From Candidatus Solibacter sp. (GTDB lineage Bacteria; Acidobacteriota; Terriglobia; Bryobacterales; Bryobacteraceae): a DNA stretch of 64,000 nucleotides. The stretch covers positions 2,727 to 66,726 of the forward strand of contig JBBIQR010000002.1 in NCBI GenBank assembly GCA_037442245.1. The letters are read 5' to 3'. This document shows, piece after piece, positions 1-64,000 of this stretch (positions are counted from its first letter, which is position 1; each line of letters begins with the position of its first letter). The notes below the pieces were generated by a model. The model searched no databases, had not been told where the DNA came from, and saw only the letters and a list, made by a program, of their open reading frames with translations. A program made the translations under genes and the position numbers.

Positions 1-1817
1 CCTCGGATTTCGAGGTCGCCACCAAGTCCACGGTCGACATCGGATCCGGTTCGGCGACCGGCGTCGCCAACATCGCCACCGCCAACAGCGGGGACGCGGG
101 TGTCGCGACGTTCAATCTGGCCGGCCCGGCTTTTTCCGGGATCCAGTTGAGCGTCAATATTTCCGGCCTCACCACGCCGCAGAGTGTCGCCGACGCCATC
201 AACGCCGCCATCAACGTGGCAGGCAACTCCAATACGGCGTTCCGTGACGCTTCCATCGCGGCGTCCGTGAATACCAACTCCGACGGCACGCAGCAGCTCG
301 CTTTCTCTTCTACCAAGAGCGCCTTCCAGGTCCAGGCTGGCACCAAGACCGCCAACGCGCTGCTCGGCAACTTTCAGACCGGGTCGACCGTCCCGGGCAC
401 GGGCGCCGCTGTGACCGGCACGCTTCTGGGCGCCACGATGACCGCCGCTGGAGCCGCCGGGGCCGAAGCAGTCAAACTCCAGGTCACGCTCAACGGCACC
501 GCTCACCTGTTCAGCGTCACGATCAGCAACAGCGATCCGGTCGCCACCCTGCTGACCGACGTCACCAGCGCCACCGACGGCGGCGGCAGCACGCTGGCTC
601 AGCTCGGCGTCACCGTGACCAACAACGGCGGCAAGCTCCAGTTCGTAAGCCCGGCCGCGACGTCGATGCAGGTGGCCGTCGCCGGCGACCAGAACAACTC
701 GCTCGGGCTGGGCACCTGGCAGGCCGATTTCGCTACCAAGAGCTACGCCGGAACCGTAGCCAGCGGCACGTACGGCGCGGGCACGGCGGTGGTCGAATTC
801 TCCGTCAACGGCGGCGACAAGATCGCGGTCAGCGTCAACACCGCTTCGGCCGCGACCGTAGCCTCCTCGCTCACGAGCGCCATCGCCAACAACGCCACAC
901 TCACCGCGGCGGGCATCACGGCGGCAGCGGGCGTGAGCCTGGCCATCGCCAGCACGACCACCAACTTCCGGGTCAACGTGGCGTCTTCGACGCTGGCCGG
1001 ATTCGACATGCACCTGGGCGGGGCCACCAACGCCGTCGGCACGGCGTCGGTAGCGTACAGCACCGTGCTGCCCACGCAGAGCGACCAGAATGAAGCGTCC
1101 GGGGCGGCGCAGACCGGTCTGGGCGCCAACAACGATGTGTTCAGCTTCTCGAAGCTGGTGAACCAGGGCGATCAGCAGACCCTCAGCTTCAGCGCCATGG
1201 ATTCCACCGGCGCGTTGCAGGCCACCGCCATCACGCTCAATACCACCAACGCAGGGTCGCTCGATGCCGCCATCAGCGCCCTCAACACCCAGTTGCAGAG
1301 CAACTCCACGCTCAAGAACATCGTGGCGGTGAAGGAGATGAATCAGGTGGGTACGGCGGAGGGCATCCGCTTTGTCAGTTCGCTCTCCAACTTCAGCGTG
1401 AAAGTGGGCAACGCGACCAACTTCACCAACGCCAACCCGGTCGGCATGTACGACGGCACTTCCGGGGCGACTTCGAAGCAGGGGGTCACGGTCAACTCCT
1501 CGGCCAGCGGCGCCATGGACATCACCACGATCTCCGGCGCCCAGGAAGCGGTTGTGGCCCTTGGCAGCGCGGTACAGAAGCTGGGTGGCGCGCAGGCCGC
1601 GGTCGGAAAGGGACAGAACCAACTCAACTACGCGATTGGCCTGGCGCAGTCGCAGATTTCCAACTTCAGCGCCGCCGAATCGCGCATCCGCGACGCCGAC
1701 GTGGCCGCCGAAGCCGCCAACCTGACCAAGGCCCAGGTCCTGCAACAGGCCTCGATGGCCGCGATGGCACAGGCCAATTCCGCTCCGCAGGCAGTGCTTT
1801 CGCTCCTCAAGGGCTAA
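1..1817 (+). CDS. fliC: Flagellin (giant-flagellin paralog 1), 5' end outside window
   Basis: Frame 3 is open from nt 3 (SDFEVATKSTVDIGSGS...) and collinear with residues ~190-799 of the downstream paralog. Conserved flagellin C-terminal helices are present: GQNQLNYAIGLAQSQISNFSAAESRIRDADVAAEAANLTKAQVLQQASMAAMAQANSAPQAVLSLLKG. Stop TAA 1815-1817. The track start at 147 is an internal TTG. Confidence 0.9.
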   Translation, partial: SDFEVATKSTVDIGSGSATGVANIATANSGDAGVATFNLAGPAFSGIQLSVNISGLTTPQSVADAINAAINVAGNSNTAFRDASIAASVNTNSDGTQQLAFSSTKSAFQVQAGTKTANALLGNFQTGSTVPGTGAAVTGTLLGATMTAAGAAGAEAVKLQVTLNGTAHLFSVTISNSDPVATLLTDVTSATDGGGSTLAQLGVTVTNNGGKLQFVSPAATSMQVAVAGDQNNSLGLGTWQADFATKSYAGTVASGTYGAGTAVVEFSVNGGDKIAVSVNTASAATVASSLTSAIANNATLTAAGITAAAGVSLAIASTTTNFRVNVASSTLAGFDMHLGGATNAVGTASVAYSTVLPTQSDQNEASGAAQTGLGANNDVFSFSKLVNQGDQQTLSFSAMDSTGALQATAITLNTTNAGSLDAAISALNTQLQSNSTLKNIVAVKEMNQVGTAEGIRFVSSLSNFSVKVGNATNFTNANPVGMYDGTSGATSKQGVTVNSSASGAMDITTISGAQEAVVALGSAVQKLGGAQAAVGKGQNQLNYAIGLAQSQISNFSAAESRIRDADVAAEAANLTKAQVLQQASMAAMAQANSAPQAVLSLLKG

Positions 1818-1826
1818 TCGAACCAA

Positions 1827-1866
1827 GCCTGGGCCTGCCCCCCGCCGGCCCAGGCGTCTTTCCTTC
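1827..1866 (+). terminator. Putative rho-independent terminator after flagellin 1
   Basis: GC-rich inverted repeat gcctgggcc (1827-1835) / ggcccaggc (1847-1855), followed by the T-rich tract gtctttccttct. Confidence 0.5.
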
Positions 1867-1918
1867 TGACTTCTGACTTCTGACTTCTGACTTCTAGCCT
1901 CTAGCTCCCAGCTCCTCC
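1863..1918. repeat. Degenerating tandem heptamer array (cttctga x4, then cttctag, cctctag, ctcccag, ctcctcc)
   Basis: Direct reading of 1863-1918: four perfect 7-nt units followed by four progressively diverged units. Lies in the flagellin-flagellin intergenic region, immediately upstream of the sigma-28-like promoter. Confidence 0.85.
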
Positions 1919-1927
1919 CCCTCCGAT

Positions 1928-1954
1928 TCAAGTTTTCCTCCACCCACCCGATAA
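1928..1954 (+). promoter_or_regulatory. Sigma-28 (FliA)-type promoter of flagellin 2
   Basis: TCAAGTTT (1928-1935) - 11 nt - CCCGATAA (1947-1954), against the FliA consensus TAAAGTTT-N11-GCCGATAA. Located about 50 nt upstream of ATG 2006. SD AAGGA at 1994-1998. Confidence 0.7.
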
Positions 1955-2005
1955 GTCCAGTTGAATCCGGCAAGATGCCGGAGCGAACCACGAAAGGATT
2001 TCACC

Positions 2006-4360
2006 ATGTCGTTTTCGATTCAAACCAACGTCAACTCTCTCATCGCGCAGGAGAACCTGCGCGTCAACACCAACTTCCAGAACCAGACGATCCAGCGCCT
2101 GACCAGCGGTTACCGGATCAACTCCTCGGGCGACGACGCGGCCGGCCTGGCCATCGCCAACCAATTCCGCAGCGACACGGCGGAATTGACGCAGGGCGTG
2201 CGTAACGCCAACGATGGCGTGGCGCAGTTGCAGATCATGGACGGCGGCATGAACAACATCAGCAAGATGCTCGACCGCCTCAAGACTCTGGCGACGCAAT
2301 CGGCTTCGAGCACGTACACCGGCGATCGCAGCGTGCTGAACAGCGAGTATCAGACGCTGGTCACGGAAATCGACCGCCAGGCGCAGTCCATCGGGCTGGC
2401 CACGGGCGGGCACTTCGCGGCCAGCATGGGGGTGTACATCGGCGGCGGTGTGAACGCGGCCGGTGTCGCCGACACGGGCAACGGCACGGTGACCTTGAAT
2501 CTGGCCAACTCGGTGGTGGATTCGAAGGCGCTCGGCCTGCGCACGTCGGACTTCGAAGTCGCCACCGCGGCGGGAACCGATATCGGGGCCGGCTCGACCA
2601 CCAGTGTCGCGGCCATCGCAGCGAACTCTTCCAACGGCGGCACGGTCGCGACCTTCAATCTCTCCGGATCGGGATTCTCCGGCGTCCAGTTGAACGTCGA
2701 TATCGCCGGTCTGTCCACCCCGCAGAACGTGGCCGATAAGATCAACGCCGCGATCGCGGTTGCAGGCAACGCCAACACCAACTTCCGCGGCGCCGCGATC
2801 AGCGCGTCGGTCAAGACCAACTCCGACGGCACGCAGCAGCTCGTTTTCGCGTCCACCGGCAGCGCCTTCCAGGTTCAGGCGGGGTCCAAGACCGCCAACG
2901 CGCTGCTCGGTAACTTCCAGACCGGCGCGACCTCGCCCGGCACCGGAGCCGATGTCACCGGCACGTTCCTGGGGGCTACCATGACCGCGGCGAGCGCTTC
3001 CGGAGCCGAAGCCGTCAAACTCCAGGTCACGCTCAACGGCACGGCCCACCTGTTCAGCGTCACGATCGCCAACAGCGATCCGGTCGCCACCCTGCTCACC
3101 GACGTGACCAGCGCGGTCGATGGCGGCGGCAAGACTCTGGCCCAGAACGGCGTTACCGTCACCAACAACGGCGGCAAACTGCAGTTCGTCGGCCCGGCGG
3201 CGACCTCCATGCAGATTGCGGTCGCCGGCGACCAGAACAACTCGCTCGGGCTGGGCACCTGGCAGGCCGATTTCGCTACCAAGAGCTACGCCGGAACCGT
3301 AGCCAGCGGCACGTACGGCGCGGGCACGGCGGTGGTCGAATTCTCCGTCAACGGCGGCGACAAGATCGCGGTCAGCGTCAACACCGCTTCGGCCGCGACC
3401 GTAGCCTCCTCGCTCACGAGCGCCATCGCCAACAACGCCACACTCACCGCGGCGGGCATCACGGCGGCAGCGGGCGTGAGCCTGGCCATCGCCAGCACGA
3501 CCACCAACTTCCGGGTCAACGTGGCGTCTTCGACGCTGGCCGGATTCGACATGCACCTGGGCGGGGCCACCAACGCCGTCGGCACGGCGTCGGTAGCGTA
3601 CAGCACCGTGCTGCCCACGCAGAGCGACCAGAATGAAGCGTCCGGGGCGGCGCAGACCGGTCTGGGCGCCAACCAGGATGTCTTCAGCTTCTCGAAGCTG
3701 GTCAATCTGGGCGATCAACAGACGCTGAGCTTCGGCGCGACCGATGCCACCGGAGCGCTGCAATCGACCTCGATCACGCTCAGCACCACCAACGCGGGGT
3801 CGCTCGATGCCGCCATCAGCGCCATCAACACCCAGTTGCAGAGCAACACCACGCTCAAGAACATCGTGGCGGTGAAGGAGATGAACAAGGCCGGTACGGC
3901 CGAGGGCATCCGCTTCGTCAGTTCGCTCTCGAGCTTCAACGTGAAGGTGGGCAACTCCACGAACTTCACCAACGCCAACCCGGTCGGCATGTACGACGGC
4001 ACTTCCGGGGCGACGTCGAAGCAGGGGGTCACGGTCAACTCCTCGGCCAGTGGCACCCTGGACATCACCACCATCAGCAACGCTCAAACGGCCGTGGTCG
4101 CCCTCGGCAACGCGGTGTCGAAGCTCGGCAGCGCGCAGGCCGCGGTGGGCAAGGGGCAGAACCGGCTCAACTACGCGATTGGCCTGGCACAGTCGCAGAT
4201 TTCCAACTTCAGCGCTGCCGAATCGCGCATCCGCGACGCCGACGTGGCCGCCGAAGCCGCCAACCTCACCAAGGCCCAGGTCCTGCAGCAGGCCTCGATG
4301 GCTGCGATGGCCCAGGCCAACTCCGCTCCTCAGGCAGTACTCACGCTGCTGAGGGGCTAA
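2006..4360 (+). CDS. fliC: Flagellin (giant flagellin, 784 aa)
   Basis: ATG 2006 gives the canonical N-terminus MSFSIQTNVNSLIAQENLRVN...LTSGYRINSSGDDAAGLAIANQFRSD. C-terminus is NRLNYAIGLAQSQISNFSAAESRIRDADVAAEAANLTKAQVLQQASMAAMAQANSAPQAVLTLLRG. A long central region has repeated IN-motif-like modules. The track ORF start 1961 is an upstream in-frame non-ATG codon. Confidence 0.95.
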   Translation: MSFSIQTNVNSLIAQENLRVNTNFQNQTIQRLTSGYRINSSGDDAAGLAIANQFRSDTAELTQGVRNANDGVAQLQIMDGGMNNISKMLDRLKTLATQSASSTYTGDRSVLNSEYQTLVTEIDRQAQSIGLATGGHFAASMGVYIGGGVNAAGVADTGNGTVTLNLANSVVDSKALGLRTSDFEVATAAGTDIGAGSTTSVAAIAANSSNGGTVATFNLSGSGFSGVQLNVDIAGLSTPQNVADKINAAIAVAGNANTNFRGAAISASVKTNSDGTQQLVFASTGSAFQVQAGSKTANALLGNFQTGATSPGTGADVTGTFLGATMTAASASGAEAVKLQVTLNGTAHLFSVTIANSDPVATLLTDVTSAVDGGGKTLAQNGVTVTNNGGKLQFVGPAATSMQIAVAGDQNNSLGLGTWQADFATKSYAGTVASGTYGAGTAVVEFSVNGGDKIAVSVNTASAATVASSLTSAIANNATLTAAGITAAAGVSLAIASTTTNFRVNVASSTLAGFDMHLGGATNAVGTASVAYSTVLPTQSDQNEASGAAQTGLGANQDVFSFSKLVNLGDQQTLSFGATDATGALQSTSITLSTTNAGSLDAAISAINTQLQSNTTLKNIVAVKEMNKAGTAEGIRFVSSLSSFNVKVGNSTNFTNANPVGMYDGTSGATSKQGVTVNSSASGTLDITTISNAQTAVVALGNAVSKLGSAQAAVGKGQNRLNYAIGLAQSQISNFSAAESRIRDADVAAEAANLTKAQVLQQASMAAMAQANSAPQAVLTLLRG

Positions 4361-4374
4361 CCGCAACCCTGACC

Positions 4375-4410
4375 CCGGCGGGAGGGGCGACTCTCCCGCC
4401 GGCCGATTTT
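4375..4410 (+). terminator. Rho-independent terminator after flagellin 2
   Basis: Perfect 10-bp stem ccggcgggag (4375-4384) / ctcccgccgg (4393-4402), 8-nt loop, then ccgatttt. Confidence 0.7.
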
Positions 4411-4424
4411 CGCCCGACGGGGGC

Positions 4425-4452
4425 TAAAGTTCCGGGCCGAACCTGACGAATA
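4425..4452 (+). promoter_or_regulatory. Putative sigma-28-type promoter of fliD
   Basis: TAAAGTTC (4425-4432) - 12 nt - GACGAATA (4445-4452). The -35 is near-perfect and the -10 matches 5/8 to GCCGATAA. Located 25 nt upstream of ATG 4477. Confidence 0.45.
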
Positions 4453-4476
4453 GTCTGTTCGGCCCTGGAGTCGTTT

Positions 4477-5808
4477 ATGTCCACTTCCACCAGCGCGATT
4501 TTCAGCGGCAACAGCCGCTACTCCTCGGATTTCCAGGCGGTCATCGACCGCTCCGTCGCCATCGCCTCCCTGCCGATTACGGCGATGAACAACGAAAAAA
4601 CGGCCCTCACCAGCCAGACGACGGCGCTGAACGACCTGCAAACCAAGTTCACCGCGCTGCAATCGGCGGTCAACGGCATTTCGACCGCCCTGAGCGGGTC
4701 CTCCTTCCAGGCCACGGTCTCGGATCCCACGAAGGTTTCGGTCACGCTGGGCGATGGCGCCCTCGAAGGCAACTACTCGATCCAGGTGCTGGACGCCGGG
4801 GCTTATGCGACCAGCCTCAGTACGGCTACCTGGACCACCGATACCGCCACCCACACTTACCAACTCTCCCTCGGCGGCACGACTTACAGCCTCTCCCCGG
4901 CCGACAACTCCTCCGCCAGCGTCGCCGCCGCCATCAATACGCAATATGGCGACAAGGTGAGGGCCACGGTGGTCAACGTGGGTAGCGGCGCCAGTCCCGA
5001 TTACCGCATCTCCCTGCAAGCTTCCACCCTGGGCGCCCTCACTCCCGACATCCTCGATAACGGCGCCAGCCTGCAAAACCAGCAGACCGCCGGCGTACAG
5101 GCCCACTACATCGTCAACGGTTCGGGCAAGGACGTTTACAGTTCCACCCGCACGGTCACGGTCGCCACCGGCATCACCCTGAACCTGCTGGCCAGTTCGG
5201 CCGGCACCCCGACCAACATCACGGTCACCCGTTCGACGTCCGCCCTCAGCACCGCCCTCTCCACCTTTGCGGACGCCTACAACGCGGCCGGCAACGCACT
5301 CGATCAGCAGCGCGGACAAACCGCCGGGGCGCTCTCCGGACAGTCCATCGTCACCGACTTGCAGGAGGTGCTGCGCAGTCTGGCCACCTACACTACTTCG
5401 GGCGCTGTCGGCAACCTCGCGGCCCTGGGTCTGGAACTGGACCAGAACGGCAAGATGAGCTTCAACTCCTTCTCGCTCATGGGGGCGGATCTGGGTAATT
5501 CCTCCGGGGTGACGGCCTTCCTCGGCAGTTCCAGCAGCGGCTTCCTGCAAGCCGCGACCAACGCCATGAACTCCGTCGAAGATACCACCACGGGGCTCAT
5601 TCCCACGGCTCAGGCCAGTATCACGAGCCAGTCTTCGCACCTGGATCAATCCATCGCGGACCAGCAGTCCCGCGTGGATGCCATGAAGACGCAATTGACC
5701 CAGCAGATCTCCTCGGCCGACGCCCTGATCGCGTCCATGGAGCAGCAGTACAACTACCTCTACGGCCTGTTCTCCGCGATGCAGACCGCCAACCAGCCGT
5801 ACAAGTGA
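4477..5808 (+). CDS. fliD: Flagellar filament capping protein FliD (hook-associated protein 2)
   Basis: N-terminal region SGNSRYSSDFQAVIDRSVAIASLPITAMNNEKTALTSQTTALNDLQTKFTALQSAV. C-terminal coiled coil ITSQSSHLDQSIADQQSRVDAMKTQLTQQISSADALIASMEQQYNYLYGLFSAM. Synteny directly after the flagellin genes. Confidence 0.9.
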   Translation: MSTSTSAIFSGNSRYSSDFQAVIDRSVAIASLPITAMNNEKTALTSQTTALNDLQTKFTALQSAVNGISTALSGSSFQATVSDPTKVSVTLGDGALEGNYSIQVLDAGAYATSLSTATWTTDTATHTYQLSLGGTTYSLSPADNSSASVAAAINTQYGDKVRATVVNVGSGASPDYRISLQASTLGALTPDILDNGASLQNQQTAGVQAHYIVNGSGKDVYSSTRTVTVATGITLNLLASSAGTPTNITVTRSTSALSTALSTFADAYNAAGNALDQQRGQTAGALSGQSIVTDLQEVLRSLATYTTSGAVGNLAALGLELDQNGKMSFNSFSLMGADLGNSSGVTAFLGSSSSGFLQAATNAMNSVEDTTTGLIPTAQASITSQSSHLDQSIADQQSRVDAMKTQLTQQISSADALIASMEQQYNYLYGLFSAMQTANQPYK

Positions 5809-5816
5809 GGACCAGC

Positions 5817-6098
5817 ATGAATCAGCCCGATACCATCCGCCAGGCCATCGCGCGCGGCGATTACCCGGCAACCCTCGAAGCCTGGCAGAGCTACACCGCC
5901 ACGCTCGAAAGCGAACTCCGCACGGGCGCGCTGCCGGACACCGCGTGGGGCGAATTCGAGAGGCTGTACCGGTGGTGCCGGGAGGTCCTGCTGTGCGCCC
6001 GCGCCCACGCCACTCTCCGTCTCAACGTCCTGCACGCGGCCGGCGCCTACGCCCCGGCCCCCGCCACCCGCTCCCCCATCCTGCGCAAAGACCTCTAA
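5817..6098 (+). CDS. Small hypothetical protein downstream of fliD (93 aa)
   Basis: ATG 5817 preceded by SD GAGGA (5807-5811). Helical-looking sequence (IRQAIARGDYPATLEAWQSYTATLESELRTG...). No recognisable FliS or FliT signature by eye. Coding status rests on position and the SD only. Confidence 0.4.
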   Translation: MNQPDTIRQAIARGDYPATLEAWQSYTATLESELRTGALPDTAWGEFERLYRWCREVLLCARAHATLRLNVLHAAGAYAPAPATRSPILRKDL

Positions 6099-6125
6099 AG
6101 GCGGGGATCTCCCTCTTTGGTGCCT

Positions 6126-6137
6126 GCAAACGTTTGC
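6126..6137. promoter_or_regulatory. Perfect 12-bp palindrome GCAAACGTTTGC, LacI/GalR-type operator candidate
   Basis: GCAAAC|GTTTGC lies 33 nt upstream of the LacI-family start codon (6170). It matches the central AANCGNTT core typical of LacI-family operators. Confidence 0.6.
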
Positions 6138-6169
6138 CGCATCCCGATCCGCGCGTTATACTGCCTCTC

Positions 6170-7180
6170 ATGCCGGTGACCATTAAGGACGTCGCCCGGG
6201 AATCGGGGGTAAACGTGTCCACCGTGTCCCGCGCCCTCAACGGGGAATACGGAGTCCATACGGAAACTCGAGAAATGGTGGCTGCCGTCGCGCGCCGCCT
6301 CGGCTATCGTCCCAACCGCGTGGCACGCGGCCTGGTGACCGGCCGCTCCCACACCCTGGCGCTGGTCGTCAGCGATATCCGCAACCACTTCTTCGCCGAA
6401 GTCGCCCGCGGAGCCGAGGACGCCGCCTGCCGCGCCGCCCACGACCTGATTCTCTGCAACAGCGATCTGGACCCCGATAAGCAGACCCGCTACCTCCAGT
6501 CGCTGCTGGAAAAGCGCGTCGATGGGATCCTGATCAACTCCGTCGCGGTGCTCAGCAAGACCCAGCAGGAACAACTCGCCGCGATGGATGTCGCGATTGT
6601 CCTGCTCAACCGGACCGCTCCGCGCGGCGCCTTCTCCAGCGTCTGCGCGGACAACCGCCGCGGCGGCAAACTCGCCGCCGAGTACCTGCTCGGGCTCGGC
6701 CACCGCCATATCGCGCACCTCACCGGTCCCCGCCATCACGGCAATATGACCGACCGCGCCCGCGGCTTCATCCGCGCCCTGGTCACGGCCCCGCGCCCGG
6801 TCGACCCGATCGTCATTTACGGCCGCAACGATTTCACCGGCGGCTACGAAATGGGGCGTGAACTTCTCGCCCGGCACCCCGGCGCGACCGCGGTTTTCGC
6901 TGCCAGCGATGCCATGGCCTTCGGCGCCATGCGCGCGTTCACCGAGGCCGGCCGCCACATCCCCGACGACGTTTCCGTGGTCGGCTTTGACGATACCGAA
7001 CTTGCCGCCATCGTCAACCCGTCGCTCACCACCATCTACCAGCCGAAATACGAAATCGGCGAAGCCGCGGTCGAGATTTTGCTGCGCCACGCCGGGCGCA
7101 ACAAGAACCTGCCTCCGGAACACCGCGTTTTCGACGTCCGTCTGGTGGAGCGCCAATCCTGCAAGCCCGCCGCCCGATGA
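6170..7180 (+). CDS. LacI-family transcriptional regulator
   Basis: ATG 6170 gives the N-terminal HTH MPVTIKDVARESGVNVSTVSRALNG. This is followed by a periplasmic-binding-protein-like sugar-binding fold (ALVVSDIRNHFF..., VVGFDDTELAAIVNPSLTTI). The upstream part of the track ORF (from 5945) is Arg/Pro-rich, non-coding-looking sequence. Confidence 0.9.
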   Translation: MPVTIKDVARESGVNVSTVSRALNGEYGVHTETREMVAAVARRLGYRPNRVARGLVTGRSHTLALVVSDIRNHFFAEVARGAEDAACRAAHDLILCNSDLDPDKQTRYLQSLLEKRVDGILINSVAVLSKTQQEQLAAMDVAIVLLNRTAPRGAFSSVCADNRRGGKLAAEYLLGLGHRHIAHLTGPRHHGNMTDRARGFIRALVTAPRPVDPIVIYGRNDFTGGYEMGRELLARHPGATAVFAASDAMAFGAMRAFTEAGRHIPDDVSVVGFDDTELAAIVNPSLTTIYQPKYEIGEAAVEILLRHAGRNKNLPPEHRVFDVRLVERQSCKPAAR

Positions 7181-7207
7181 CGCCGGTTTCACAGGGAGAC
7201 GCGCCCT

Positions 7208-8128
7208 ATGCGTGACGCCATCGCGCGCAACTACGCGCGGATCCGGCCGTACCTGCGGCGCACTCCGGTGGTCACCGTGGACGCCGCCGATTTCGGACTC
7301 CCACCCTCGCCGCTCTCCCTCAAGCTCGAGTTGATGCAGTACACCGGCTCCTTCAAGCCTCGCGGCGCCCTGACCCATCTGCTCACCCGTCCCGTGCCCG
7401 CCGCCGGGGTGGTCGCGGCTTCCGGCGGCAATCACGGGGTCGCCGTCGCCTGGGCCGCGATGCGCACCGGCCACCCGGCCCGCATCTTCGTCCCCGCAGT
7501 CGCTTCGCCCGCCAAGATGGATCGCATCCGCTCCTACGGCGCAAGCCTTACGGTCACGGGGGAGCGTTACCACGACGCCCTCGTTGCCAGCGAGCGCTTC
7601 GCGGCCGAATCCGGCGCCATGAGCGTCCACGCCTACGACCAGCCGGAAACCATCCTCGGCCAGGGCAGCACCGGCCTGGAGTTTGAAGAGCAGGACCCTG
7701 ACCTCGACACCCTCCTGGTGGCTTGCGGAGGCGGCGGCCTGATCGGCGGTGTCGCCGCCTGGTATCAGGGACGCGTGCGCATCACCGGCGTCGAACCCGC
7801 CGCCGCCCCCACGCTTTACCGCGCGCTGGCCGCCGGGTGCCCGGTCGATTGCGAAGCCGGCGGCATTGCGGCCGATTCCCTCGCCCCCAAACGCGTCGGC
7901 GCGCTCATGTTCCCGATCGCCCAAAAGTGGGTCGAGCGGGTCCTGCTGGTCACCGACGACGAGATCCGGGCCGCGCAGACCGCCCTCTGGGACACGCTCC
8001 GCATCGTCGCCGAACCGGGTGGCGCCGCCGCGTTCGCCGCGGTCCTCGCCGGCCGCTACACGCCCGCGCCCGGCGAACGCACGGGAATTCTCGTCTGCGG
8101 CGCCAACACCACCGCGGTCAAATTCTGA
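7208..8128 (+). CDS. PLP-dependent serine/threonine dehydratase family protein
   Basis: PLP-lysine motif TGSFKPRGA, phosphate-binding loop ASGGNHG, and a fold-type II (Trp-synthase beta-like) layout. 306 aa with no ACT regulatory domain. Confidence 0.75.
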   Translation: MRDAIARNYARIRPYLRRTPVVTVDAADFGLPPSPLSLKLELMQYTGSFKPRGALTHLLTRPVPAAGVVAASGGNHGVAVAWAAMRTGHPARIFVPAVASPAKMDRIRSYGASLTVTGERYHDALVASERFAAESGAMSVHAYDQPETILGQGSTGLEFEEQDPDLDTLLVACGGGGLIGGVAAWYQGRVRITGVEPAAAPTLYRALAAGCPVDCEAGGIAADSLAPKRVGALMFPIAQKWVERVLLVTDDEIRAAQTALWDTLRIVAEPGGAAAFAAVLAGRYTPAPGERTGILVCGANTTAVKF

Positions 8129-8144
8129 AAGCTAACCGCGCGAC

Positions 8145-9548
8145 CTACGTGCCGGCGCCCGCCGCGCACCATAGCGATTTGGCCTCGATCACCGCCGCCG
8201 CTCCCGCCGGCACGTACTCCTTCCACCCGGCGTCCCCCGTCTGTATCATCTTCAGCACATCCCCCGGACTCACGTGCAACTGCGCGGTCCCGGCGCCCTT
8301 GACCGGCACAATCAGCCCGTTTTCCAGCAGGTGCCTGTAGAGATGTTGCAGACGCGGCGCCACCGCCAGCGTCTCCGCCTCCTCCAACTCTCCCGTGGCA
8401 GTCACCGTCGGGTACGCGTACACCTTCGCCTTCCCCTGGAATAACCGTCCGATCCCTTCGAGAATCCCGCCCATCAGATCCCCGTAGTATTGTTCGTCGA
8501 AGACCTCGCGCAGCGTGGGCACCCCCACGGCGAATCCGATCGCCTCCTGCGTACACTGCCGCAGGTACGTGGTCACGCAATCGAACCGGGTGTGGTTGGA
8601 GATCATCACGGTATGGCCGAGCGCGCCCAGCATGTCGGCGCGCAGCAGGAAATCCCGGTGATCGATCGCCGCGCCCGACATCAGGTTCTTGAGGGTCATC
8701 TCCATCACGGCAACCGGTTCGCCCGCCGCCCCGTCCGCCTGCCGGACGCCTTGCTTGGCCGCCTCCAGCATCGCCAGTGTCACATTGGTCACCGGACGGA
8801 AACTCCCGCGCTCGATGGCCACCCGGCGTCCGTGCAGAAGCTCCGAGCCCTGCACGACCTCGCCCGCCGCCGTGAACATCGCCGAATCGGTCAGCCCCTG
8901 CTCCACCAGTTGCAGGCTCATGAGGCGGTTGTCCACGCCGGCGAACGCGGGCCCGGAGAACTTGATCATGTCGATCTCGATCCGCCTACGGTCGAGCCCT
9001 TCCATCAATCCGCGGATCAGTTCCGCCGGATCGTCGTGCCGCGTGAACGCTCCGTAAATGAGGTTCACGCCGGCCAGCCCGACCGCTTCCTGCTGGCTCA
9101 CCGCGAACGCGTCCTGCAGTTCGATGTGGATGATCAGTTCCGACGGCTCCGACCGCGGCCGGTCCTGGAACCGCACACCGAGCCACCCGTGCCCGCCCGG
9201 CGGACGCCGCGACCCGTGGGTGGCCACCGTGTCGGCGAACACGAAGAACGCCGTCTCCGCGCCGCGCTTGGCGTCCAACTGTTGCACCAGTTGGCGGTAC
9301 TCGCCGTCCAGCATCGCCTCCAGACGCTCCCGGCTCACGTAGCGCGGCGTCGGACCGTACAGCCCGTCGCTCACGCCCATCGCGTATGCCGAAATCGACT
9401 TGGCTACCGTGGCCGAGGCTTTGCCGACGTGAAAGAACCAGCGCGCCACTTCCTGCCCGGCGCCGATCTCCGCGAACGTCCCGTGCCGCGTGCCATCCAG
9501 GTTGATCTCCAGGGCTTTCTTCTGCGCGCTGTGCGCACTTCCGTTCAT
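8145..9548 (-). CDS. Conserved hypothetical protein (467 aa), function unknown
   Basis: Long ORF with normal amino-acid composition. ATG at 9548 is preceded by GGAGGGGG. I recognise no catalytic motif by eye. Confidence 0.7.
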   Translation of the reverse strand: MNGSAHSAQKKALEINLDGTRHGTFAEIGAGQEVARWFFHVGKASATVAKSISAYAMGVSDGLYGPTPRYVSRERLEAMLDGEYRQLVQQLDAKRGAETAFFVFADTVATHGSRRPPGGHGWLGVRFQDRPRSEPSELIIHIELQDAFAVSQQEAVGLAGVNLIYGAFTRHDDPAELIRGLMEGLDRRRIEIDMIKFSGPAFAGVDNRLMSLQLVEQGLTDSAMFTAAGEVVQGSELLHGRRVAIERGSFRPVTNVTLAMLEAAKQGVRQADGAAGEPVAVMEMTLKNLMSGAAIDHRDFLLRADMLGALGHTVMISNHTRFDCVTTYLRQCTQEAIGFAVGVPTLREVFDEQYYGDLMGGILEGIGRLFQGKAKVYAYPTVTATGELEEAETLAVAPRLQHLYRHLLENGLIVPVKGAGTAQLHVSPGDVLKMIQTGDAGWKEYVPAGAAAVIEAKSLWCAAGAGT

Positions 9549-9579
9549 GCGTTCCCCCTCCAATGAGACTCGGGCGATC

Positions 9580-10740
9580 TTACCGCGCCGCGGGCGTCAT
9601 CACACCCATGCGGGTCAGTTCCTTCTTCAGCGGCTCCACACTGCGCGCGAAGATCATCTTGTAGGCGGAGCAGAAGTAGTCCAGGTCTTCGAACCGGCGC
9701 CGCGGGCCGTGCCGGAACTTCGGGCATCCCCCATGGCAGAGCGACTGCCATTCGCAGACCTGGCACTCGGCGTGCGCAATCGTCTTTTTCGTCGCGAATG
9801 AGTACCGCTTGGTACGCCGCGCGATTTCGGTCCAGGAATCCTCGTTGGTGTTCCCCAGCTTCCACGGATTCTCCACGAAGAAGTCGCACGGATACACGTC
9901 GCCGTTGTACTCGACCACCACGTAGCTATCGCAGGTTTCGTGCATGGTGCAATTGCCGGGCTTCTGCCCGGCCACGGCTTCGGCGATGTTGTCGAACGCC
10001 CGGATCCGCACCTTGCGCCGGTCCGGCCACCACAACTCGAACATCTCCACCAGGAAGCGGCCGTACTGCTCCGGCGTGATCGTGAACGGCAGCCGGTTGC
10101 CCAGCCCGTCGAACTCCGCCAGCGGAATGAACTGGATGTTGTCCACCCCGATCGACCGGTAAAAGCGGTACAGTTCCTTGGGCTTCTCCACGTTGGCCGA
10201 GCTCAGCACGCACAGGATGTTGAACTCGACGTGGTTGGCCTGTAGCGTCTCCACGCTCTGCATCACGCGCTTCCAGGTGCCCCGCTTCTCCTTGTTGAAC
10301 CGGTAGAGGTCGTTCACTTCCTCGGGGCCGTCCAGCGATACGCCGAGCAGCCAATTGTATTGGCGGAAGAGGTCGCACCAGCTTTTGTCGATCAGCACCG
10401 CGTTGGTCTGTAGCGCGTTGCTCACCGCCTGGTTCGAGCGCCCGTAGCGCTGCTGGAACTCGACCAGCTTTTCGAAAAAGGCCAGCCCGGCAAGCGTCGG
10501 CTCGCCGCCCTGAAACGCGAACACGCTGTTGGGGTAGGAGTAGAACAGGTAAGTATCGACCAGGCGTTCCAGGGTCTCCAGGGTCATGCGCCGTCCCGGC
10601 AGCGCGCTGTACGGGTCGGCTTCGCGGTCGAGGTAGAAGCAGTACTCGCAATCCAGGTTGCACACGGCGCTGGCGGGCTTGATGAGGAGCGAGGTGATGC
10701 GCGGCGCCGGGCCGGACTCGTAGATCGGAAGCTGCGTCAT
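9580..10740 (-). CDS. Anaerobic sulfatase-maturating enzyme (radical SAM/SPASM)
   Basis: CxxxCxxC cluster CNLDCEYCFY near the N-terminus. C-terminal Cys-rich SPASM region (CDSYVVVEYNGDVYPCDFF ... CQVCEWQSLCHGGCPKF). Lies directly downstream of, and on the same strand as, a Cys-type sulfatase. Confidence 0.85.
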   Translation of the reverse strand: MTQLPIYESGPAPRITSLLIKPASAVCNLDCEYCFYLDREADPYSALPGRRMTLETLERLVDTYLFYSYPNSVFAFQGGEPTLAGLAFFEKLVEFQQRYGRSNQAVSNALQTNAVLIDKSWCDLFRQYNWLLGVSLDGPEEVNDLYRFNKEKRGTWKRVMQSVETLQANHVEFNILCVLSSANVEKPKELYRFYRSIGVDNIQFIPLAEFDGLGNRLPFTITPEQYGRFLVEMFELWWPDRRKVRIRAFDNIAEAVAGQKPGNCTMHETCDSYVVVEYNGDVYPCDFFVENPWKLGNTNEDSWTEIARRTKRYSFATKKTIAHAECQVCEWQSLCHGGCPKFRHGPRRRFEDLDYFCSAYKMIFARSVEPLKKELTRMGVMTPAAR

Positions 10741-10789
10741 GCCTGCCCTATCATATCAGCGCCTCCGGGCGGCGCCCGCCGGTGTCCGG

Positions 10790-12148
10790 CTAGCGTCCCT
10801 TTACATCGGCCAGCCACTTTTCGGCCAGGGTGGCCAACTCGTCGGCGATCTCGGGATGGCTGTGCCGCTGATTCACGCTCTCCCCGGGATCCTCCGTCAG
10901 GTTGGAAAGGAACAGGGCGTCATCGCCGGTCAGTGGCTTGTTGCCCTCGGGCGTGCCGTCGTAGGTCTTGCCGTCCTTCACCAGTTTCCAGGCGCCGCGG
11001 CGCACGGCGAGTTGTCCGCCCTGGTGCCAGAAGATGGCCTCGTGGCCGCGGTAGCCGCCTGCCAGCGCGTCGAAGCCGTCCAGGGTCCGGTCCTGCGGCA
11101 GCGGCGCTCCGGTTGCGGCGGCGATCGTGGGCAGGATATCCAGATGGCTCCCCACCCCGGTGGCGAGTTTGCCGCGCGGCACGACCCCGGGCCAGTGCAT
11201 CACCATCGGCACGTGCATCCCGCCGTCGAACGCGCTGAACTTATTGCCGCGGAAGGGCGCGTTATTGCCCGCCGTGGCGGGCTTGTTGTTCAACCCGGCG
11301 CGCGCCTCCCGGGTGGCGCCGTTATCGCCCGTGAACAGGATCAGGGTGTGGTCCAGCAGGCGCAACTCGCGCAGGGTCTGGACCACCTGCCCGACGCCGT
11401 CGTCCAGCGCGGAAAGCATCGCCGCATACATGCGCCGCTCCGGCGCGAGGTCCGGGAACCGCTCTACATACTTCCGCGGCGCGTGAATCGGGTAGTGTAC
11501 GGCGTTGAACGGCAGGTAGCAGAAGAACGGATCGGCGCGGTGCTCGCGGATGAATGCCACTGCCTCGCGCGCGAACATCTCGGTGGTGTACTGGCCGTCT
11601 TCGAAGATCTCGGTCCGGTCGCGCCACAGGTCGTGGTAATTGGCCAGCCGCGGCTCGCCCCAGTAGTAGCGGTGCGAGTAGAAGTCGATGCATCCGGAGT
11701 GGAAGCCGAAGAAGCGGTCGAACCCGTGCGCGTTGGGATCCGTCTCCGGGGTGGCGCCGAGGTGCCACTTGCCGAAGATGCCGGTGGCGTAGCCGGCCCC
11801 CTTCACCACTTGCGCGATGGTCTGTTCGGAAGGCGCCAGCGGCGGACCGTTATCCGGCACGCCGCAGCGGATCGGGTACCGCCCGGTGAGCAGCGACGCT
11901 CGCGAGGGCGCGCAGACCGGCGCGGCGGCGTACCAGTTGGTGAAACGGGTTCCCTCCGCGGCCAGCGCGTCGATGTGGGGAGTCTTCAGGTCGGTAGCGC
12001 CCAGGCAGCCCAGGTCGTGACAGCCCAGGTCGTCGGCCAGAATCAACACTACGTTGGGTTTGGTGGAAGCGGAAGTACGCGGCTGCGCGGAGGCTGCCGA
12101 GGCCGCGGCTACCGCCAGCCACTCGCGGCGGGTGATCATGCCAGCCAT
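10790..12148 (-). CDS. Arylsulfatase-family sulfatase (Cys-type formylglycine)
   Basis: VVLILADDLGCHDLGC metal-site region, CAPSRASLLTGRY (C-x-P-x-R) FGly motif, and signal-like N-terminus MITRREWLAVAAASAASAQP. The start is ambiguous between ATG 12148 and ATG 12139. Confidence 0.9.
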   Translation of the reverse strand: MAGMITRREWLAVAAASAASAQPRTSASTKPNVVLILADDLGCHDLGCLGATDLKTPHIDALAAEGTRFTNWYAAAPVCAPSRASLLTGRYPIRCGVPDNGPPLAPSEQTIAQVVKGAGYATGIFGKWHLGATPETDPNAHGFDRFFGFHSGCIDFYSHRYYWGEPRLANYHDLWRDRTEIFEDGQYTTEMFAREAVAFIREHRADPFFCYLPFNAVHYPIHAPRKYVERFPDLAPERRMYAAMLSALDDGVGQVVQTLRELRLLDHTLILFTGDNGATREARAGLNNKPATAGNNAPFRGNKFSAFDGGMHVPMVMHWPGVVPRGKLATGVGSHLDILPTIAAATGAPLPQDRTLDGFDALAGGYRGHEAIFWHQGGQLAVRRGAWKLVKDGKTYDGTPEGNKPLTGDDALFLSNLTEDPGESVNQRHSHPEIADELATLAEKWLADVKGR

Positions 12149-12276
12149 GGTATCGCAGACCCATCGCGGCTGCCGCAAAACAAAAAGGACCGGGCGTCAC
12201 GGAGGAGAGACGCCCGGTCTAAGGACCCGGAATCCACTCGGAGGTGGCGGATTCCAGGGGTGGAGGATACGCCCGT

Positions 12277-13248
12277 TTACGCCAGCAGGCCGCCGTGTCC
12301 CAGGCAGGCGATTTCCCACCCGGTCACGTGATACCGCGCCAGCAGCGGCGGCAGAACCAGATCCACCACGTTCGGCTTGGCCGACCGGAAACAACCCGGC
12401 GCCGAGACGATCGGGACCTCGTCCTTGTACGACAGCAGCAGCAGATTCCCCGGCTCCACCGGTGCCAGGAACCGCTCCACCTGACCGCCGACCTTCAACA
12501 TCGCCTGACCGATCACGTCTTCCGGACCGGCCGGGGCCGTGGTCGAAGCCACCAGGATCACGCACGGCTTCGATCTCAACAGGTGTTGTAGGCAGCGCGC
12601 CACGGAATTCTCATCTTCCGTGCAGGCGAGGACGAAATTCGGGTTGACCCCGAAACGCTCCAGCCGCTGCCGCATGATGTTCTCGAACAACTGCCGCGCG
12701 CGCTCCCCGCTGACCGGGTCTGTGTACAGGACGCCCACGCTCGGGTTGCGCACGGGGCGGGCCTGGAGAATCGGACCCCGCTCCTTCAAAATGCCGGTGA
12801 TGGCGTCGAGTTGTTCCTTGGCCACCGCGAACGGCGCGCTTTTCACCGTGGCGATGCGCTGCCCCGCCACCGCATAGCTGAAGTTGGCCGAGGTGGCGAT
12901 GACCACGCTGGCCGGAAAATTGAGCTGCTTCAGGAGTTCGTCGTCCACCAGGACGCAGCAGTTCTCGGTTGCCAGCAGGTTGGCGCGTCCGCCGGCCGCG
13001 AGCCGGATCTCAAAGCTGCCGCAGCCCATCTCGCTGGCCACGGCGCAGACCGCGTCGTCCTCGCCGATCTCCCCGTCTTCCAACTCGGTCACCCAGATGG
13101 TCTCCATACCTTCGGATTCCAGTACCCGGATGTCCTCTTCACTGATCACATGGCCCTTTGCCAGCAACTTCTTGCCACCTGGGCGGAATACCGTACAACA
13201 CAGGACTCGTCCCGTGGAACTCTTGACGTCGACCGTTTGGGCTCGCAT
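12277..13248 (-). CDS. Hypothetical protein, possibly molybdopterin-binding (MoCF_BD-like) domain protein
   Basis: Good coding ORF of 323 aa. The C-terminal half (ILVASTTAPAGPEDVIGQAML...VSAPGCFRSAKPNVVDLVLPPLL) resembles MoaB/MogA/CinA-type molybdopterin-binding folds from memory. This is not verified. Confidence 0.4.
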   Translation of the reverse strand: MRAQTVDVKSSTGRVLCCTVFRPGGKKLLAKGHVISEEDIRVLESEGMETIWVTELEDGEIGEDDAVCAVASEMGCGSFEIRLAAGGRANLLATENCCVLVDDELLKQLNFPASVVIATSANFSYAVAGQRIATVKSAPFAVAKEQLDAITGILKERGPILQARPVRNPSVGVLYTDPVSGERARQLFENIMRQRLERFGVNPNFVLACTEDENSVARCLQHLLRSKPCVILVASTTAPAGPEDVIGQAMLKVGGQVERFLAPVEPGNLLLLSYKDEVPIVSAPGCFRSAKPNVVDLVLPPLLARYHVTGWEIACLGHGGLLA

Positions 13249-13408
13249 TGGCGCTTCCTCCGTATGACCCTAAAGAACTATTTCAGGTTATTAGATCCTA
13301 AATATAATCTTAATGTGGGTTTGGCTCCGTGTGCGGATTATTTGGACGGTCTTTTGAGGGGAAAGTCGAATTCCCCTTGTTTGCGGGGATGGGCTACACC
13401 GGGATAGC

Positions 13409-14017
13409 CTAAGCAGGCTGGCGGGGTGTAGGAATTTGAATCAGTTCGTCGGCGGGAGCCGTCATGGCCACCCCCCAAGGCTGGGGCTGCGAGTGCCCCC
13501 AGTGCTCCGGCTGGAGGATGCGCAGCACCGCGATCTCATCGCAGGCGTGGAACTTCGGGCACCGCACGCAGTCCTTCCACGCCTTGAGCGGCAACATCCC
13601 CCGCTCCACCACGTGGAAGCCGACCTTGCTGAAGAAGTCCACCACATAGGTGAAGGCAAACACGGCATCGAGCTGGTACGCTTCCGCCTCGGCGCACAGC
13701 GCTTCGACCAGTTTTCGGCCTACGCCGTGCGATTTCGCGCTCTCCGCCACCGCCAGGGAGCGGATCTCCGCCACCGTGGGGCTGTAGAAGTGCAGCGCGC
13801 CGCAACCCAGCAGCGCGCCGTCCAGTGTCACCACGGTGAAATCGCGGATCGCTTCGGAGAGTTCGAACTCGGTGCGCGGCAGCATGATGCCCCTGGCCGC
13901 GTAGCCGTTGATCAGGTCCAGAATGGGCGGGATGTCGCGCATCGCCGCCTTGCGGGTCACGAGTCCGCGGACCGCCGCGGTCTCGGTGAACGCGTCGGCG
14001 CGCACCGCGCTGATCAT
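13409..14017 (-). CDS. GNAT acetyltransferase, probable short-form N-acetylglutamate synthase
   Basis: GNAT acetyl-CoA motif (VAESAKSHGVGRKLVEAL). The start overlaps the argB stop (ATGA at 14014-17), so it belongs to the arg operon. Confidence 0.65.
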   Translation of the reverse strand: MISAVRADAFTETAAVRGLVTRKAAMRDIPPILDLINGYAARGIMLPRTEFELSEAIRDFTVVTLDGALLGCGALHFYSPTVAEIRSLAVAESAKSHGVGRKLVEALCAEAEAYQLDAVFAFTYVVDFFSKVGFHVVERGMLPLKAWKDCVRCPKFHACDEIAVLRILQPEHWGHSQPQPWGVAMTAPADELIQIPTPRQPA

Positions 14018-14787
14018 GACAGCACCATCCGGGTGCCGGCGGCGTCCCCGCCCAACACCCGCTCGAGGATTCCGGACGCGGCTCCGGGGGCGATCCGTAC
14101 CGTGCCGACACCGCCCTCCAGCGCCGCCAGCGCGGCGTTCAACTTGGCCTGCATCCCGCCGGTAGCGATGCCGGCGGCGATCAGTTCCCGGCTCTCGGCC
14201 GCGGTCAGGACGCGCCGCACCTGTTTGGCGCCATCGAGCACGCCTTCCACATCGGTGAGAAAGACGAGTTGTTCCGCGCCGAACGCGGTCGCGCAGGCAA
14301 CCGCCATCTGATCCGCGTTAACGTTGTAAATTTGTCCCTGCCGGTCGCCGGCCACGCACGCCACTACCGGCACGTAGCCGGCACTCGTGAGCAGTTCGAG
14401 CAGCGCGGGGTTGGAGCGGGTGACCCGGCCCACCGCGCCCAGCGCCGGATCCATCTGCTCGGCTTCGGCGAGGAAACTGTCGATGCCGCTCAGCCCTACC
14501 GCCAGCGCTCCGGCGCGCCCCAACGCGGCCACGAGTTCGTGGTTGACCGAGCCGGCGAAAACCTTGAGCAGCGCGTCCACGGTTTCGGGAGTGGTCACCC
14601 GCAATCCGTTGACGAACCGGCTCTCCACGCCTCGTTCGGACAGGTAGCGAGTCATTTGCTTGCCACCGCCGTGCACGACCACAAGTTTGTGGCCCGCGGT
14701 CCGCGCGGCGGCCAGTTGCGCCGCCAGCGCCGCACGGGATTCCGGCGCGTCCAGCAAGGTCCCGCCCAGTTTCACCAGCAGTTTCAC
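14014..14787 (-). CDS. argB: Acetylglutamate kinase
   Basis: MKLLVKLGGTLL..., VVVHGGGKQ and YNVNADQMA motifs of the amino-acid kinase family. Overlaps the argC stop. Confidence 0.9.
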   Translation of the reverse strand: MKLLVKLGGTLLDAPESRAALAAQLAAARTAGHKLVVVHGGGKQMTRYLSERGVESRFVNGLRVTTPETVDALLKVFAGSVNHELVAALGRAGALAVGLSGIDSFLAEAEQMDPALGAVGRVTRSNPALLELLTSAGYVPVVACVAGDRQGQIYNVNADQMAVACATAFGAEQLVFLTDVEGVLDGAKQVRRVLTAAESRELIAAGIATGGMQAKLNAALAALEGGVGTVRIAPGAASGILERVLGGDAAGTRMVLS

Positions 14788-15785
14788 CGCAGCGCCTCGC
14801 TCTCCGGGAAGCCCAACATGAGGTTCATGTTCTGCACCGCCTGTCCGGCCGCGCCCTTCACCAGGTTATCGATCGCGCTCACCACGACGGCGCGCCCCGT
14901 GCGCGCATCCAGGGTCACCCCGATGTCGCAGTAGTTGGTGTGCGCCACCGCGTGCAGGTCCGGGACGTGCCCGGGATTATAGAGGCGCACAAAGGGCTCG
15001 CCCGCGTACTGTTTCTCGTAGATCGCGACCAGATCTTCGGCGGACGCCAGGTTGGTGCGGAAGTAGATCGTCTCCAGGATTCCCCGGTCGATCGGGATCA
15101 ATTGCGCCGTGAAACTGAACTCCCGCTCCTCGATGCCGGAGATCATGAGCACTTCGGGCACGTGGCGGTGTTTGAGAATCGAGTACGCCGAAAAGTTCTC
15201 CGTGACCTCGCAGAAGCTGGTTTTCAAGCTCGGTTTCCGTCCCGCCCCGCTGACGCCGCTCTTGGCGTCGCACACGATTCCGGCGGTCCGATCGACCGCT
15301 CCGGCTTCTACCAGCGGGCGGATCGCGAGATTCGCCGCCGTCGGGTAGCACCCGGGGTTCGAAAGCAGCCGCGCCCCCGGAATCCGCGACCGGCAGAACT
15401 CCGGCAGCCCATATACCGCCTCCGCCAGCAGCGCCGGTTGGGTATGCGGCTCCTTGTACCACGCTGTATAGTTGGCCGGGGTGCCCAGCCGGAACGCGCC
15501 GCTCAGGTCGATGACGCGCGCTCCGGCATCCAGCATGACCGGCGCCAGTTCCATCGAAACCTCCGGCGGGGTGGCCAGGAAGACGGCGCTAATCCCTTCA
15601 TTCCGAACGGCTTCTCCGGTACACGGCAAGGTCCTTCGGCCATGCCGGTTGCGGATCGCGGGCTTGCCTCCGGCATCTTCCCGATGTTCCAGCAGGACCG
15701 GGCTGACGCTGGGGTGACGTTCCAGAATCCGAACGAGTTCCGCGCCACTATACCCGCGGTGACCGACGATGCCGACGAGCTTCAT
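14784..15785 (-). CDS. argC: N-acetyl-gamma-glutamyl-phosphate reductase
   Basis: N-terminus MKLVGIVGHRGYSGAELVRIL (Rossmann fold). Active-site region LSNPGCYPTA. 333 aa. Confidence 0.9.
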   Translation of the reverse strand: MKLVGIVGHRGYSGAELVRILERHPSVSPVLLEHREDAGGKPAIRNRHGRRTLPCTGEAVRNEGISAVFLATPPEVSMELAPVMLDAGARVIDLSGAFRLGTPANYTAWYKEPHTQPALLAEAVYGLPEFCRSRIPGARLLSNPGCYPTAANLAIRPLVEAGAVDRTAGIVCDAKSGVSGAGRKPSLKTSFCEVTENFSAYSILKHRHVPEVLMISGIEEREFSFTAQLIPIDRGILETIYFRTNLASAEDLVAIYEKQYAGEPFVRLYNPGHVPDLHAVAHTNYCDIGVTLDARTGRAVVVSAIDNLVKGAAGQAVQNMNLMLGFPESEALR

Positions 15786-15818
15786 GAATAAAAATTCGCT
15801 TCTGTGTATGATTATACC
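15785..15818. promoter_or_regulatory. Pair of ARG-box-like sites (putative ArgR operator) at the argC start
   Basis: Box 1 is TGAATAAAAATTCG (15785-15798), 13/14 to TGAAT-wwww-ATTCA. Box 2 is TGTATGATTATACC (15805-15818), about 10/14. The cores are separated by 6 nt. Box 1 abuts the argC ATG (CAT at 15783-15785). Confidence 0.5.
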
Positions 15819-15873
15819 ACCTGGGAGGTGGACTAGTAGTGGAAGGTCATGGGGGATAAATATTCAGGGGGAT

Positions 15874-16458
15874 CTACGGCCAAGATACGCGTCGGTGGAA
15901 GTCGGAGTGAGAGAGCAACTCCGGCGCCGTGCGTCCACCTGGCAGTTCCGCGATAACGATTTGCAGGCCGGCTTTTCGACCGTGCTTCATGGCGGGAATA
16001 CAGTCCGTGTCGTTCGAGACTAAGATAATTCGGTCCACCGCCCTTGTTGCAGAATAGACAGCGATATCGAGGCCGATCCGCATATCAACGCCCTTCTGTT
16101 CAAAATCCGGAGCGAAATCGTCGTCTTGTAAGGCTGCTCCAGCGAGGGGAATATTTTTGGGTTTGTACCCCCTGAATTTAAGCACCCCCCGCCGCACAGC
16201 AAAGAGATCCTTTTGTGGTAGTTCGGTCAGCCACTGATCCGAACCAGTGAACTGATAGGTAGCGCCAGAGACCGGGAGCTTGGCCTGGCCTGTGTATGGT
16301 GCACAGTCGTAGTACAGGACCCGGAGGATTTCCTCTTCCGCTACCACGCACTTTCGAGAGAAGCCCTCTATGAAAGCGGGGTTATAAACATGGCCGGCCT
16401 TCTTGGCGAGGACGCGGACAAAGCCGCCGTCGATTAGGACAGCAACGTTCTTGGCCAT
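15874..16458 (-). CDS. NYN-domain (LabA/DUF88-like, PIN-fold) protein
   Basis: N-terminus MAKNVAVLIDGGFVRVL. C-terminal region ILVSNDTDCIPAMKHGRKAGLQIV, typical of NYN/LabA nucleases. The gene is visibly lower in G+C than its neighbours. Confidence 0.75.
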   Translation of the reverse strand: MAKNVAVLIDGGFVRVLAKKAGHVYNPAFIEGFSRKCVVAEEEILRVLYYDCAPYTGQAKLPVSGATYQFTGSDQWLTELPQKDLFAVRRGVLKFRGYKPKNIPLAGAALQDDDFAPDFEQKGVDMRIGLDIAVYSATRAVDRIILVSNDTDCIPAMKHGRKAGLQIVIAELPGGRTAPELLSHSDFHRRVSWP

Positions 16459-16465
16459 CTTGCGT

Positions 16466-16500
16466 AAAAAGATAAAGGCCTCCGTCTGAAGACGGAGGCC
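16466..16500 (-). terminator. Rho-independent terminator (minus-strand orientation) just upstream of the NYN gene
   Basis: Perfect 10-bp stem ggcctccgtc (16477-16486) / gacggaggcc (16491-16500) with a tgaa loop. On the minus strand it is followed by TTTATCTTTTT (plus-strand 16466-16476). Confidence 0.7.
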
Positions 16501-16993
16501 CCAAATACTTGCTCGCCTACGAGCGTAGCGGATACATTACGAGTATACGCAGCCGTTGCCTTGTAGTCAATAGCTAGCTGGCCGTGATGGCCGTGATGGC
16601 CGTGAAGCAAATCAAAATCTTGTAGATCAATCGTTTCCCCTGAGAAACTCGCCCAAACCCCACGTGCGCTCCGTGATCTCTCACAATGTCCGCGCGCAAC
16701 GACATGAAGACCTCTGGCTATCGACGGAGCGACGGCTCCGTGTCTCAACGCACTCACACACACGAGTGCGAATCCCATCACCAGCGGTTCGAGACGAATC
16801 GAGACCGGTAAGAAATGCCGGCCCCGGCTGGGCTCGAACGCAGGCTTCCGGCCTAACAGGCCGATCCGCCAGTTTGCCAGATTATCACAAGCCCCACAAC
16901 GTGGGACCACTACCCGAGGGGGGAGTGTAGACGGGGCCGCGGGCGGCATCGGTGACGTTTTAACGCCGCTTGTCCCCGCGCTACCCTTGGCAC

Positions 16994-17713
16994 ATGGACG
17001 ACCTCAAGGGAAGACTCGCGCTCGTCACCGGAGCCAGCCGCGGCATTGGGCGCGCCGCGGCCATCGGACTCGCGCGCGCCGGCGCCGATATCGTGGTGCA
17101 CTATCGCGCCCGGATCGAGGCGGCGCGCGAAGTGGAGGCCGCCGTCCGCGCGCTCGGATGCCGCACCGCCCTGGTACAGGCGGACGTGGCGCGCACGTCC
17201 GAGATCGAACGCCTCGCGCGCGAAGCCGGGGCTGTGGACATCCTGGTCAACAACGCCGGCATCGCCAGGCCGCAGCCGGTGGAAGAGATCACCGAAGCCG
17301 ATTGGGACGAGGTGGTCGATACCAACCTCAAATCGTGCTTCCTGCTGACGCAGGCGCTGCTCCCCGGCATGCGCGCGCGCCGCTGGGGACGGGTCATCAA
17401 CCTGTCGTCGGTGGCGGCGCAGGTGGGCGGCGTGGTTGGTCCGCACTACGCCGCGTCCAAAGCGGGGATGCACGGCCTCACCCATTTCTACGCCAACCGG
17501 CTGGCCAAAGAGGGGATCACGGTGAACGCCATCGCCCCGGCCTTGATCGAGACCGAAATGGTGACGTCCAATATCCAGGCCACGCCGGACCGCATCCCGG
17601 TGGGCCGGTTCGGCTGCGTGGACGAAGTCGCCGAGGTCGTAGTGATGCTGGCGCGCAACGGGTACATTACCGGACAGACGATCAACGTCAACGGCGGCTG
17701 GTACCAGAGTTGA
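16994..17713 (+). CDS. Short-chain dehydrogenase/reductase (FabG-like)
   Basis: ATG 16994. Motifs TGASRGIG, NNAG and YAASKAG (YxxxK). 239 aa. Confidence 0.9.
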   Translation: MDDLKGRLALVTGASRGIGRAAAIGLARAGADIVVHYRARIEAAREVEAAVRALGCRTALVQADVARTSEIERLAREAGAVDILVNNAGIARPQPVEEITEADWDEVVDTNLKSCFLLTQALLPGMRARRWGRVINLSSVAAQVGGVVGPHYAASKAGMHGLTHFYANRLAKEGITVNAIAPALIETEMVTSNIQATPDRIPVGRFGCVDEVAEVVVMLARNGYITGQTINVNGGWYQS

Positions 17714-17740
17714 ATCCCGGGTGGAGTAAGATAGTCTTCC

Positions 17741-20437
17741 GTGAGGTCATTGCGGTTCGCAGGTCCCCTGCTGGGATTGCTGCTCATCAACAGCGCTTAT
17801 CTGGCGGCATTTCCGAGCGCGACCCTGTTCTACGCCGGCAACGCCGTGCTGCACCTGTTTCTCGGGCTGGTGCTGATGGCTGGGGCCGTAGTGTGGGCGC
17901 GGTCGCACTCGCGGGCAAGCGGCGCCGTCCTCGCGGCGGGCGTGGCGGGACTTTTCCTGGCGGTCTTCGGCAATACCCTGGACCATCGGTGGGTGCTGTG
18001 GCTGCACATCGTGCTGGCGATGGCCGGCGCGGGGTTCCTGGCTGCCCGCATCGGACGCGCGCGCGTCGCGGTGGCGATGCTGGCGCTGGTCGCGGCAGCG
18101 CTGGTGTATCGCAACGTGGCGCCTTCCGGCGAGACGCAGATTGTGAACCCCGCCAGCGCGCCGCTTTCCATGGATCGGGAGGGCGCCGGCGCGAAATCGC
18201 CCTTCGCCCCGTCTTCGGCGCGGACCAACACCGGCGGCATCATCCCTTCCAACTTTTTCATGGATTCGGAAACCTGCGGGCGCTGCCACAAGGACATCTA
18301 CGAGGAATGGAAGAGTTCCACCCACCACTTCGCGTCGTTTAACAACCAGTTCTACCGGAAGGCCATCGAGTACATGCAGGATGTCACCGGGACACGGCCG
18401 AGCAAGTGGTGCGCCGGATGCCACGATCACGCGGTCTTCTTCAACGGGCGCTTCGACCGCCCCATCAAGGAGCAGATCGATACCCCGGAAGCGCACGCCG
18501 GGCTGGGATGCATGTCCTGCCACGCGATCGTTCACGTGGACAGCACCATGGGCAACGGCGATTTCACGGTGGAGTATCCGCCGCTGCACCGGATCGCGGC
18601 GAGCCACAATCGCTTTCTGCAGGCCATCGACTACTTCATCACGTATCTCAATCCCGAGCCGCACCGCCGTACGTTCCTGAAGCCGTTCATGAGCCAGAGC
18701 GAGTTTTGCGCGGCCTGCCACAAGGTGCACCTGGATGTGCCGGTCAACGGCTACCGGTGGATTCGCGGTTTCAACGAGTACGACAACTGGCAGGCGAGCG
18801 GCGTCTCCGGACAGGGCGCGCGGTCCTTTTACTATCCCGACAAGTCCTCCGGCTGCGCCGACTGCCACATGCCCCTGAGGAATTCGAACGACCCGGGCAA
18901 CCGCAACGGCAAGGTCCACTCGCACCGTTTCGCCGCGGCGAACACGGCGCTCGCGTATGTCAATCAGGATGAGGTCCAGTTGCGGGAGACGCAGAAGTTC
19001 CTGCAGAGCGGGTTCATCACGGTGGACATCTTCGCCGTATCGCCGGACGACGCGGGCGCGGCGACCCGGGTGGCGCGCCGCACCGATACCCAGCAGGCGA
19101 ACACGACGTTTGCCTCCGGCGAGGAGACCGAGTCCGCCGCGCCCGCCTTCCTGCGCGACGTGGGACGCGTTGCCGCGCCGCTCGACGCATCCGGCGCGGC
19201 GCTCGAACCGGGCAGCGCCGCGCGCGTCGACGTGGTGGTGCGTACGCGCAAGATCGGCCACTTCTTCCCGGGCGGCACGGTGGACGCTTTCGATGTGTGG
19301 CTCGAATTGCAGGCGCGCGACGCGGACGGAAAAGTGATCTTTCTGAGCGGTGGCGTCGAAGACGGCGGCAAGGGCCCGGTGGATCCGGGAGCGCATTTCT
19401 ACCGCTCGTATCAGCTCGACGCCGAATCCAACCCGATCAACAAGCGCAACGCGTTCCAGACGCGCAGCCTGCTGTACGTGCACCTGATCCCGCCCGGCGC
19501 GGCGGATGTGGCGCACTATCGCGTGCAGGTGCCGAAGGACGCGCGCGGCCCCATCCGCTTCACCGCGAAGCTGAACTACCGGAAGTTCTCGTGGTACTAC
19601 ACGCACTTCGCCTACGCCGGAGTCCCCAAGCCGGGGCAGGACGCCGCGCTGCGGACGAAGGACTACGACGGACTCGAATACGAGTTCCCGGTTTCTGCGG
19701 TCCCGGCGAACGTCTCGGGAAAGATGAAGGACTGCATCCCGGACCTGCCCATTACGATCTTGGCGCAGGCGTCCGCGGAGGTCCCGCTGGGCCGGCCCGC
19801 GTGGACCCCGGTGGTGCGCAAGCAGGACCGCGAGCGGTGGAACGATTGGGGCATCGGCCTGTTGTTGCAAGGCGACCTGAAAGGCGCGGAGTACGCGTTC
19901 CAGAAGGTCACGGAAGCCGAACCGGGATACGCCGATGGATGGCTCAACGTGGCACGCGCGCTGATTCAGGAAGGCGAGACCGACGCCGCCAAACCGTATG
20001 TGGCGAAGGCGCTCTCGCTCGACCGCGATCTGGGCCGCGCGTGGTTCTTCCAAGCCGCGGCGCAGCGGGCGGACGGCGATTACGACGGCGCGCTAAAATC
20101 GCTCGAAGTCGTGCGCTCGAAGTATCCGCATGACCGCGTGGTGCTCAACCAGATCGCGCGTATCCTGTTCCTGAAGCGCCAGTACAAGGAGGCTCTGGAG
20201 GCGCTGCGCGGGGTGGACGCGGTGGATCCCGAGGACGTGCAGATGCACTACACCGCCATGCTGTGCTACCGCGGCGTGGGCGACAGGGCCAATGCGCAGC
20301 GCGAAGAGACGCTGTTCCGCCGTTTCAAGGCGGACGAGGCGTCGCAGGCGATCACGGAACGGCGCCGCAGCGCGAGTCCCGAAGACAACAACGAGCGCCA
20401 GCCGATCCACGAACACGAAAGCGCGGTGCTGAGATGA
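17741..20437 (+). CDS. Membrane-anchored pentaheme c-type cytochrome with C-terminal TPR domain
   Basis: About 4 N-terminal hydrophobic helices. Five CxxCH motifs (CGRCH, CAGCH, CMSCH, CAACH, CADCH). C-terminal TPR-like repeats (DLKGAEYAFQKVTEAEPGYADGWLNVARALIQEGE...). GTG start. Confidence 0.85.
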   Translation: MRSLRFAGPLLGLLLINSAYLAAFPSATLFYAGNAVLHLFLGLVLMAGAVVWARSHSRASGAVLAAGVAGLFLAVFGNTLDHRWVLWLHIVLAMAGAGFLAARIGRARVAVAMLALVAAALVYRNVAPSGETQIVNPASAPLSMDREGAGAKSPFAPSSARTNTGGIIPSNFFMDSETCGRCHKDIYEEWKSSTHHFASFNNQFYRKAIEYMQDVTGTRPSKWCAGCHDHAVFFNGRFDRPIKEQIDTPEAHAGLGCMSCHAIVHVDSTMGNGDFTVEYPPLHRIAASHNRFLQAIDYFITYLNPEPHRRTFLKPFMSQSEFCAACHKVHLDVPVNGYRWIRGFNEYDNWQASGVSGQGARSFYYPDKSSGCADCHMPLRNSNDPGNRNGKVHSHRFAAANTALAYVNQDEVQLRETQKFLQSGFITVDIFAVSPDDAGAATRVARRTDTQQANTTFASGEETESAAPAFLRDVGRVAAPLDASGAALEPGSAARVDVVVRTRKIGHFFPGGTVDAFDVWLELQARDADGKVIFLSGGVEDGGKGPVDPGAHFYRSYQLDAESNPINKRNAFQTRSLLYVHLIPPGAADVAHYRVQVPKDARGPIRFTAKLNYRKFSWYYTHFAYAGVPKPGQDAALRTKDYDGLEYEFPVSAVPANVSGKMKDCIPDLPITILAQASAEVPLGRPAWTPVVRKQDRERWNDWGIGLLLQGDLKGAEYAFQKVTEAEPGYADGWLNVARALIQEGETDAAKPYVAKALSLDRDLGRAWFFQAAAQRADGDYDGALKSLEVVRSKYPHDRVVLNQIARILFLKRQYKEALEALRGVDAVDPEDVQMHYTAMLCYRGVGDRANAQREETLFRRFKADEASQAITERRRSASPEDNNERQPIHEHESAVLR

Positions 20438-22032
20438 AGTGGCTGATTGGAATCGGCGCGGCGCTGCTCGCGCTGGCCGCGGGCGCGCCGTCGCCCGTGC
20501 TGTTCACCGATGTGACCGCGCAGGCGGGGATCAAGTTCGTGCACAACGCCGGGCGGAGCGGCAAGAAGTACCTTCCCGAGACGCTGGGCTCGGGGTGCGC
20601 CTTCTTGGACGCCGACGGCGACGGGTGGCCGGACATCCTGCTGATCAACGGCAAGGACTTCGTGCCGCGCGGCCGCAAGACGCTGCTCGCGCTCTACCGC
20701 AATAATCACAACGGCACGTTCACCGACATCACGCGCGGCAGCGGGTTGGACGTGGAGATGCACGGGATGGGGGTGGCGGTGGCCGATTACGATAACGACG
20801 GCCACGACGATGTCTACATCACGGCATTGGACGGGGACCACCTGTTCCGCGGGCTGGGCGGCGGCAAATTCGTGGACGTGACCAAAACGTCTGGGATCCA
20901 GAACGCGAACTTCGGCACCAGCGCCGCATGGCTGGACTACGACCGCGACGGCAAGGTGGACCTCTTCGTCGCCAACTACGTGCAGTGGACGCAGAAGGCG
21001 GACCTGTGGTGCTCGATCGATGGCACGACGAAATCCTACTGCACGCCGGAGTCGTACAAGGGCACGCGCTCGCGGCTGTTTCACAACCTCGGCAACGGGC
21101 GCTTCGAGGACGTTGGCATCGGCGACGCGACCAATAAAGCCCTCGGCGTCACCGTGCTGGATTATGACGGCGACGGCTGGCCCGACATCTTCGTCTCCAA
21201 CGACACGCAGCCCAACAAGCTCTACCACAACATGCGCAACGGCACGTTCCGCGAAGAGGGGATGCAGGCGGGCGTGGCCTACGGCGAGGACGGAGTGGCG
21301 CGCGGCGCGATGGGCGCCGATGCCGGCGACTATGACGGCAGCGGGCGTCCGCACCTGCTGGTGGGCAACTTCTCCAATCAGATGCTCGGGCTGTATCACA
21401 ACGAAGGCAACGGCCTCTTCGTGGACGAAGCGCCGTCTTCCACGGTGGGGCGCGCCAGCCTGCTCTCGCTCACCTTCGGCACCTTCTTCTTTGATTACGA
21501 CCTGGACGGCAAGCTGGACATCTTCGCCGCCAACGGGCACATCGAAGACGAGATCGGCCGCGTGCAGCCGAAGGTCAGCTACCGCGAGGCGCCGCTGCTC
21601 TTCCACAACCTGGGCAAGAGCCGGTTCGAAACCGTGCCCGCGATTTCGGAGTTGATGGTGGCGCGCGGCGCGGCATACGCCGATTACGACGGCGATGGCG
21701 ACCTCGACGTGCTGATCTCCACCAACAACGGCCCCGCGCACCTGTACCGCAACGATGGCGGCAACCGCAATCACTGGCTCAGCGTGCGGCTGATCGGGAC
21801 GAAATCGAACCGGGACGGCATTGGCGCCGTGGTGCGGGTGGGAAAGCAGTGGAATATGGTGCGGAGCGGCTCGAGCTATTGCTCGCAGAGCGATCTGGCG
21901 ATCACCTTCGGACTCGGCGCGGAGACCAGCGCCAATGTGCAGGTGGAATGGCCCAGCGGCGCGCGGCAGAGTTTTGCGAACGTGCCGGCGAACCGGCGGA
22001 TTGTGATCGAGGAAGGGCGCGGTATCCGCTGA
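20434..22032 (+). CDS. FG-GAP repeat / ASPIC-UnbV domain protein (CRTAC1-like beta-propeller)
   Basis: ATG 20434 overlaps the upstream stop (ATGA). Signal peptide MKWLIGIGAALLALAAGA. Repeated D-x-D-G-D-G-W-P-D Ca-binding FG-GAP loops. C-terminal UnbV_ASPIC-like region (NRDGIGAVVRV...GSSYCSQSD...FGLG...VEWPSG). Confidence 0.9.
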   Translation: MKWLIGIGAALLALAAGAPSPVLFTDVTAQAGIKFVHNAGRSGKKYLPETLGSGCAFLDADGDGWPDILLINGKDFVPRGRKTLLALYRNNHNGTFTDITRGSGLDVEMHGMGVAVADYDNDGHDDVYITALDGDHLFRGLGGGKFVDVTKTSGIQNANFGTSAAWLDYDRDGKVDLFVANYVQWTQKADLWCSIDGTTKSYCTPESYKGTRSRLFHNLGNGRFEDVGIGDATNKALGVTVLDYDGDGWPDIFVSNDTQPNKLYHNMRNGTFREEGMQAGVAYGEDGVARGAMGADAGDYDGSGRPHLLVGNFSNQMLGLYHNEGNGLFVDEAPSSTVGRASLLSLTFGTFFFDYDLDGKLDIFAANGHIEDEIGRVQPKVSYREAPLLFHNLGKSRFETVPAISELMVARGAAYADYDGDGDLDVLISTNNGPAHLYRNDGGNRNHWLSVRLIGTKSNRDGIGAVVRVGKQWNMVRSGSSYCSQSDLAITFGLGAETSANVQVEWPSGARQSFANVPANRRIVIEEGRGIR

Positions 22033-22385
22033 GGGCGCCTAACTGGTCCGCAAGAGCAGGCGGCGGCGTTTGGGCAGTTCGGAGCCGTTTTCCCGGCGGA
22101 CGTAGCTCCCCAGACTGGTTTCCAGACGGTCGCGCCGCGTCCGGCGTCCGCGCTTGCGGCGGAGAACAATCAGGAAACCCAAATCCAGGATCGCCAAAAG
22201 CCCGAGCACCAGTGCGTCTGCCATGTCCCGATTTCAACATGCACGCGGGCTGGTGAACAGACCTCCGCGTAACAGGGCATGGCTAGAACTTTTCACCCGA
22301 AATCATCTCCCCCTACCGGTACTTTTCCTTCTTTTCGCCTGTCTGGGTAAGTGCCCTCCCTGCCAGATGTTAGACTTGCAGGTGA

Positions 22386-23605
<1,220 letters not shown>

Positions 23606-23609
<4 letters not shown>

Positions 23610-25057
23610 AGGATCTCGCTCTCCGCGCCCTGGACACGATCGCGCGCCGCGGCGTGCAATATGCCGATGTACGGGCGGTCGAGTCGCGCGAACGCGAAAT
23701 CGCCACCAAGAACGGCCGGCCCGCCCACGTTTCCACCAGCGAGTCCGCCGGTATCGGCATCCGCGCGCTGGCCGGCGGTTGCTGGGGTTTCGCCGCCACC
23801 GACGACCTGACGCCGGCGGGCATCGACGCCTGCGCCGCGCTCGCCCTCGATATCGCCGCCGCGGGCAGGCGTGCTCCGAGCCAGGTTGACCTCGCGCCCG
23901 AAGAAGCGTACCAGGCCGAATGGGTCTCGCCGGCCGCGATCGATCCGTTCTCGATTCCGATCGACCGCAACCTGGCCACGCTGCTCGCAGTCGATGCCGA
24001 GTTGCGCCGCGACCCCGCGATCAGTCTCGCGGAGGCGTCGATGCACTTCGAACGGCGCCGCCAGGTGTTTGTCTCCACGCTGGGCAGCGTCATCGAGCAG
24101 ACACGCACGACTTCCGGCGCGGGCTACTCCGCGCTTTGCTACCGCGACGGCGAAATTCAGAAGCGGTCGTATCCGAATTCGTTCGGCGGGCAATATCAGC
24201 TCAAAGGATACGAGTTGATCGAGGAACTCCGCCTGCTCGATCACGCGCCGCGCGTGGCCGAAGAGGCGATCGCGCTGCACGCGGCGGATCAGTGTCCCGA
24301 GGGCGAGTTCGACCTGATCCTGGATAGCTCCCAACTCGGCCTGCAGATACACGAATCCATCGGCCACCCGATCGAACTCGACCGTGTGCTCGGCAGCGAA
24401 GCCAACTACGCCGGCATGAGCTTCCTCACGCTGGATCAGCTTCATCGCCTCCGGTACGGCTCGCCGGTGGTGAACGTGGTGTGCGACGCGACGCTGGAAC
24501 ACGGCCCCGGACTCGGCACCTTCGCCTTCGACGACGAAGGCGTGCCCGCGCAATCCGTGCCCATCATCAGCGGCGGTCTGTTCACGGGGTACATGACCTC
24601 GCGGGAGACGGCGCGCGCGGTGGGCGCCGCCCGTTCCAACGGCTGCATGCGGGCCGAAGGGTGGTCGCGGCTGCCGCTCATCCGCATGACGAATGTGAGC
24701 CTGCTGCCCGGTGCTCAGTCGCTCGATGAAGTGCTCGATACGCCGCACGGCATCTACATGGAGACGAACCGTAGCTGGTCGATCGACGACAAGCGGTACA
24801 ACTTCCAGTTCGGGTGCGAAGCCGCGTGGGAAGTGCGCAACGGCAAGCGCGTACGCATGCTCAAGAATCCGAGCTACAGCGGCATCTCGACCGAGTTCTG
24901 GAACGCCTGCGAGGCCATTGCCGGCCGGGAACACTGGACCTTGTGGGGCATTCCCAACTGCGGCAAGGGACAACCGGAGCAGGTGATGGGCACGGGCCAC
25001 GGCGCCAGTCCGGCGCGCTTCCGCAAGATCAAGGTGGGGAGCGCCTATGCCGGATAA
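23606..25057 (+). CDS. tldD: TldD-family metallopeptidase
   Basis: HExxxGH motif (IHESIGHPIELD). TldD/PmbA-fold C-terminus (GHGASPARFRKIKVG). The start overlaps the thrC stop (ATGA). Confidence 0.85.
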
Positions 25058-26381
25058 CGCGTCCCTCTTCGCGCAGATTGCGGACGCCGCGCGGGCCCGC
25101 GGTGTGGCGGAGATCGAAGCCATCATCAGCAGCGAGGAGCAGGCGCTGACGCGCTTCGCCAACAACGTAATCCACCAGAACGTGGCCGAGCGCACGACCC
25201 ACATTTCCGTGCGGCCGGTGATCGGCGGACGCACCGCGCGCGCCTCCACGAACCGCACGGACGCGGACGCGATCCGCGCCGTGGTGGAAGAGGCCATCGC
25301 GGCGACGCGCCTGACCGAACCCGATCCCGAGTTGCTTCCGCTGACTGTGCCGGCGCCGGTCGTGCCGGTGGAGCGCCACTTCGAAGGCACCGCGCGCTGT
25401 ACGCCGGACGACCGCGCCCGCGCCGTCGCCGAAGCCATCGAAATCGTGCGCGGCCACGGCCAGACCGCCGCCGGAATCTACTCCACGGGCGAAAGCACGT
25501 TTTCGCTGTACAATTCGCGCGGCGTGGCGCTGGAACATCGCGAGACACTGGCGCGCTTTTCCATCACGGCGATGGATCGCGACAGCTCCGGATGGGCCAA
25601 GGCGAGCGCCTGCGACGCACGGACGATTGCGCCCGGCGATCTTGCGCTACGCGCTGCGGAGAAGGCCAAGCGCTCCCGCGCCCCGCGCGACATCGCGCCC
25701 GGCCGGTACACCGTGATCCTCGAACCCGCGGCGGTGCTGGACCTCGCCGGGCAGATGACGATGGACTTCAGCGCGACCGCGCTGCGCGACGGCCGCAGTT
25801 TCCTCAACGACCGGGTCGGCGCCAAACTCTTCGGCGCGAACATCAGCGTGTACGACGACGCGCGGCACCCAGGGCAGTCCGGCGCCCCCTTCGACGCCGA
25901 AGGCGTGCCGCGGCGCCGCCTCACGCTGGTGGAAGCGGGCGTGGTGCGCGAGGTCGCGTGCTGCCGCCAGGCCGCCGCGGTGGATAGCGTCGAGCCCACC
26001 GGCCACGGCTTCCCGCTGCCTAACGAAGTGGGCGAGGCGCCGATGAACATCGTCTTCGGGGGCGGCGAGACTCCACTGGAGGACATGATCGCCTCCACGG
26101 CGCGCGGCATCCTGGTCACGCGCCTGTGGTACATCCGCGAAGTGGACCCCTACGAGAAGATCTTCACCGGAATGACGCGGGACGGTACGTTCCTCGTCGA
26201 AGACGGCCGCGTGGTCTGCGGGCTGCGCAATTTTCGCTTCAACCAGAGCCTGATTGAGATGCTGTCCAGCGTGGAGGAACTCTCTCCCGCGGCCCGCGCT
26301 TCCGGCGAGGAGACCTTTGATATGGTCGTCCCCGCCATGAAGGTCCGGGACTTCAACTTCACCGAAGTAACGCGCTTCTGA
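25047..26381 (+). CDS. pmbA: PmbA/TldE-family protein (TldD partner)
   Basis: Paralogous TldD/PmbA fold without the HExxxH motif. Overlaps the tldD end by 11 nt. Confidence 0.8.
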   Translation: MPDNASLFAQIADAARARGVAEIEAIISSEEQALTRFANNVIHQNVAERTTHISVRPVIGGRTARASTNRTDADAIRAVVEEAIAATRLTEPDPELLPLTVPAPVVPVERHFEGTARCTPDDRARAVAEAIEIVRGHGQTAAGIYSTGESTFSLYNSRGVALEHRETLARFSITAMDRDSSGWAKASACDARTIAPGDLALRAAEKAKRSRAPRDIAPGRYTVILEPAAVLDLAGQMTMDFSATALRDGRSFLNDRVGAKLFGANISVYDDARHPGQSGAPFDAEGVPRRRLTLVEAGVVREVACCRQAAAVDSVEPTGHGFPLPNEVGEAPMNIVFGGGETPLEDMIASTARGILVTRLWYIREVDPYEKIFTGMTRDGTFLVEDGRVVCGLRNFRFNQSLIEMLSSVEELSPAARASGEETFDMVVPAMKVRDFNFTEVTRF

Positions 26382-26382
26382 T

Positions 26383-27636
26383 TTATTCGGCGACCACTTC
26401 GAAGCGGTGCGCCACGGGTTGCGCGGCGGCGCGCTGCTCGCGGATCACGTCGCCTTCGAGATCGTCGAGTGCGCTCTCGGCCTGGAGCAGGTGCGGTTCG
26501 GCGTCCTTTTCCATCGGGACCTGCACCTGGCGCCAGCGCGTGAAGTGGAGGTTGTTGTGCCGCAGGGTGAGGGCGTGAACCTGCATCGCCTGGCGCATCA
26601 TGGGAGTGGGTAGGGTCGCGAGGTTGACGCCCTCAGCCAGTTGCTCGGCGGTGAAATCGCCCGCGCTTTCGCCATCGATCTTGAGCGCATAGCGGCCGGC
26701 GGCGAGGCCGCGGACTTTCAGCGGCTCCTGGTCCAGCGCGTCCATCACGTCGCTGGAGCGCACGGCGAGCGAGACGGCGGCATCGTGGAGGTCCACCGGC
26801 ATGGGCAGCGCGTCATCGATCTCGGTCCAGGCCAGGCCCTTGCCCGCGGCGGTCACATCGGAGACGCGCGCGCCGTGCTGCCGCACCGCGGCTTTGCGCC
26901 CGGCATCCAGTTCCACGTCGCTGACCATCGAAGGCGCGTGCCAACTCTTCAGCAGTGCCTCGGCCATGAGCAGGTGGCCCGCCGGACCGGGATGCACGCG
27001 GTCGGGGATCAGCTTGGCGGCGGCCGCGGAATCGATCTCCTTGGCCTTGGCGAGCGCGGCCACCACGCTCGTATTCAGATCCGCGAGGCTGAGTTCGTCT
27101 TCTTGCGCGAGCTGCTTCAGAAAGTCGCCGTAGCGCACGAGCACGGCGTTGTAGCCGCCCTCGAAATTCGGCGCGCGGGTCACATCGTCGTAGGGAGAGG
27201 GCTGGATCGCGGTGATGTGAATCCCCGGCAATTGACGCTTCACGGTGTCGACGATGTGTTTGTAGCCTGTGGAATACTCGTCGAAGATGGCCTGGTCGTA
27301 GGCCTTGTAGTGGCCGTCGTTCATCCCCAGCATGATGGTCATGACGGTGGGGCGGTAGGGCAGAACGTCGCGCCACAGGCGCACGTCGATGGGCCCGCCG
27401 CCTCCGCCGCCGACGCGGTCGCCGCCCCATCCGGAGTGGACGAAGGCGACGTCCATTTTGGGAAATCGCGTGACCACGTAGGTCTCGGCAAAGGTCGTGT
27501 AGAGGCGCTGATCGGTGATGCTGTCACCGTAGAAGACGACGCGGTCGCCGTCGTGCAGCGCGAAGTTTTGTGCGAAAAGAGACGCGGCTCCCGCCGCGAA
27601 GAGGAGTAGGGTTCGCAGTCCGGACATCGCGGACAT
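26383..27636 (-). CDS. Secreted SGNH/GDSL hydrolase with C-terminal extra domain
   Basis: Signal peptide MSAMSGLRTLLLFAAGAASLFAQ. SGNH blocks FYGDSITD, GWGGD, MLGMNDG and DRVHPG. Confidence 0.85.
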   Translation of the reverse strand: MSAMSGLRTLLLFAAGAASLFAQNFALHDGDRVVFYGDSITDQRLYTTFAETYVVTRFPKMDVAFVHSGWGGDRVGGGGGGPIDVRLWRDVLPYRPTVMTIMLGMNDGHYKAYDQAIFDEYSTGYKHIVDTVKRQLPGIHITAIQPSPYDDVTRAPNFEGGYNAVLVRYGDFLKQLAQEDELSLADLNTSVVAALAKAKEIDSAAAAKLIPDRVHPGPAGHLLMAEALLKSWHAPSMVSDVELDAGRKAAVRQHGARVSDVTAAGKGLAWTEIDDALPMPVDLHDAAVSLAVRSSDVMDALDQEPLKVRGLAAGRYALKIDGESAGDFTAEQLAEGVNLATLPTPMMRQAMQVHALTLRHNNLHFTRWRQVQVPMEKDAEPHLLQAESALDDLEGDVIREQRAAAQPVAHRFEVVAE

Positions 27637-27744
27637 TGTGACACAGTGCGGACACGAGTATGTGCCGCCCTTCACGTTGGAGGCAGGGATGCAAGAGGGA
27701 ACCTGGTGCCGAATGCTCTCGCACTTCACCTGGAGGAAAATCTG

Positions 27745-28143
27745 ATGATCCTGTCCCTATGGCGGCGCGTACCTGGAATTCTTTTCACAGTTCTGCTCTG
27801 CATCCCCGGTATTCTTTGCGCACAGACCCACGTCGTGAGCCCGGAGGAGTTGCAGAAGGAGGCGGCGGCCGCGACTGGAGCGCGGCAGCGGAACGTGGAA
27901 TCACTCACAGGCTTTCTGACTGCAAGCCCGCAGGCGCGGAAGACCCTCAAGTCCGCCGGCATGGACCCGTCGCAAGTAGGGGCGGCGGTGTCGGGCTTGA
28001 ACGATGAGGAACTGGCCCGCCTGGCTGCCCGCGCGCGGCAATCGCAGGCTGATTTCGCAGCCGGCACGATGTCGAACCGGGATCTGCTCTGGATTCTGAT
28101 CGGTCTGGCGGCGTTGATCCTGATTATCGTGGCTGTCCACTAA
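27745..28143 (+). CDS. Small exported protein with C-terminal TM anchor (PA2779-like, from memory)
   Basis: ATG 27745. Signal peptide MILSLWRRVPGILFTVLLCIPGILCAQ. Helical, acidic/basic middle region. C-terminal hydrophobic helix LLWILIGLAALILIIVAV. Lies 4 nt upstream of a C39-like peptidase gene. Confidence 0.6.
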   Translation: MILSLWRRVPGILFTVLLCIPGILCAQTHVVSPEELQKEAAAATGARQRNVESLTGFLTASPQARKTLKSAGMDPSQVGAAVSGLNDEELARLAARARQSQADFAAGTMSNRDLLWILIGLAALILIIVAVH

Positions 28144-28147
28144 GCGC

Positions 28148-28678
28148 TTGCTGCCGCTCTCCGTCCAAGTCGCGGCGTGGCTGCTGGCGTCCGGCACGCC
28201 TGCCGGCGATGCTGTCGCCGGTGTTCGCCTCGACGTGCCGTTCGTCAGGCAGGAGAAGAATGGTTGCGGGGCGGCTAGCCTCGCAATGGTGATGCGCTAC
28301 TGGCAACGGCAGACGGGCCGGGCGGAGACGGCGGACGCTCCGGAGATCCAGCGTACCCTGTATTCGCCGCGGGCGCACGGCATCTACGCATCCGGCATGG
28401 AGCGCTATCTGCGCCGGCATGGATTCGAGACGTTTACGATCCGGGGTACGTGGCAGGACCTGCGGCATCATCTGGAGAAAGGGCGCCCGCTGATTGTTGC
28501 GCTGCAGGTGGGGCGCGGGGACCTGCACTATGTGGTCGTGACCGGACTGGACGAACGGGAGGACCTGATCCTCGAACACGATCCCTCGGATCGGGGCTTC
28601 GTCAAACTGCATCGCGCGGACTTCGAGAGAGAATGGAACGCCACCGGCGACTGGACTTTATTGGCGCTGCCCAAGTAA
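28148..28678 (+). CDS. Peptidase C39-like (papain-fold) cysteine peptidase
   Basis: DVPFVRQEKNGCGAASLAMVMRYW (Q...C catalytic-site context) and a later HYVVVTGLD (His). Signal-like N-terminus. TTG start at 28148. Confidence 0.65.
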   Translation: MLPLSVQVAAWLLASGTPAGDAVAGVRLDVPFVRQEKNGCGAASLAMVMRYWQRQTGRAETADAPEIQRTLYSPRAHGIYASGMERYLRRHGFETFTIRGTWQDLRHHLEKGRPLIVALQVGRGDLHYVVVTGLDEREDLILEHDPSDRGFVKLHRADFEREWNATGDWTLLALPK

Positions 28679-30267
28679 GGCGGTGCATTCGAGCGCTGGT
28701 TGCCCTCGCGTTGGCCTGCGCTACCGCGTTGCCGGCGTGGACGGCGGAGGACGCGTACGACCGCGGCGTGGCGCTGGCGCGGATTGGCCGGTGGGAGGAG
28801 GCGCGCGCCGTCCTTCTACAGGGCTGGCGCCTGCATCCGGAGGACGAGCGCTTTGCCGTGGAACTGGGCGGCGTCGCCTTCCGGCAGAAGCGGTACGCGG
28901 AGGCGGCAGCGTGGCTGCGGCGGGCACTGCGATTGGCTCCGGACGACTCGTACGCCACCGGGTTCCTGGCCACAATCTACTTTTTGCAGGGTAACCTGGA
29001 CGCGGCCCTGAAATACTGGAACCGCGGCGGGAAACCGCGGCTCGACAGTGTGCGGATCGAACCCGGGCTCCGCGTGGATCCCGTCCTGCTGGACAGCGCA
29101 ATCGCGTTTGCGCCGGGCAGTCCGCTGCTCCTCGACGACCTGCGAACCACGCAGGCACGTCTGCGCGGGCTCGAGATCTTTCCGGTGTCCACTCTACGTT
29201 TGAACGCGCGCGAGGACGGGCGGTTCGATGCCTCGCTGGCGGCGACGGAGCGCGACGGTTGGGGCGCCGGACGCGCCGCGGCGCTCGTCTCCACGCTGCG
29301 CGGCGTGGCTTACCAGACGATTTATCCGGAGTATTTCAATATCGGCGGGTCGGCAATCAACATTACCTCGCTACTGCGGTGGGACCAGCAGAAACGGCGG
29401 CTGATGGCCGGCGTTTCCGGCCCGCTGGACGGCGCAAGGTACCGCTACCGGGCGGGTGTGGATGCACGCGAGGAGAACTGGGACCTGCGGCGCTCGTTCG
29501 CGGGCGCTGCGCCGTCGCTGGGTTCGCTGACGCTACGCAGGATGGCGATCAGTGCAGAAGTAACTTCGTTCGAGAGCGGCACGTGGCAGTGGACCGCCGG
29601 CGGCGAGCTTTCGCGTCGCGAGTACGGCGGGGTTGCGGCTGGAGCAGGGTTGCCGCCGGACGTTCTGCTGGGCGGCTACGAACTCAAAAGCATCGCCCAA
29701 ATGAGCCGCGACGTGTGGCGCGTACCGGAGCGCCGGTTCGAGAGCCGGGTGCGCGTGTCTTCGGAAACGGCGAGGATCTGGTCGGCGCCGGCTCATGCGT
29801 TCGAGCGCCTGCAAGGTTCCCTCACGACGCAGTGGATGCCGCGGATGACCGGCGACGACTACGCCGTGCATCACCAATTCAGCGCGGGCACGATCGTAGG
29901 ACAGGCGCCCTTCGACGAGTTGTACATGCTGGGGATGGAGCGCGACAACGACCTCTGGATGCGGGCGCATGTGGGCACGCGGGACGGGCGCAAAGGCAGC
30001 GCTCCCCTGTGCCGCGGCTACGTTCTGTCGAACTGGGATATGGACAAGAACGTGTACAGCGGACTGCTCTCGGTGAAACTCGGACCGCTGCTCGATACGG
30101 GCAAATGCTCGGATTCCCTGCCGGGGTTGGGCACTCGCGGCTGGCTTTGGGATACAGGAGTGCAGGCGAAAGTCCGCGTGCTCGGGGTGGGCTTCACGGT
30201 CGTGTACGGCAAGGACCTGCGCACGGGCAATAACGCGGTCTACGTCACAGCGGAAGCCGGTAGGTAG
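28633..30267 (+). CDS. TPR-repeat protein with probable outer-membrane beta-barrel C-terminal region
   Basis: Signal-like CIRALVALALACATALPAWTA. TPR repeats (YDRGVALARIGRWEEARAVLLQGWRLHPEDERF..., YAEAAAWLRRALRLAPDDSYATGFLATIYFLQGNLDAALKYW). The C-terminal half is rich in alternating aromatic/Gly strands. The start is uncertain: ATG 28633 overlaps the C39 gene by 46 nt. Confidence 0.55.
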   Translation: MERHRRLDFIGAAQVRRCIRALVALALACATALPAWTAEDAYDRGVALARIGRWEEARAVLLQGWRLHPEDERFAVELGGVAFRQKRYAEAAAWLRRALRLAPDDSYATGFLATIYFLQGNLDAALKYWNRGGKPRLDSVRIEPGLRVDPVLLDSAIAFAPGSPLLLDDLRTTQARLRGLEIFPVSTLRLNAREDGRFDASLAATERDGWGAGRAAALVSTLRGVAYQTIYPEYFNIGGSAINITSLLRWDQQKRRLMAGVSGPLDGARYRYRAGVDAREENWDLRRSFAGAAPSLGSLTLRRMAISAEVTSFESGTWQWTAGGELSRREYGGVAAGAGLPPDVLLGGYELKSIAQMSRDVWRVPERRFESRVRVSSETARIWSAPAHAFERLQGSLTTQWMPRMTGDDYAVHHQFSAGTIVGQAPFDELYMLGMERDNDLWMRAHVGTRDGRKGSAPLCRGYVLSNWDMDKNVYSGLLSVKLGPLLDTGKCSDSLPGLGTRGWLWDTGVQAKVRVLGVGFTVVYGKDLRTGNNAVYVTAEAGR

Positions 30268-30329
30268 CCGGCGGCGCGGCGAAACGGAACGATGGTGTAT
30301 GATCGCTGGCGGAAGAGGAGGTTTTCGCC

Positions 30330-31232
30330 ATGCGCTGGATTCACCTGCCCGCTGCTTGCACCCTGGCTGCGTGGGCGGCCACCGGTTGGGCGCAACCGGC
30401 GCCGCCGGCGCGCGAGATTCCGTTGTATCCGGGGGTCGCGCCGGGTTCGGAGAACTGGCACTACCCGGAACGAACCGCGGGCACGCCGGAGCGGCCGCAG
30501 GCGCAGAACATCGTGCGGCCGGTGCTGCAGTATTACCCGGCGGACAAAGCGAACGCGGTGGGGACCGCGGTCATCATCGCGCCGGGCGGCGGGTTCCGGA
30601 CTCTGATGATGTCCTACGAAGGCGTGGACGTGGCCAGACGGTTCAACCAGATGGGCATCGATGCCTTCGTGCTGAAGTACCGCACGATCTATCAGGATCC
30701 CGCGGCGCCGGCGCAGGCGGGGCGGGGTCCCGCGGCAACGGGTCCGCAGGCGGGGCAGAATGTGCGCGCGCTGGCGGAGGCGGATGGGCCTCAGGCAGTA
30801 CGGGTGCTGCGCGCGCACGCGGCGGAGTTCGGCGTGCCTCCTAACCGGATCGGCATGATCGGCTACTCGGCGGGCGGCGCGGTACTGCTCGCAGCGGTGT
30901 ACGGTCCGGCCGACGGGCGCCCCGATTTCGCGATGCCGATCTACGCCGCGGGCGCCGGCTCGACGCCTCCGCCAGCAGGCGCGCCGCCCTTGCTCATCGC
31001 GGTAGCGGCGGACGATCAGGCGGTGGGATACCAGGGTTCGATCGACCTCTTCCAGGCTTGGATCAAGGCGGGCTTCAAGGCCGAACTGCACGTCTTCCAG
31101 ACCGGCAGGCACGGGTTTGGCGTCAAAGGCGGGGGCGCGGATCACTACCTCGACCGGGTCGAAGAGTGGCTGAAGGTGAACGGGTGGCTGAGCAAACCGG
31201 GCGGCGATGGAGCGAAGCCGGCGGCACGTTAG
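30330..31232 (+). CDS. Secreted alpha/beta-hydrolase (esterase/lipase-like)
   Basis: SD GAGGAGG before ATG 30330, a signal peptide, and the nucleophile elbow GYSAGG. Confidence 0.8.
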   Translation: MRWIHLPAACTLAAWAATGWAQPAPPAREIPLYPGVAPGSENWHYPERTAGTPERPQAQNIVRPVLQYYPADKANAVGTAVIIAPGGGFRTLMMSYEGVDVARRFNQMGIDAFVLKYRTIYQDPAAPAQAGRGPAATGPQAGQNVRALAEADGPQAVRVLRAHAAEFGVPPNRIGMIGYSAGGAVLLAAVYGPADGRPDFAMPIYAAGAGSTPPPAGAPPLLIAVAADDQAVGYQGSIDLFQAWIKAGFKAELHVFQTGRHGFGVKGGGADHYLDRVEEWLKVNGWLSKPGGDGAKPAAR

Positions 31233-31254
31233 CGGACAGGGACTGCCGCGCGCT

Positions 31255-32046
31255 TCAAGGCCGGCAGATGCCGCGCTTCGACCCGCGGACAAACGCTACG
31301 AGTTCGCGCGTTTCCACCGTGCCCAGGTCGCGCTCGATCGCGGCCAGAGCCTCGTCGCGACGCAGGCTGGAGCGGTATAGCAGGCGGTAGGCGCGCTTGA
31401 GCGCGGCGATCTGCTCGGGCACGAAACCGGCGCGGCGCAGGCCCACCAGGTTCAATCCCTTGGGTGCGATCTCGAAACCGGCGAACGTGAAGAACGGCGG
31501 CGCATCGAGGTTGACGCGCGTGTTGCCGCTGACCATGGCCAGCCGCCCCACCTTCGAAAACTGGTGGACCAGGACGCCGCCCGAGAGAAACGCGCCATCG
31601 CCGATTTCCACGTAGCCGCCCAGCAGCACGCAACTGGCGATCACCGTACGATCGCCGATGCGGCAATTGTGCGCGATGTGCCCGCTGGTCATGATGAAGT
31701 TGCCGTCCCCGATCTCGGTGGCGGATTCCGGCGGCGTGCCGCGCGATATCGTGAAGTGCTCCCGGATCTTGTTGCCGCTGCCGATCCGCAGGTAGCTGCG
31801 TACGCCGGAGAAGTTCCGGTCGAGCGGTTCGGTGCCGAGCACGGTGCCCGCGCCGATTTCGTTATTCTCGCCCAGTGTGGTCCAGCGCTTGATATAGACG
31901 TACGGTTCCAGAACGCAGCCCGCGCCGATGGTTACATCGCCTTCGATTACGCAAAACTCGCCGATGCGCGCGCCGGGACCGATGATCGCTCCGGCGTCAA
32001 CTCGCGCAGTGGGCGCGATGGCCGCGCCGGGATCAATCCCAGACAC
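31255..32046 (-). CDS. lpxA: Acyl-ACP--UDP-N-acetylglucosamine O-acyltransferase
   Basis: Left-handed beta-helix hexapeptide repeats. LpxA-specific C-terminal helical domain (GLNLVGLRRAGFVPEQIAALKRAYRLLYRS). GTG start at 32046. The upstream part of the track ORF is non-coding-looking. Confidence 0.85.
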   Translation of the reverse strand: MSGIDPGAAIAPTARVDAGAIIGPGARIGEFCVIEGDVTIGAGCVLEPYVYIKRWTTLGENNEIGAGTVLGTEPLDRNFSGVRSYLRIGSGNKIREHFTISRGTPPESATEIGDGNFIMTSGHIAHNCRIGDRTVIASCVLLGGYVEIGDGAFLSGGVLVHQFSKVGRLAMVSGNTRVNLDAPPFFTFAGFEIAPKGLNLVGLRRAGFVPEQIAALKRAYRLLYRSSLRRDEALAAIERDLGTVETRELVAFVRGSKRGICRP

Positions 32047-32473
32047 GTTTCGGCACGCCGCGGTCGCGGTCGGTGAGGCGGTCGTACTGGTAGAAGGTGG
32101 ACACCGTTCCCAGTGAACTGTTGTAGAGGCTGGTTTCGCCGAGGATTTCCTTGAGATCCTCTTCGAAGGCGTGCAGCGCTTTGAGTTGATCCGCGATTGC
32201 CGGACAGCGCGTGCCCGAGGGCGCGCGGAAGAACTTCTGGAATCCGCCATCCACCAGGGAAGCGATCTCGCCGCCACGGAGGATGCCGGCGCGCTCGTCG
32301 ATACGGTAGCCGCCGCCCGAGGCTTCGGTCAGATCCACGGCGCATTCACCGCGGCTGACCCTTGCCCCCCCGGACTGCGGAGCGACACTGAACCCAGCGG
32401 ACTTAAGGGCGTCCAGACGCTCCTGGAAGGCCGGAACCCGAGGACGCTCTCTGCGGAAGAACATATGCATCAT
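32033..32473 (-). CDS. Hypothetical protein (146 aa)
   Basis: ATG cluster MMHMFFRRERPRV at 32473. Normal composition. Overlaps the lpxA start by 14 nt. No motif recognised. Confidence 0.5.
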   Translation of the reverse strand: MMHMFFRRERPRVPAFQERLDALKSAGFSVAPQSGGARVSRGECAVDLTEASGGGYRIDERAGILRGGEIASLVDGGFQKFFRAPSGTRCPAIADQLKALHAFEEDLKEILGETSLYNSSLGTVSTFYQYDRLTDRDRGVPKRVWD

Positions 32474-32568
32474 TATAGCCGGAGGCGGCGCCGGTACCGG
32501 AATTCCGGAGTCCAGGCCAGACCCTCGCCTGCCAGGACAACTCCGAATGTAGTAAGTTAGGACACAGC

Positions 32569-32895
32569 GTGCGCGCCCCCCATACCAACACCGCGAGCGC
32601 CCTCCTGCCCGGAGCGGACGCGCCGGTGCGCGCCATCGCCCGTATCGCGGTGCTGCTCCTGCTTCTGGCGGTGGTGTGTACGCAGGGGGCGGCTTCCGCT
32701 GAGGACCACCATCATTCCGCGCAACATTGCTGCGCCATCTGTCATGCCGGCACGCTTCCTTTCCTGCAACCCGTCGCGTCCTGGCTGATTGCTCCGGCGC
32801 TGCCGGCGGTCTGGTTCCATCCGGCTCCAAAGCTCAACTCGTCGCACGCACCCCTGGTCCTGAGCGGCGAATCGCGCGCTCCTCCCGCCTGCTGA
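32569..32895 (+). CDS. Small exported His/Cys-rich protein upstream of RND metal-efflux genes
   Basis: GTG 32569. Hydrophobic signal/anchor IARIAVLLLLLAVVCTQGAASA followed by EDHHHSAQHCCAICHAG. Lies about 100 nt upstream of the membrane-fusion protein gene. Confidence 0.5.
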   Translation: MRAPHTNTASALLPGADAPVRAIARIAVLLLLLAVVCTQGAASAEDHHHSAQHCCAICHAGTLPFLQPVASWLIAPALPAVWFHPAPKLNSSHAPLVLSGESRAPPAC

Positions 32896-32993
32896 ATCCC
32901 TGCGATTACATAGTCTGGCTTCGGCGTCCGCGCGGCCCTGCGCCGCCGGGTGCCGCGCATCTTTTTCGAGGGGAATGAGGAGTCTATCGAGTC

Positions 32994-34172
32994 ATGAATG
33001 GTGATGCTGTTTGCTGCCTGCGCCGGCTTGTTGGGGGCTGGTGTGTGCTGGCGCTGGCGTGCCTGGGACCGGCGTGCCGCCGTGTACCGCCCGCGGAGGG
33101 CAAGCGCGATAGCGGCGCCGTGAGCACGCAACCGGGGCTATTCACCGTGCCCAGCGACCAGATGGCGCACCTCAAAACGGTGCAGGTCCGCACCTCGAAC
33201 TGGCCGGCCGCGGTGCAAACCACCGGCACCGTGGATTGGGACGCCGACCACACGACCCAGGCCATTACGCAGGTGAACGGCCCCATCACCCGCATCCTCG
33301 TCGATCTCGGGACGCCGGTGCAAAAGGACCAGCCGCTGCTCTACGTCTCCAGTCCCGATGTCGCCAACGCGGTCGCCGCCTACCGCAAAGCGCGCAATCG
33401 CGAACTGTATAACCAGCGGATTGTGGACCGGATGAAGGAGTTGCTCGACCGTGGCGCCATCGCCCTCAAGGACTACCAAAGCAGCGAAGCGGACTATAAC
33501 GACGCCCGCACCGACGTACAGAACAGCCTGCAGGCGCTGCGCATCTTCGGCATCACTGGCAAGGACATCGAAGCCGCGGAAAAGCAGGGCGCCGCGGTGA
33601 ATACCGAGCTTGCGGTGCGTTCGCCCATCTCCGGCGCGGTTGTGCAGAAACTGGTCTCGCCCGGCATGGTGATCCAGGCCGGGCAGACGGTCTGCTTCGC
33701 CATCAGCGACGTCTCTACCGTATGGGTGCAGGGCCATATCTTCGACCGCGACCTGCCCACGGTGCGGATCGGCGATCCCGTGGATGAGACGAATCCCTCG
33801 CTGCAGCGCAGTTTCCACGGCACCGTCGCCTACATCGGCAGTTTCGTCGATCCCAACACCCGGACCACACCGGTGCGCATCGTCACGAGCAATCCGGCGG
33901 GGCTGCTCAAGAAGGACATGTTCGTCGATGCGGTGGTGCGCACCGGAATGCGGAGCCGAATCCTGGTCGTCCCGGTATCGGCGGTGCTGCGCGACGACAA
34001 GAACGAACCGATCGTGTACGTGCAGGCCGAACCCGGCAGGTTCGCGCTGCGCAGCGTCACCGTCGCCGGCCAACAGGACGGATTGGCCGCGATCTCCAAC
34101 GGATTGCAGGAGGGAGAAACCGTGGTGAGCGACGGCAGCCTGTTCCTGCAGTTCGCCAACATGATCCGATAG
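32994..34172 (+). CDS. RND efflux membrane fusion protein (CzcB/HlyD family)
   Basis: Lipoyl/beta-barrel MFP layout (VDWDADHTTQAITQVNGPITRILVDLGTPVQKDQPLLYVSSPD...). Lies directly upstream of the RND pump gene. Confidence 0.85.
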   Translation: MNGDAVCCLRRLVGGWCVLALACLGPACRRVPPAEGKRDSGAVSTQPGLFTVPSDQMAHLKTVQVRTSNWPAAVQTTGTVDWDADHTTQAITQVNGPITRILVDLGTPVQKDQPLLYVSSPDVANAVAAYRKARNRELYNQRIVDRMKELLDRGAIALKDYQSSEADYNDARTDVQNSLQALRIFGITGKDIEAAEKQGAAVNTELAVRSPISGAVVQKLVSPGMVIQAGQTVCFAISDVSTVWVQGHIFDRDLPTVRIGDPVDETNPSLQRSFHGTVAYIGSFVDPNTRTTPVRIVTSNPAGLLKKDMFVDAVVRTGMRSRILVVPVSAVLRDDKNEPIVYVQAEPGRFALRSVTVAGQQDGLAAISNGLQEGETVVSDGSLFLQFANMIR

Positions 34173-34184
34173 GGCGCAAACCAC

Positions 34185-37100
34185 ATGATCGCGAAACTCG
34201 TCTCCTTCGCACTCCGGCAGCCTTTCCTCATCGTGATCGGCGCGATCGCCCTGATGATCTACGGCGCGATCTCGTTTCAGCATTTGCCGATCGACGCCTA
34301 TCCCGATCTTTCGCCGCCGCACGTCGAAATCATCACGCAGTGGCCGGGCCATGCCGCCGAAGAGGTGGAGCGTCTGGTCACGATCCCGATCGAAATCGAA
34401 ATGAACGGCATCCCGCGGCTGGGCTCGCTGCGCTCGATTTCTCTCTACGGCCTCTCCAGCGTGCAGATGAATTTCGAGTACGGCGCGGATCCGTATTTCG
34501 TCCGCGAACAGGCCTTCGAGCGCGTGGCCAATGCGGCGATCCCTTCCGGGCTGCAGCCCTCTCTCTCGCCGTTGTACAGTCCCAGCGGCCTGATCTACCG
34601 CTACGTGCTGCAAAGCCCGGACCGATCTCCGCAGGAGTTGAAGATCCTGGAGGACTGGGTGGTGGAGCGGCACTTCCGTTCGATCCAGGGAGTCGCCGAC
34701 GACTCCGGCTTCGGCGGCACCACGATGCAATACCAGGTGCTGCTCGATCCCTCCAAGTTGTTCGCCTATGGCATCACGGTTCCGCAGGTGACGACGCAAC
34801 TCGGCAACAATAATGCCAACTCGGGCGGCGGCTTCTACTCGCAGGGCGGGCAGTTCTATTACATCCGCGGCCTCGGACTGGTGCGCGACATGGCCGATAT
34901 CGGCAACATCGTCCTGCAGCAGAAAGGCGGCATCCCGGTATACGTGAAGGACATTGCCCAGGTGCAAATCGGCCACGCGCCGCGACTCGGGCAGTTCGGA
35001 TACATGCATCAGCAGGAAGCCGTGGAGGGCGTCATCCTCATGCGCGTGGGCGAGCAGGCGCAGGTGATTCTGCGGCGCGTCGAGGAGATGACGAATGAGC
35101 TGAACCGGCACGTCCTGCCGCCGGATGTGAAGGTGGTTCCCTATTACGATCGCCAGGGCCTCATCGAGGAAACCACCAAGACCGTCGAGGACAACCTGTT
35201 GCGCGGCATGTTGCTGGTGCTGATTATCCTCGGGCTGTTCCTGTTCAGCGTGCGCACGGCGCTGATTGTGGCGGTCACGATTCCGTTCGCGCTGTTGTTT
35301 TCCTTCATCTGTCTCGACTGGCGGCACATTCCGGCGAACCTGCTTTCCATCGGCGCGATCGATTTCGGGATCATCGTCGACGGCGCGGTCGTCATGGTGG
35401 AGAACATTTTCCGGGAACTCGCCATGCACCGTGAGGACGAAGAAGTTCACGTGGTGGACGTGATCCGCGCGGCGGCGCACGACGTGGAGCGGCCGATCTT
35501 CTACGCCATCGCGGTCATCATCGCCGGATACCTTCCAATTTATGTGCTCACCGGACCGTCCGGGCGCCTCTTTCAGCCGATGGCGGACACTATGTCGTAC
35601 GCCCTGCTGGGCGCGCTGCTGTGCGCTCTGACGGTGCTGCCGGTGCTGTGCTCCTACCTCCTCCGCCGGCACGTCCATGAGCCGCGGGTGCGGGTGTACG
35701 AGTGGATCCGCGCTGTGTATGGCCGGATGCTCGGCTGGTGCCTGCGCCACCGCGCGGTCACGGTGATGGCCGCGCTCGCGGTCTTCGGCAGTTCGCTGCT
35801 GTTGATCCCCTTCATCGGCGGCGAGTTCATGCCGCACCTCGACGAGGGCGCGCTGTGGGTTCGCGCTACCACGCCCTACACCATCTCGTTCGACGAAGCC
35901 GCCCGGCTCTCCCCTCAGATTCGCGACATCCTGCTCGGCTTCCCACAAGTGACTACCGTGGCCAACGAACTCGGCCGGCCCGACGACGGGACCGACCCCA
36001 CCGGTTTCTTCAACAACGAATTCTACGTCGGGCTCAAGCCTTACTCCGATAAATCCTGGGCCGGCACGATCCGCACCAAGCCGGAACTGATCCAGGCCGT
36101 ACAGAAGAAGCTGGCGTCCTTCCCGGGGATCATCTTCAACTACACGCAGCCCGCCGAGGATGCGGTGGACGAAGCCGAGACGGGCTTGAAGAGCGCGCTC
36201 GCGGTCAAGATATTCGGCGCCGACCTCGCCACGCTCGAACAGAAGGCGTACCAGGTGAAGAGCGTGCTTGGCAACATCCCCGGAATCGCCGAAATTACGG
36301 TGGTGCGCGAACTTGGGCAGCCCAGCCTGACGATCACGCCCGATCGCGCCAAACTCGCGCGCTACGGGTTGAACGTGAGCGACGTCAACACCCTGGTCGA
36401 GACCGCGCTCGGAGGCACGGCGGCGACCCAGGTGATACAGGGCGAGCGGCAGTTCGATCTGGTCGTCCGCATGCAGGAGCAGTACCGCAGCGACGAAAAC
36501 GCCATCAAGAACCTGCTGATCGCGACGCCGGACGGGCAGTACCTGCCGCTGAGCCAGTTCTGCGAGATCCATGTGGAAAGCGGCGCTTCGTTCATCTACC
36601 GCGAGTCCAACTCGCGCTACATCGGGGTACAGTTCAGCGTGGAAGGGCGCGACCTGGCCAGCGCCGTGGGTGAAGCCCGCCGCAAAGTGGACGAAGCCGT
36701 GAAGCTGCCCATCGATTACCACTTCGATTGGGGCGGCGAATACAAGGAATATCTGGCCTCGCAGGAGCAGATGAAAGTTATTCTGCCGCTCACGGTGCTA
36801 CTGATCCTGCTGATCCTGTTCGCGCTCTACGGCAACATCAAATTCCCGCTGATCATTTTCGTCAGCGTGCTGATGACCGAACCGGTGGGCGGTCTGCTGG
36901 CGCTCTACCTCACCCACACGCCGTTCAGCGTTTCGTCCATGCTGGGCTTCGTCGCGCTGATGGGCGTGGCGGTACAGACCAGCGTGATCCTTTACTCGTT
37001 CATCAACAAACTGCGGCTCGAAGGACACGACATTCCCACCGCGACCCTGGAGGCATCGCTATTGCGGCTGCGTCCGATCATGATGACCGCCCTGGTGGCC

Positions 37101-37271
37101 TGTTTCGGATTGCTGCCGGCGGCGATGTCCACCGGGATCGGCAGCGATTCCCAAAAACCGTTCGCGATCGTGATTGTGGCCGGGCTGGCCTCCCGGCTGT
37201 TGCTTTCGATCTTTCTCGCGCCGGTGCTCTACGCGCTGGCTGCTCGCGACGGCGATACGTTGCAGGTTTAG
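34185..37271 (+). CDS. CusA/CzcA-family heavy-metal efflux RND transporter
   Basis: 1028 aa with 12-TM RND architecture. Heavy-metal-efflux (HME)-type TM4 motif AIDFGIIVDGAVVMVENIF. Confidence 0.9.
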   Translation: MIAKLVSFALRQPFLIVIGAIALMIYGAISFQHLPIDAYPDLSPPHVEIITQWPGHAAEEVERLVTIPIEIEMNGIPRLGSLRSISLYGLSSVQMNFEYGADPYFVREQAFERVANAAIPSGLQPSLSPLYSPSGLIYRYVLQSPDRSPQELKILEDWVVERHFRSIQGVADDSGFGGTTMQYQVLLDPSKLFAYGITVPQVTTQLGNNNANSGGGFYSQGGQFYYIRGLGLVRDMADIGNIVLQQKGGIPVYVKDIAQVQIGHAPRLGQFGYMHQQEAVEGVILMRVGEQAQVILRRVEEMTNELNRHVLPPDVKVVPYYDRQGLIEETTKTVEDNLLRGMLLVLIILGLFLFSVRTALIVAVTIPFALLFSFICLDWRHIPANLLSIGAIDFGIIVDGAVVMVENIFRELAMHREDEEVHVVDVIRAAAHDVERPIFYAIAVIIAGYLPIYVLTGPSGRLFQPMADTMSYALLGALLCALTVLPVLCSYLLRRHVHEPRVRVYEWIRAVYGRMLGWCLRHRAVTVMAALAVFGSSLLLIPFIGGEFMPHLDEGALWVRATTPYTISFDEAARLSPQIRDILLGFPQVTTVANELGRPDDGTDPTGFFNNEFYVGLKPYSDKSWAGTIRTKPELIQAVQKKLASFPGIIFNYTQPAEDAVDEAETGLKSALAVKIFGADLATLEQKAYQVKSVLGNIPGIAEITVVRELGQPSLTITPDRAKLARYGLNVSDVNTLVETALGGTAATQVIQGERQFDLVVRMQEQYRSDENAIKNLLIATPDGQYLPLSQFCEIHVESGASFIYRESNSRYIGVQFSVEGRDLASAVGEARRKVDEAVKLPIDYHFDWGGEYKEYLASQEQMKVILPLTVLLILLILFALYGNIKFPLIIFVSVLMTEPVGGLLALYLTHTPFSVSSMLGFVALMGVAVQTSVILYSFINKLRLEGHDIPTATLEASLLRLRPIMMTALVACFGLLPAAMSTGIGSDSQKPFAIVIVAGLASRLLLSIFLAPVLYALAARDGDTLQV

Positions 37272-37281
37272 AAGGGGCGTC

Positions 37282-38535
37282 ATGAAGATGCAGCGCATGA
37301 TCCGGTATTTGTGTTTGGCTCTGCCGCTGGCGGGCAGCGCCTTGGGGCAGACGGCCCTCGACTGGCGGCAGGTGGTGGACAAGTTCCGCGCCGCAAACCC
37401 AAGCCTCATCGCCGGGCAGCTCACCATCCGGGAGTCCAAGGCTTCGGAGGTGACCGCCTATCTCCGTCCGAACCCCACCGCCAGTTTCTCGCTCGATCAG
37501 TTGCAGGTCTTCAATGGCAATCCGTACCGCCCGCTGACCAACGCCCTGCCCATCGTCGCGGTGGACTATGTGCGGGAGCGCCGGCACAAGCGCGAACTGC
37601 GCCTACAGAGCGCGCAACAGGGCACCGCCATCGCCGAGTCGCAGGAGTTGGATCTGGAGCGCAGTCTGCTCTTCAGTCTGCGCACCGCCTTCGTGCAGAC
37701 CCTGCAAGCCAAGGCGCTGCTGGCCAGCGCGAAAGAGAACCTGGATTACTTCGACAAGGAGTTGCTGATCCATCGCGCCCGCTACCGTTCCGGCGACATC
37801 GCGCGCGTGGACCTGGACCGCATCGCGCTGCAGCGGGTGCAGTACGAATCCGACTACCAGTCCGCTCTGGTGAACACGCGGACCGCCAAGATCACGCTGC
37901 TGATGCTGCTGAACGATCGCACACCGGTGGACCGCTTCGATGTCACCGGGCCCTTCGGGTTCCAGGAGAAGATGCAACCGCTCGACGACTTCCACGCGAT
38001 GGCGGCCGATTCGCGCCCGGACCTGCGTGCGGCGGCCCAGGCCGTGACCAAAGCCACCACCGACCACAAACTGGCGATGGCCAATGGCGCCACCGACCCG
38101 GACATCTCGATCGACTTCGGCCATACCGGCGTGGACTCTTTCGTGGGCGGCGGCGTCAGCTTCCCCCTGCGCATCTTCGATCGCAACCAGGGCGAGAAGG
38201 CGCGCACCGAGATCGACATCACGCGCGCGGAACGGCAGCGGGACGTCACGCAGGCGCAGGTCTTCAGCGACGTCGATTCCGCCTACTTCACACTGCTCGG
38301 CACGGTCAGCCAATTGCGCCCTTACATGGGCTCCGACGGCTATCTGGAGACCGCCGGCCGCATCCGCGAAACCATGTCCTACTCCTACCAGAAAGGCCAG
38401 GCGGCGCTGGTGGACTACCTGGACGCGCAGCGCGACTACCGCGCGACGCAGGTGGCGTATCTCAACCTGGTGGGCGCATACCTCACCGCCGCCGGGCAGC
38501 TCAATATGGCGGTCGGGCGCGAGGCCATCCCGTAA
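37282..38535 (+). CDS. TolC-like outer membrane efflux protein (CzcC-type)
   Basis: ATG 37282 with signal peptide MKMQRMIRYLCLALPLAGSALGQ. Two OEP repeats. Position after the RND pump. Confidence 0.85.
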   Translation: MKMQRMIRYLCLALPLAGSALGQTALDWRQVVDKFRAANPSLIAGQLTIRESKASEVTAYLRPNPTASFSLDQLQVFNGNPYRPLTNALPIVAVDYVRERRHKRELRLQSAQQGTAIAESQELDLERSLLFSLRTAFVQTLQAKALLASAKENLDYFDKELLIHRARYRSGDIARVDLDRIALQRVQYESDYQSALVNTRTAKITLLMLLNDRTPVDRFDVTGPFGFQEKMQPLDDFHAMAADSRPDLRAAAQAVTKATTDHKLAMANGATDPDISIDFGHTGVDSFVGGGVSFPLRIFDRNQGEKARTEIDITRAERQRDVTQAQVFSDVDSAYFTLLGTVSQLRPYMGSDGYLETAGRIRETMSYSYQKGQAALVDYLDAQRDYRATQVAYLNLVGAYLTAAGQLNMAVGREAIP

Positions 38536-40566
38536 CTACCGGCCTCCATTATCCGCGACCGTGTTGCCTGTAAGGTCCGCGCCGGTAGCGCCCGCGGCAT
38601 CGATGCCCTCTCCGCCGTTATTGCGGGCCACGTTTCCGCGCACCGCGATGCCGCGCGAACCGTCGAACAACCGTTCCACCACGATGCCGCCGGCGTCGTT
38701 GCCCTCCACCAGGTTGCCTTCCACCCGCACGTTCGCGCTCTCGGTGACACGGATGCCATAGAGCCGGTTGCGTGCGGCCTCGTTGTTTGCCACCGTGACG
38801 TCGCGGCTGAAACTGACGTCGATCCCGCTGCCCCACGGCGACCGGTCGAAGCGGCTTTCCCGCACCTCGGCGCCGTTCACTCGCGTGAGTTGCAGGTTGT
38901 GCTGCAAGCCGCGCCCCGGCACCACGCTCGATCCGCTCTCGCTGAAGTCGCATCCCACGATCGTCACCTGCGCCGCGCCGCGGATGGCCACCGCGTTGTG
39001 GGTCGCATTGCGCACGGTCACGTGCTCCATCCGCAGATTGCGCATCTCTCCCGCCCGCTGCGCGCTGAACCGCACGCCGCCCCGGACCGGAGCGTTCTGG
39101 CGGGACCGTACACGGCGGTCCTCATTGGGATCGGTGGGCAGTCGCGTTAACGGAGACACTTCCACAACAAAATCGCGCAAGGTGACGTCGTGCAGGTCGT
39201 CGCTCGCGTTGACGATCGCGATGCCGGCGTTCGCCGCCGGAGCTTTCGGGTCGAGGAACAGCACCGTCTCCCGCCCCGCTCCCGCCAGTGTGATGCCGCT
39301 CGGAATGCGCAGCGCCGCGGGGAGCGTGTACAGCCCTTTGGCCAGCACCACCCAGCCGCCGCCAGCCGCCGCGCGGCGGTCGATCGCCGTCTGAATGGAT
39401 TCGCCGGGCGCGACCGGCGTGGCGTCAGCGGGCACATGCCCACCCGGCGCGTCCAGGGCGCCCGCCGCCGTCTGGCCCGATGCCGAGGGTGCGGGCAATC
39501 TTCCAGCCGCCGTGGGCCCTTCCGCGCCGCGGTGCATGACCAGCGCCGTCCACCCCTGCTGGCGCGTCTGCTGAATCGCGCGTTCAGTGTAGGGCATGTC
39601 CAGACCTTTCACGAAGCGATAGTGCTGGTAGACCGGCTCGTAGATATCGCTCAAGCGCCCGCGCCCTGCCGGCGAAATCACGCCGAACGCCGGCACATCC
39701 TCTCCGGAAACATACTTCGCCGTATACTCGAAGCCGAGAGCGACGCGGTTATCCGCCGTGCTCCAAAGATCCACCCCCTGGTTCCACGCCACCACCGCCG
39801 CGCGCGCGAAATACCCAAGCCCGAGTTGCGCGTGCCCCTGGTCGCGTGCGTTCTCGTCGCACTGCCCGCCCGGATACAGGTACCTGGTGATTCCGCCGTT
39901 GCCGGGACCGCGCAGGAAGTGCTCGATGGCGCGATCGAAGATGGCGCGGTCGTCGCAGAAGATGCCGATCGAGAGCAGGCTGTCGATCATGGCCGCGTCC
40001 CAGTTGCCGTTGGCTTCGGGAAAGAAATCGCGCAGCAGGGGATAGTAGACGGTGAGCATCAGGCGTTCGAACTGCTTGACGCCCGCCGCGCCCCACCCGG
40101 AGTCCGTGGCGCGCAGGATCTCGGCGGCATTGCAGAGCGCCCCGCCGGTCCAGCCGGCCAGCAGTTTCGCGTCGTTGCCTTCGAAGTCCCACAGCACGGC
40201 GCTCCAGGCATCGAGGATCGCGATCGCTTTACGCGCGTGCGCCCGGTCCCCGGTCACGTACCATTGCAGCGCCTGGCTGTAAGCCGCCTGCGCGCTGCTG
40301 GAGAGGTCGCGATCGCCCTGGCTGGCGCGTCCGAAAGCGCCGCGCTCGATGTGGGTCACCGGTTTCGGCTCGAAGTCCATTGCGGAGTACGGCTGGCCTA
40401 GCAGGTTATCCCACGCCCGCTTCCACGGTTGATCGCCCGCCGCGATTCTGGCCTTCATGAAATCGAGGCCGGCGCGGGTTTGCAGGATCCCCGGGTGTAG
40501 GAACGGTTGCGCGGAGCATGCTCCCGCGGCGAGCGCAAGCAGCACGCAGAGTCTTTGGATCTTCAC
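38536..40566 (-). CDS. Secreted polysaccharide lyase (alginate-lyase-like N-domain) fused to right-handed parallel beta-helix domain
   Basis: Signal peptide MKIQRLCVLLALAAGACSA. Alpha/alpha-toroid alginate_lyase-like region (LDAWSAVLWDFEGNDAKLLAGWTG...). C-terminal PbH1 repeats (VANNEAARNRLYGIRVTESANVRVEGNLVEGNDAGGIVV...). Confidence 0.65.
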   Translation of the reverse strand: MKIQRLCVLLALAAGACSAQPFLHPGILQTRAGLDFMKARIAAGDQPWKRAWDNLLGQPYSAMDFEPKPVTHIERGAFGRASQGDRDLSSSAQAAYSQALQWYVTGDRAHARKAIAILDAWSAVLWDFEGNDAKLLAGWTGGALCNAAEILRATDSGWGAAGVKQFERLMLTVYYPLLRDFFPEANGNWDAAMIDSLLSIGIFCDDRAIFDRAIEHFLRGPGNGGITRYLYPGGQCDENARDQGHAQLGLGYFARAAVVAWNQGVDLWSTADNRVALGFEYTAKYVSGEDVPAFGVISPAGRGRLSDIYEPVYQHYRFVKGLDMPYTERAIQQTRQQGWTALVMHRGAEGPTAAGRLPAPSASGQTAAGALDAPGGHVPADATPVAPGESIQTAIDRRAAAGGGWVVLAKGLYTLPAALRIPSGITLAGAGRETVLFLDPKAPAANAGIAIVNASDDLHDVTLRDFVVEVSPLTRLPTDPNEDRRVRSRQNAPVRGGVRFSAQRAGEMRNLRMEHVTVRNATHNAVAIRGAAQVTIVGCDFSESGSSVVPGRGLQHNLQLTRVNGAEVRESRFDRSPWGSGIDVSFSRDVTVANNEAARNRLYGIRVTESANVRVEGNLVEGNDAGGIVVERLFDGSRGIAVRGNVARNNGGEGIDAAGATGADLTGNTVADNGGR

Positions 40567-40570
40567 CCCA

Positions 40571-41074
40571 CTATTTTGCCTTGGGCGGATACTTGTCGAA
40601 CGCCTTCTTCACCATGGCATCCAGTCTGCCCTGGATCTTGTTCGGATCGCTCTTCGCTTCGCGCGCGATCGCCCGCCACACCAGCGACCGCGTGCGCGGG
40701 TCGCGCAGATCGATGACCAGCGTGCCTTCGGTGTACGGCACCCGCACGACCCGCGTTCCCCATCCGCGCCACCCCGCCGGGTACCGCTCGACCTCCGTCC
40801 TCCGCGCGGCGCCCAGCGTGTAGCGGACGTTTAGATCGCTCGCGCCTGACTCGACAAAGACGAACCCTCTCGCCTCCATGCTCCTGCGAATATCGGCGTC
40901 GATCTGTTTTCGTACCAGTTCGCTGTTTAGCGCCGGATTCCTGCTGCTCAGTCTGCCGTCGCGGATCGCGAACGTGTGAAATCGCGTGAAGTCCGCGGAT
41001 GGGTCGAATTCGACGTCCACCTTCTGCGCGAAGGCTGCCGCCGCGGCGAGCAGGCCAATCAGGAGTAGCCTCAC
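40571..41074 (-). CDS. DUF4136-like exported protein
   Basis: GTG 41074. Signal VRLLLIGLLAAAAAFAQ. Pattern FDPSADFTRFHTFAI ... GTLVIDLRDPRTRSLVWRAIA, typical of DUF4136. The long upstream part of the track ORF is discounted. Confidence 0.6.
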   Translation of the reverse strand: MRLLLIGLLAAAAAFAQKVDVEFDPSADFTRFHTFAIRDGRLSSRNPALNSELVRKQIDADIRRSMEARGFVFVESGASDLNVRYTLGAARRTEVERYPAGWRGWGTRVVRVPYTEGTLVIDLRDPRTRSLVWRAIAREAKSDPNKIQGRLDAMVKKAFDKYPPKAK

Positions 41075-41197
41075 ATCCGGCGAATGTACCACACGCTCGC
41101 AACCCGTGCGCCGGGCGGGCCGGGACGCTCCGGCGCATGCCGCACAACCGCGCCCCTTGTGGTAATCTCGTAGCACCTGGAGGAGGGTAGACATAAC

Positions 41198-41746
41198 GTG
41201 ACCAGAAGAATGTGGATGCTGCTGGGCGCCGCGCTGCCCGCGTTGCCCGGCGGCCTTCGGGCACAGGCAGTCGCGCCGCCGAAGACGCAACTGAAAGAGG
41301 GCGATACGGCCCCGGACTTCACGCTCGGTTCGACGGCCGGCGGCAAGGTGACGTTGAGCGACTTCCGCGGTAAGAACACGGTGGTGCTGGCGTTCTTCCC
41401 GGCCGCTTTCACCGGTGGTTGAACGAAGGAATTCACGGCGTACCAGGCTGGTATCGCGAAATTCGAAAGCACCGACACGAAGGTTTTTGGAATCAGTACC
41501 GACAACACTCCGTCGCAACGGGAGTTTGCCGCAAAGAACGGGATTCAGGTTCCGCTGCTGAGCGATTTCGCCCAGCGCAAGGTCAGTAAAGAGTACGGCG
41601 TCCTCATCGAGGCGGCGGGGATTGCCAACCGCGCCACCTTCGTCGTCGATAAGGACGGGAAGATCGTCTACATCGAGCAGGGCAATTCGGCCATCGACCC
41701 CACGGGCGCCGAGACCGCCTGTAGCCGGTCCGCTCACAAGAAGTGA
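41198..41746 (+). CDS. Secreted peroxiredoxin (AhpC/TSA, AhpE/Bcp-like) with in-frame TGA (probable selenocysteine) at codon 75
   Basis: Signal peptide [24 protein letters not shown]. Sequence reads ...[20 protein letters not shown](41420-41422)[49 protein letters not shown]...[17 protein letters not shown]... The same frame stays open for 107 more codons to TGA 41744-41746. The TGA sits where the peroxidatic Cys is expected. A hairpin follows at 41429-41464. Confidence 0.7.
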
Positions 41747-41799
41747 GGCTCAGCGCCGGGCGGCGTCCTCGCGGCGTTCCCGGCGTTTTGCCGCGTGCC

Positions 41800-43497
41800 A
41801 TGCGCCGGGATGCGAGGAACCCTTTGCTGTGGATGCCGCTCGCGGCGCTCCTGGCCGCTCCGGTGGCCCTCCGCCCAGCCGATTCTCCCACCGCAAGCGC
41901 CGGTTCCTTCGTGGATGTGACCGGGCGCGCCGGCGTCCGCTTCGTCCACCAGGCGAGCCTCACGTCGCGCAAGTATCTGGTCGAATCGATGAGCGGCGGG
42001 GTGGCCGTGTTCGACTACAACGGCGACGGACTGCCCGACATCTACCTGGTGAACGGCGCGCAACTGCGCGACCCGATGCCCGCGGACGCGCGGCCCGGAA
42101 AGTCCGATCCGCGCTTCTGGAACCGGCTCTACCGCAATAACGGCGACGGCACGTTTAGCGATGTGACCGTGCAGGCCGGCGTACAAGGGAATGGCTACGG
42201 GATGGGAGTCGCCGCGGCCGACTTTGACAACGACGGCCACACCGACCTCTACGTCACCAGCTTTGGCGGCAACATCCTCTACCACAACAATGGGGACGGC
42301 ACGTTCAGCGATGTGACCGCTCAGGCGGGCGTCTCCGGCAGCGGTTGGTCCGCCGGCGCGCTCTTCATCGACTACGACAAGGATGGCCTGCTGGACCTCG
42401 TGGTCTCGCGTTACCTCAAGTGGGACTTCTCGAAGGACGTCTGGTGCGGCCTGCGCAAGCCCGGGTACCGTGCCTACTGCCACCCGGATCAATTCGAGCC
42501 GGTCACCCATCTTCTGTTTCACAACCTCGGGCACGGACGCTTCGAAGACGTCTCCGAACGGAGCGGTCTGGCGCGCTTTCCGGGCAAAGGTCTGGGCCTG
42601 GCGATGGCCGATTTCGACCGCGACGGCTGGCCCGATATCTTCATCGCCAACGACGCGGTCCCGCAGCAACTCTTCCGCAATCGCGGCGACGGCACCTTCG
42701 AGGAGGTGGCGCTGGCGCGGGGCGTGGCTTACGATTCCGACGGCCGCAGTTTCTCCGGCATGGGCACGGACTTCGCCGATTACGATAACGACGGCTGGCC
42801 CGACCTGTTCGCCAACGCGCTCGCCACACAGCGCTACGCCCTGTTTCACAACGTGAAGGGCTCCTTCGATTACGTCTCCGACTCGAGCGGCGTGGGCGGC
42901 GCCAGCATGCTGCATTCCGGCTGGGGCAGCCGCTTCTTCGATTTCGACAACGACGGCTGGAAGGACCTGTTCGTCGCGCAGGGCCACGTGATGGACAACA
43001 TCCAGCTCACCGAACCGCAACTCCGCTACCTGGAGCCGCCGCTGCTCCTGCGCAACGTCAAGGGGCGGTTTGCCGATGTGTCGGCGCAGGCGGGAGCGCC
43101 TTTCCGCATCCCGCGCGCGGCGCGCGGCGCGGCGTTCGGCGACCTGAACCGCGACGGGCGCGTGGATATCGTGATCAACTGCAACAATGCCGCGGCGGTG
43201 GTGCTGGAGAACCGCTTCGTCAACGCCAATCATTGGCTGATGGTGGATACGCAGGGCAGCCGCAGCAACCGCGACGGAATCGGCACGCTCATCCGGCTGG
43301 TGACCGCGTCGGGGCTGGAACAGTATGCGACCGTGACCAGCGGCGGCAGCTACCTCTCGTCGAACGATAAGCGGGTTCACTTCGGGCTGGGTCCGGAGAC
43401 CCGGGTGAAGCTTCTGGAACTGACGTGGCCCAGCGGGCAGGTGCAGCGGTTGCGCGACCTCGCGGCGGACCGCGTCCTTACCGTGCGCGAGCCTTGA
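41800..43497 (+). CDS. FG-GAP repeat / ASPIC-UnbV domain protein (CRTAC1-like), paralog 2
   Basis: Signal MRRDARNPLLWMPLAALLAAPVAL. Repeated DxDGDGxxD FG-GAP loops. UnbV_ASPIC C-terminus (NRDGIGTLIRL...GGSYLSSND...FGLG...LTWPSG). An alternative GTG start at 41743 overlaps the peroxiredoxin stop. Confidence 0.9.
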   Translation: MRRDARNPLLWMPLAALLAAPVALRPADSPTASAGSFVDVTGRAGVRFVHQASLTSRKYLVESMSGGVAVFDYNGDGLPDIYLVNGAQLRDPMPADARPGKSDPRFWNRLYRNNGDGTFSDVTVQAGVQGNGYGMGVAAADFDNDGHTDLYVTSFGGNILYHNNGDGTFSDVTAQAGVSGSGWSAGALFIDYDKDGLLDLVVSRYLKWDFSKDVWCGLRKPGYRAYCHPDQFEPVTHLLFHNLGHGRFEDVSERSGLARFPGKGLGLAMADFDRDGWPDIFIANDAVPQQLFRNRGDGTFEEVALARGVAYDSDGRSFSGMGTDFADYDNDGWPDLFANALATQRYALFHNVKGSFDYVSDSSGVGGASMLHSGWGSRFFDFDNDGWKDLFVAQGHVMDNIQLTEPQLRYLEPPLLLRNVKGRFADVSAQAGAPFRIPRAARGAAFGDLNRDGRVDIVINCNNAAAVVLENRFVNANHWLMVDTQGSRSNRDGIGTLIRLVTASGLEQYATVTSGGSYLSSNDKRVHFGLGPETRVKLLELTWPSGQVQRLRDLAADRVLTVREP

Positions 43498-46042
43498 GGC
43501 CGGCGAGCACCTGGAGCGCCTTTTCGATATCGGGGTCGCCGGGAGCGTCGTGTTGCGCGGCGCGCAGGTCGCGCTCGCCGTCCTCCAGGCGCCCGGCCTG
43601 GCACTCGGTGAGCGCCAGATTCTTGCGTAGAGTTGCCAGCGCGGAGCACGCACCGCAGACCTGGATGGCTTCGCGTAACTGGGCAATGGCCTGGTCCCAC
43701 TTGCCGGCTTGAGCCGCGGCGAGCGCGAAGTTGCTGAGGGTACGCGCGCGTTCGGTGAGGCCGCCCTGCGTCTGCAACTGCTCGATACGGGCGCGGTAGC
43801 GGGCCGCTTCGGCGGGATCGCTCTTCGATGACGCGCGCATCATGCTGTAAAGGGCCTGCTTGTGCTCCGGCTCGACGGCGAGCGCCTGCTTCCAGGCCTT
43901 CACCGCCTCCGTGTTCCGCCCGAGGCTTTGCTCGGATTGTCCGAGGAGGAACCACGCCTCGGCGTTGCGCGGATCGAGTGCGACGGCGCGTTGCAGCGCG
44001 GCAGCCGCGTCGCCGTAGCGGCTCAATTCTCTCTCGGCGATGCCCAACCGGTAGAAGGCATCTGCGCCCGAGGGATCCATGCGGCAAGCCGTCTGCAACT
44101 CGCCGAGAGCCTCGTCGTAGCGATGCAACTCCACCAGCATGCGTCCCTTGTTGTAGTGCGTGGCGGCGACGTTGCCCGCGAGCTTCACCGCTTCGGAGAA
44201 CTCGGCCAGAGCCGCCTCGCTCTGCTGCCTGTCGGCGAGCGCGATTCCCAGGTTGAGATGGGCCTCGGCCGATGCGGGGTCGAGAGCCGCGACTGTGCGG
44301 AACGTCTCCAGCGCCGCCCCATCGCCGGAGCGCGCCTCGACCATGCCGAGTGCGGTCAGCGCCTTGATATTCCGCGGCTCGGCGGCTACCGCGGCGTCGA
44401 GTTCCTTGCGCGCCGCCGCGAAATCGCCGCGCGCGGCCACGATCAGCGCCAGGTTGACCCGCGCCTGCGCGTAGTTCGGACTGTTCTCGATCGCCTGGCG
44501 GAACAGGCGTTCCGCGCCCGCCGCATCGCCGCGCTGTCCGTAGAGCACGCCCAGGTTGTTCTGGCACTCGGCGCACTGCGGATCGCTCACCAGCGCCGTG
44601 GTGAACTGCCGTTCGGCGTCCGCCGCGCGGCCCTGTTCCAGGTAGAGCAGTCCCAACTGGCTGCGCGCCGGCGCGAAGCCGGAATCGAGCGACGTGGATT
44701 TTTCGAGCGACGCCACGGCTCCAGCCGAATCCCGCACCTTCAGTTGCGCGAGCGCCAGGTTGTACCAGGTCTTCGCGTTGCCGGGTTCGAGCTTGAGCGC
44801 CTCCTGGTAACCCGCGATGGCCGCCTTCGGATCTCCCGTCACCAGAGCCTGATTGGCCTTGTTGGCGGTGGTGCCGGCGATGTTGTTCATCACGTCCTGG
44901 TGCTTGCGCTGTTCAAAGGCGGAGAGCTCCTTGCCGGCGAGTTCGGGTTGATTGAGGCGGCGCAGCACGTTCGCCAACTGAAACTGCGCCTCCTCGGAAT
45001 CCGGCTGCAGGCGGCGCGCGGTCTCCAGGTGCTCTCTGGCTTCGGCGTACCGGCCGAGCCGCGCCAGAACGAACCCGTAGTTGTATTGCGAGGGATAGAA
45101 GCCGGCGTCCTCCTTCACGGCCGCCGCCAGATCCAGCGCGGCTTTTTCGTAGTCGCCGGTACCGCGGTAAACGAGCCCGCGGAGGTAGCGCGCCTCTGCG
45201 TCGCGCGGCCGGCGCGCAAGGACTTCGTCGAGCGCCGGCAGAGCGTCGGTCTGCCGGTCGAGCGCGATCAGCGCCTTGGCCAGCGAGAGGCGGGTCACGT
45301 TGTCGGTGGGGTTGAGCTCGACCGCCTTACGGAAATGTTCGGTCGCATCTTCATAGCGCTTCTGGCGCGCGTAGAGGGTGCCCAGGTTGGATTCAGCCAG
45401 CGCCGGGCGCGGCAGCGCCGCCACCGCTCTGGTAAGAAGATCGATGGCGGCATCCGCCTGTCCGTTTTCGTAAAGAGCCTGTGCCAGCGATACCTGGTGA
45501 TCCGCGCTGCGCGGTTCGAGCGCTACGGCCTGCCGCAGATACGTGGCGGCCGCGGTATACCGCTTCTGCGCCGCGAGCAGGTCGCCCAGGTGCTGCAGCG
45601 CTGCCGCGGACCTCGCGTCGAGCCGGATCGCCTCGCGGTACTGCGCCTCCGCGCCCGCGGGATTGCCGCTATCCTCCAGCGCGATGCCCAGCGCCAGGTG
45701 CGCCGGCGGCGAAGCCGGGGATTGCGCGGCCAGCGTGCCGAGTTCGCGGACTGCGCGCTGCGCGTCGCCGCTCTGCAAGAGAGCCAGTCCCAGGTTGTAG
45801 CGCGCCTCCGCGAAGCGCGGGTCATCGCGCAAGGCCGCTTCAAACGCGGCAATCGCGCAGCGGTTGTTGTTCCGCTGCGCGTACCATGCGCCCAGACTGT
45901 TGGAGACGTCGGCGGAGCGTTTCCCGGCCGGCAATTCCTTCGGCGGATCGCATCCCGGTGGAACCTGCGCCGGAGCGGCCGCCGTGGAGACGAACAAAAG
46001 ACTGAGGGCCCGGAGGAATGAGGTGCGCACAACTTCCCGCAT
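43478..46042 (-). CDS. Large secreted TPR-repeat protein (854 aa)
   Basis: Signal peptide followed by more than 15 canonical TPR units (A..Y..A...P....A...LG......G....A). Lies 38 nt downstream of the TonB-dependent receptor gene on the same strand. Confidence 0.85.
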   Translation of the reverse strand: MREVVRTSFLRALSLLFVSTAAAPAQVPPGCDPPKELPAGKRSADVSNSLGAWYAQRNNNRCAIAAFEAALRDDPRFAEARYNLGLALLQSGDAQRAVRELGTLAAQSPASPPAHLALGIALEDSGNPAGAEAQYREAIRLDARSAAALQHLGDLLAAQKRYTAAATYLRQAVALEPRSADHQVSLAQALYENGQADAAIDLLTRAVAALPRPALAESNLGTLYARQKRYEDATEHFRKAVELNPTDNVTRLSLAKALIALDRQTDALPALDEVLARRPRDAEARYLRGLVYRGTGDYEKAALDLAAAVKEDAGFYPSQYNYGFVLARLGRYAEAREHLETARRLQPDSEEAQFQLANVLRRLNQPELAGKELSAFEQRKHQDVMNNIAGTTANKANQALVTGDPKAAIAGYQEALKLEPGNAKTWYNLALAQLKVRDSAGAVASLEKSTSLDSGFAPARSQLGLLYLEQGRAADAERQFTTALVSDPQCAECQNNLGVLYGQRGDAAGAERLFRQAIENSPNYAQARVNLALIVAARGDFAAARKELDAAVAAEPRNIKALTALGMVEARSGDGAALETFRTVAALDPASAEAHLNLGIALADRQQSEAALAEFSEAVKLAGNVAATHYNKGRMLVELHRYDEALGELQTACRMDPSGADAFYRLGIAERELSRYGDAAAALQRAVALDPRNAEAWFLLGQSEQSLGRNTEAVKAWKQALAVEPEHKQALYSMMRASSKSDPAEAARYRARIEQLQTQGGLTERARTLSNFALAAAQAGKWDQAIAQLREAIQVCGACSALATLRKNLALTECQAGRLEDGERDLRAAQHDAPGDPDIEKALQVLAGLKARAR

Positions 46043-46080
46043 TATCTCACGTCCCTATCCGGGCCCCTGTTGGAGCAGCT

Positions 46081-49000
46081 TCAGAAGATGATCTTCAGCC
46101 CGAATTGCAGCGAGCGGGGACCGGTCGCGGTACCGAAGATCTTTCCGAAGTTCGGGTCCAGCACGTTGCCGTTCGGCGATCCGAGAATCACCGTGTTCGG
46201 CGTGTTGAAGGACTCGGCGCGGAACTCGACCAGCTTGCCCTCCCGGATGGCGAACTGCCGGAAGACCGAGAGGTCCACGTTCCAGACCGCGGAGGAGCGC
46301 ATGGCGAACCTCCCCAGGTTGCCGAAAGTATACTGCGCCGGCGCGGCGAACGCGGCGGTGTTGAACCACTCTTGCGCGGTTGGACTGGAAAGCGTGGGAT
46401 TGCCGACGAGGTTGGCTCGCAGGTATCCCGTGTTCCCGGTGTTGGCCAGGTCGCCCGGCACCGTGATGTTATACGGCAGCCCGGAGCGGGCGGTGGTGAT
46501 CGTGTTGATTTGCCAGCCGCCGACGAGGGCGTTCGCCACCGGATTGCGGGTGTCGAACGTCTTGCCTTTGCCGAAGGGCAGCTCGTAGACCAGGTTCGCG
46601 CTGAGCACCTGCGTCAGGTCGAAGCCCGAGACGCTGCGGTCGCGGCCGAGGTTGTAGGGATCTTCCACCGACTGGCCTTCCACTCCGTACCAGCCCGAGG
46701 CGCCCATGTCGATGGACTTCGAGTAGGTGTAAGACACCTGATAGGCCAGTCCCTTGGCGAAGCGCTTGTTGAACTGGAACTGCAGCGAGTTGTAATTGCC
46801 GCGCCCGATGGTGCGGTCATAGTAGCTCGGGTGGATGTAGGGGAACGGCGCGCGGTCGGCGGGATTGCCCGGCCCCGGGGTCAGCGCGACGTTGTAGTAG
46901 CCACCCACGTCCAGACGGCGGCTGCCCGACCCGACGTAATCGATCGAAACCGTGGTCGTGGGGTTCAGCTCCTTGGCGATGCCGAAATTCCACTGCATCG
47001 AATACGGGTTCTTGCCGTAGGGATCGTAATACCACTGCACCTGGTTGAACGGCGTGGGCGCGGGGAAGAGTCCGCCGCCCGCGGCAAACGGGTTCAGCCC
47101 CGTCACCACCGGCGTCGCCGTACCCGGTATCGGGACGTTGAGGTTGTTGGCCAACTGCTGTCCGATGTCGGGCCAGTCGCCTTCGTAGTTCTGCGATGTC
47201 TGCGTGACCGCGGCCCAGTTGTCGTAGTAGATGCCGAAGCCGGCGCGCACCGCCATGGTTTCGCTCACGCGGTAGGCGAGCCCGATGCGCGGGCCCCAGT
47301 TGGTGGTCGTGTCGTGGTAGATCTTGCCGTTGGGCGAGACGATCACGTGCGCGGGAAGGGTGCCGTCGCCGGGGATGCAGGGCGCGTGCCCGCGCTGGCT
47401 GCACGGCGGCGGCAGTTGCTGGAGGATGTAGTTGCCGCTGTTGAAGTCGATGGAGCCGGTCTCGATGCCGCCGTTCTGTCCCACGGTATCGGGACGCCCG
47501 TAGGGTGGGATGAAGGTGCGGTCGTAGCGCAGCCCGAGGTTGATCGTCAGTCGCGGCGCGGCTTTCCACGAATCCTGGAAGTAGAAGCCCATCACGCCGC
47601 CCCAGCGCGTGGTTTCGTGGACGTTGCGCCGCCCGGCGCTATCCGGCACGTTGAGCAGGAACGAGGCCATCGAGTTTCCGGGGTTGAGATTGAGGTGCGC
47701 CGGGTCGGCCGTCTGCTGATACGCATACGAGACGCTGGCGCTGTTGTAGAGCGATTCGAAGGTGCTGCTGTTGAGTTCGCCGCCCCATCGCAGCGTGTGG
47801 CTGCCGATGGTCTTGGAGACGTTCGCCTTCCACTGGTGGACGTTGGTCTCGTTGGGATTCAGCGAAAGGCCGCTGCCCGGAATCGACGTGCTGTAACCGG
47901 CGATGCCGACGCTTGGCATCAGGTTGGCGCCGCCGATGAAGTTGCCTGCGAAATTGGGGGAGAAACCCAGGGTCCCGGCGGTTTGCCCCGCGTTCAGGCC
48001 GTTGTACACGGTCACGCTGTTGGTTTCCTGGTGCGAGCGGCCGAATTGAGCCTGCAGCATCAGGGTCGGGCTGAAGGTGTGCACCCAGCTTGCGCCGAAG
48101 TTCTGCCCGGGGTTGTCCTTGATGGTGTTGGTGACGACCGGGAGACCGCCCGATCCGGACGTGTCGTAGTAGAGAGCGCTGTAGCGGAACCAGAAGAAGT
48201 CTTTGGACCCGAGGTTCTGGTCGATGCGGGTGGTGAATTCGTTCTGGTGTTGCAGGAACGGCGTATTGTCCTCGGCGTTGAAGTTGCCGATGCCGACGTT
48301 GAACAACTGAGGCCGGACCTGCTTCACGAAGCTCACCAGCTGGGTGTTGATCAGATTCGCCGGAATCTGGTTGCCGGGGAACGGATCGCGCAAGAAGCCG
48401 CCGGGATTGTTCGGGTCCGGACGCGTGCTGAAAGGGTTGAACGCCTGTGCCTGTCCGCTGAGATCGCCGCTCAACTCCTGGTCGCTCGGCAGGTGCAGAT
48501 AGGAGTTCGCCGCCTGCGAGAACTGGAACCCTTCGTACGCGGCGAAGAAGAAGGTCTTGTTCTTACCGTTGTACAGTTTCGGGATCCACACGGGTCCGCC
48601 GGCGGCGATGCCGTACTGATTCTGGCGGAACGGGGTCACCGAATTCTGGAACGTGCTGCGCGCGTTGAACGCGTCGTTACGCAGGAACTCCCATGCCGAT
48701 CCATGGAGTTCGTTGGTGCCGGACTTGGTGGCGACGTTGACGATTCCGCCGAGAGCGCCGCCGAATTCAGCCAGATCGTTGTGACCGTTCACCTTGAATT
48801 CCTCGATCGCGTCCACGATCGGGGGCACGGCGTAGGTGCTGGAGAACGCACCCTGGTTGTTCAAGCCGTCGGTCATGAAGAAGTTGCTGCGATTGGTCTG
48901 TCCGTTGATGGACGGGAAGACGAAGGCCGTCCCCGACGCCACGTTACCGAATCCGCCCGCGTTCTGCGACACGCTCACCGGGGCGACGCCCGGCGACAGC

Positions 49001-49491
49001 GACAGAAGCTGCGTGAAATTTCGTCCATTCAGCGGCAGGTCCACCACCTGTTTGGCCGCGACCACGGCGCCCACCTCGGCGGTGGAGGCCTGCACCAGTT
49101 CGCCCGACGCCTCTACCGTGACGGTGTCCTGCACGGCGCCCACTTTGAGCGCGACGTCGAGTGTGGCCGTCTGGTTGACCGCGAGCGCGAATTGCGGAAT
49201 CTTGGTGGTCTGGAACCCCGGCGCGCTGGCCTGCAACGTATAGTTGCCGGGCGTGATGCTTAGGAACACATAGTTGCCGGCGTTGTTCGAGAGCGCTTGC
49301 CGCTCGACGGACGTATCCGTGTTGCGCAGCACTAAATTGACGTTGGGCACCACGCTGCCGCTGGCGTCGCGGACGACGCCGGTGACGGACGCGCTCGACA
49401 GTTGTGCCGAGGCCGGTATCGAGAAAATCCCAAGCGCGAGCGCGACCGCGACGAGGCTGCGCGCACCACTCGTGCCTGACAACAAGGTCAT
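46081..49491 (-). CDS. TonB-dependent outer-membrane receptor with N-terminal carboxypeptidase-regulatory-like domain
   Basis: Signal peptide. CarbopepD_reg-like module (GVVRDASGSVVPNVNLVLRNTDTSVERQALSNNAGNYVFLSITPGNYTLQASAPGF). Plug region (VVDLPLNGRNFTQLLSLSPGV). Long beta-barrel ending ...LQFGLKIIF. Confidence 0.9.
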   Translation of the reverse strand: MTLLSGTSGARSLVAVALALGIFSIPASAQLSSASVTGVVRDASGSVVPNVNLVLRNTDTSVERQALSNNAGNYVFLSITPGNYTLQASAPGFQTTKIPQFALAVNQTATLDVALKVGAVQDTVTVEASGELVQASTAEVGAVVAAKQVVDLPLNGRNFTQLLSLSPGVAPVSVSQNAGGFGNVASGTAFVFPSINGQTNRSNFFMTDGLNNQGAFSSTYAVPPIVDAIEEFKVNGHNDLAEFGGALGGIVNVATKSGTNELHGSAWEFLRNDAFNARSTFQNSVTPFRQNQYGIAAGGPVWIPKLYNGKNKTFFFAAYEGFQFSQAANSYLHLPSDQELSGDLSGQAQAFNPFSTRPDPNNPGGFLRDPFPGNQIPANLINTQLVSFVKQVRPQLFNVGIGNFNAEDNTPFLQHQNEFTTRIDQNLGSKDFFWFRYSALYYDTSGSGGLPVVTNTIKDNPGQNFGASWVHTFSPTLMLQAQFGRSHQETNSVTVYNGLNAGQTAGTLGFSPNFAGNFIGGANLMPSVGIAGYSTSIPGSGLSLNPNETNVHQWKANVSKTIGSHTLRWGGELNSSTFESLYNSASVSYAYQQTADPAHLNLNPGNSMASFLLNVPDSAGRRNVHETTRWGGVMGFYFQDSWKAAPRLTINLGLRYDRTFIPPYGRPDTVGQNGGIETGSIDFNSGNYILQQLPPPCSQRGHAPCIPGDGTLPAHVIVSPNGKIYHDTTTNWGPRIGLAYRVSETMAVRAGFGIYYDNWAAVTQTSQNYEGDWPDIGQQLANNLNVPIPGTATPVVTGLNPFAAGGGLFPAPTPFNQVQWYYDPYGKNPYSMQWNFGIAKELNPTTTVSIDYVGSGSRRLDVGGYYNVALTPGPGNPADRAPFPYIHPSYYDRTIGRGNYNSLQFQFNKRFAKGLAYQVSYTYSKSIDMGASGWYGVEGQSVEDPYNLGRDRSVSGFDLTQVLSANLVYELPFGKGKTFDTRNPVANALVGGWQINTITTARSGLPYNITVPGDLANTGNTGYLRANLVGNPTLSSPTAQEWFNTAAFAAPAQYTFGNLGRFAMRSSAVWNVDLSVFRQFAIREGKLVEFRAESFNTPNTVILGSPNGNVLDPNFGKIFGTATGPRSLQFGLKIIF

Positions 49492-49523
49492 ACATCCCCT
49501 CCCTTTAACGATAAAGTGGATCT

Positions 49524-49552
49524 ACCATATCATGCGCCCGAAAATGTGTCAA
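49524..49552 (-). promoter_or_regulatory. Sigma-70-like promoter for the TonB-receptor/TPR operon
   Basis: On the minus strand: TTGACA (plus-strand 49547-49552) - 17 nt - TATGGT (plus-strand 49524-49529). The -35 lies in the left arm of the inverted repeat at 49546-49574. Confidence 0.45.
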
Positions 49553-49567
49553 GGGCGTCGAAGCGCC

Positions 49568-49597
49568 TTGACACCGCTCCGTTGCCGGGAATATATT
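49568..49597 (+). promoter_or_regulatory. Sigma-70-like promoter for the cytochrome/FG-GAP operon
   Basis: TTGACA (49568-49573) - 18 nt - TATATT (49592-49597). The -35 lies in the right arm of the inverted repeat at 49546-49574. Confidence 0.5.
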
Positions 49598-49642
49598 GAC
49601 CCGGCAGGGCAGGCCACCGGCCGCCTCCCGCGGACCTCTCCC

Positions 49643-51301
49643 GTGAGAACGAAACCTCCAGCACGGATCGCGATTCCGCTTCTCTTTGTCTGCGCGATTT
49701 CCGCGAAGGACCCGGCCGGATACACAGGATCTGAGGCGTGCGCCGCCTGCCACCAGGAGATCTACCGCCAATACAAGCGCACGGGCATGGGGCGCTCGAT
49801 GAGGCCCGCCGCCGAAGCGCCGCTGGCGCGTGAAGTCACGGTGCACACCGAAGCGCTGCATCGCGATTGCCGGGTCTTCCGTCGCGGCGGCGACCTGTAT
49901 CAATCCGAGTCGCAGCCCGGCGTGTTCGAGAACGAAAACCGGCTGGTGTACGCGATCGGCTCGGGAGAGAACGGCATCAGCTTCGCCGTGCGCCGCGGCG
50001 ATTACCTGTTCCAGGCGCCGCTCTCCTATTACACCCGGACGCGCGCCTGGAACCTCTCCCCGGGCTACGAAGATTCGGCCGGCGGATTCAACCGTCCCAT
50101 CCAGGAAGCCTGCATCATCTGCCACGCCGGACGTCCGCGCGCAGTCGCGGGACGCGACGGACTCTATCTGGATCCCGCTTTTGCCGAGCTCGCCATCGGC
50201 TGTGAGAATTGTCACGGTCCCGGCGAGCGCCACATCGCCGCGGTGGAGCGCGGAGACGCGCCGCCGCACGATCCCGGCATCGTCAATCCGGCTCGCTTGC
50301 CGGCGCGCCTGGCCGAGGACATCTGCATGCGCTGCCATCAGGGCGGCGATGCGCGGGTGCTGCTGCCCGGCCGCGAGTACAACGACTTTCGCCCCGGCAT
50401 TCCGCTGCTAAGGACTGTCGCCATCTTCGCGCTGCCCTCGCTGCCGCCGTCCGGCGACCTGCTCCAGCATCACGAGGCCATGAAGCTGAGCCGGTGTTTT
50501 CGCGCAAGCGGCGGCAAACTGAGTTGCCTCACCTGTCACGACCCGCACCAACAACCGGATGCGGCCGCGGCTCCGGCATTCTTCCGTGCGCGCTGCCTGC
50601 GCTGCCACACGGAAAGCAGTTGCCGCGTACCGCTGGCGGAGCGCCGCGGAAATCCCGTCCCCGATAACTGCATCGCGTGCCACATGCCGCGGCGCGATGT
50701 CACGAACATCTCGCACTCGGCCCTGACCAACCACCGCATTCCGGCGAACCCGGCGATGACGCCGTCCGCGCCTGAGCGAAGAGAAGACCTGCCCGGTTTG
50801 ACTCTGCTCGATACCGCGGCCGGCGAGCCGCAACTGCCGCTGCTCACGCGGCTGAGCGCATACGGGGAACTGATGGACCGCGATCCCGCGCTACGCGGCC
50901 GCTACCTCGAGTTGCTCGCCGGGGCGGCGCGCACGGCGCCGGACGATCCCCTGGTCCTGGCCGCGCTCGGCCGCAAAGCGCTCGCCGAGGGAAGCACGGA
51001 CGCGATCCCCTACCTCACGCGCGCGGAGCAGCAGGGCGCGCCCGGCGCGTCGACTTACGTCGACCTCGCGCAGGCGCTGGCGCAGGCCGGACTCGTGGAC
51101 GAATCGGCCGCGGTCCTGGCCCGCGGCGAGCGCTTGTTTCCGTATGCCGCGACCCTGCGCAAACACCTGATCCTCGCCTACATCACGTTGAAATCGTACC
51201 CGCAGGCGAAGACCGCACTCGAGCGCTACGTGCGGGATTTTCCCGAAGACGCCTTCATGCGCGGATTGCTCGAGAAGGTGCGGACCGCCGCACCGCGTTG
51301 A
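49643..51301 (+). CDS. Heptaheme c-type cytochrome with C-terminal TPR-like domain
   Basis: Seven CxxCH motifs (CAACH, CIICH, CENCH, CMRCH, CLTCH, CLRCH, CIACH). Signal-like IAIPLLFVCAISA. C-terminal helical repeats. The GTG 49643 start was chosen to lie downstream of the predicted promoter and is uncertain. Confidence 0.8.
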   Translation: MRTKPPARIAIPLLFVCAISAKDPAGYTGSEACAACHQEIYRQYKRTGMGRSMRPAAEAPLAREVTVHTEALHRDCRVFRRGGDLYQSESQPGVFENENRLVYAIGSGENGISFAVRRGDYLFQAPLSYYTRTRAWNLSPGYEDSAGGFNRPIQEACIICHAGRPRAVAGRDGLYLDPAFAELAIGCENCHGPGERHIAAVERGDAPPHDPGIVNPARLPARLAEDICMRCHQGGDARVLLPGREYNDFRPGIPLLRTVAIFALPSLPPSGDLLQHHEAMKLSRCFRASGGKLSCLTCHDPHQQPDAAAAPAFFRARCLRCHTESSCRVPLAERRGNPVPDNCIACHMPRRDVTNISHSALTNHRIPANPAMTPSAPERREDLPGLTLLDTAAGEPQLPLLTRLSAYGELMDRDPALRGRYLELLAGAARTAPDDPLVLAALGRKALAEGSTDAIPYLTRAEQQGAPGASTYVDLAQALAQAGLVDESAAVLARGERLFPYAATLRKHLILAYITLKSYPQAKTALERYVRDFPEDAFMRGLLEKVRTAAPR

Positions 51302-51304
51302 CGC

Positions 51305-53116
51305 ATGAAGACCCGGCTCATCACGGTCGCGCTCTTCGCCACGCTGCTGGCCGCGCAGCAGATCGACACCTCGAATTTCTCTTCCGGCCGGACGGGCGCG
51401 TCGATGGCGGACCGCGCGGAATCGCCCGCTGAGCGCCGCGACTTTCTCGCAATCGCCGGCGCCGCCGATCCCGCGGAGACGCGCCGCCTGGCGGACGCCT
51501 TCGTGGCGCGCTATCCGCGCTCGTGGCTTTTGGCCGCGGCGTGGCAGATGGCCGCCGGGGCGAGCCTGGACCTGAAAGACTATCCGCGGGCGCTTGCCGC
51601 CGGCCGCTCCTCGCTCCGCCTGCTGCCGGAGAACCCGCTGTTGCTGGTAGCCGTGGCGGGAATCGAAGCGGCCGCGGGCGACAAAAGCCAATCCTTGCGC
51701 GATGCCGAAGACGCCCTGCTGTACCTTTCGGTATCGGCCGCACCCGCGGCCTTCGGCGCGAAGCAATGGGAGGAGGCGCGGGCGGATCTTCAGGCGGTTG
51801 CCCGCCGCCTGATCGCGCAAAGCGGCGCGCGCAGCGTTCCGCCGTGGGCCGCTCCGTCGCCGCCTTCGGACACCGGTCCGCGCCTGCACTACGCCGGCTC
51901 GGAGGCTTGCGCCGCCTGCCACCGGGCGGCGTACGATTCGTGGCGCGCGACCGGCATGGGCGCCATGCTCCGCCCGATCGCGGATACGGCGCCGCTGGCC
52001 GATTTCTCGCACGAAAGCGAGTTCACCGACCCCGTCTCGGGCGCGAAGGTCCGCACCGGCGGCGGCAGCCACCCCTACTTTGAGTTCTCCGCTCCCGCCG
52101 GCGTGCGCCGTTTTCCGGTCGCTTATACCATCGGCTCGAAGTGGCAGCAGGCCTACGCCATGCGGCTGCCCGACGGACGCATCTACGTCTTCCCGATCCA
52201 ATTCAACCTGCTCGAAAAGCGGTGGCTCAACTACTGGGCCACGCTGGATCCGCCCGGCAGCGAACGCACGCTGGTCGCGCGCTTTGCGGAACTCTCGCCC
52301 GCTACCAGCTACCAGCGCAATTGCGCCGTCTGCCACACCAGCCAGTTGCGCCTGCGCCGCCTGAGCGACACCACGTTTCAGGACGCGGTATTTCGCGAAC
52401 CGGGCATCGATTGCGAGATGTGCCACGGACCTTCGGCGAGCCACGCGGCGGCCATGCGCGCCGGTACAGACGGTTCCGCCGCCGCCGCCGCGCCGCCCTT
52501 CCGTTACGCGCGGCTCGATCACTGGCGCGCCACCATGATCTGCGGCCAGTGCCACCGGCAGTCGGCTCTGCGCGATCTGGGACCGAGCGGCGAGATGAAC
52601 TACTCGCCCGAACCGCCGTACTTTTCCTGGCTGCTGAGCCAGCCGCCGGCGGAATTCGGCACGCGCGCGTTCTATAAGGACGGCCGTTTTCGCGAGACCA
52701 CTTTTATCGGCGAAGCGTTTCTGCGCTCGGCGTGTTTCCGCCGCGGCACCGCGCAGTGCGCGAGTTGCCACAACCCGCATCCGGCCGGCGCGGGCGGGAA
52801 TCGCACCTCGCTCAAGTTCGCGGACCATCCCGACCAGATGTGCCTGCAGTGCCATAGCGCCTACATCCCGCGCATCGCGAGCCACACGCATCACGCCGCG
52901 AATTCGCCGGGCAGCCGCTGCATCGCGTGCCACATGCCGCCCATCATGAACAGCCTGCTGTTCCGCGCGGCGTCCCACCAGATCGAAATACCCAGTGCGG
53001 ACGCGACTCTGCGGTTCGGGCCGGAGGAGAGCCCGAACGCCTGTCTGCTCTGCCACAAGGACCGCGGCGCCGCATGGGCCGCGGACTCGCTGCGGCAGTG
53101 GGAGAAGGCGCCCTGA
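51305..53116 (+). CDS. Octaheme c-type cytochrome with N-terminal TPR-like domain
   Basis: Signal MKTRLITVALFATLLAAQ. Eight CxxCH motifs (CAACH, CAVCH, CEMCH, CGQCH, CASCH, CLQCH, CIACH, CLLCH). The heme domain is paralogous to the upstream gene (GSEACAACH..Y....TGMG). Confidence 0.85.
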   Translation: MKTRLITVALFATLLAAQQIDTSNFSSGRTGASMADRAESPAERRDFLAIAGAADPAETRRLADAFVARYPRSWLLAAAWQMAAGASLDLKDYPRALAAGRSSLRLLPENPLLLVAVAGIEAAAGDKSQSLRDAEDALLYLSVSAAPAAFGAKQWEEARADLQAVARRLIAQSGARSVPPWAAPSPPSDTGPRLHYAGSEACAACHRAAYDSWRATGMGAMLRPIADTAPLADFSHESEFTDPVSGAKVRTGGGSHPYFEFSAPAGVRRFPVAYTIGSKWQQAYAMRLPDGRIYVFPIQFNLLEKRWLNYWATLDPPGSERTLVARFAELSPATSYQRNCAVCHTSQLRLRRLSDTTFQDAVFREPGIDCEMCHGPSASHAAAMRAGTDGSAAAAAPPFRYARLDHWRATMICGQCHRQSALRDLGPSGEMNYSPEPPYFSWLLSQPPAEFGTRAFYKDGRFRETTFIGEAFLRSACFRRGTAQCASCHNPHPAGAGGNRTSLKFADHPDQMCLQCHSAYIPRIASHTHHAANSPGSRCIACHMPPIMNSLLFRAASHQIEIPSADATLRFGPEESPNACLLCHKDRGAAWAADSLRQWEKAP

Positions 53117-53150
53117 CGGGGCGGCGGTGGTACCCTGAAGGCCACTGGGA

Positions 53151-54884
53151 ATGTGGACTCGCCGGGAGATCATCGCGCTCCTCGCGCCCGCGGCGGCGTG
53201 GGGACAGGGAGTATCGTCGCGCAACGTGAAGCCGCAGCCCCGCGGCAAACCGTCGGGCCTGCCGTTCCACGCGCGCTTCACCGATGTCGCGGAACACGCC
53301 GGCCTGCGCGCCCCGCTGATCTACGGTCCGGCCGATCACAAGGACTACATCCTGGAAACGGTCGGCTGCGGCTGCGCCTTCATCGACTACGATAACGACG
53401 GTTGGCTCGACATCTTTCTGCTCAACGGCACACGCCGCGAAGGCGCGCCCGCGGGCGCCACCAACCGCCTTTACAAGAACAATCGCGACGGCACCTTCAC
53501 CGACGTCACGGAAAAGGCAGGGTTGCACCGCACCGGCTGGGCCTCGGCGGTATGCGTGGGCGACTACAACAACGACGGCTTCGACGACCTCTTCGTCACC
53601 TATTGGGGACAGAACGTTCTCTACCGCAACAATGGCGACGGCACCTTCACCGACGTGACCCGGCAAGCCGGGCTGCTGCACTCTGGAACCCGCTGGGGGT
53701 CGGGCTGCACCTTCATCGACTACAACCGCGACGGACTGCTCGACCTCTTCGTCGCCAACTACCTGGAGTTCGATTTCGAATCCGTGCCCAAGCCCGGCGA
53801 GAACGCCAACTGCAACTGGAAGGGCATCCCGGTGAATTGCGGGCCCCGTGGACTGACGCCCTCGGCGCCCGCCCTCTACCGCAACAACGGCGACGGCACG
53901 TTCACCGATGTGAGCGCCGCTTCCGGCGTGGCGCGCGCCAAGGGCAGCTACATGATGACCGCCGCCGCCGCGGACTTCGATAACGATGGCTGGCCCGATC
54001 TCTACGTGGCCTGCGACTCGACTCCGAGTTTCCTGCTACGCAACAACCGCGACGGCACGTTCACCGATATCGGCCTCGAGAGCGGTGTCGCGCTCAACGA
54101 GGACGGCATGGAACAGGCGGGCATGGGAGTCGGCGTCGGCGACTACGATCTCGACGGCAACCTCGACGTGCTCAAGACGCACTTCTCCGACGACACCTGC
54201 GTTCTGTATCACAACGACGGCAAGGGGAACTTCGAGGATCTCACCGTGCGCTCGGGCCTGGCGGTGGAGACGCGCTTCATCTCCTGGGGCGGCGGCATCT
54301 ACGACTTCGATAACGACGGCTGGCCCGACGTCCTCTGGGTCACCGGGAGCGTGTATCCGGAGATCGAAGCCAAGCTGCCCGCCTACCCCTTCCGGTCGCC
54401 GCGGGTTCTGTTCCGCAACCTCGGCGGCGGCCGTTTCGAGGAACTGATCGATCAGGGCGGCCCCGGCATTTCCACACCGCACGCGAGCCGCGGCTGCGCT
54501 TTCGGTGATTTCGACAACGACGGCGACATCGACGTGCTCATCATGAACCTCAATGAGCCGCCCTCGCTATTGCGCAACGATGTGACCGGCGGAGGAAACT
54601 GGCTCAAGGTGAAGCTGACGGGCACGAAATCGAACCGCGGCGCGGTTGGCGCGCGGGTCACCGCGGCTTACGGCGGCAAGGTGCAGGCGCAGGAAGTGCT
54701 CAGCCAGTCCAGCTTTTATTCCGCCAGCGACCAGCGGCTCCATTTTGGATTGGGCGCGGCCGCCACTGCCGACCTCGATATCCGCTGGCCTAACGGAAAT
54801 CGCGAGCGGATCGCCGCCGTTCCCGCCAACCGGTTCGTGGTGATCCGCGAAGGATCGGGCATCGTGAAATCGCAGGCGTGGTGA
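53151..54884 (+). CDS. FG-GAP repeat / ASPIC-UnbV domain protein (CRTAC1-like), paralog 3
   Basis: Tat/Sec-like MWTRREIIALLAPAAAWGQ. DYDNDGWxD FG-GAP loops repeated. UnbV_ASPIC C-terminus (NRGAVGARVT...SQSSFYSASD...FGLG...IRWPNG). Confidence 0.9.
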   Translation: MWTRREIIALLAPAAAWGQGVSSRNVKPQPRGKPSGLPFHARFTDVAEHAGLRAPLIYGPADHKDYILETVGCGCAFIDYDNDGWLDIFLLNGTRREGAPAGATNRLYKNNRDGTFTDVTEKAGLHRTGWASAVCVGDYNNDGFDDLFVTYWGQNVLYRNNGDGTFTDVTRQAGLLHSGTRWGSGCTFIDYNRDGLLDLFVANYLEFDFESVPKPGENANCNWKGIPVNCGPRGLTPSAPALYRNNGDGTFTDVSAASGVARAKGSYMMTAAAADFDNDGWPDLYVACDSTPSFLLRNNRDGTFTDIGLESGVALNEDGMEQAGMGVGVGDYDLDGNLDVLKTHFSDDTCVLYHNDGKGNFEDLTVRSGLAVETRFISWGGGIYDFDNDGWPDVLWVTGSVYPEIEAKLPAYPFRSPRVLFRNLGGGRFEELIDQGGPGISTPHASRGCAFGDFDNDGDIDVLIMNLNEPPSLLRNDVTGGGNWLKVKLTGTKSNRGAVGARVTAAYGGKVQAQEVLSQSSFYSASDQRLHFGLGAAATADLDIRWPNGNRERIAAVPANRFVVIREGSGIVKSQAW

Positions 54885-54895
54885 CCGCGCCGCTG

Positions 54896-55210
54896 CTACC
54901 CCGGCGCGATCTCCGTCAGCTCCAGCACAAGTTTCGCGCCGCACTGGCCGCAGACCACTTGCCCGTCCTCGGACTGGTACACCGTCGTGGCATGACACAA
55001 GGCGCATTCGGCCGTGGGCTCGGTCGAATCCGGCAGCGGGTCGGGCGGAACCACGCCGGTTACGAATCCACCCGCGGCTTTGGTTTCCGGCTCGAACGTG
55101 GCGCCGCAGTTGCCGCAGACATGGTTGAAGCAGCAGTTCGGCGTGCAACTGTAGAACACCTCGTCCGATCCGCACTGCGGACACTCGATCCGCAGTTTGC
55201 GCGTGGTCAT
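54896..55210 (-). CDS. Small Cys-rich double zinc-ribbon protein (104 aa)
   Basis: CPQCGS...CTPNCC...CGNCG and CALCH...CGQCG pairs. No signal peptide. The start overlaps the parvulin gene stop (ATGA at 55207-55210). Confidence 0.6.
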   Translation of the reverse strand: MTTRKLRIECPQCGSDEVFYSCTPNCCFNHVCGNCGATFEPETKAAGGFVTGVVPPDPLPDSTEPTAECALCHATTVYQSEDGQVVCGQCGAKLVLELTEIAPG

Positions 55211-56151
55211 GGCTTTTTCTGCGGCTCGGCCGGCGGCGCGGGAGGCGCGTAATACTCCGGATTCTTCACCACGGTAGTCTTGGAAACCAGATCGTCCACG
55301 AACTTCTTCGCGGCGTCGGCGCGGTAGCGCTCCTGCAATCGGGGCTTGAGTTCGGCGAAACTTTGGGTCTCCACGGATTGAAGCTGGATCACGTGATACC
55401 CGGTGGGCAGTCTCACGGGCTCGCTCAGTTCCCCCGGCTTCAACCGGCAGAGCGCTTCTTCAAACGAGGGCATGATCTGGCCGTGGCGCACCTGCCCGAT
55501 TTCGCCGCCCGCCACCGAGGTGGTGGCGTCGTCGCTCTGCTCGTGCGCCAGCGCCGCGAAATCCGCGCCCGTCGCCACCTGTGCGCGGATGTCGCGCGCC
55601 TTGGCGAGCGCTTCATCCTCGCTCAGATCGTTCTCCCCCGGCTTGATCGGCAGCGGCGAGCCTTTGAAACGCACCGCGATCGCGCGCGCCTTCCAGGTCG
55701 AGAATTCGCAGCGGTGATCGTCGTAATACTTGCGCAGCGCAACGTCGTCCCCCGGAATCTCGCCGGGCAGCAGGTTTCCGAGCATCTGCGCCAGAATGTG
55801 GCTCTGGCTGAACTGCGCCTGATCCTTGAACTCCTGTGTCTGGTCGAGTTTGCGTTTGCGCGCTTCCTCCGCCAGCACCAGGGTGCGCGCCACCGCTTCG
55901 GCGAACTGCTGTTTGCCCGGACCGCGCGCGAAGATCTGCTGGTTCATGGGATAAATCCCGATCATGTCGTCCAGTTCCTGGAACGTGATCCTGGTTTCGC
56001 CGACCTGAAGCACCACTGTATCCGGCGGAATCTTCTTCGAGTCGTCGGCCGAAAAGATTTTGAGCGGCACGGTTACGCCGCCGGCCGGCGGGTTCTGCTG
56101 GGACCACAGGCACACGCCAGAACACAGCAGGATGATGGGGAGAAATCTCAT
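55207..56151 (-). CDS. Secreted parvulin-type peptidyl-prolyl cis-trans isomerase (SurA/PpiC-like)
   Basis: ATG 56151 with signal MRFLPIILLCSGVCLWSQQ. Rotamase domain GGEIGQVRHGQIMPSFEEALCRLKPGELSEPVRLPTGYHVIQL. Confidence 0.85.
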   Translation of the reverse strand: MRFLPIILLCSGVCLWSQQNPPAGGVTVPLKIFSADDSKKIPPDTVVLQVGETRITFQELDDMIGIYPMNQQIFARGPGKQQFAEAVARTLVLAEEARKRKLDQTQEFKDQAQFSQSHILAQMLGNLLPGEIPGDDVALRKYYDDHRCEFSTWKARAIAVRFKGSPLPIKPGENDLSEDEALAKARDIRAQVATGADFAALAHEQSDDATTSVAGGEIGQVRHGQIMPSFEEALCRLKPGELSEPVRLPTGYHVIQLQSVETQSFAELKPRLQERYRADAAKKFVDDLVSKTTVVKNPEYYAPPAPPAEPQKKP

Positions 56152-56176
56152 TTCTCCATGATAACTTCCGCGCCGC

Positions 56177-57586
56177 CTAGCTCCACAGTTCGTTGACCGG
56201 TCCGTAGAGGTTCTGATCGCTGAAGGGGACGTACTCAAAGCCGCGGCCGAAGGGATCGTCGTAGGATACCGTGGTCCAGTTGATTCCCATCGCGGAGTAG
56301 ATGGTGGCCTCGATGTCCTCCACGTTCACGCTGCGATTGCGCGACCATCCCGGGTCCTGCGTCGCCGACCCGTCCGCCGTGGTCGAGCCGATGACTTTAC
56401 CGCCTTTGATCCCGGCGCCGGCGAAGACGGCCGATTGCTGCGGCCAATGGTCCCGACCGCCCGCCGCGGTCAGCGGCCCCACGGTGCGGCCGAATTCTCC
56501 CACCATCACCACCAGCGTCGAATCCAAAAGGCCGCTGCTCTTCAGGTCTCCGATCAACGCCGCGTACCCGGCATCGAGCTGCTTGCCCAGCGTGTACATA
56601 TTCGGTCCCTTGGGATTCGTCTGCCCGTAGATGTCCTGGTGAAAATCCCAGCTCCCGAAGGATATCTGGACGAAGCGCGTGCCCTGATTCGCCTGGAGCA
56701 CCTGCTTGGCCACCAGGCAGGCGTTGCCGAAGCCGCTCGAACCGTAGCGTGTGCTGTCGGTGGAGGCGAAACTGAACGCGCTTTTCACCACCGGGTTGTA
56801 CATCATGAGTTTCGCCTGCTCGTAGAACGCTTCGTAATCGTCCAGCGGCTTGCCGTAGGGCGAATCGATTCGCAGAGGATCGTCGAGCGCGTGCAGCCCC
56901 TGGTACATCTGCGCGAAGCGTCCACTGGATGCGCCGGTGGGATCGTTGGGATTGGTTGTGTTCGGCAGACCCGCGGTCGAGGGCGTCACTTTGAATGGCG
57001 CGTACTGCGCGGCGAAGTATCCGGCGCCGGCGCACGCGTTCGAGTTCAGCGCGAGAAACGCCGGGAACACGCTTCCGGCGGCGCCTTTTTCGCGCGCCAC
57101 CACGCTGCCGATGTTCGGCGCGACATTGCCCAGCACCGCCGCGGGGTTCCGTCCGATCTGCGCCCACCGCTGCGCCAGTGTGTGTACCAGGGCGTGCGCG
57201 GACATGGAGCGAATGATCGCCATGTCCGGCAACTGCTGCGCCATGTTGGGCAGCAGGCCCACCGGCCACGTGATGCCGTTGGCCGTCCCCGGCTGGAAGT
57301 CCGATGGCGTCACGCCGTTCACCACCTTCAGGTCGAACGAGTCGGTGTGGCTGATGGCGCCCGTCAGCAGGATGAAGATCACGTTCTTCGCCGTGTTGAT
57401 CGTCGTTACGCTACTCTGCGCCGCCGCCTGCTGCGCGCGCAGCATCGGGGCCAGAAACGAGCAGGTCAGCCCGGCGCCGGCCAGTTCGAAGAAGCCGCGG
57501 CGTGAAAGGTGCGGCCGCGCGACGAACGAGCGGTGGCGCTCCGGATACTCGCGGTACATGCGGTCCGCGCGTTGCTGTTCGGTCAT
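56177..57586 (-). CDS. DUF1501 (sulfatase-fold) protein with twin-arginine signal
   Basis: Tat motif SRRGFFELAGAG. Conserved VVMVGEFGRT...GRDHWP region typical of DUF1501. Confidence 0.85.
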   Translation of the reverse strand: MTEQQRADRMYREYPERHRSFVARPHLSRRGFFELAGAGLTCSFLAPMLRAQQAAAQSSVTTINTAKNVIFILLTGAISHTDSFDLKVVNGVTPSDFQPGTANGITWPVGLLPNMAQQLPDMAIIRSMSAHALVHTLAQRWAQIGRNPAAVLGNVAPNIGSVVAREKGAAGSVFPAFLALNSNACAGAGYFAAQYAPFKVTPSTAGLPNTTNPNDPTGASSGRFAQMYQGLHALDDPLRIDSPYGKPLDDYEAFYEQAKLMMYNPVVKSAFSFASTDSTRYGSSGFGNACLVAKQVLQANQGTRFVQISFGSWDFHQDIYGQTNPKGPNMYTLGKQLDAGYAALIGDLKSSGLLDSTLVVMVGEFGRTVGPLTAAGGRDHWPQQSAVFAGAGIKGGKVIGSTTADGSATQDPGWSRNRSVNVEDIEATIYSAMGINWTTVSYDDPFGRGFEYVPFSDQNLYGPVNELWS

Positions 57587-57595
57587 GGCATCCTC

Positions 57596-59461
57596 CTAAT
57601 AATTGAAAACGAAATCTACCTTGTTATAGAGCGACCAGAGCAGGTTCTCCGCGGACTGGCTGTGCATACCCGCCTTGAGCAGGTTCAGCGCGGCCGTCAT
57701 TTCGTCCTGCGACGGCGGACGCGAAAGCACGGTCAGGAACAATTGATTCACCAGTTGGCTGTCGGGCAGCGTCATGCTGCTGAACAGCAGGCTGCCCGCG
57801 GGTCCGGTGGACTTGACCCGGCTCATCACGAACGGATCGTTCATCAGGTTGAGCGCCTGCGCGATGGAGCCGTCTCCGCTGCGCACCTGATCGTCGCGGT
57901 TGCCGCGCAGGAACGAATCGAGGAACGCCGTCACCTCGCTGCCCGCATTCGGCGTGTTCAAAGGCTCGGGGAACTGCATCGCCCAGGTCAGCGCGCCGTT
58001 GGCAGCCACGGTGTAGCTGGGGAGCACGTTGCTCGATTGCACGATCGCGTCGTGGACCTCCTCCGCCCACAGGCGCCGCACGAATTTGCGGGCGTAGAGC
58101 GCGTCCCACGCCGGGTTGTACGTCCCCGGATAGCGCGAGGAGAGTTGGTACGCGTTTGAGTTCGCGATGGTCCGCATCAGCCACTTCAGGTCGTAGTTGT
58201 TGTCGATGAATTCCTGCGCGAGCGAGTTCAACAGGCGCGGGTTCGATGGCTGCAGCGTCCACGGCGACGGAGGCGGATTGTCGGGGTCCAGCCGCAGCGG
58301 GTCGAACTGGTCCGGCGGGTCCACCAGTCCCACGCCGAAGAAATAGGCCCACACGTAATTCACCGCCGCGCGCGCGAACTGGAAGTCCCCGGTCATGGAT
58401 CGCGCCAGCGCCACACGGTAGTTCTCCCCCGCCTTCGGCGTATCGCCGTTAAAGAAGTACACCGGAGCCACATTCTTTTCCGTGCCGACCGGTTGCCGCG
58501 CCGGACGGTTGCCGGTGGTCGTGTTCAGCGGGTAATCCGTGCGCGCCGCCGGCGTGTTGTCGTCCACGCTCCAATAGAAGACGTTCTTCACGCCGGTGCC
58601 CACCGTCCTCGCCTGCGTGTGGGAAAGGTAGGACGCCAACTGCCACGCCAGGTAGCGCGTCTGCTGACTGCCCCACAGACTCAGCGTGTCCAGGTGCCCG
58701 CGCCCGTTGTGGCACAGCAGGCAGTTGACGTGCGCCAGACCCAGAAACATGTTCGCCAGGTTCGCGGTCTGCTGATCGAAGATGTCCTGGATGGGTCCGC
58801 CGGTCACTACGCCGCCCACCAGCAGGTTCAGTTGACCGGCGGTGTAGCTGTCGCCGCCGGTCGCGGTGATCAGGTCGGCCGCGATCTGGTTGTACGGTTT
58901 GTCCGCCGCCAGCGCCGCGCGGATGTAGTCGTTGAACGCCTTCACGCCTTCGGGAAAACGGCGGATCTGCGCGTTCTGCGAGTTGTTCTGGTAGAGATCG
59001 CCCAGCCACATGGTCCATTTGTCGATCCACTCGGGGCGGGCAAGCAGTGTGTCGATCAGTTTCGCGCGCTTGTCCGGGCTCGTATCGGCGACGAACGCCA
59101 TGACCTGGCCGGGGGTAGGAATCCGCCCCGTCAGATCCAGGGTCACGCGGCGGATGAATTCGTAATCGGTGGTGGCAGGCGCCGGGTTCACCCCGGCGGC
59201 CTGCATCGCTCCGAAGAGGTAGTAATCGATCGTGCCCTGCTTTTCCGCGGTCGCGGTGCGCGATCCGGGAGGCGCCACGCGCGGCAGCACGGCTGCCACC
59301 GCACTGGTCAGCGCGCCGATCTCCCGCTGGTGCGGCGTACGCCCGCTCTTCGCGAGGGCCTGCGCGGCGAAGTGGTCGTGCCGCGCGCCGAAGTATTCGC
59401 AGTCCGGCTGCGCGAACAGTGGCGCCGCGAGAACGATCCCCAGTAAGAGTCTGCTTCCCAT
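57596..59461 (-). CDS. DUF1549/DUF1553 domain protein
   Basis: ATG 59461 with a signal peptide. DUF1549 hallmark FIRRVTLDLTGRIPTPGQVMAFVADTSPDKRAKLIDTLLARPEWIDKW. DUF1553-like C-terminus. The canonical partner, DUF1501, is 9 nt downstream. Confidence 0.85.
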   Translation of the reverse strand: MGSRLLLGIVLAAPLFAQPDCEYFGARHDHFAAQALAKSGRTPHQREIGALTSAVAAVLPRVAPPGSRTATAEKQGTIDYYLFGAMQAAGVNPAPATTDYEFIRRVTLDLTGRIPTPGQVMAFVADTSPDKRAKLIDTLLARPEWIDKWTMWLGDLYQNNSQNAQIRRFPEGVKAFNDYIRAALAADKPYNQIAADLITATGGDSYTAGQLNLLVGGVVTGGPIQDIFDQQTANLANMFLGLAHVNCLLCHNGRGHLDTLSLWGSQQTRYLAWQLASYLSHTQARTVGTGVKNVFYWSVDDNTPAARTDYPLNTTTGNRPARQPVGTEKNVAPVYFFNGDTPKAGENYRVALARSMTGDFQFARAAVNYVWAYFFGVGLVDPPDQFDPLRLDPDNPPPSPWTLQPSNPRLLNSLAQEFIDNNYDLKWLMRTIANSNAYQLSSRYPGTYNPAWDALYARKFVRRLWAEEVHDAIVQSSNVLPSYTVAANGALTWAMQFPEPLNTPNAGSEVTAFLDSFLRGNRDDQVRSGDGSIAQALNLMNDPFVMSRVKSTGPAGSLLFSSMTLPDSQLVNQLFLTVLSRPPSQDEMTAALNLLKAGMHSQSAENLLWSLYNKVDFVFNY

Positions 59462-59594
59462 ATCCTCTCCTCGAAACAGCCGTCTGAGCGAACAAACCCG
59501 CCGCCCCGTCAAAACACTCGATGAATTATTCTTAAGCGTTTCCGCGCCGGTACCATAGCCCGAAAGGTGGAGTGTTTCCCGCTATCATGAGTAA

Positions 59595-60812
59595 ATGACA
59601 GGCGCTCCTCCACTGACAGAGAACCATGCCCAGGCCGTCATGGATCTGGAAAAGCAGTATCTTCTCCAGAACTATTCGCGTTATCCGCTGGTGCTGGCGC
59701 GCGGCAAGGGCTGCTACCTCTTCGACCTCGAAGGGAAACGTTATCTCGATCTGATTTCCGGCATCGGCGTCAACGCCCTCGGCCACGCTCACCCGCGGCT
59801 GATGAAGGTGATCCGCGAGCAGGCCGGACTGCTGATCCACACCTCCAACCTCTACTACACGCGCTTCCAGGGCCAGTTGGCCGAGCGCCTGGCGCGCATG
59901 AGCGGATTACAGCGCAGCTTCTTCTGCAATTCCGGCACGGAGGCGATGGAGGGCGCGCTCAAGATGATCCACTCTCACGGCCGCGCCGTGAGTACGGAAA
60001 AGTACGAGGTCATCTCGCTCGAAAACTCGTTCCACGGGCGCAGCATGGGCGCGCTCTCCATCACCGGCCAGCCCAAGTACCGGCAGGATTTCGAGCCGCT
60101 CGTGCCGGGCGCGCGCTTCGTCCAGGCTAACGATATCGCCGGGCTCGAAGCGGCGTTCACGGAGCGCACCGCCGGTGTCGTGCTGGAGATGATCCAGGGC
60201 GAGGGCGGCATCTACCCGATCACCCACGAATTCGCCGCCAAGGCGCGCGAACTTGCCGACCGCCACAACGCGCTGCTCGTGGCCGACGAAACCCAGTGCG
60301 GCGTCGGCCGCCCCGGCGCCTACTTCGCCTATCAGCGCTCCACTCCGGTGATCCTGCCGGATGTGGTGGTCACGGCCAAGCCGCTGGCCTGCGGCATCCC
60401 GCTCGGCGTCATCATCACCAACGAAAGGGCGGCTGCTTCGATCAAGCCGGGCATGCACGGCAGCACGTTCGGGGGCGGCGCGCTCGCGTGCCGGGTCGCG
60501 CTCGAGTTTTGCGACATCCTCGACGAGTTGATGCCCGGCATCCAGCGCGTGGGAGACTACTTCCACGTGGTGCTGAACGAACTCGCGCGCAAGTACGGGT
60601 TCATCAAAGAGGTCCGCGCCTTCGGCCTGATGCTGGGAGTCGAGCTGACCGTTCCCGGCAAGCAGATCGTGCTGGATTGCATGGCGCAGGGACTGCTGCT
60701 CAACTGCACGCACGACACCGTGCTGCGCATGCTGCCGCCGTACATCATCACCGAGAAGGAAGTCGACCGGACGGCGAAGATCCTGAACAAGGTCTTCTCC
60801 AAGGTCAAGTGA
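59595..60812 (+). CDS. argD: Acetylornithine aminotransferase
   Basis: Class-III aminotransferase motifs: DLISGIGVNALGH, ADETQCGVGRPG, and the TAKPLACG PLP lysine. Confidence 0.85.
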   Translation: MTGAPPLTENHAQAVMDLEKQYLLQNYSRYPLVLARGKGCYLFDLEGKRYLDLISGIGVNALGHAHPRLMKVIREQAGLLIHTSNLYYTRFQGQLAERLARMSGLQRSFFCNSGTEAMEGALKMIHSHGRAVSTEKYEVISLENSFHGRSMGALSITGQPKYRQDFEPLVPGARFVQANDIAGLEAAFTERTAGVVLEMIQGEGGIYPITHEFAAKARELADRHNALLVADETQCGVGRPGAYFAYQRSTPVILPDVVVTAKPLACGIPLGVIITNERAAASIKPGMHGSTFGGGALACRVALEFCDILDELMPGIQRVGDYFHVVLNELARKYGFIKEVRAFGLMLGVELTVPGKQIVLDCMAQGLLLNCTHDTVLRMLPPYIITEKEVDRTAKILNKVFSKVK

Positions 60813-62254
60813 TGCGCGCGCCGATCCTGCTGCTCGCCGCCGCCTCGCTTGCCGCCGCGCAGACCAGTCCGGCGGCGCGGGCGGCGCGCGTGTGGCGCGC
60901 CGCGCACGAGCAGGCCATCCTCGACGAGTTCACGGGACTGCTCGCCAAACCCAATCTGGCGCGCGATACCGGGAACATTCGCAAGAACGCCGCCGCCGTC
61001 AGCGCCATGCTCGAAAAGCGCGGCGTCAAGACGCAATACCTGGAGGTCCCCGGCGCGCCGCCGGTGGTTTACGGCGAAATCCCCGCCGCCAACGCCGCCC
61101 GCACCATCATCTTCTACGCGCACTACGACGGGCAGCCGCTCGATCCCAAGGAGTGGGCCACTCCGCCCTGGGAGCCGGTGTTGAAGGACGGCCGCGTCTA
61201 TGCCCGCTCCGCCAGCGACGACAAGGCTCCCATCGAAGCCCTCTGCGCCGCGCTCGATGCTCTCGCCGCCGCCAGGATCCGGATCCGTTCGCGCATCAAG
61301 TTCGTCTTCGAGGGCGAGGAGGAAGCCGGGTCGCCGCACCTGGCGCAGATCCTCTCCCGCTACCAGGACATCCTCCAAAGCGACGTGTGGCTGATCTGCG
61401 ATGGTCCGGTGCATCAGAGCCGCGAACAGCAGATCGTCTTCGGAGCGCGCGGCGTCACCGGCTTCGACCTCACCACCTACGGCCCCATCCGCGAGTTGCA
61501 CAGCGGCCACTACGGCAACTGGGCGCCCAATCCCGCGATGGCCCTCGCGCGCCTGCTCGCCTCCATGAAGGACGACGACGGACACGTCCTGATCGACCAC
61601 TTCTACGACGGCATCGAGCCGCTCAACGCAACCGAAAAGCGCGCCATCGCGGAAGCTCCGGACGTGGACCGCGACCTGATGCGCGAACTCGCGCTGGGCC
61701 GCACCGAGGGCGGCGGCAAGAAGCTCGTCGAGTTGCTCAACTACCCGTCGTTCAATATCCGGGGCATGTCCAGCGCGCGCACCGGAGCCGTAGCGAGCAA
61801 CGTAATCCCCGCCACCGCCACCGCGAGTATCGATATCCGGCTGGTGAAAGGCATCACCGTCGAGCAGGCGCTCGACCGCGTGCGCGCTCACATCCGCCAG
61901 CAGGGGTACGAAATCGTGGCGGACGCCCCGGACGCCGCCACCCGCATGCGCTATCCGAAACTGGTCCGCATGAAGGTCGAAGCGGGTGGCTACAACGCCA
62001 GCCGCACGTCCATGGACCTGCCCATTTCGCAACTCGTCCTGCGCACCGCGGAAGCCGCGCGCGGACCGGTAGTGAAGCTGCCCACCATGGGCGGCAGCGT
62101 GCCCCTCTATATGATCGATGAGATTCTGCACGCGCCGTCCATCACGGTACCCATCGCGAATCACGACAACAACCAGCACAGCTTCAACGAGAACCTGCGG
62201 GTGCAGAACCTGTGGGACGGAATCGAGCTGATGGCCGCGCTGCTGGCGATGTGA
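60812..62254 (+). CDS. Secreted M20-family dipeptidase
   Basis: ATG 60812 overlaps the argD stop (TGATG). Signal MRAPILLLAAASLAAAQ. M20 metal ligand contexts HYDGQP, ASDDKAP and EGEEEAGS. Confidence 0.85.
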   Translation: MRAPILLLAAASLAAAQTSPAARAARVWRAAHEQAILDEFTGLLAKPNLARDTGNIRKNAAAVSAMLEKRGVKTQYLEVPGAPPVVYGEIPAANAARTIIFYAHYDGQPLDPKEWATPPWEPVLKDGRVYARSASDDKAPIEALCAALDALAAARIRIRSRIKFVFEGEEEAGSPHLAQILSRYQDILQSDVWLICDGPVHQSREQQIVFGARGVTGFDLTTYGPIRELHSGHYGNWAPNPAMALARLLASMKDDDGHVLIDHFYDGIEPLNATEKRAIAEAPDVDRDLMRELALGRTEGGGKKLVELLNYPSFNIRGMSSARTGAVASNVIPATATASIDIRLVKGITVEQALDRVRAHIRQQGYEIVADAPDAATRMRYPKLVRMKVEAGGYNASRTSMDLPISQLVLRTAEAARGPVVKLPTMGGSVPLYMIDEILHAPSITVPIANHDNNQHSFNENLRVQNLWDGIELMAALLAM

Positions 62255-62264
62255 TGGCGGCCTG

Positions 62265-62311
62265 ATAAAAAAGCCGCCGCCGGGACGGCTGACGCACCGC
62301 CCGGCGGCGGC
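62265..62311 (-). terminator. Rho-independent terminator (strong on the minus strand; shared by convergent genes)
   Basis: 12-bp stem gccgccgccggg (62273-62284) / cccggcggcggc (62300-62311). On the minus strand it is followed by TTTTTTAT (plus-strand A-run 62267-62272). Confidence 0.75.
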
Positions 62312-62317
62312 ATTCGA

Positions 62318-64000
62318 CTACACGCTGATGGTGAACGTGTAGTGCATCTGGTTGTAGTACGTGAGGTGCCCGTCGCAGTTCACGATGTTGCGCTTCCACA
62401 CCGTGAGCTCGATCAGGTAGCAGCACGTCTTGGGGAACACCTTCGACGCGTCGTCGATGTGCAGCCGCAGCGTGCCGCCGTTCCACACGGGACGCGGCGA
62501 GCTCTGCGGCGGATTCACCGCGTTCGAGTAGTCCGGCCCCTGCGGTCCGCCGGCAAGCACGCTGAGCGTGAACGATCCCACGTCCGCCGCGCTGAGCAGG
62601 TTCTTCACGCTGCCCAGGTCGTAGCGCAGGATCATTTCGTAGTGGTCCAGGTGGCCGTCGGGATCGGTGCAGAAGAAGTCCACCTCGAAGGGCGTGCCGG
62701 GCTTCAGCTGTTCGGCGCCGCACGGCGCCACGCTGGCGCCGCCGAGCCGCACCGCGTTGATGCCGCAATCGGACTCGGTGGTCGGGATGTGGACCGTACC
62801 CGGGACCGGAGGACCCACCACGCGGTTGTCGACGCGAAGCGTGAGCAGGTTATTCTCCGGATGGTTGCCGCAGCCGGGCATCACCTTGCGCGACGCGGGA
62901 TCGGGATCTCCGCCCGGCAGCGCCTTGTAGCCGGCGATGCGGAAATCGTAAGTGCCGTCGGGGATGGTCCCCGAGGTCTGGATCGAAGCCACCTGGTTCA
63001 CGTTGTAGAACCAGGTGCGCCCGCTCAGCGGATTGCCCCAATTGGCGGGCGGATGCAGGACCTCGTAGCGGTGGCGGCTCATGTAGACGTGCAGCGTGCC
63101 GAAGGTCAGCACCGGAAACGCCACATAGAACCACTGGTTGGGCCACGGCGACGTGGCGTCGAAGTAGCCGCGGGTCATCGCCTGCATCGCCGGCAGCGGC
63201 AGCGGCGCCCAAGCGGCGACGCCGTGCGGCGTGTACTCGATGCCGTAGAAATCGGCCTGCGCCGACGTGCCGAACTGCCCGCTCACGTATACCGCCTCGC
63301 TGAACGGGCGGTCGCGCCCGCCGGGGTCGGCGTAGCCCGCGGTGGCGCCGGTGTGTCCAATGCTGGTGATCGGAATCCCGGGATCGCCGCAGACGCCCGT
63401 GAGCACGACGCAATCGCCCTCCGGCGGCGGCGGCTCGTGGGGCACGCAACAGGCGTCGCGGTTCGCCACCAGGGTCACATTGAGCGTGGTGGGAATGTCC
63501 CAGCGGGTCTGGAAGATGTTCTCGTTGACGATGACCTTTGCCGGTCCGCCGCCGCAGGCCTGCGTGACCTTAAAGATGATGTCCGGCGAGCAGTCGAACC
63601 ACGGCGCCCACGGAAACCACGGCCACAGCCGCAGCCGTTCGAGTTCCGGCACGTGCGGCAGAACCGAGAGCAGACGTCCGCGATAGGCGGGAAGGAGCGA
63701 AGGCTCCAGCCGCCGGCTCACCGCCAGCGCAGGCTCCAGAATAGGATGCGCCGGCACTTCCCCGCCGGGGTGCGGGACCACCGGCTGCGGGATGTGGGCC
63801 ACCCAGTCGAGCGAAGGTTCCGGGTCCGGTTCGGGTACGTGAATCGCCGGATTCAGCGCCAGCACCGGGCGGATGCGGTCGATCAGCAGCGGATCCAGGC
63901 GCCAGTAGCGCAGGCGCCACCACCACCACGGCCACCAGTAACAGCACCAGCGGAACTTGATCGTGAAATGGCCGGAGGCGTCGGTGATCGCGGTGGGCCC
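62318..64000 (-). CDS. Large hypothetical protein, N-terminus outside window
   Basis: The frame stays open upstream of the track start (GTG 63865) to the window edge: GPTAITDASGHFTIKFRWCCYWWPWWWWRLRYWRLDPLLIDRIRPV-LALNPA... Normal composition otherwise, Cys- and Pro-rich, and no motif recognised. Confidence 0.65.
   Translation of the reverse strand, partial: GPTAITDASGHFTIKFRWCCYWWPWWWWRLRYWRLDPLLIDRIRPVLALNPAIHVPEPDPEPSLDWVAHIPQPVVPHPGGEVPAHPILEPALAVSRRLEPSLLPAYRGRLLSVLPHVPELERLRLWPWFPWAPWFDCSPDIIFKVTQACGGGPAKVIVNENIFQTRWDIPTTLNVTLVANRDACCVPHEPPPPEGDCVVLTGVCGDPGIPITSIGHTGATAGYADPGGRDRPFSEAVYVSGQFGTSAQADFYGIEYTPHGVAAWAPLPLPAMQAMTRGYFDATSPWPNQWFYVAFPVLTFGTLHVYMSRHRYEVLHPPANWGNPLSGRTWFYNVNQVASIQTSGTIPDGTYDFRIAGYKALPGGDPDPASRKVMPGCGNHPENNLLTLRVDNRVVGPPVPGTVHIPTTESDCGINAVRLGGASVAPCGAEQLKPGTPFEVDFFCTDPDGHLDHYEMILRYDLGSVKNLLSAADVGSFTLSVLAGGPQGPDYSNAVNPPQSSPRPVWNGGTLRLHIDDASKVFPKTCCYLIELTVWKRNIVNCDGHLTYYNQMHYTFTISV

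Follow-up and report, generated by a model that had tools for sequence, protein, structure and literature searches.

Selenocysteine (Sec)-containing peroxiredoxins have been catalogued since 2001-2006, and PrxU of Eubacterium acidaminophilum is one of them. AhpE of Mycobacterium tuberculosis is a 1-Cys enzyme and has no signal peptide. In the SECIS of Escherichia coli fdhF, the stem begins about 11 nt after the UGA and the bulged U does not lie on the 3′ side. Peroxiredoxins (Prx) have an established place among bacterial selenoprotein families, and the 2006 census of bacterial selenoproteins (Zhang, Romero and Gladyshev; PMC1794560) lists 12 of them. No acidobacterial Prx is among those 12, Solibacter usitatus being listed only under other families, and the Acidobacteriota were represented by three selenoprotein families and four proteins (PMC1794560). 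The common bacterial SECIS is described as an apical hairpin of 5-6 bp, located a few nt after the UGA and carrying an invariant guanosine in its loop (PMC4607533). Literature searches combining AhpE with selenocysteine, and Solibacter with selenoprotein, found no paper specific to the subfamily that we describe here.

The gene in question lies in a stretch of 64,000 nucleotides from Candidatus Solibacter sp. (the window; unless a locus is named, coordinates are positions in it). An earlier note on this DNA had proposed that an in-frame UGA, at the position of the catalytic Cys of a secreted peroxiredoxin, is recoded as selenocysteine with the help of a SECIS-like hairpin, and comparative sequence analysis supports that interpretation. 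The reading frame runs from GTG 41198 through 74 sense codons to TGA 41420-41422, and from there through 107 sense codons to TGA 41744-41746; the first TGA is the sole interruption of the 182-codon frame (Table 1). This frame structure and the peptides quoted for it proved exact on re-reading, and the list of open reading frames does end at 41422, as had been stated. GTG 41198 is favoured as the start over ATG 41210 because the TRR residues that come right after the GTG are kept in the orthologue L001; ATG 41210 is the start of a 70-aa fragment present in the public protein collection. The window was also searched for other pairs of genes joined by an in-frame TGA, and none was found except one coincidental same-frame neighbour at 7178.

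Table 1. Features of the peroxiredoxin gene, in window coordinates
Feature	Position	Strand	Basis or remark
Complete gene of a predicted selenoprotein, AhpE-like peroxiredoxin precursor	41198..41746	+	182 codons (U at 75) + stop
Shine-Dalgarno-like GGAGGAGGG	41180..41188	+	9 nt 5′ of the GTG start; read from sequence
Probable Sec-type signal peptide, cut before VAPP	41198..41269	+	n/h/c architecture
Active-site motif P68-A-A-F-T72-G-G-U75 (PxxxTxxU)	41399..41422	+	AhpE alignment
UGA predicted to be read as selenocysteine 75, peroxidatic residue	41420..41422	+	aligns with Cys45 of AhpE
Putative SECIS hairpin	41438..41457	+	MFE, RNAalifold consensus, covariation
Possible outer helix GAAUU (41429-33)/AAUUC (41460-64)	41429..41464	+	unsupported
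Codon of the conserved peroxiredoxin Arg R145, in IANRATF	41630..41632	+	aligns with GIANRGTF of AhpE
TGT, Cys175 of the C-terminal tail, candidate resolving residue	41720..41722	+	conservation
True stop, also TGA, with no SECIS 3′ of it	41744..41746	+	sequence

When Cys is written at the TGA, the 182-residue product matches the Pfam family AhpC-TSA (PF00578) across residues 35-159 and profile positions 2-124 of 124 (E = 5.6e-37; 126.9 bits against a cut-off of 26), a match that spans the TGA. The top seven PDB matches are all M. tuberculosis AhpE (E = 1e-25 to 3.5e-27), with BCP, Tpx and 2-Cys Prx types scoring below it. In the best alignment (5id2/1xvw, E = 3.5e-27) the TGA column is that of the peroxidatic Cys in the AhpE sequence FFPLAFTGIC, and the proposal that the TGA replaces this residue is borne out by this alignment together with the Pfam span. 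The active-site motif and the catalytic Arg are both present, R145 being invariant in the Cys-form alignment. By sequence the protein belongs to the AhpE-like branch of the peroxiredoxins (PF00578). It reaches no equivalog cut-off in NCBIfam, scoring 62.1 bits against the PrxU model (NF040737; cut-off 270) and 51.6 bits against Prx-SUH (NF045827; cut-off 298). We take both to be selenoprotein-aware Prx models, judging by their names and by the "exception" type of Prx-SUH; on these scores the protein is a member of neither, and the two models represent different Prx subfamilies.

The first question is whether the interruption is shared by relatives. When orthologs were sought in one genome for each prokaryotic species, 19 close relatives with 51-86% identity were obtained, all metagenome-assembled genomes (MAGs), labelled Acidobacteria, Bryobacteraceae/Bryobacterales, Solibacter/Solibacteraceae, Acidiferrales or Terriglobia, plus one labelled "Verrucomicrobiia" that is probably mis-binned. 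TGA stands in the same column in 19 of these 19 nearest genomic orthologues, and the protein is conserved on both sides of it. Compared with L001, codon differences after the TGA are 21 synonymous versus 8 non-synonymous, and those before it 16 versus 4; because of this synonymous excess, which follows the same pattern as upstream, the downstream frame is taken to be translated and under purifying selection. A pseudogene created by nonsense mutation, or an error of sequencing or assembly at 41420-41422, would suit a stop codon that breaks the ORF and a public collection that holds only a fragment of the protein, but either would have to coexist with the same TGA in 94 unique sequences from independent assemblies, with purifying selection on the downstream frame, and with an RNA-level constraint after the TGA that is absent from the Cys forms. 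We give this explanation practically no probability. The earlier note had named close relatives with TGC or TGT and a vanished hairpin as the mark of a pseudogene; the nearest relatives instead keep TGA without exception, and alignment with Cys-containing orthologs yields the classic U/C column. Since the TGA, the U/C column and the hairpin described below are conserved among relatives, a sequencing error or a private nonsense mutation is excluded.

Termination is the default behaviour of UGA, and it could be supposed that the ribosome stops here, the two halves being made separately or only the 74-residue N-terminal peptide being functional. No in-frame start codon or ribosome-binding site was found after the TGA, however, and the Prx fold and the catalytic Arg145 lie downstream of it; a split at this point removes the catalytic residue itself. 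The chance that this account is correct is negligible, and Sec insertion at the UGA is the reading that we carry forward.

Wider sampling gave a similar picture. A metagenome scan of soil contigs was seeded with a profile of the Cys forms and the best 80 loci were kept, a pattern-seeded and not unbiased sample in which 72 of 82 family genes have TGA at this column and the remaining 10 have TGC or TGT. Sec forms are clearly common in the family, and among close relatives retrieved at the DNA level the Sec form outnumbers the Cys form. When Sec-form sequences are pooled, TGA is found in all 94 unique ones, with C in the Cys forms. At the protein level, the best 120 matches have Cys at the column in 103 cases, the Cys forms being 62-72% identical, and Trp in 17. 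The Trp-containing sequences, which are the closest matches (P0001-P0017 and P0027), are all JGI metagenome gene calls on short contigs, and Trp at this column is the outcome that would be expected from a translation table in which TGA encodes Trp. These 17 matches are also what could be cited for a UGA that is read as one of the standard amino acids Trp, Gly or Cys, either under an altered code or by general read-through. Such a reading is very improbable in view of three observations: UGA is an ordinary stop in this organism, ending this gene and many Pfam-confirmed genes of the window (FliD, LacI, SDR, ASPIC/UnbV); neither Trp nor Gly is able to replace the peroxidatic residue, which is Cys in the homologues; and a dedicated conserved hairpin follows this UGA only. 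Because the orthologues share the TGA, the downstream frame is under purifying selection and UGA is otherwise a normal stop, pseudogene, sequencing error and reassigned code are together excluded, and selenocysteine remains the preferred identity of residue 75.

Several further observations concern the family at large. Tandem peroxiredoxin paralogues about 600-690 nt apart occur at L104 (1080/1687), L125 (126/812), L160 (960/1630) and L018 (3193/3784); two of these loci combine one Sec and one Cys copy, the other two carry a pair of Sec copies, and all the paralogues are intact with signal-peptide-like N-termini. More distant Prx genes with TGA at the peroxidatic column were seen in a Planctomycetota MAG (L028, 3163-3222) and a Vicinamibacterales MAG (L035, 3130-3189); these have 41-44% identity, lack the C-terminal Cys tail, and carry a hairpin of other sequence at the same offset. 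The codon context at window 41414-41425 also differs between the forms: across the 94 Sec forms, GGT GGT is preferred before the UGA and ACG after it, while Cys forms prefer GGC GGC TGC ACC at the same codons. This difference may reflect an effect on UGA decoding or may be part of the RNA signal.

The hairpin that follows the UGA has the structure GCG-UACCA[GGC]UGGUA-U-CGC, with an upper stem of 5 bp, a lower stem of 3 bp, a 1-nt 3′ bulge (U41454) and a loop at 41446-41448. Its stem starts 15 nt after the UGA, and its loop, the first base of which is G, starts 23 nt after the UGA, just where the apical loop had been placed before. As a single sequence it is unremarkable: over 41420-41475 its MFE is -11.2 kcal/mol, shuffled sequences give -10.99 ± 2.41 (z = -0.09) with 91 of the 200 at least as stable, and the 101-nt context (41400-41500) gives z = -0.24. 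No Rfam family reaches its gathering score in the window, and at E<=10 the sole match in 41380-41520 is a chance glutamine-riboswitch on the minus strand, with no SECIS-type match. It is only the comparative data that make the combination of UGA and hairpin significant. RNAalifold on 20 genomic sequences recovers the inner hairpin only (alignment columns 19-38 = window 41438-41457), with 96.9% of cells paired and compensatory change in two pairs. The hairpin first drawn for this site was longer, pairing GAATT (41429-41433) with AATTC (41460-41464) outside TACC (41441-41444) with GGTA (41450-41453). Its coordinates were exact and its upper part, 41438-41457, stands; the outer part does not. In the outer GAAUU/AAUUC helix no pair is changed on both sides and one pair is broken in 7 of 20 sequences, and the helix is absent from the RNAalifold consensus.

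Evidence for the inner hairpin is stronger in the larger set. Among the 94 unique Sec forms, 91.0% of cells are paired. Column shuffles give 83.5 ± 0.6, none of the 500 attaining the observed figure, and pairing drops to 20-58% once the 3′ partner is displaced by 1-3 columns. Double-sided changes are seen in 7 of the 8 hairpin pairs (58 cells). At pair 24/32 the choice between the synonymous Tyr codons TAC and TAT covaries with that between GGT (Gly) and GAT (Asp) three codons on, giving C-G in 64 sequences, U-A in 29 and a mismatch in one, and pair 21/36 is seen as G-C, A-U, C-G and U-A. Synonymous sites are frozen in the Sec forms, with CAG in 91 of 91 Gln codons, GCT in 75 of 76 Ala codons (+9; 74 of 75 in a second count), GGT in 61 of 62 Gly codons and GAT in 29 of 29 Asp codons, in contrast to the organism's GC3 of ~0.8. 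At codons +8 to +10 the third position has an entropy of 0.00-0.12 bit, while other four-fold codons in these genes show 1.2-1.9 bit. In 12 Cys forms, on the other hand, the same codons are GGC, GAC and AAC, only 2-6 of the 8 pairs are formed, and most sequences fold no hairpin there. Distant TGA forms (L028, L035, L133, L120) have hairpins of differing sequence at the same offset. Conservation and covariation of the hairpin in Sec forms only supports selenocysteine over a nonsense-mutated pseudogene.

Part of the hairpin's conservation coincides with the conserved peptide YQAG/DI. It could be argued from this overlap, from the lack of unusual stability, and from differences in detail from the E. 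coli fdhF SECIS that Sec is inserted but that the 41438-41457 hairpin is not the SelB-binding element, being conserved for the peptide or for another mRNA function. We regard this as very unlikely, though less so than the other alternatives. The overlap with the peptide has to be weighed against the freezing of synonymous sites, seen most clearly in the Ala codon at +9 and the Gly codon, and against a synonymous TAC->TAT change that covaries with a non-synonymous GGT->GAT change; moreover, Cys forms of similar peptide context lose the pairing, and divergent Sec forms still fold a hairpin at this position from another sequence. The position of the hairpin and its loop G also agree with the description of the common bacterial SECIS (PMC4607533). 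In two Cys forms (L083, 1705-1764; L085, 1197-1256; AYQASL), TAC CAG GCT is retained along with a remnant hairpin at the SECIS position, which may mark a recent Sec-to-Cys conversion. The signature of the family element, UAY CAG GCU GRU AU with Y/R covariation, provides a clean training or benchmark case for bacterial SECIS detection.

Taking the hairpin as a SECIS, it is very probable that SelB with Sec-tRNA(Sec) binds at 41438-41457 and that Sec is inserted at codon 75. In the mechanism that we propose, the mRNA hairpin would recruit SelB carrying Sec-tRNA(Sec), SelB would deliver selenocysteine to the UGA at 41420-41422, and the ribosome would go on to the stop at 41744-41746. The 182-residue precursor would bear an N-terminal signal peptide, and its probable fate is Sec-dependent export, with the periplasm or cell envelope as destination. 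In that compartment peroxides would be reduced by the U75 selenolate, which would sit together with Arg145 in the PxxxTxxU pocket; the selenenic acid would probably be resolved by Cys175 with formation of a selenenylsulfide, itself then reduced by a thiol reductant of the envelope. The recoding part of this scheme builds on signals whose conservation is documented above, and we infer the export, the chemistry and the reductant. At the N-terminus a basic n-region is followed by a hydrophobic core, for which the 11-residue Kyte-Doolittle maximum is 1.78, and by A-Q-A at -3/-1. This segment forms an extension of ~27 residues that is absent from AhpE, whose residue 9 aligns with residue 28, and Sec and Cys orthologues alike begin with a hydrophobic stretch of a comparable kind. 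Residues 1-24 are probably a signal peptide, and the mature enzyme is probably periplasmic. Cys175 is invariant in 34 aligned Cys forms (column A168-C169-x-R171 of A2) and is found also in Sec forms and in the Anaeromyxobacter Sec-Prx, a distribution that points to it as the residue that may form the selenenylsulfide.

Neighbouring genes were surveyed in the window and around the fetched loci, and no thiol-redox gene or conserved operon partner was found near the gene. A SurA-like PPIase gene recurs in convergent orientation at 15 loci; in the window, a DUF4136 gene lies alongside in divergent orientation. An FG-GAP/ASPIC-UnbV gene (41725-43497) begins immediately after the peroxiredoxin stop; it is one of three such paralogues in the window, together with those at 20134-22032 and 53139-54884, and two of the three lie just downstream of multihaem-cytochrome/TPR proteins (17735-20437 and 49274-51301). 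The window also contains two large flagellin genes with fliD (3-5808, +), an RND efflux operon encoding HlyD_D23, AcrB and OEP (32979-38535, +), and a DUF1501 / DUF1549-DUF1553 pair (56177-59581, -). At 9580-12196 (-) a sulfatase gene adjoins a radical-SAM/SPASM gene, the arrangement expected of an anaerobic sulfatase-maturating enzyme pair, which these two genes may represent.

Insertion of Sec needs decoding machinery, and this is documented for relatives in the clade only, by analogy with which the present organism would be a Sec decoder. In S. usitatus, SelA, SelB and two FdhA selenoproteins were reported in the 2006 survey (PMC1794560), and another acidobacterium, Occallatibacter riparius, was treated as Sec-utilising in a 2025 study (PMC12013277). 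Homologues of SelA and SelB that share 70-90% identity with their S. usitatus counterparts are numerous, several of them coming from MAGs named Bryobacteraceae, Candidatus Solibacter, Acidiferrales or Acidobacteriia. None of the 30 window ORFs that were scanned against Pfam matched SelA, SelB or SelD. ARAGORN found no tRNA-Sec in the 64-kb window, which has no tRNA of any kind, or in the 160 fetched loci, and no SelA or SelB homologue was placed on a contig carrying a Sec-Prx. Many SelB homologues (P0248, P0275, P0322 and others) on contigs of 0.5-7.3 Mb are only 345-525 aa long, most with no detected winged-helix domain; these short calls may be long-read frameshift artefacts or may represent a shorter SelB. 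On two Bryobacterales-like contigs a tRNA-Pro(CGG) gene immediately precedes selA in opposite orientation (L161, 5868-5945; L162, 5868-5944, -), and in these two selA neighbourhoods the upstream tRNA is tRNA-Pro and not tRNA-Sec. The N-terminus of S. usitatus SelA given in the 2006 supplement resembles a translated tRNA gene.

The prediction that standard gene callers would truncate this gene has come true, given that the public protein collection holds only the 70-aa N-terminal fragment. NCBIfam has no model able to rescue the gene, its best scores being below their cut-offs. The annotation error is systematic: a fragment is stored in one case, and Trp is placed at the catalytic position in 17 of the 120 best protein matches. 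It is quite possible, if still somewhat doubtful, that an exported two-residue (Sec75/Cys175) AhpE-type selenoperoxiredoxin is the predominant form of the enzyme in soil Acidobacteriota (Bryobacterales, Solibacter and Acidiferrales, with outliers in Vicinamibacterales and Planctomycetota MAGs), and that curated selenoprotein models lack it while public annotations systematically cut it short or mistranslate it. If that is true, the cell-envelope peroxide defence of a largely aerobic soil phylum, one that ranks among the most abundant, would depend on selenium supply. The locus adds a well-supported selenoprotein to the Acidobacteriota, a phylum with few catalogued. That Sec forms outnumber Cys forms among the close relatives retrieved at the DNA level is noteworthy, since these soil bacteria are presumably aerobic and the enzyme is probably periplasmic. 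Replacement of Cys by Sec in peroxiredoxins is long established and no concept is changed; the finding is of value for annotation and for the prevalence that the Sec form seems to have in soil Acidobacteriota.

Among solved structures, the best match to the protein is M. tuberculosis AhpE (Rv2238c; PDB 1xvw, 1xxu, 5id2; E = 3.5e-27), which has in common with it the FFP-AFTG-C/U motif, the Arg of ANRxTF and the overall length of the catalytic domain. AhpE uses Cys, however, whereas the window protein would have Sec, about 27 extra residues at the N-terminus, and a C-terminal tail with an invariant Cys. The PrxU and Prx-SUH models of NCBIfam likewise describe Prx-type peroxidases, but the protein falls below the cut-offs of both. 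Like that of E. coli fdhF, its putative SECIS is a short hairpin that lies within the gene, closely follows the UGA on the 3′ side and has a conserved apical-loop G and one bulged U; it differs in having another sequence, a GGC loop (AGGCU if the closing A-U opens), a bulge on the 3′ strand, and a stem that begins 15-18 nt after the UGA. Like other members of the bacterial Sec-Prx family, the protein has U in place of the peroxidatic Cys in a T/SxxU motif and coexists with Cys homologues. The Prx_2 of Anaeromyxobacter dehalogenans in the 2006 list is 47% identical to it over 150 residues, and the two share AFTxGUTxE, ANRAT and the C-terminal IDPxGA..xC tail. Unlike the Prx proteins of that list, the present subfamily is predicted to start with a signal peptide, and its members come chiefly from soil Bryobacterales, Solibacter and Acidiferrales.

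Follow-up and report, generated by a model that had tools for sequence, protein, structure and literature searches.

A conserved Bryobacterales envelope gene module joining a TonB-dependent transporter, a giant TPR protein, two multihaem cytochromes and CRTAC1-like propellers

Why would a soil acidobacterium keep genes for an outer-membrane transporter, a giant TPR protein, two multihaem cytochromes and calcium-binding propellers side by side? The question arises from a locus in a 64,000-nt stretch of Candidatus Solibacter sp. DNA (contig JBBIQR010000002.1), here called the window, for which the original prediction had proposed an envelope system with no described function. We likewise found no description of such a system in the searchable literature; a conserved cluster that joins an importer, a putative giant scaffold, two multihaem cytochromes and propellers is new to the literature searched.

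Gene content and limits of the module

All seven predicted genes were found in the window, with boundaries agreeing exactly or to within a few bases (Table 1). Their order and spacing held with small corrections: CYT7 and CYT8 do adjoin, but with 3 nt rather than 4 nt between stop and start; the divergent region is present, at 151 nt rather than 150 bp; and the GTG at 41743 proposed for propeller 2 overlaps the Prx stop as described, although ATG 41800 yields a more convincing signal peptide and is the likely start. The gap from CYT8 to propeller 3 is 34 nt. The 20 haems expected over three cytochromes were confirmed by counting CXXCH motifs (7 in CYT7, 8 in CYT8 and 5 in cytA), and the three CRTAC1-like propellers are indeed paralogous (40-41% pairwise identity). 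At its N-terminus every product has either membrane helices or a hydrophobic, signal-like stretch, as had been claimed.

Table 1. Features of the locus and its surroundings (window coordinates)
Feature	Position	Strand	Description
SDR gene	about 16964-17713		just upstream of module A
Module A	17741-22032	+	cytA + propeller 1, separate conserved two-gene operon
cytA	17741-20437	+	5 CXXCH, N-terminal membrane helices, C-terminal TPR
Propeller 1	20433-22032	+	ATG 20433 is the real start, overlapping the cytA stop (ATGA)
Prx	41198-41746	+	exported peroxiredoxin, AhpC/TSA family, in-frame UGA
Propeller 2	41743-43497	+	CRTAC1-like Ca-binding beta-propeller, FG-GAP_3 x6 + UnbV_ASPIC
TPR85, 854 aa	43478-46042	-	exported, nearly all canonical TPR repeats
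TonB-dependent transporter, 1136 aa	46081-49491	-	CarboxypepD_reg + large barrel
Divergent control region, 151 nt	49492-49642		two back-to-back sigma-70-like promoters (predicted)
CYT7	49643-51301, GTG start	+	7 CXXCH, C-terminal TPR domain
CYT8	51305-53116	+	8 CXXCH, N-terminal TPR domain
Propeller 3	53151-54884	+	CRTAC1-like, 'prop3' orthologue type
DUF1501 + PSCyt2/PSD1 pair	56177-59512	-	downstream of propeller 3; possible accessory module
DUF1501	56177-57586	-	
PSCyt2/PSD1	57596-59512	-	

A possible objection to any functional interpretation is that propellers, TPR proteins, transporters and cytochromes belong to families so rich in paralogues that, given the large genome of an acidobacterium, some would lie together by chance. 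The lineage has indeed expanded all four families: the published S. usitatus lists include paralogues of ASPIC/UnbV proteins and of TonB-dependent receptors, and homologues of the transporter number more than 6,600 matches at E <= 1e-50. For our main sample we took 80 genome loci from Bryobacterales, each built around a homologue of CYT8, the 8-haem cytochrome. Five families (CRTAC1-like propeller, CYT8, CYT7, the TPR protein of about 850 aa and TonB-dependent transporter) recur in these loci in four or more different arrangements, their genes closely spaced or overlapping. Among the 51 loci with at least 6 kb on either side of the CYT8 homologue, all four partners are present in 20, three in 9 and none in 8, counts that shared ancestry inflates, all loci being from one order; simple inheritance is disfavoured because the gene orders are shuffled. 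The pattern was repeated in an independent metagenome sample centred on a different gene, the propeller, where another partner or a GH29 gene was present in 27 of the 40 loci that span 10 kb or more. That identical orthologous subfamilies, a dedicated transporter subfamily among them, should occur together in many species, in shuffled orders and at short spacing, makes chance adjacency barely credible. We conclude that the genes at 41743-54884 (propeller 2, TPR85, transporter, CYT7, CYT8 and propeller 3) are one conserved Bryobacterales envelope module, functionally coupled as originally proposed and kept as a set across many species.

The seleno-peroxiredoxin, originally counted as a member, lies beside the cluster only in the closest relative (L002) and is missing from all other related loci; it is a lineage-specific neighbour outside the conserved core. 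It is probably a selenoprotein: its in-frame TGA (41420-41422) falls within FFPAAFTGG[U]TKEF, the peroxidatic motif, the product matches AhpC-TSA at E 5.6e-37 when U is replaced by C, and L002 has the same TGA with flanks conserved on either side. A hairpin about 9 nt 3' of the UGA (about 41429-41464) is retained in L002 with a G-C to G-U change; it gave no SECIS match in Rfam. Module A, too, had been counted with this locus, but it is a separate, independently conserved cytochrome-propeller operon. Its two genes are translationally coupled through the ATGA overlap, the pair recurs with this 4-nt overlap in unrelated contexts, and cytA orthologues (70-79% identity) fall into more than 100 clusters.

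Downstream, the DUF1501 and PSCyt2/PSD1 pair is a possible accessory module. At other loci a PSCyt/DUF1501-family pair, its DUF1501 about 28% identical to that of the window, lies directly upstream of a propeller gene. The order PSC, DUF1501, propeller on one strand is found in L026, L043, L044, L060, L066 and L080; in L021 the propeller is on the opposite strand to the pair, and in L073 it is cut by the contig end.

The predicted back-to-back promoters of the divergent region would drive both operons. The plus-strand candidate has TTGACA at 49568-49573, an 18-nt spacer and TATATT ending at 49597; the minus-strand candidate has TTGACA at 49552-49547, a 17-nt spacer and TATGGT ending at 49524. 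Together the -35 boxes make up an inverted repeat of 9 nt (49546-49554 / 49566-49574), and L002 and L003 retain both boxes and the plus-strand -10, with different spacing.

Transporter, TPR protein, cytochromes and propellers

Domain searches of the transporter found CarboxypepD_reg, OMP_b-brl_4 (684 bits) and TonB_dep_Rec_b-barrel (32.7 bits, cut-off 27). A TonB box (DTVTVEA, residues 122-128) is followed by a plug-like segment at about 129-256 and then by the large barrel; the TonB box and plug hallmark motifs are conserved, and form the best-conserved part of the N-terminal 330 residues. The best Foldseek matches are TonB-dependent transporters (FusA 4zgv at E 5e-21; YddB, PqqU and others), and MtrB is not among them. 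Outer-membrane uptake through a TonB-dependent receptor, as first predicted, thus agrees with both fold and TonB box.

TPR85 (TPR_16 at 4e-81, plus other TPR models) is proposed to be a periplasmic scaffold; its matches to the PrsT, PgaA and BcsC models fall below curated cut-offs. Its orthologues adjoin the transporter in 31 loci, as genes of about 2.5 kb with 37-81% identity over 94-100% of length. The transporters in these loci are 39-90% identical to the window copy (30 of 31 at 42% or above) versus 25-30% for bystander paralogues, and they form one orthologous, dedicated subfamily.

The CYT7 haem domain resembles the wire-like MtrA/DmsE type by sequence: it matches 6r2q_A, which we take to be MtrA, at E 8.7e-8, and weakly the DmsE-family and GSU2203 decahaem models. 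CYT7 adjoins CYT8 in 43 of the 80 loci. In CYT8, a signal peptide is followed by N-terminal TPR (about 40-175), a beta-sheet insert (about 220-310) and the multihaem core, with a single invariant non-haem Cys, C477. Its AF2 model (pLDDT 87.6) suggests an OcwA-like fold: the haem core has a single significant structural match, to OcwA (6i5b; E 4.6e-8, TM 0.51), which it also matches by sequence (5.6e-6; 16% identity). Both cytochromes carry a Sec signal peptide and no lipobox, and are therefore predicted to be periplasmic; among the orthologues of CYT7, too, Sec signals are present and a lipobox is not conserved.

These resemblances raise the question of extracellular electron transfer, in which the barrel would be a sheath like MtrB/Pcc porins, CYT7 the inserted wire and CYT8 the terminal reductase, as OcwA is, with Fe(III), humic quinones or peat organic matter as acceptors and the propellers and TPR protein as assembly or docking factors. 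Bryobacterales porin-cytochrome clusters have been reported to be carried and expressed in peat. The barrel speaks against this: its fold, its TonB box and its plug motifs are those of a TonB-dependent transporter rather than of an Mtr-type porin, and we rejected it as an electron conduit. Neither cytochrome has a lipobox or MtrC-type architecture, the recurrent neighbours are fucosidases and sugar regulators (below), and the published Bryobacterales EET2 cluster differs in composition (MtrC, DmsE, a domain-less porin and CytC; preprint 10.64898/2026.05.27.727921). We regard such a conduit as improbable.

The propellers are of two orthologue types, each holding its own position among loci: prop2-type genes are found upstream of CYT8 in 19 loci, 5 loci have them converging on TPR85, and 16 prop3-type genes adjoin CYT8 homologues. 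Propeller 2 is tail-to-tail with the TPR85 gene, overlapping it by 20 nt, an arrangement kept in L002, L012, L033, L085 and L086; propeller 3, directly 3' of CYT8, has a Tat-like N-terminus (TRREII) and matches human CRTAC1 (9etn) at E 1.6e-17. A cytochrome gene is touched by 41 of 57 propeller genes. What is invariant in the propeller is its Ca-binding motifs and a single pair of Cys; no His is invariant, and there is no conserved His, Cys or Met metal site. We know of no bacterial CRTAC1-family member with a known function.

A fucose-related neighbourhood

The fucose link is a new finding. Exported GH29 alpha-L-fucosidases, bearing Tat-type signals, occur in 28 of the 80 loci, at 26-28 genes per Mb; the background, taken from the single published S. 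usitatus genome, is 7 in 9.9 Mb. They often share one same-strand array with the cytochromes, for example GntR-SBP-SDR-MR_MLE-GH29-GH29-CYT7-CYT8-PROP or GH29-GH29-PSCyt-DUF1501-PROP-CYT8-CYT7-TPR85-TBDR. Fuconate-dehydratase-like (MR_MLE) genes are frequent in related loci, and LacI or GntR/FCD regulators are found inside the arrays. The locus in the window has no fucosidase, fuconate gene, sugar regulator or CAZyme, and the glycan link therefore rests on the orthologous loci; their fucose-utilisation operon context points to a redox step in sugar-polymer uptake.

Our best reading, to which we give about an even chance, is a TonB-dependent locus for fucosylated-glycan uptake with a built-in multihaem electron relay. 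The TonB-energised transporter would import a glycan or oligosaccharide, most likely fucosylated, with TPR85 as a periplasmic scaffold beside it. CYT7 and CYT8, each with its own TPR domain, may dock on this scaffold and on the propellers, which are without conserved redox ligands and would probably bind substrate. The 15 haems would form a relay from MtrA-like CYT7 to OcwA-like, terminal-reductase-like CYT8, through which the respiratory chain would serve a redox step acting on what is imported or on the groups that decorate it. The data show a conserved, jointly inherited gene set, a transporter fold with its TonB box, signal peptides that suit periplasmic cytochromes and, at related loci, fucosidase and fuconate genes nearby; from these we infer the substrate, a physical complex, which way the electrons flow and what they act on. 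Several points count against this reading: the stand-alone CYT8 paralogues (8 of 51 loci), the transporter orthologues without cytochromes (L082, L089), a plug that the Pfam Plug model does not recognise and that is modelled at low confidence, and a cluster that encodes no quinol dehydrogenase or redox enzyme partner. To our knowledge, moreover, fucoside use requires no redox step.

In a direction-reversed variant, GH29-released fucose would be oxidised in the periplasm, electrons would reach the respiratory chain by way of CYT8 and CYT7, and the cell would import the aldonate and degrade it by a fuconate dehydratase route. Other bacteria are known to oxidise aldoses in the periplasm and then to take up the aldonate, and GntR/FCD, substrate-binding protein and MR_MLE fuconate-dehydratase-like genes do share arrays. 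We nonetheless find this variant unlikely: the cluster has no flavin, PQQ or molybdenum dehydrogenase, the propeller is missing a conserved catalytic His, and the cytoplasmic-type SDR of the arrays could perform the oxidation.

Alternatively, the transporter might import a chelate of Fe(III) or another metal, which periplasmic cytochromes would reduce to free the metal, the propellers being Ca- or metal-binding chaperones. The barrel's structural neighbours are mostly siderophore, haem, copper and ferredoxin receptors, and some sources annotate relatives as 'outer membrane receptor protein involved in Fe transport', but these annotations and hits follow from the fold that such transporters have in common. 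A carboxypeptidase-regulatory-like domain at the N-terminus is a usual feature of nutrient importers of the SusC type, and the propeller has no conserved His, Cys or Met metal site. Regulators in the annotated arrays are of LacI and GntR/FCD types; short of a systematic search, we noticed no Fur-type regulator there, and the sole ECF sigma factor seen (L085) was outside the array on the opposite strand. We think reductive metal acquisition quite unlikely. Of the options first raised, metal or metalloid redox chemistry has nothing pointing to it, the recurrent neighbours being exported alpha-L-fucosidases, fuconate-pathway genes and sugar-type regulators; the evidence agrees best with the other option, that an imported substrate is processed oxidatively or reductively.

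Comparison with known systems

With the SusC-type PULs of Bacteroidota the module shares a TonB-dependent transporter of the outer membrane that bears a carboxypeptidase-regulatory-like domain at its N-terminus, an adjoining gene for a helical-repeat partner, accessory binding proteins and, in arrays of related loci though not in the window copy, exported GH29 and sugar-responsive regulators. It differs in lacking a SusD homologue, its partner being an 854-aa TPR protein with a Sec signal rather than a lipoprotein lid, in the absence of a CAZyme from the window copy, and in having two multihaem cytochromes and CRTAC1-like propellers as integral parts; we know of no described PUL with these as members.

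A long periplasmic TPR array together with an outer-membrane barrel also characterises synthase-dependent exopolysaccharide secretion (BcsC, PgaA, AlgK/AlgE, PelB), where the TPR arrays scaffold polysaccharide-handling enzymes. Those barrels, however, are exporters without a TonB box, and the present cluster has no synthase or glycosyltransferase.

MtrCAB of Shewanella, Pcc of Geobacter and EET2, the last from the same lineage (preprint 10.64898/2026.05.27.727921), likewise cluster a large outer-membrane barrel gene with periplasmic multihaem cytochromes, and MtrA is similar to the CYT7 haem domain. Their barrel is a plug-less 26-strand sheath, whereas ours has the TonB box and plug motifs of a TonB-dependent transporter; they use a 10-haem MtrA/DmsE and a lipoprotein MtrC, whereas our cytochromes have 7 and 8 haems and fused TPR; and the present cluster adds propellers, a giant TPR protein and a sugar-related neighbourhood. 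The CYT8 haem core resembles in fold OcwA, a nonahaem cytochrome of the outer cell wall in Thermincola potens, but CYT8 has 8 CXXCH against 9, adds the N-terminal TPR and beta-sheet insert, and comes from a diderm, where it is predicted to be periplasmic.

Finally, the propellers have the FG-GAP-type Ca-binding propeller and C-terminal UnbV_ASPIC of the CRTAC1/ASPIC-UnbV family (human CRTAC1, PDB 9etn). In hydrazine-synthase-homologue clusters, CRTAC1-family genes are flanked by haem-protein genes (PMC12758564), a second published case of such a gene lying between genes for c-type haem proteins; the propellers described here, by contrast, pair with TPR-bearing multihaem cytochromes and a TonB-dependent transporter.

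Gene content of the window

Gene calling from an ORF map with Pfam and NCBIfam scans recovered every gene named in the original prediction (see the table). The GC content is about 65%, and the names of homologues place the DNA in the Bryobacterales, phylum Acidobacteriota. CXXCH motifs total 20 over the three cytochromes, the number of haems expected, and the three CRTAC1-like propellers are indeed paralogous (40-41% pairwise identity). Two predicted details needed adjustment. The 150-bp divergent control region is present, with a length of 151 nt; and the GTG proposed for propeller 2 does overlap the stop of the peroxiredoxin gene (Prx), but the ATG at 41800 is the likelier start. Outside the features tabulated the window is ordinary, with an RND efflux system, TldD/PmbA and amino-acid metabolism genes in addition to flagellins.

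Features of the window, with positions in nucleotides
Feature	Position	Strand	Description
Flagellin genes and fliD	147-5808		two unusually large flagellin genes (ORFs of 556 and 799 aa), then fliD; no relation to the cluster
SDR gene to propeller 1	16964-22032		SDR gene (adh_short, E 5.7e-56) directly upstream of cytA
cytA (module A)	17741-20437		N-terminal membrane helices, 5 CXXCH motifs, C-terminal TPR domain
Propeller 1 (module A)	from ATG 20433		start overlaps cytA stop (ATGA, 20433-20437)
Alginate-lyase/beta-helix gene	38536-40566	minus	676 aa; alginate-lyase domain and right-handed beta-helix (NosD-like); two genes upstream of the cluster
DUF4136 ORF	40571-41737	minus	388 aa; opposite strand to Prx and overlapping it
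Prx	41198-41746		in-frame TGA 41420-41422 in peroxidatic motif FFPAAFTGG[U]TKEF
Hairpin in Prx	~41429-41464		starts 9 nt after the UGA
Propeller 2	GTG 41743 or ATG 41800, to 43497		signal peptide better from ATG 41800
TPR85	43478-46042	minus	854-aa TPR protein
Transporter	46081-49491	minus	1136 aa; CarboxypepD_reg, OMP_b-brl_4, TonB_dep_Rec_b-barrel
Divergent spacer			151 nt, between transporter and CYT7
Inverted repeat in spacer	49546-49574		9-nt halves
CYT7	GTG 49643-51301		7 CXXCH motifs, C-terminal TPR domain
CYT7 C285 codon	~50496-50498
CYT8	51305-53116		N-terminal TPR domain, 8 CXXCH motifs
CYT8 C477 codon	~52733-52735
Propeller 3	53151-54884
PSCyt2/PSD1-DUF1501 pair	56177-59512	minus	just downstream of propeller 3

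Two of the neighbouring ORFs merit a comment. The alginate-lyase/beta-helix gene is not kept beside the cluster in any related locus. The long form of the DUF4136 ORF is probably a high-GC artefact; starting instead at the GTG near 41073 yields a gene of about 167 aa that stays clear of Prx and whose product has the signal peptide MRLLLIGLLAAAAAFAQ.

Prx itself is probably a selenoprotein, judging from its sequence. Read with C in place of U it matches AhpC-TSA at E 5.6e-37; the UGA falls at the catalytic Cys position, the reading frame continues past it, and it is present at the same place in the closest relative, L002. The hairpin behind the UGA is also kept in L002, with an energy no better than that of shuffles (z 0.32), and an Rfam scan of the 64-kb window found neither a SECIS element nor any other RNA. 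Assignment of this exported AhpC/TSA protein to PrxU (NCBIfam NF040737) was rejected at 62 bits against an equivalog cut-off of 270; it belongs to a different AhpC/TSA subfamily.

Co-inheritance and boundaries of the module

The original prediction named one way in which it could fail, namely that these genes are abundant paralogues scattered through the genome and adjacent by chance. We reject this on two independent neighbourhood surveys, in both of which the same families recur together; all loci compared belong to a single order, Bryobacterales. The first survey covered 80 genome loci, each centred on a homologue of the eight-haem cytochrome CYT8 (identity 41-73%) and taking in as much as 10 kb on either side; the assemblies were mostly different, with two loci coming from one MAG. 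ORFs were classed by BLASTP against the window proteins and by CXXCH counts, and were called by a crude stop-to-stop method, which makes gene starts approximate. Five families (both cytochromes, propeller, TPR85 and transporter) recur across these loci in at least four permuted gene orders.

Gene orders in the genome survey (PROP, propeller; TBDR, TonB-dependent transporter; arrowheads give direction)
Type	Order	Loci
I	PROP> <TPR85 <TBDR / CYT7> CYT8> PROP>	window, L002, L003, L010, L012, also L085, L086
II	PROP> CYT8> CYT7> TPR85> TBDR (either strand)	about 20 loci
III	<TPR85 <TBDR / CYT8> ... PROP> CYT7>
IV	PROP> CYT8> CYT7> <CYT7 TBDR> TPR85>

In the 51 loci that extend 6 kb or more to each side, all four partners are present in 20, three in 9 and none in 8; in this sample, propeller genes directly abut a cytochrome gene in 41 of 57 cases. 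Transporters adjacent to TPR85 (n = 31) are 39-90% identical to that of the window over almost the full length, 30 of them at 42% or more and the exception being one partial match, whereas other transporter paralogues within the same loci reach 25-30%. The propellers fall into two orthologue types by position: the prop3 type follows CYT8 (16 cases), and the prop2 type is found either ahead of CYT8, in 19 cases from type II loci, or converging on TPR85, in 5. The split in transporter identity and the sorting of propeller types show that specific orthologous subfamilies are co-inherited, rather than generic paralogues.

The second survey, of metagenome contigs centred on prop2-type propellers and not on a cytochrome, found the same partners in further arrangements. 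Among its 40 loci of at least 10 kb, 27 have another partner or a GH29 gene, 17 a multihaem cytochrome and 13 an orthologue of the transporter. Separately, the MAG JADLBD01 carries two copies of a GH29-(GH29)-CYT7-CYT8-PROP array (L005 and L008), so the module can be duplicated within one genome.

These comparisons also set the boundaries of the module. Prx, predicted to belong to the cluster, stands beside it only in L002, and in L085 its position is taken by a GntR/FCD regulator; likewise, the PPIase downstream of propeller 3 is common only to the window and L002. Module A, which had been counted in the same system, is a separate unit. Its cytochrome cytA has counterparts at 70-79% identity in more than 100 protein clusters, and in two otherwise unrelated contexts (L087, L088) a propeller gene comes next and overlaps the cytA orthologue by 4 nt, the same translational coupling as in the window.

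In at least six loci (L026, L043, L044, L060, L066, L080), spanning three arrangement types, a PSCyt2/PSD1-DUF1501 pair lies directly upstream of a propeller gene on the same strand. L021 has such a pair too, but with the propeller on the other strand, as does L073, whose contig ends within the propeller gene. The pair may be an accessory module or just an abundant neighbour. The DUF1501 proteins are Tat-exported and have a sulfatase-like fold.

The 14.4-kb region scanned has three sigma-70-like sites, of which the two strongest, matching 11/12 and 10/12 consensus positions, occupy the divergent spacer back to back. Together the -35 boxes of these two make a perfect 9-nt inverted repeat, GTGTCAAGG N11 CCTTGACAC, that occurs nowhere else in the window. 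We considered a shared operator and rejected it: the exact pattern is absent from all 86 loci checked, and L002 and L003, which retain both -35 boxes and the plus-strand -10 box, have the two halves 52 and 27 nt apart rather than 11. Because this spacing varies, the repeat is better read, at the level of sequence, as two divergent promoter-like -35 boxes than as one operator.

Encoded proteins and the fucose context

The transporter is a TonB-type importer. It scores 684 bits with OMP_b-brl_4 and 32.7 bits with PF00593 (cut-off 27), and the best Foldseek matches of its AF2 model (56 homologues, mean pLDDT 67.8) are all TonB-dependent transporters and do not include MtrB: FusA (5e-21) leads, followed by YddB, PqqU, Cir and PhuR. 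By sequence, its PDB match is confined to the N-terminal carboxypeptidase-like domain. Directly after the CarboxypepD_reg domain, at residues 122-128, is a TonB box, DTVTVEA, which fits the consensus from FhuA, BtuB and FepA and whose core xTVEA is conserved in 34 orthologues.

A plug domain in the barrel is probable. The roughly 130 residues after the TonB box are the best-conserved part of the N-terminal 330 residues aligned, and they hold two plug hallmark motifs, INGQTNRSNFFMTDG and EFGG-ALGGIVNVATK. The spacing of these motifs is BtuB-like. Against a plug, hhalign to a BtuB sequence gave only E 0.068, the Pfam Plug model has no match in the transporter even at E 10, and in the AF2 model residues 118-259 have pLDDT below 50, too low to confirm a plug structurally.

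CYT7 and CYT8 are predicted to be periplasmic. CYT7 orthologues have ordinary Sec signal peptides with no conserved lipobox, and the signal-peptide Cys17 of the window's CYT7 is not conserved, so we rejected a lipoprotein. CYT7 matches 6r2q chain A (333 residues, E 8.7e-8, local similarity only), which we take to be MtrA of the Shewanella baltica Mtr complex although it is listed under a wrong name; it matches OcwA too, and it scores 47 bits with the DmsE model TIGR03508 (cut-off 192). In the AF2 model of CYT8 (pLDDT 87.6), a TPR domain at the N-terminus and a beta-sheet insert accompany a multihaem core. The sole significant structural neighbour of this core, found by sequence as well, is the Thermincola terminal reductase OcwA (6i5b, E 4.6e-8, TM 0.51). 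PF22113, used to test for a cytochrome of the MtrC/OmcA type, gave 24 and 32.5 bits (cut-off 30), which we grade as at or below threshold.

Both cytochromes have an extra Cys 7-9 residues upstream of the fifth CXXCH; C477 of CYT8 is invariant in 70 homologues, and C285 of CYT7 occupies the aligned position. This Cys may be a haem ligand or a redox-active thiol. We found no CXXCK, CX3CH or CX4CH, and rejected a dedicated lyase or TPR chaperone for unusual haem motifs.

All three propellers match FG-GAP_3 (E 2.5e-48 to 6.4e-55) and UnbV_ASPIC (61-74 bits, cut-off 23.4), and propeller 3 matches human CRTAC1 (9etn, E 1.6e-17). What is invariant over 58 propellers is the repeated Ca-binding Asp/Asn/Gly motifs and one Cys pair, with no invariant His or Met. 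The prop2 type taken alone has additional invariant His residues, in sequences too closely related to inform. This pattern argues for a binding module, and we rejected a redox metalloenzyme.

TPR85 has canonical TPR over its whole length and a Sec-type signal without a lipobox. It is hit by generic TPR models, with sub-threshold matches to the polysaccharide-export models PrsT, PgaA and BcsC, and no SusD family is among the best 25 of 32 families. In many metagenome loci the gene before the propeller encodes a haem-less, signal-peptide-bearing TPR-like protein of about 345 aa, which suggests that the basic unit is a TPR-bearing protein followed by a CRTAC1-like propeller, with haems a frequent, non-obligatory addition. 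In L105, L126, L131 and L133 (at about 8.9-10.0 kb in each) this gene lies between two prop2-type propeller genes.

Neighbourhoods in related loci, read from Pfam annotation and the BLASTP survey, show an unexpected association with fucoside and fuconate utilisation. Of the 80 genome loci, 28 carry GH29 alpha-L-fucosidase genes, mostly a pair of orthologous paralogues; often these share a strand with the cytochromes or propeller and lie immediately upstream. Examples are GntR> SBP> SDR> MR_MLE> GH29> GH29> CYT7> CYT8> PROP> in L007, GH29> GH29> PSCyt> DUF1501> PROP> CYT8> CYT7> TPR85> TBDR> in L043 and L044, and <TPR85 <TBDR / GH29> CYT7> CYT8> PROP> in L010. GH29 density is 28 genes/Mb in the genome sample and 26/Mb in the metagenome sample, an enrichment of about 40-fold relative to one reference genome, 'Ca. 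Solibacter usitatus', whose 9.9 Mb has 7 alpha-L-fucosidases in a COG table (PMC3174227). The GH29 proteins have Tat-type export signals and the MR_MLE and SDR proteins do not. Fuconate-dehydratase-like MR_MLE genes and LacI-family regulators occur in nine loci each, and GntR/FCD regulators and a substrate-binding protein in several; close transporter orthologues (72-77% identity) are divergent from such sugar-acid operons even without TPR85. In the BLASTP survey the window's own locus has no GH29, fuconate-type MR_MLE gene, sugar regulator or substrate-binding protein, so its link to fucose is by orthology. CAZymes together with a sugar-responsive regulator, a mark of a polysaccharide utilisation locus (PUL), are likewise present in orthologous loci and absent from this one.

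The sugar-type neighbours and regulators, together with the TonB box, plug motifs and Foldseek matches of the barrel, weaken two rival explanations: that the cluster is purely an electron conduit, and that it serves reductive metal uptake.

Proposed mechanism and relation to known systems

On the localisation and substrate that we infer, the transporter would import a fucosylated glycan or oligosaccharide, and TPR85 would scaffold a periplasmic assembly on which both cytochromes could dock via their own TPR domains and the propellers as substrate-binding partners. By way of the 15 haems of CYT7 and CYT8, a redox reaction on the substrate or on its decorations would then exchange electrons with the respiratory chain. 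We give this reading as a whole roughly even chances. We favour delivery of electrons to the bound substrate, by analogy with the fold relatives, one wire-like (MtrA) and one resembling a terminal reductase (OcwA). The reverse, in which periplasmic sugar oxidation feeds the respiratory chain, is a live alternative. The main weakness of import coupled to a haem relay is that we know of no step in fucoside use that needs electrons and that no partner oxidoreductase or quinol dehydrogenase is encoded near the cluster.

A broader proposal, which we hold to be improbable, is that TPR-fused multihaem cytochromes and CRTAC1-like propellers form an unrecognised non-hydrolytic (redox) carbohydrate machinery that connects with the respiratory chain and works together with TonB-dependent import. 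If true, it would be a cytochrome-dependent counterpart to utilisation loci based on glycoside hydrolases, and might account for the unexplained PSCyt/DUF1501 cytochrome-c proteins, which are so numerous in glycan-degrading Acidobacteriota, Planctomycetota and Verrucomicrobiota.

In soils and peat the Bryobacterales are an abundant group, with large genomes rich in paralogue families that lack an explanation: CRTAC1-like propellers, TonB transporters with a carboxypeptidase domain, TPR proteins, multihaem cytochromes and PSCyt/DUF1501 pairs. The cluster shows that particular members of these families are co-inherited and associated with genes for fucose use. It thereby offers, for the first time, a functional setting that can be tested for CRTAC1 homologues in bacteria and for the TPR-fused multihaem cytochrome family. 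If the haems act on the imported glycan or dispose of electrons on it, the cluster would connect the turnover of carbon polymers with respiratory electron flow in a new way where soils are short of oxygen. It would also warn against taking acidobacterial multihaem clusters for extracellular electron transfer in every case.

The original prediction knew of no described function for the system, and the literature searched on UnbV/ASPIC/CRTAC1 with multihaem cytochromes, SusD, fucosidase or DUF1501 agrees, with no description of the cluster and no UnbV reported with multihaem cytochromes or SusD. The sole paper there naming both CRTAC1 and multihaem proteins has a CRTAC1-family gene between haem-protein genes in clusters of hydrazine-synthase homologues (PMC12758564). 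In Verrucomicrobia, PSCyt-type cytochrome-c proteins adjoin sulfatases and carbohydrate-binding modules and may join carbohydrate metabolism by a mechanism unknown to those authors (He et al. 2017, PMC5615132); the present cluster is an independent further case of c-type cytochromes inside glycan-utilisation loci. Conserved multihaem clusters of peat Acidobacteriota, among them 'EET2' of the Bryobacterales, are the subject of a 2026 preprint (10.64898/2026.05.27.727921). We rejected identity with EET2, whose gene set differs, comprising MtrC, DmsE, a domain-less MtrB-like porin and CytC.

The Mtr/Pcc conduit has a plug-less porin sheathing a decahaem cytochrome, MtrA/DmsE, and a decahaem surface lipoprotein, MtrC/OmcA; here the barrel is of the TonB-dependent type with a TonB box and plug motifs, CYT7 has seven CXXCH motifs, CYT8 has eight haems, and there is no conserved lipobox. 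The propellers resemble the CRTAC1/ASPIC-UnbV family in having FG-GAP-type repeats followed by UnbV_ASPIC, and in Bacteroidota CRTAC1-like proteins may be associated with SusC/SusD pairs. Whereas a SusC/SusD PUL has a SusD lipoprotein beside the transporter, here that place is taken by TPR85. The TonB-dependent nutrient-utilisation locus is itself a known kind, and what we rate as new is its multihaem and propeller component.
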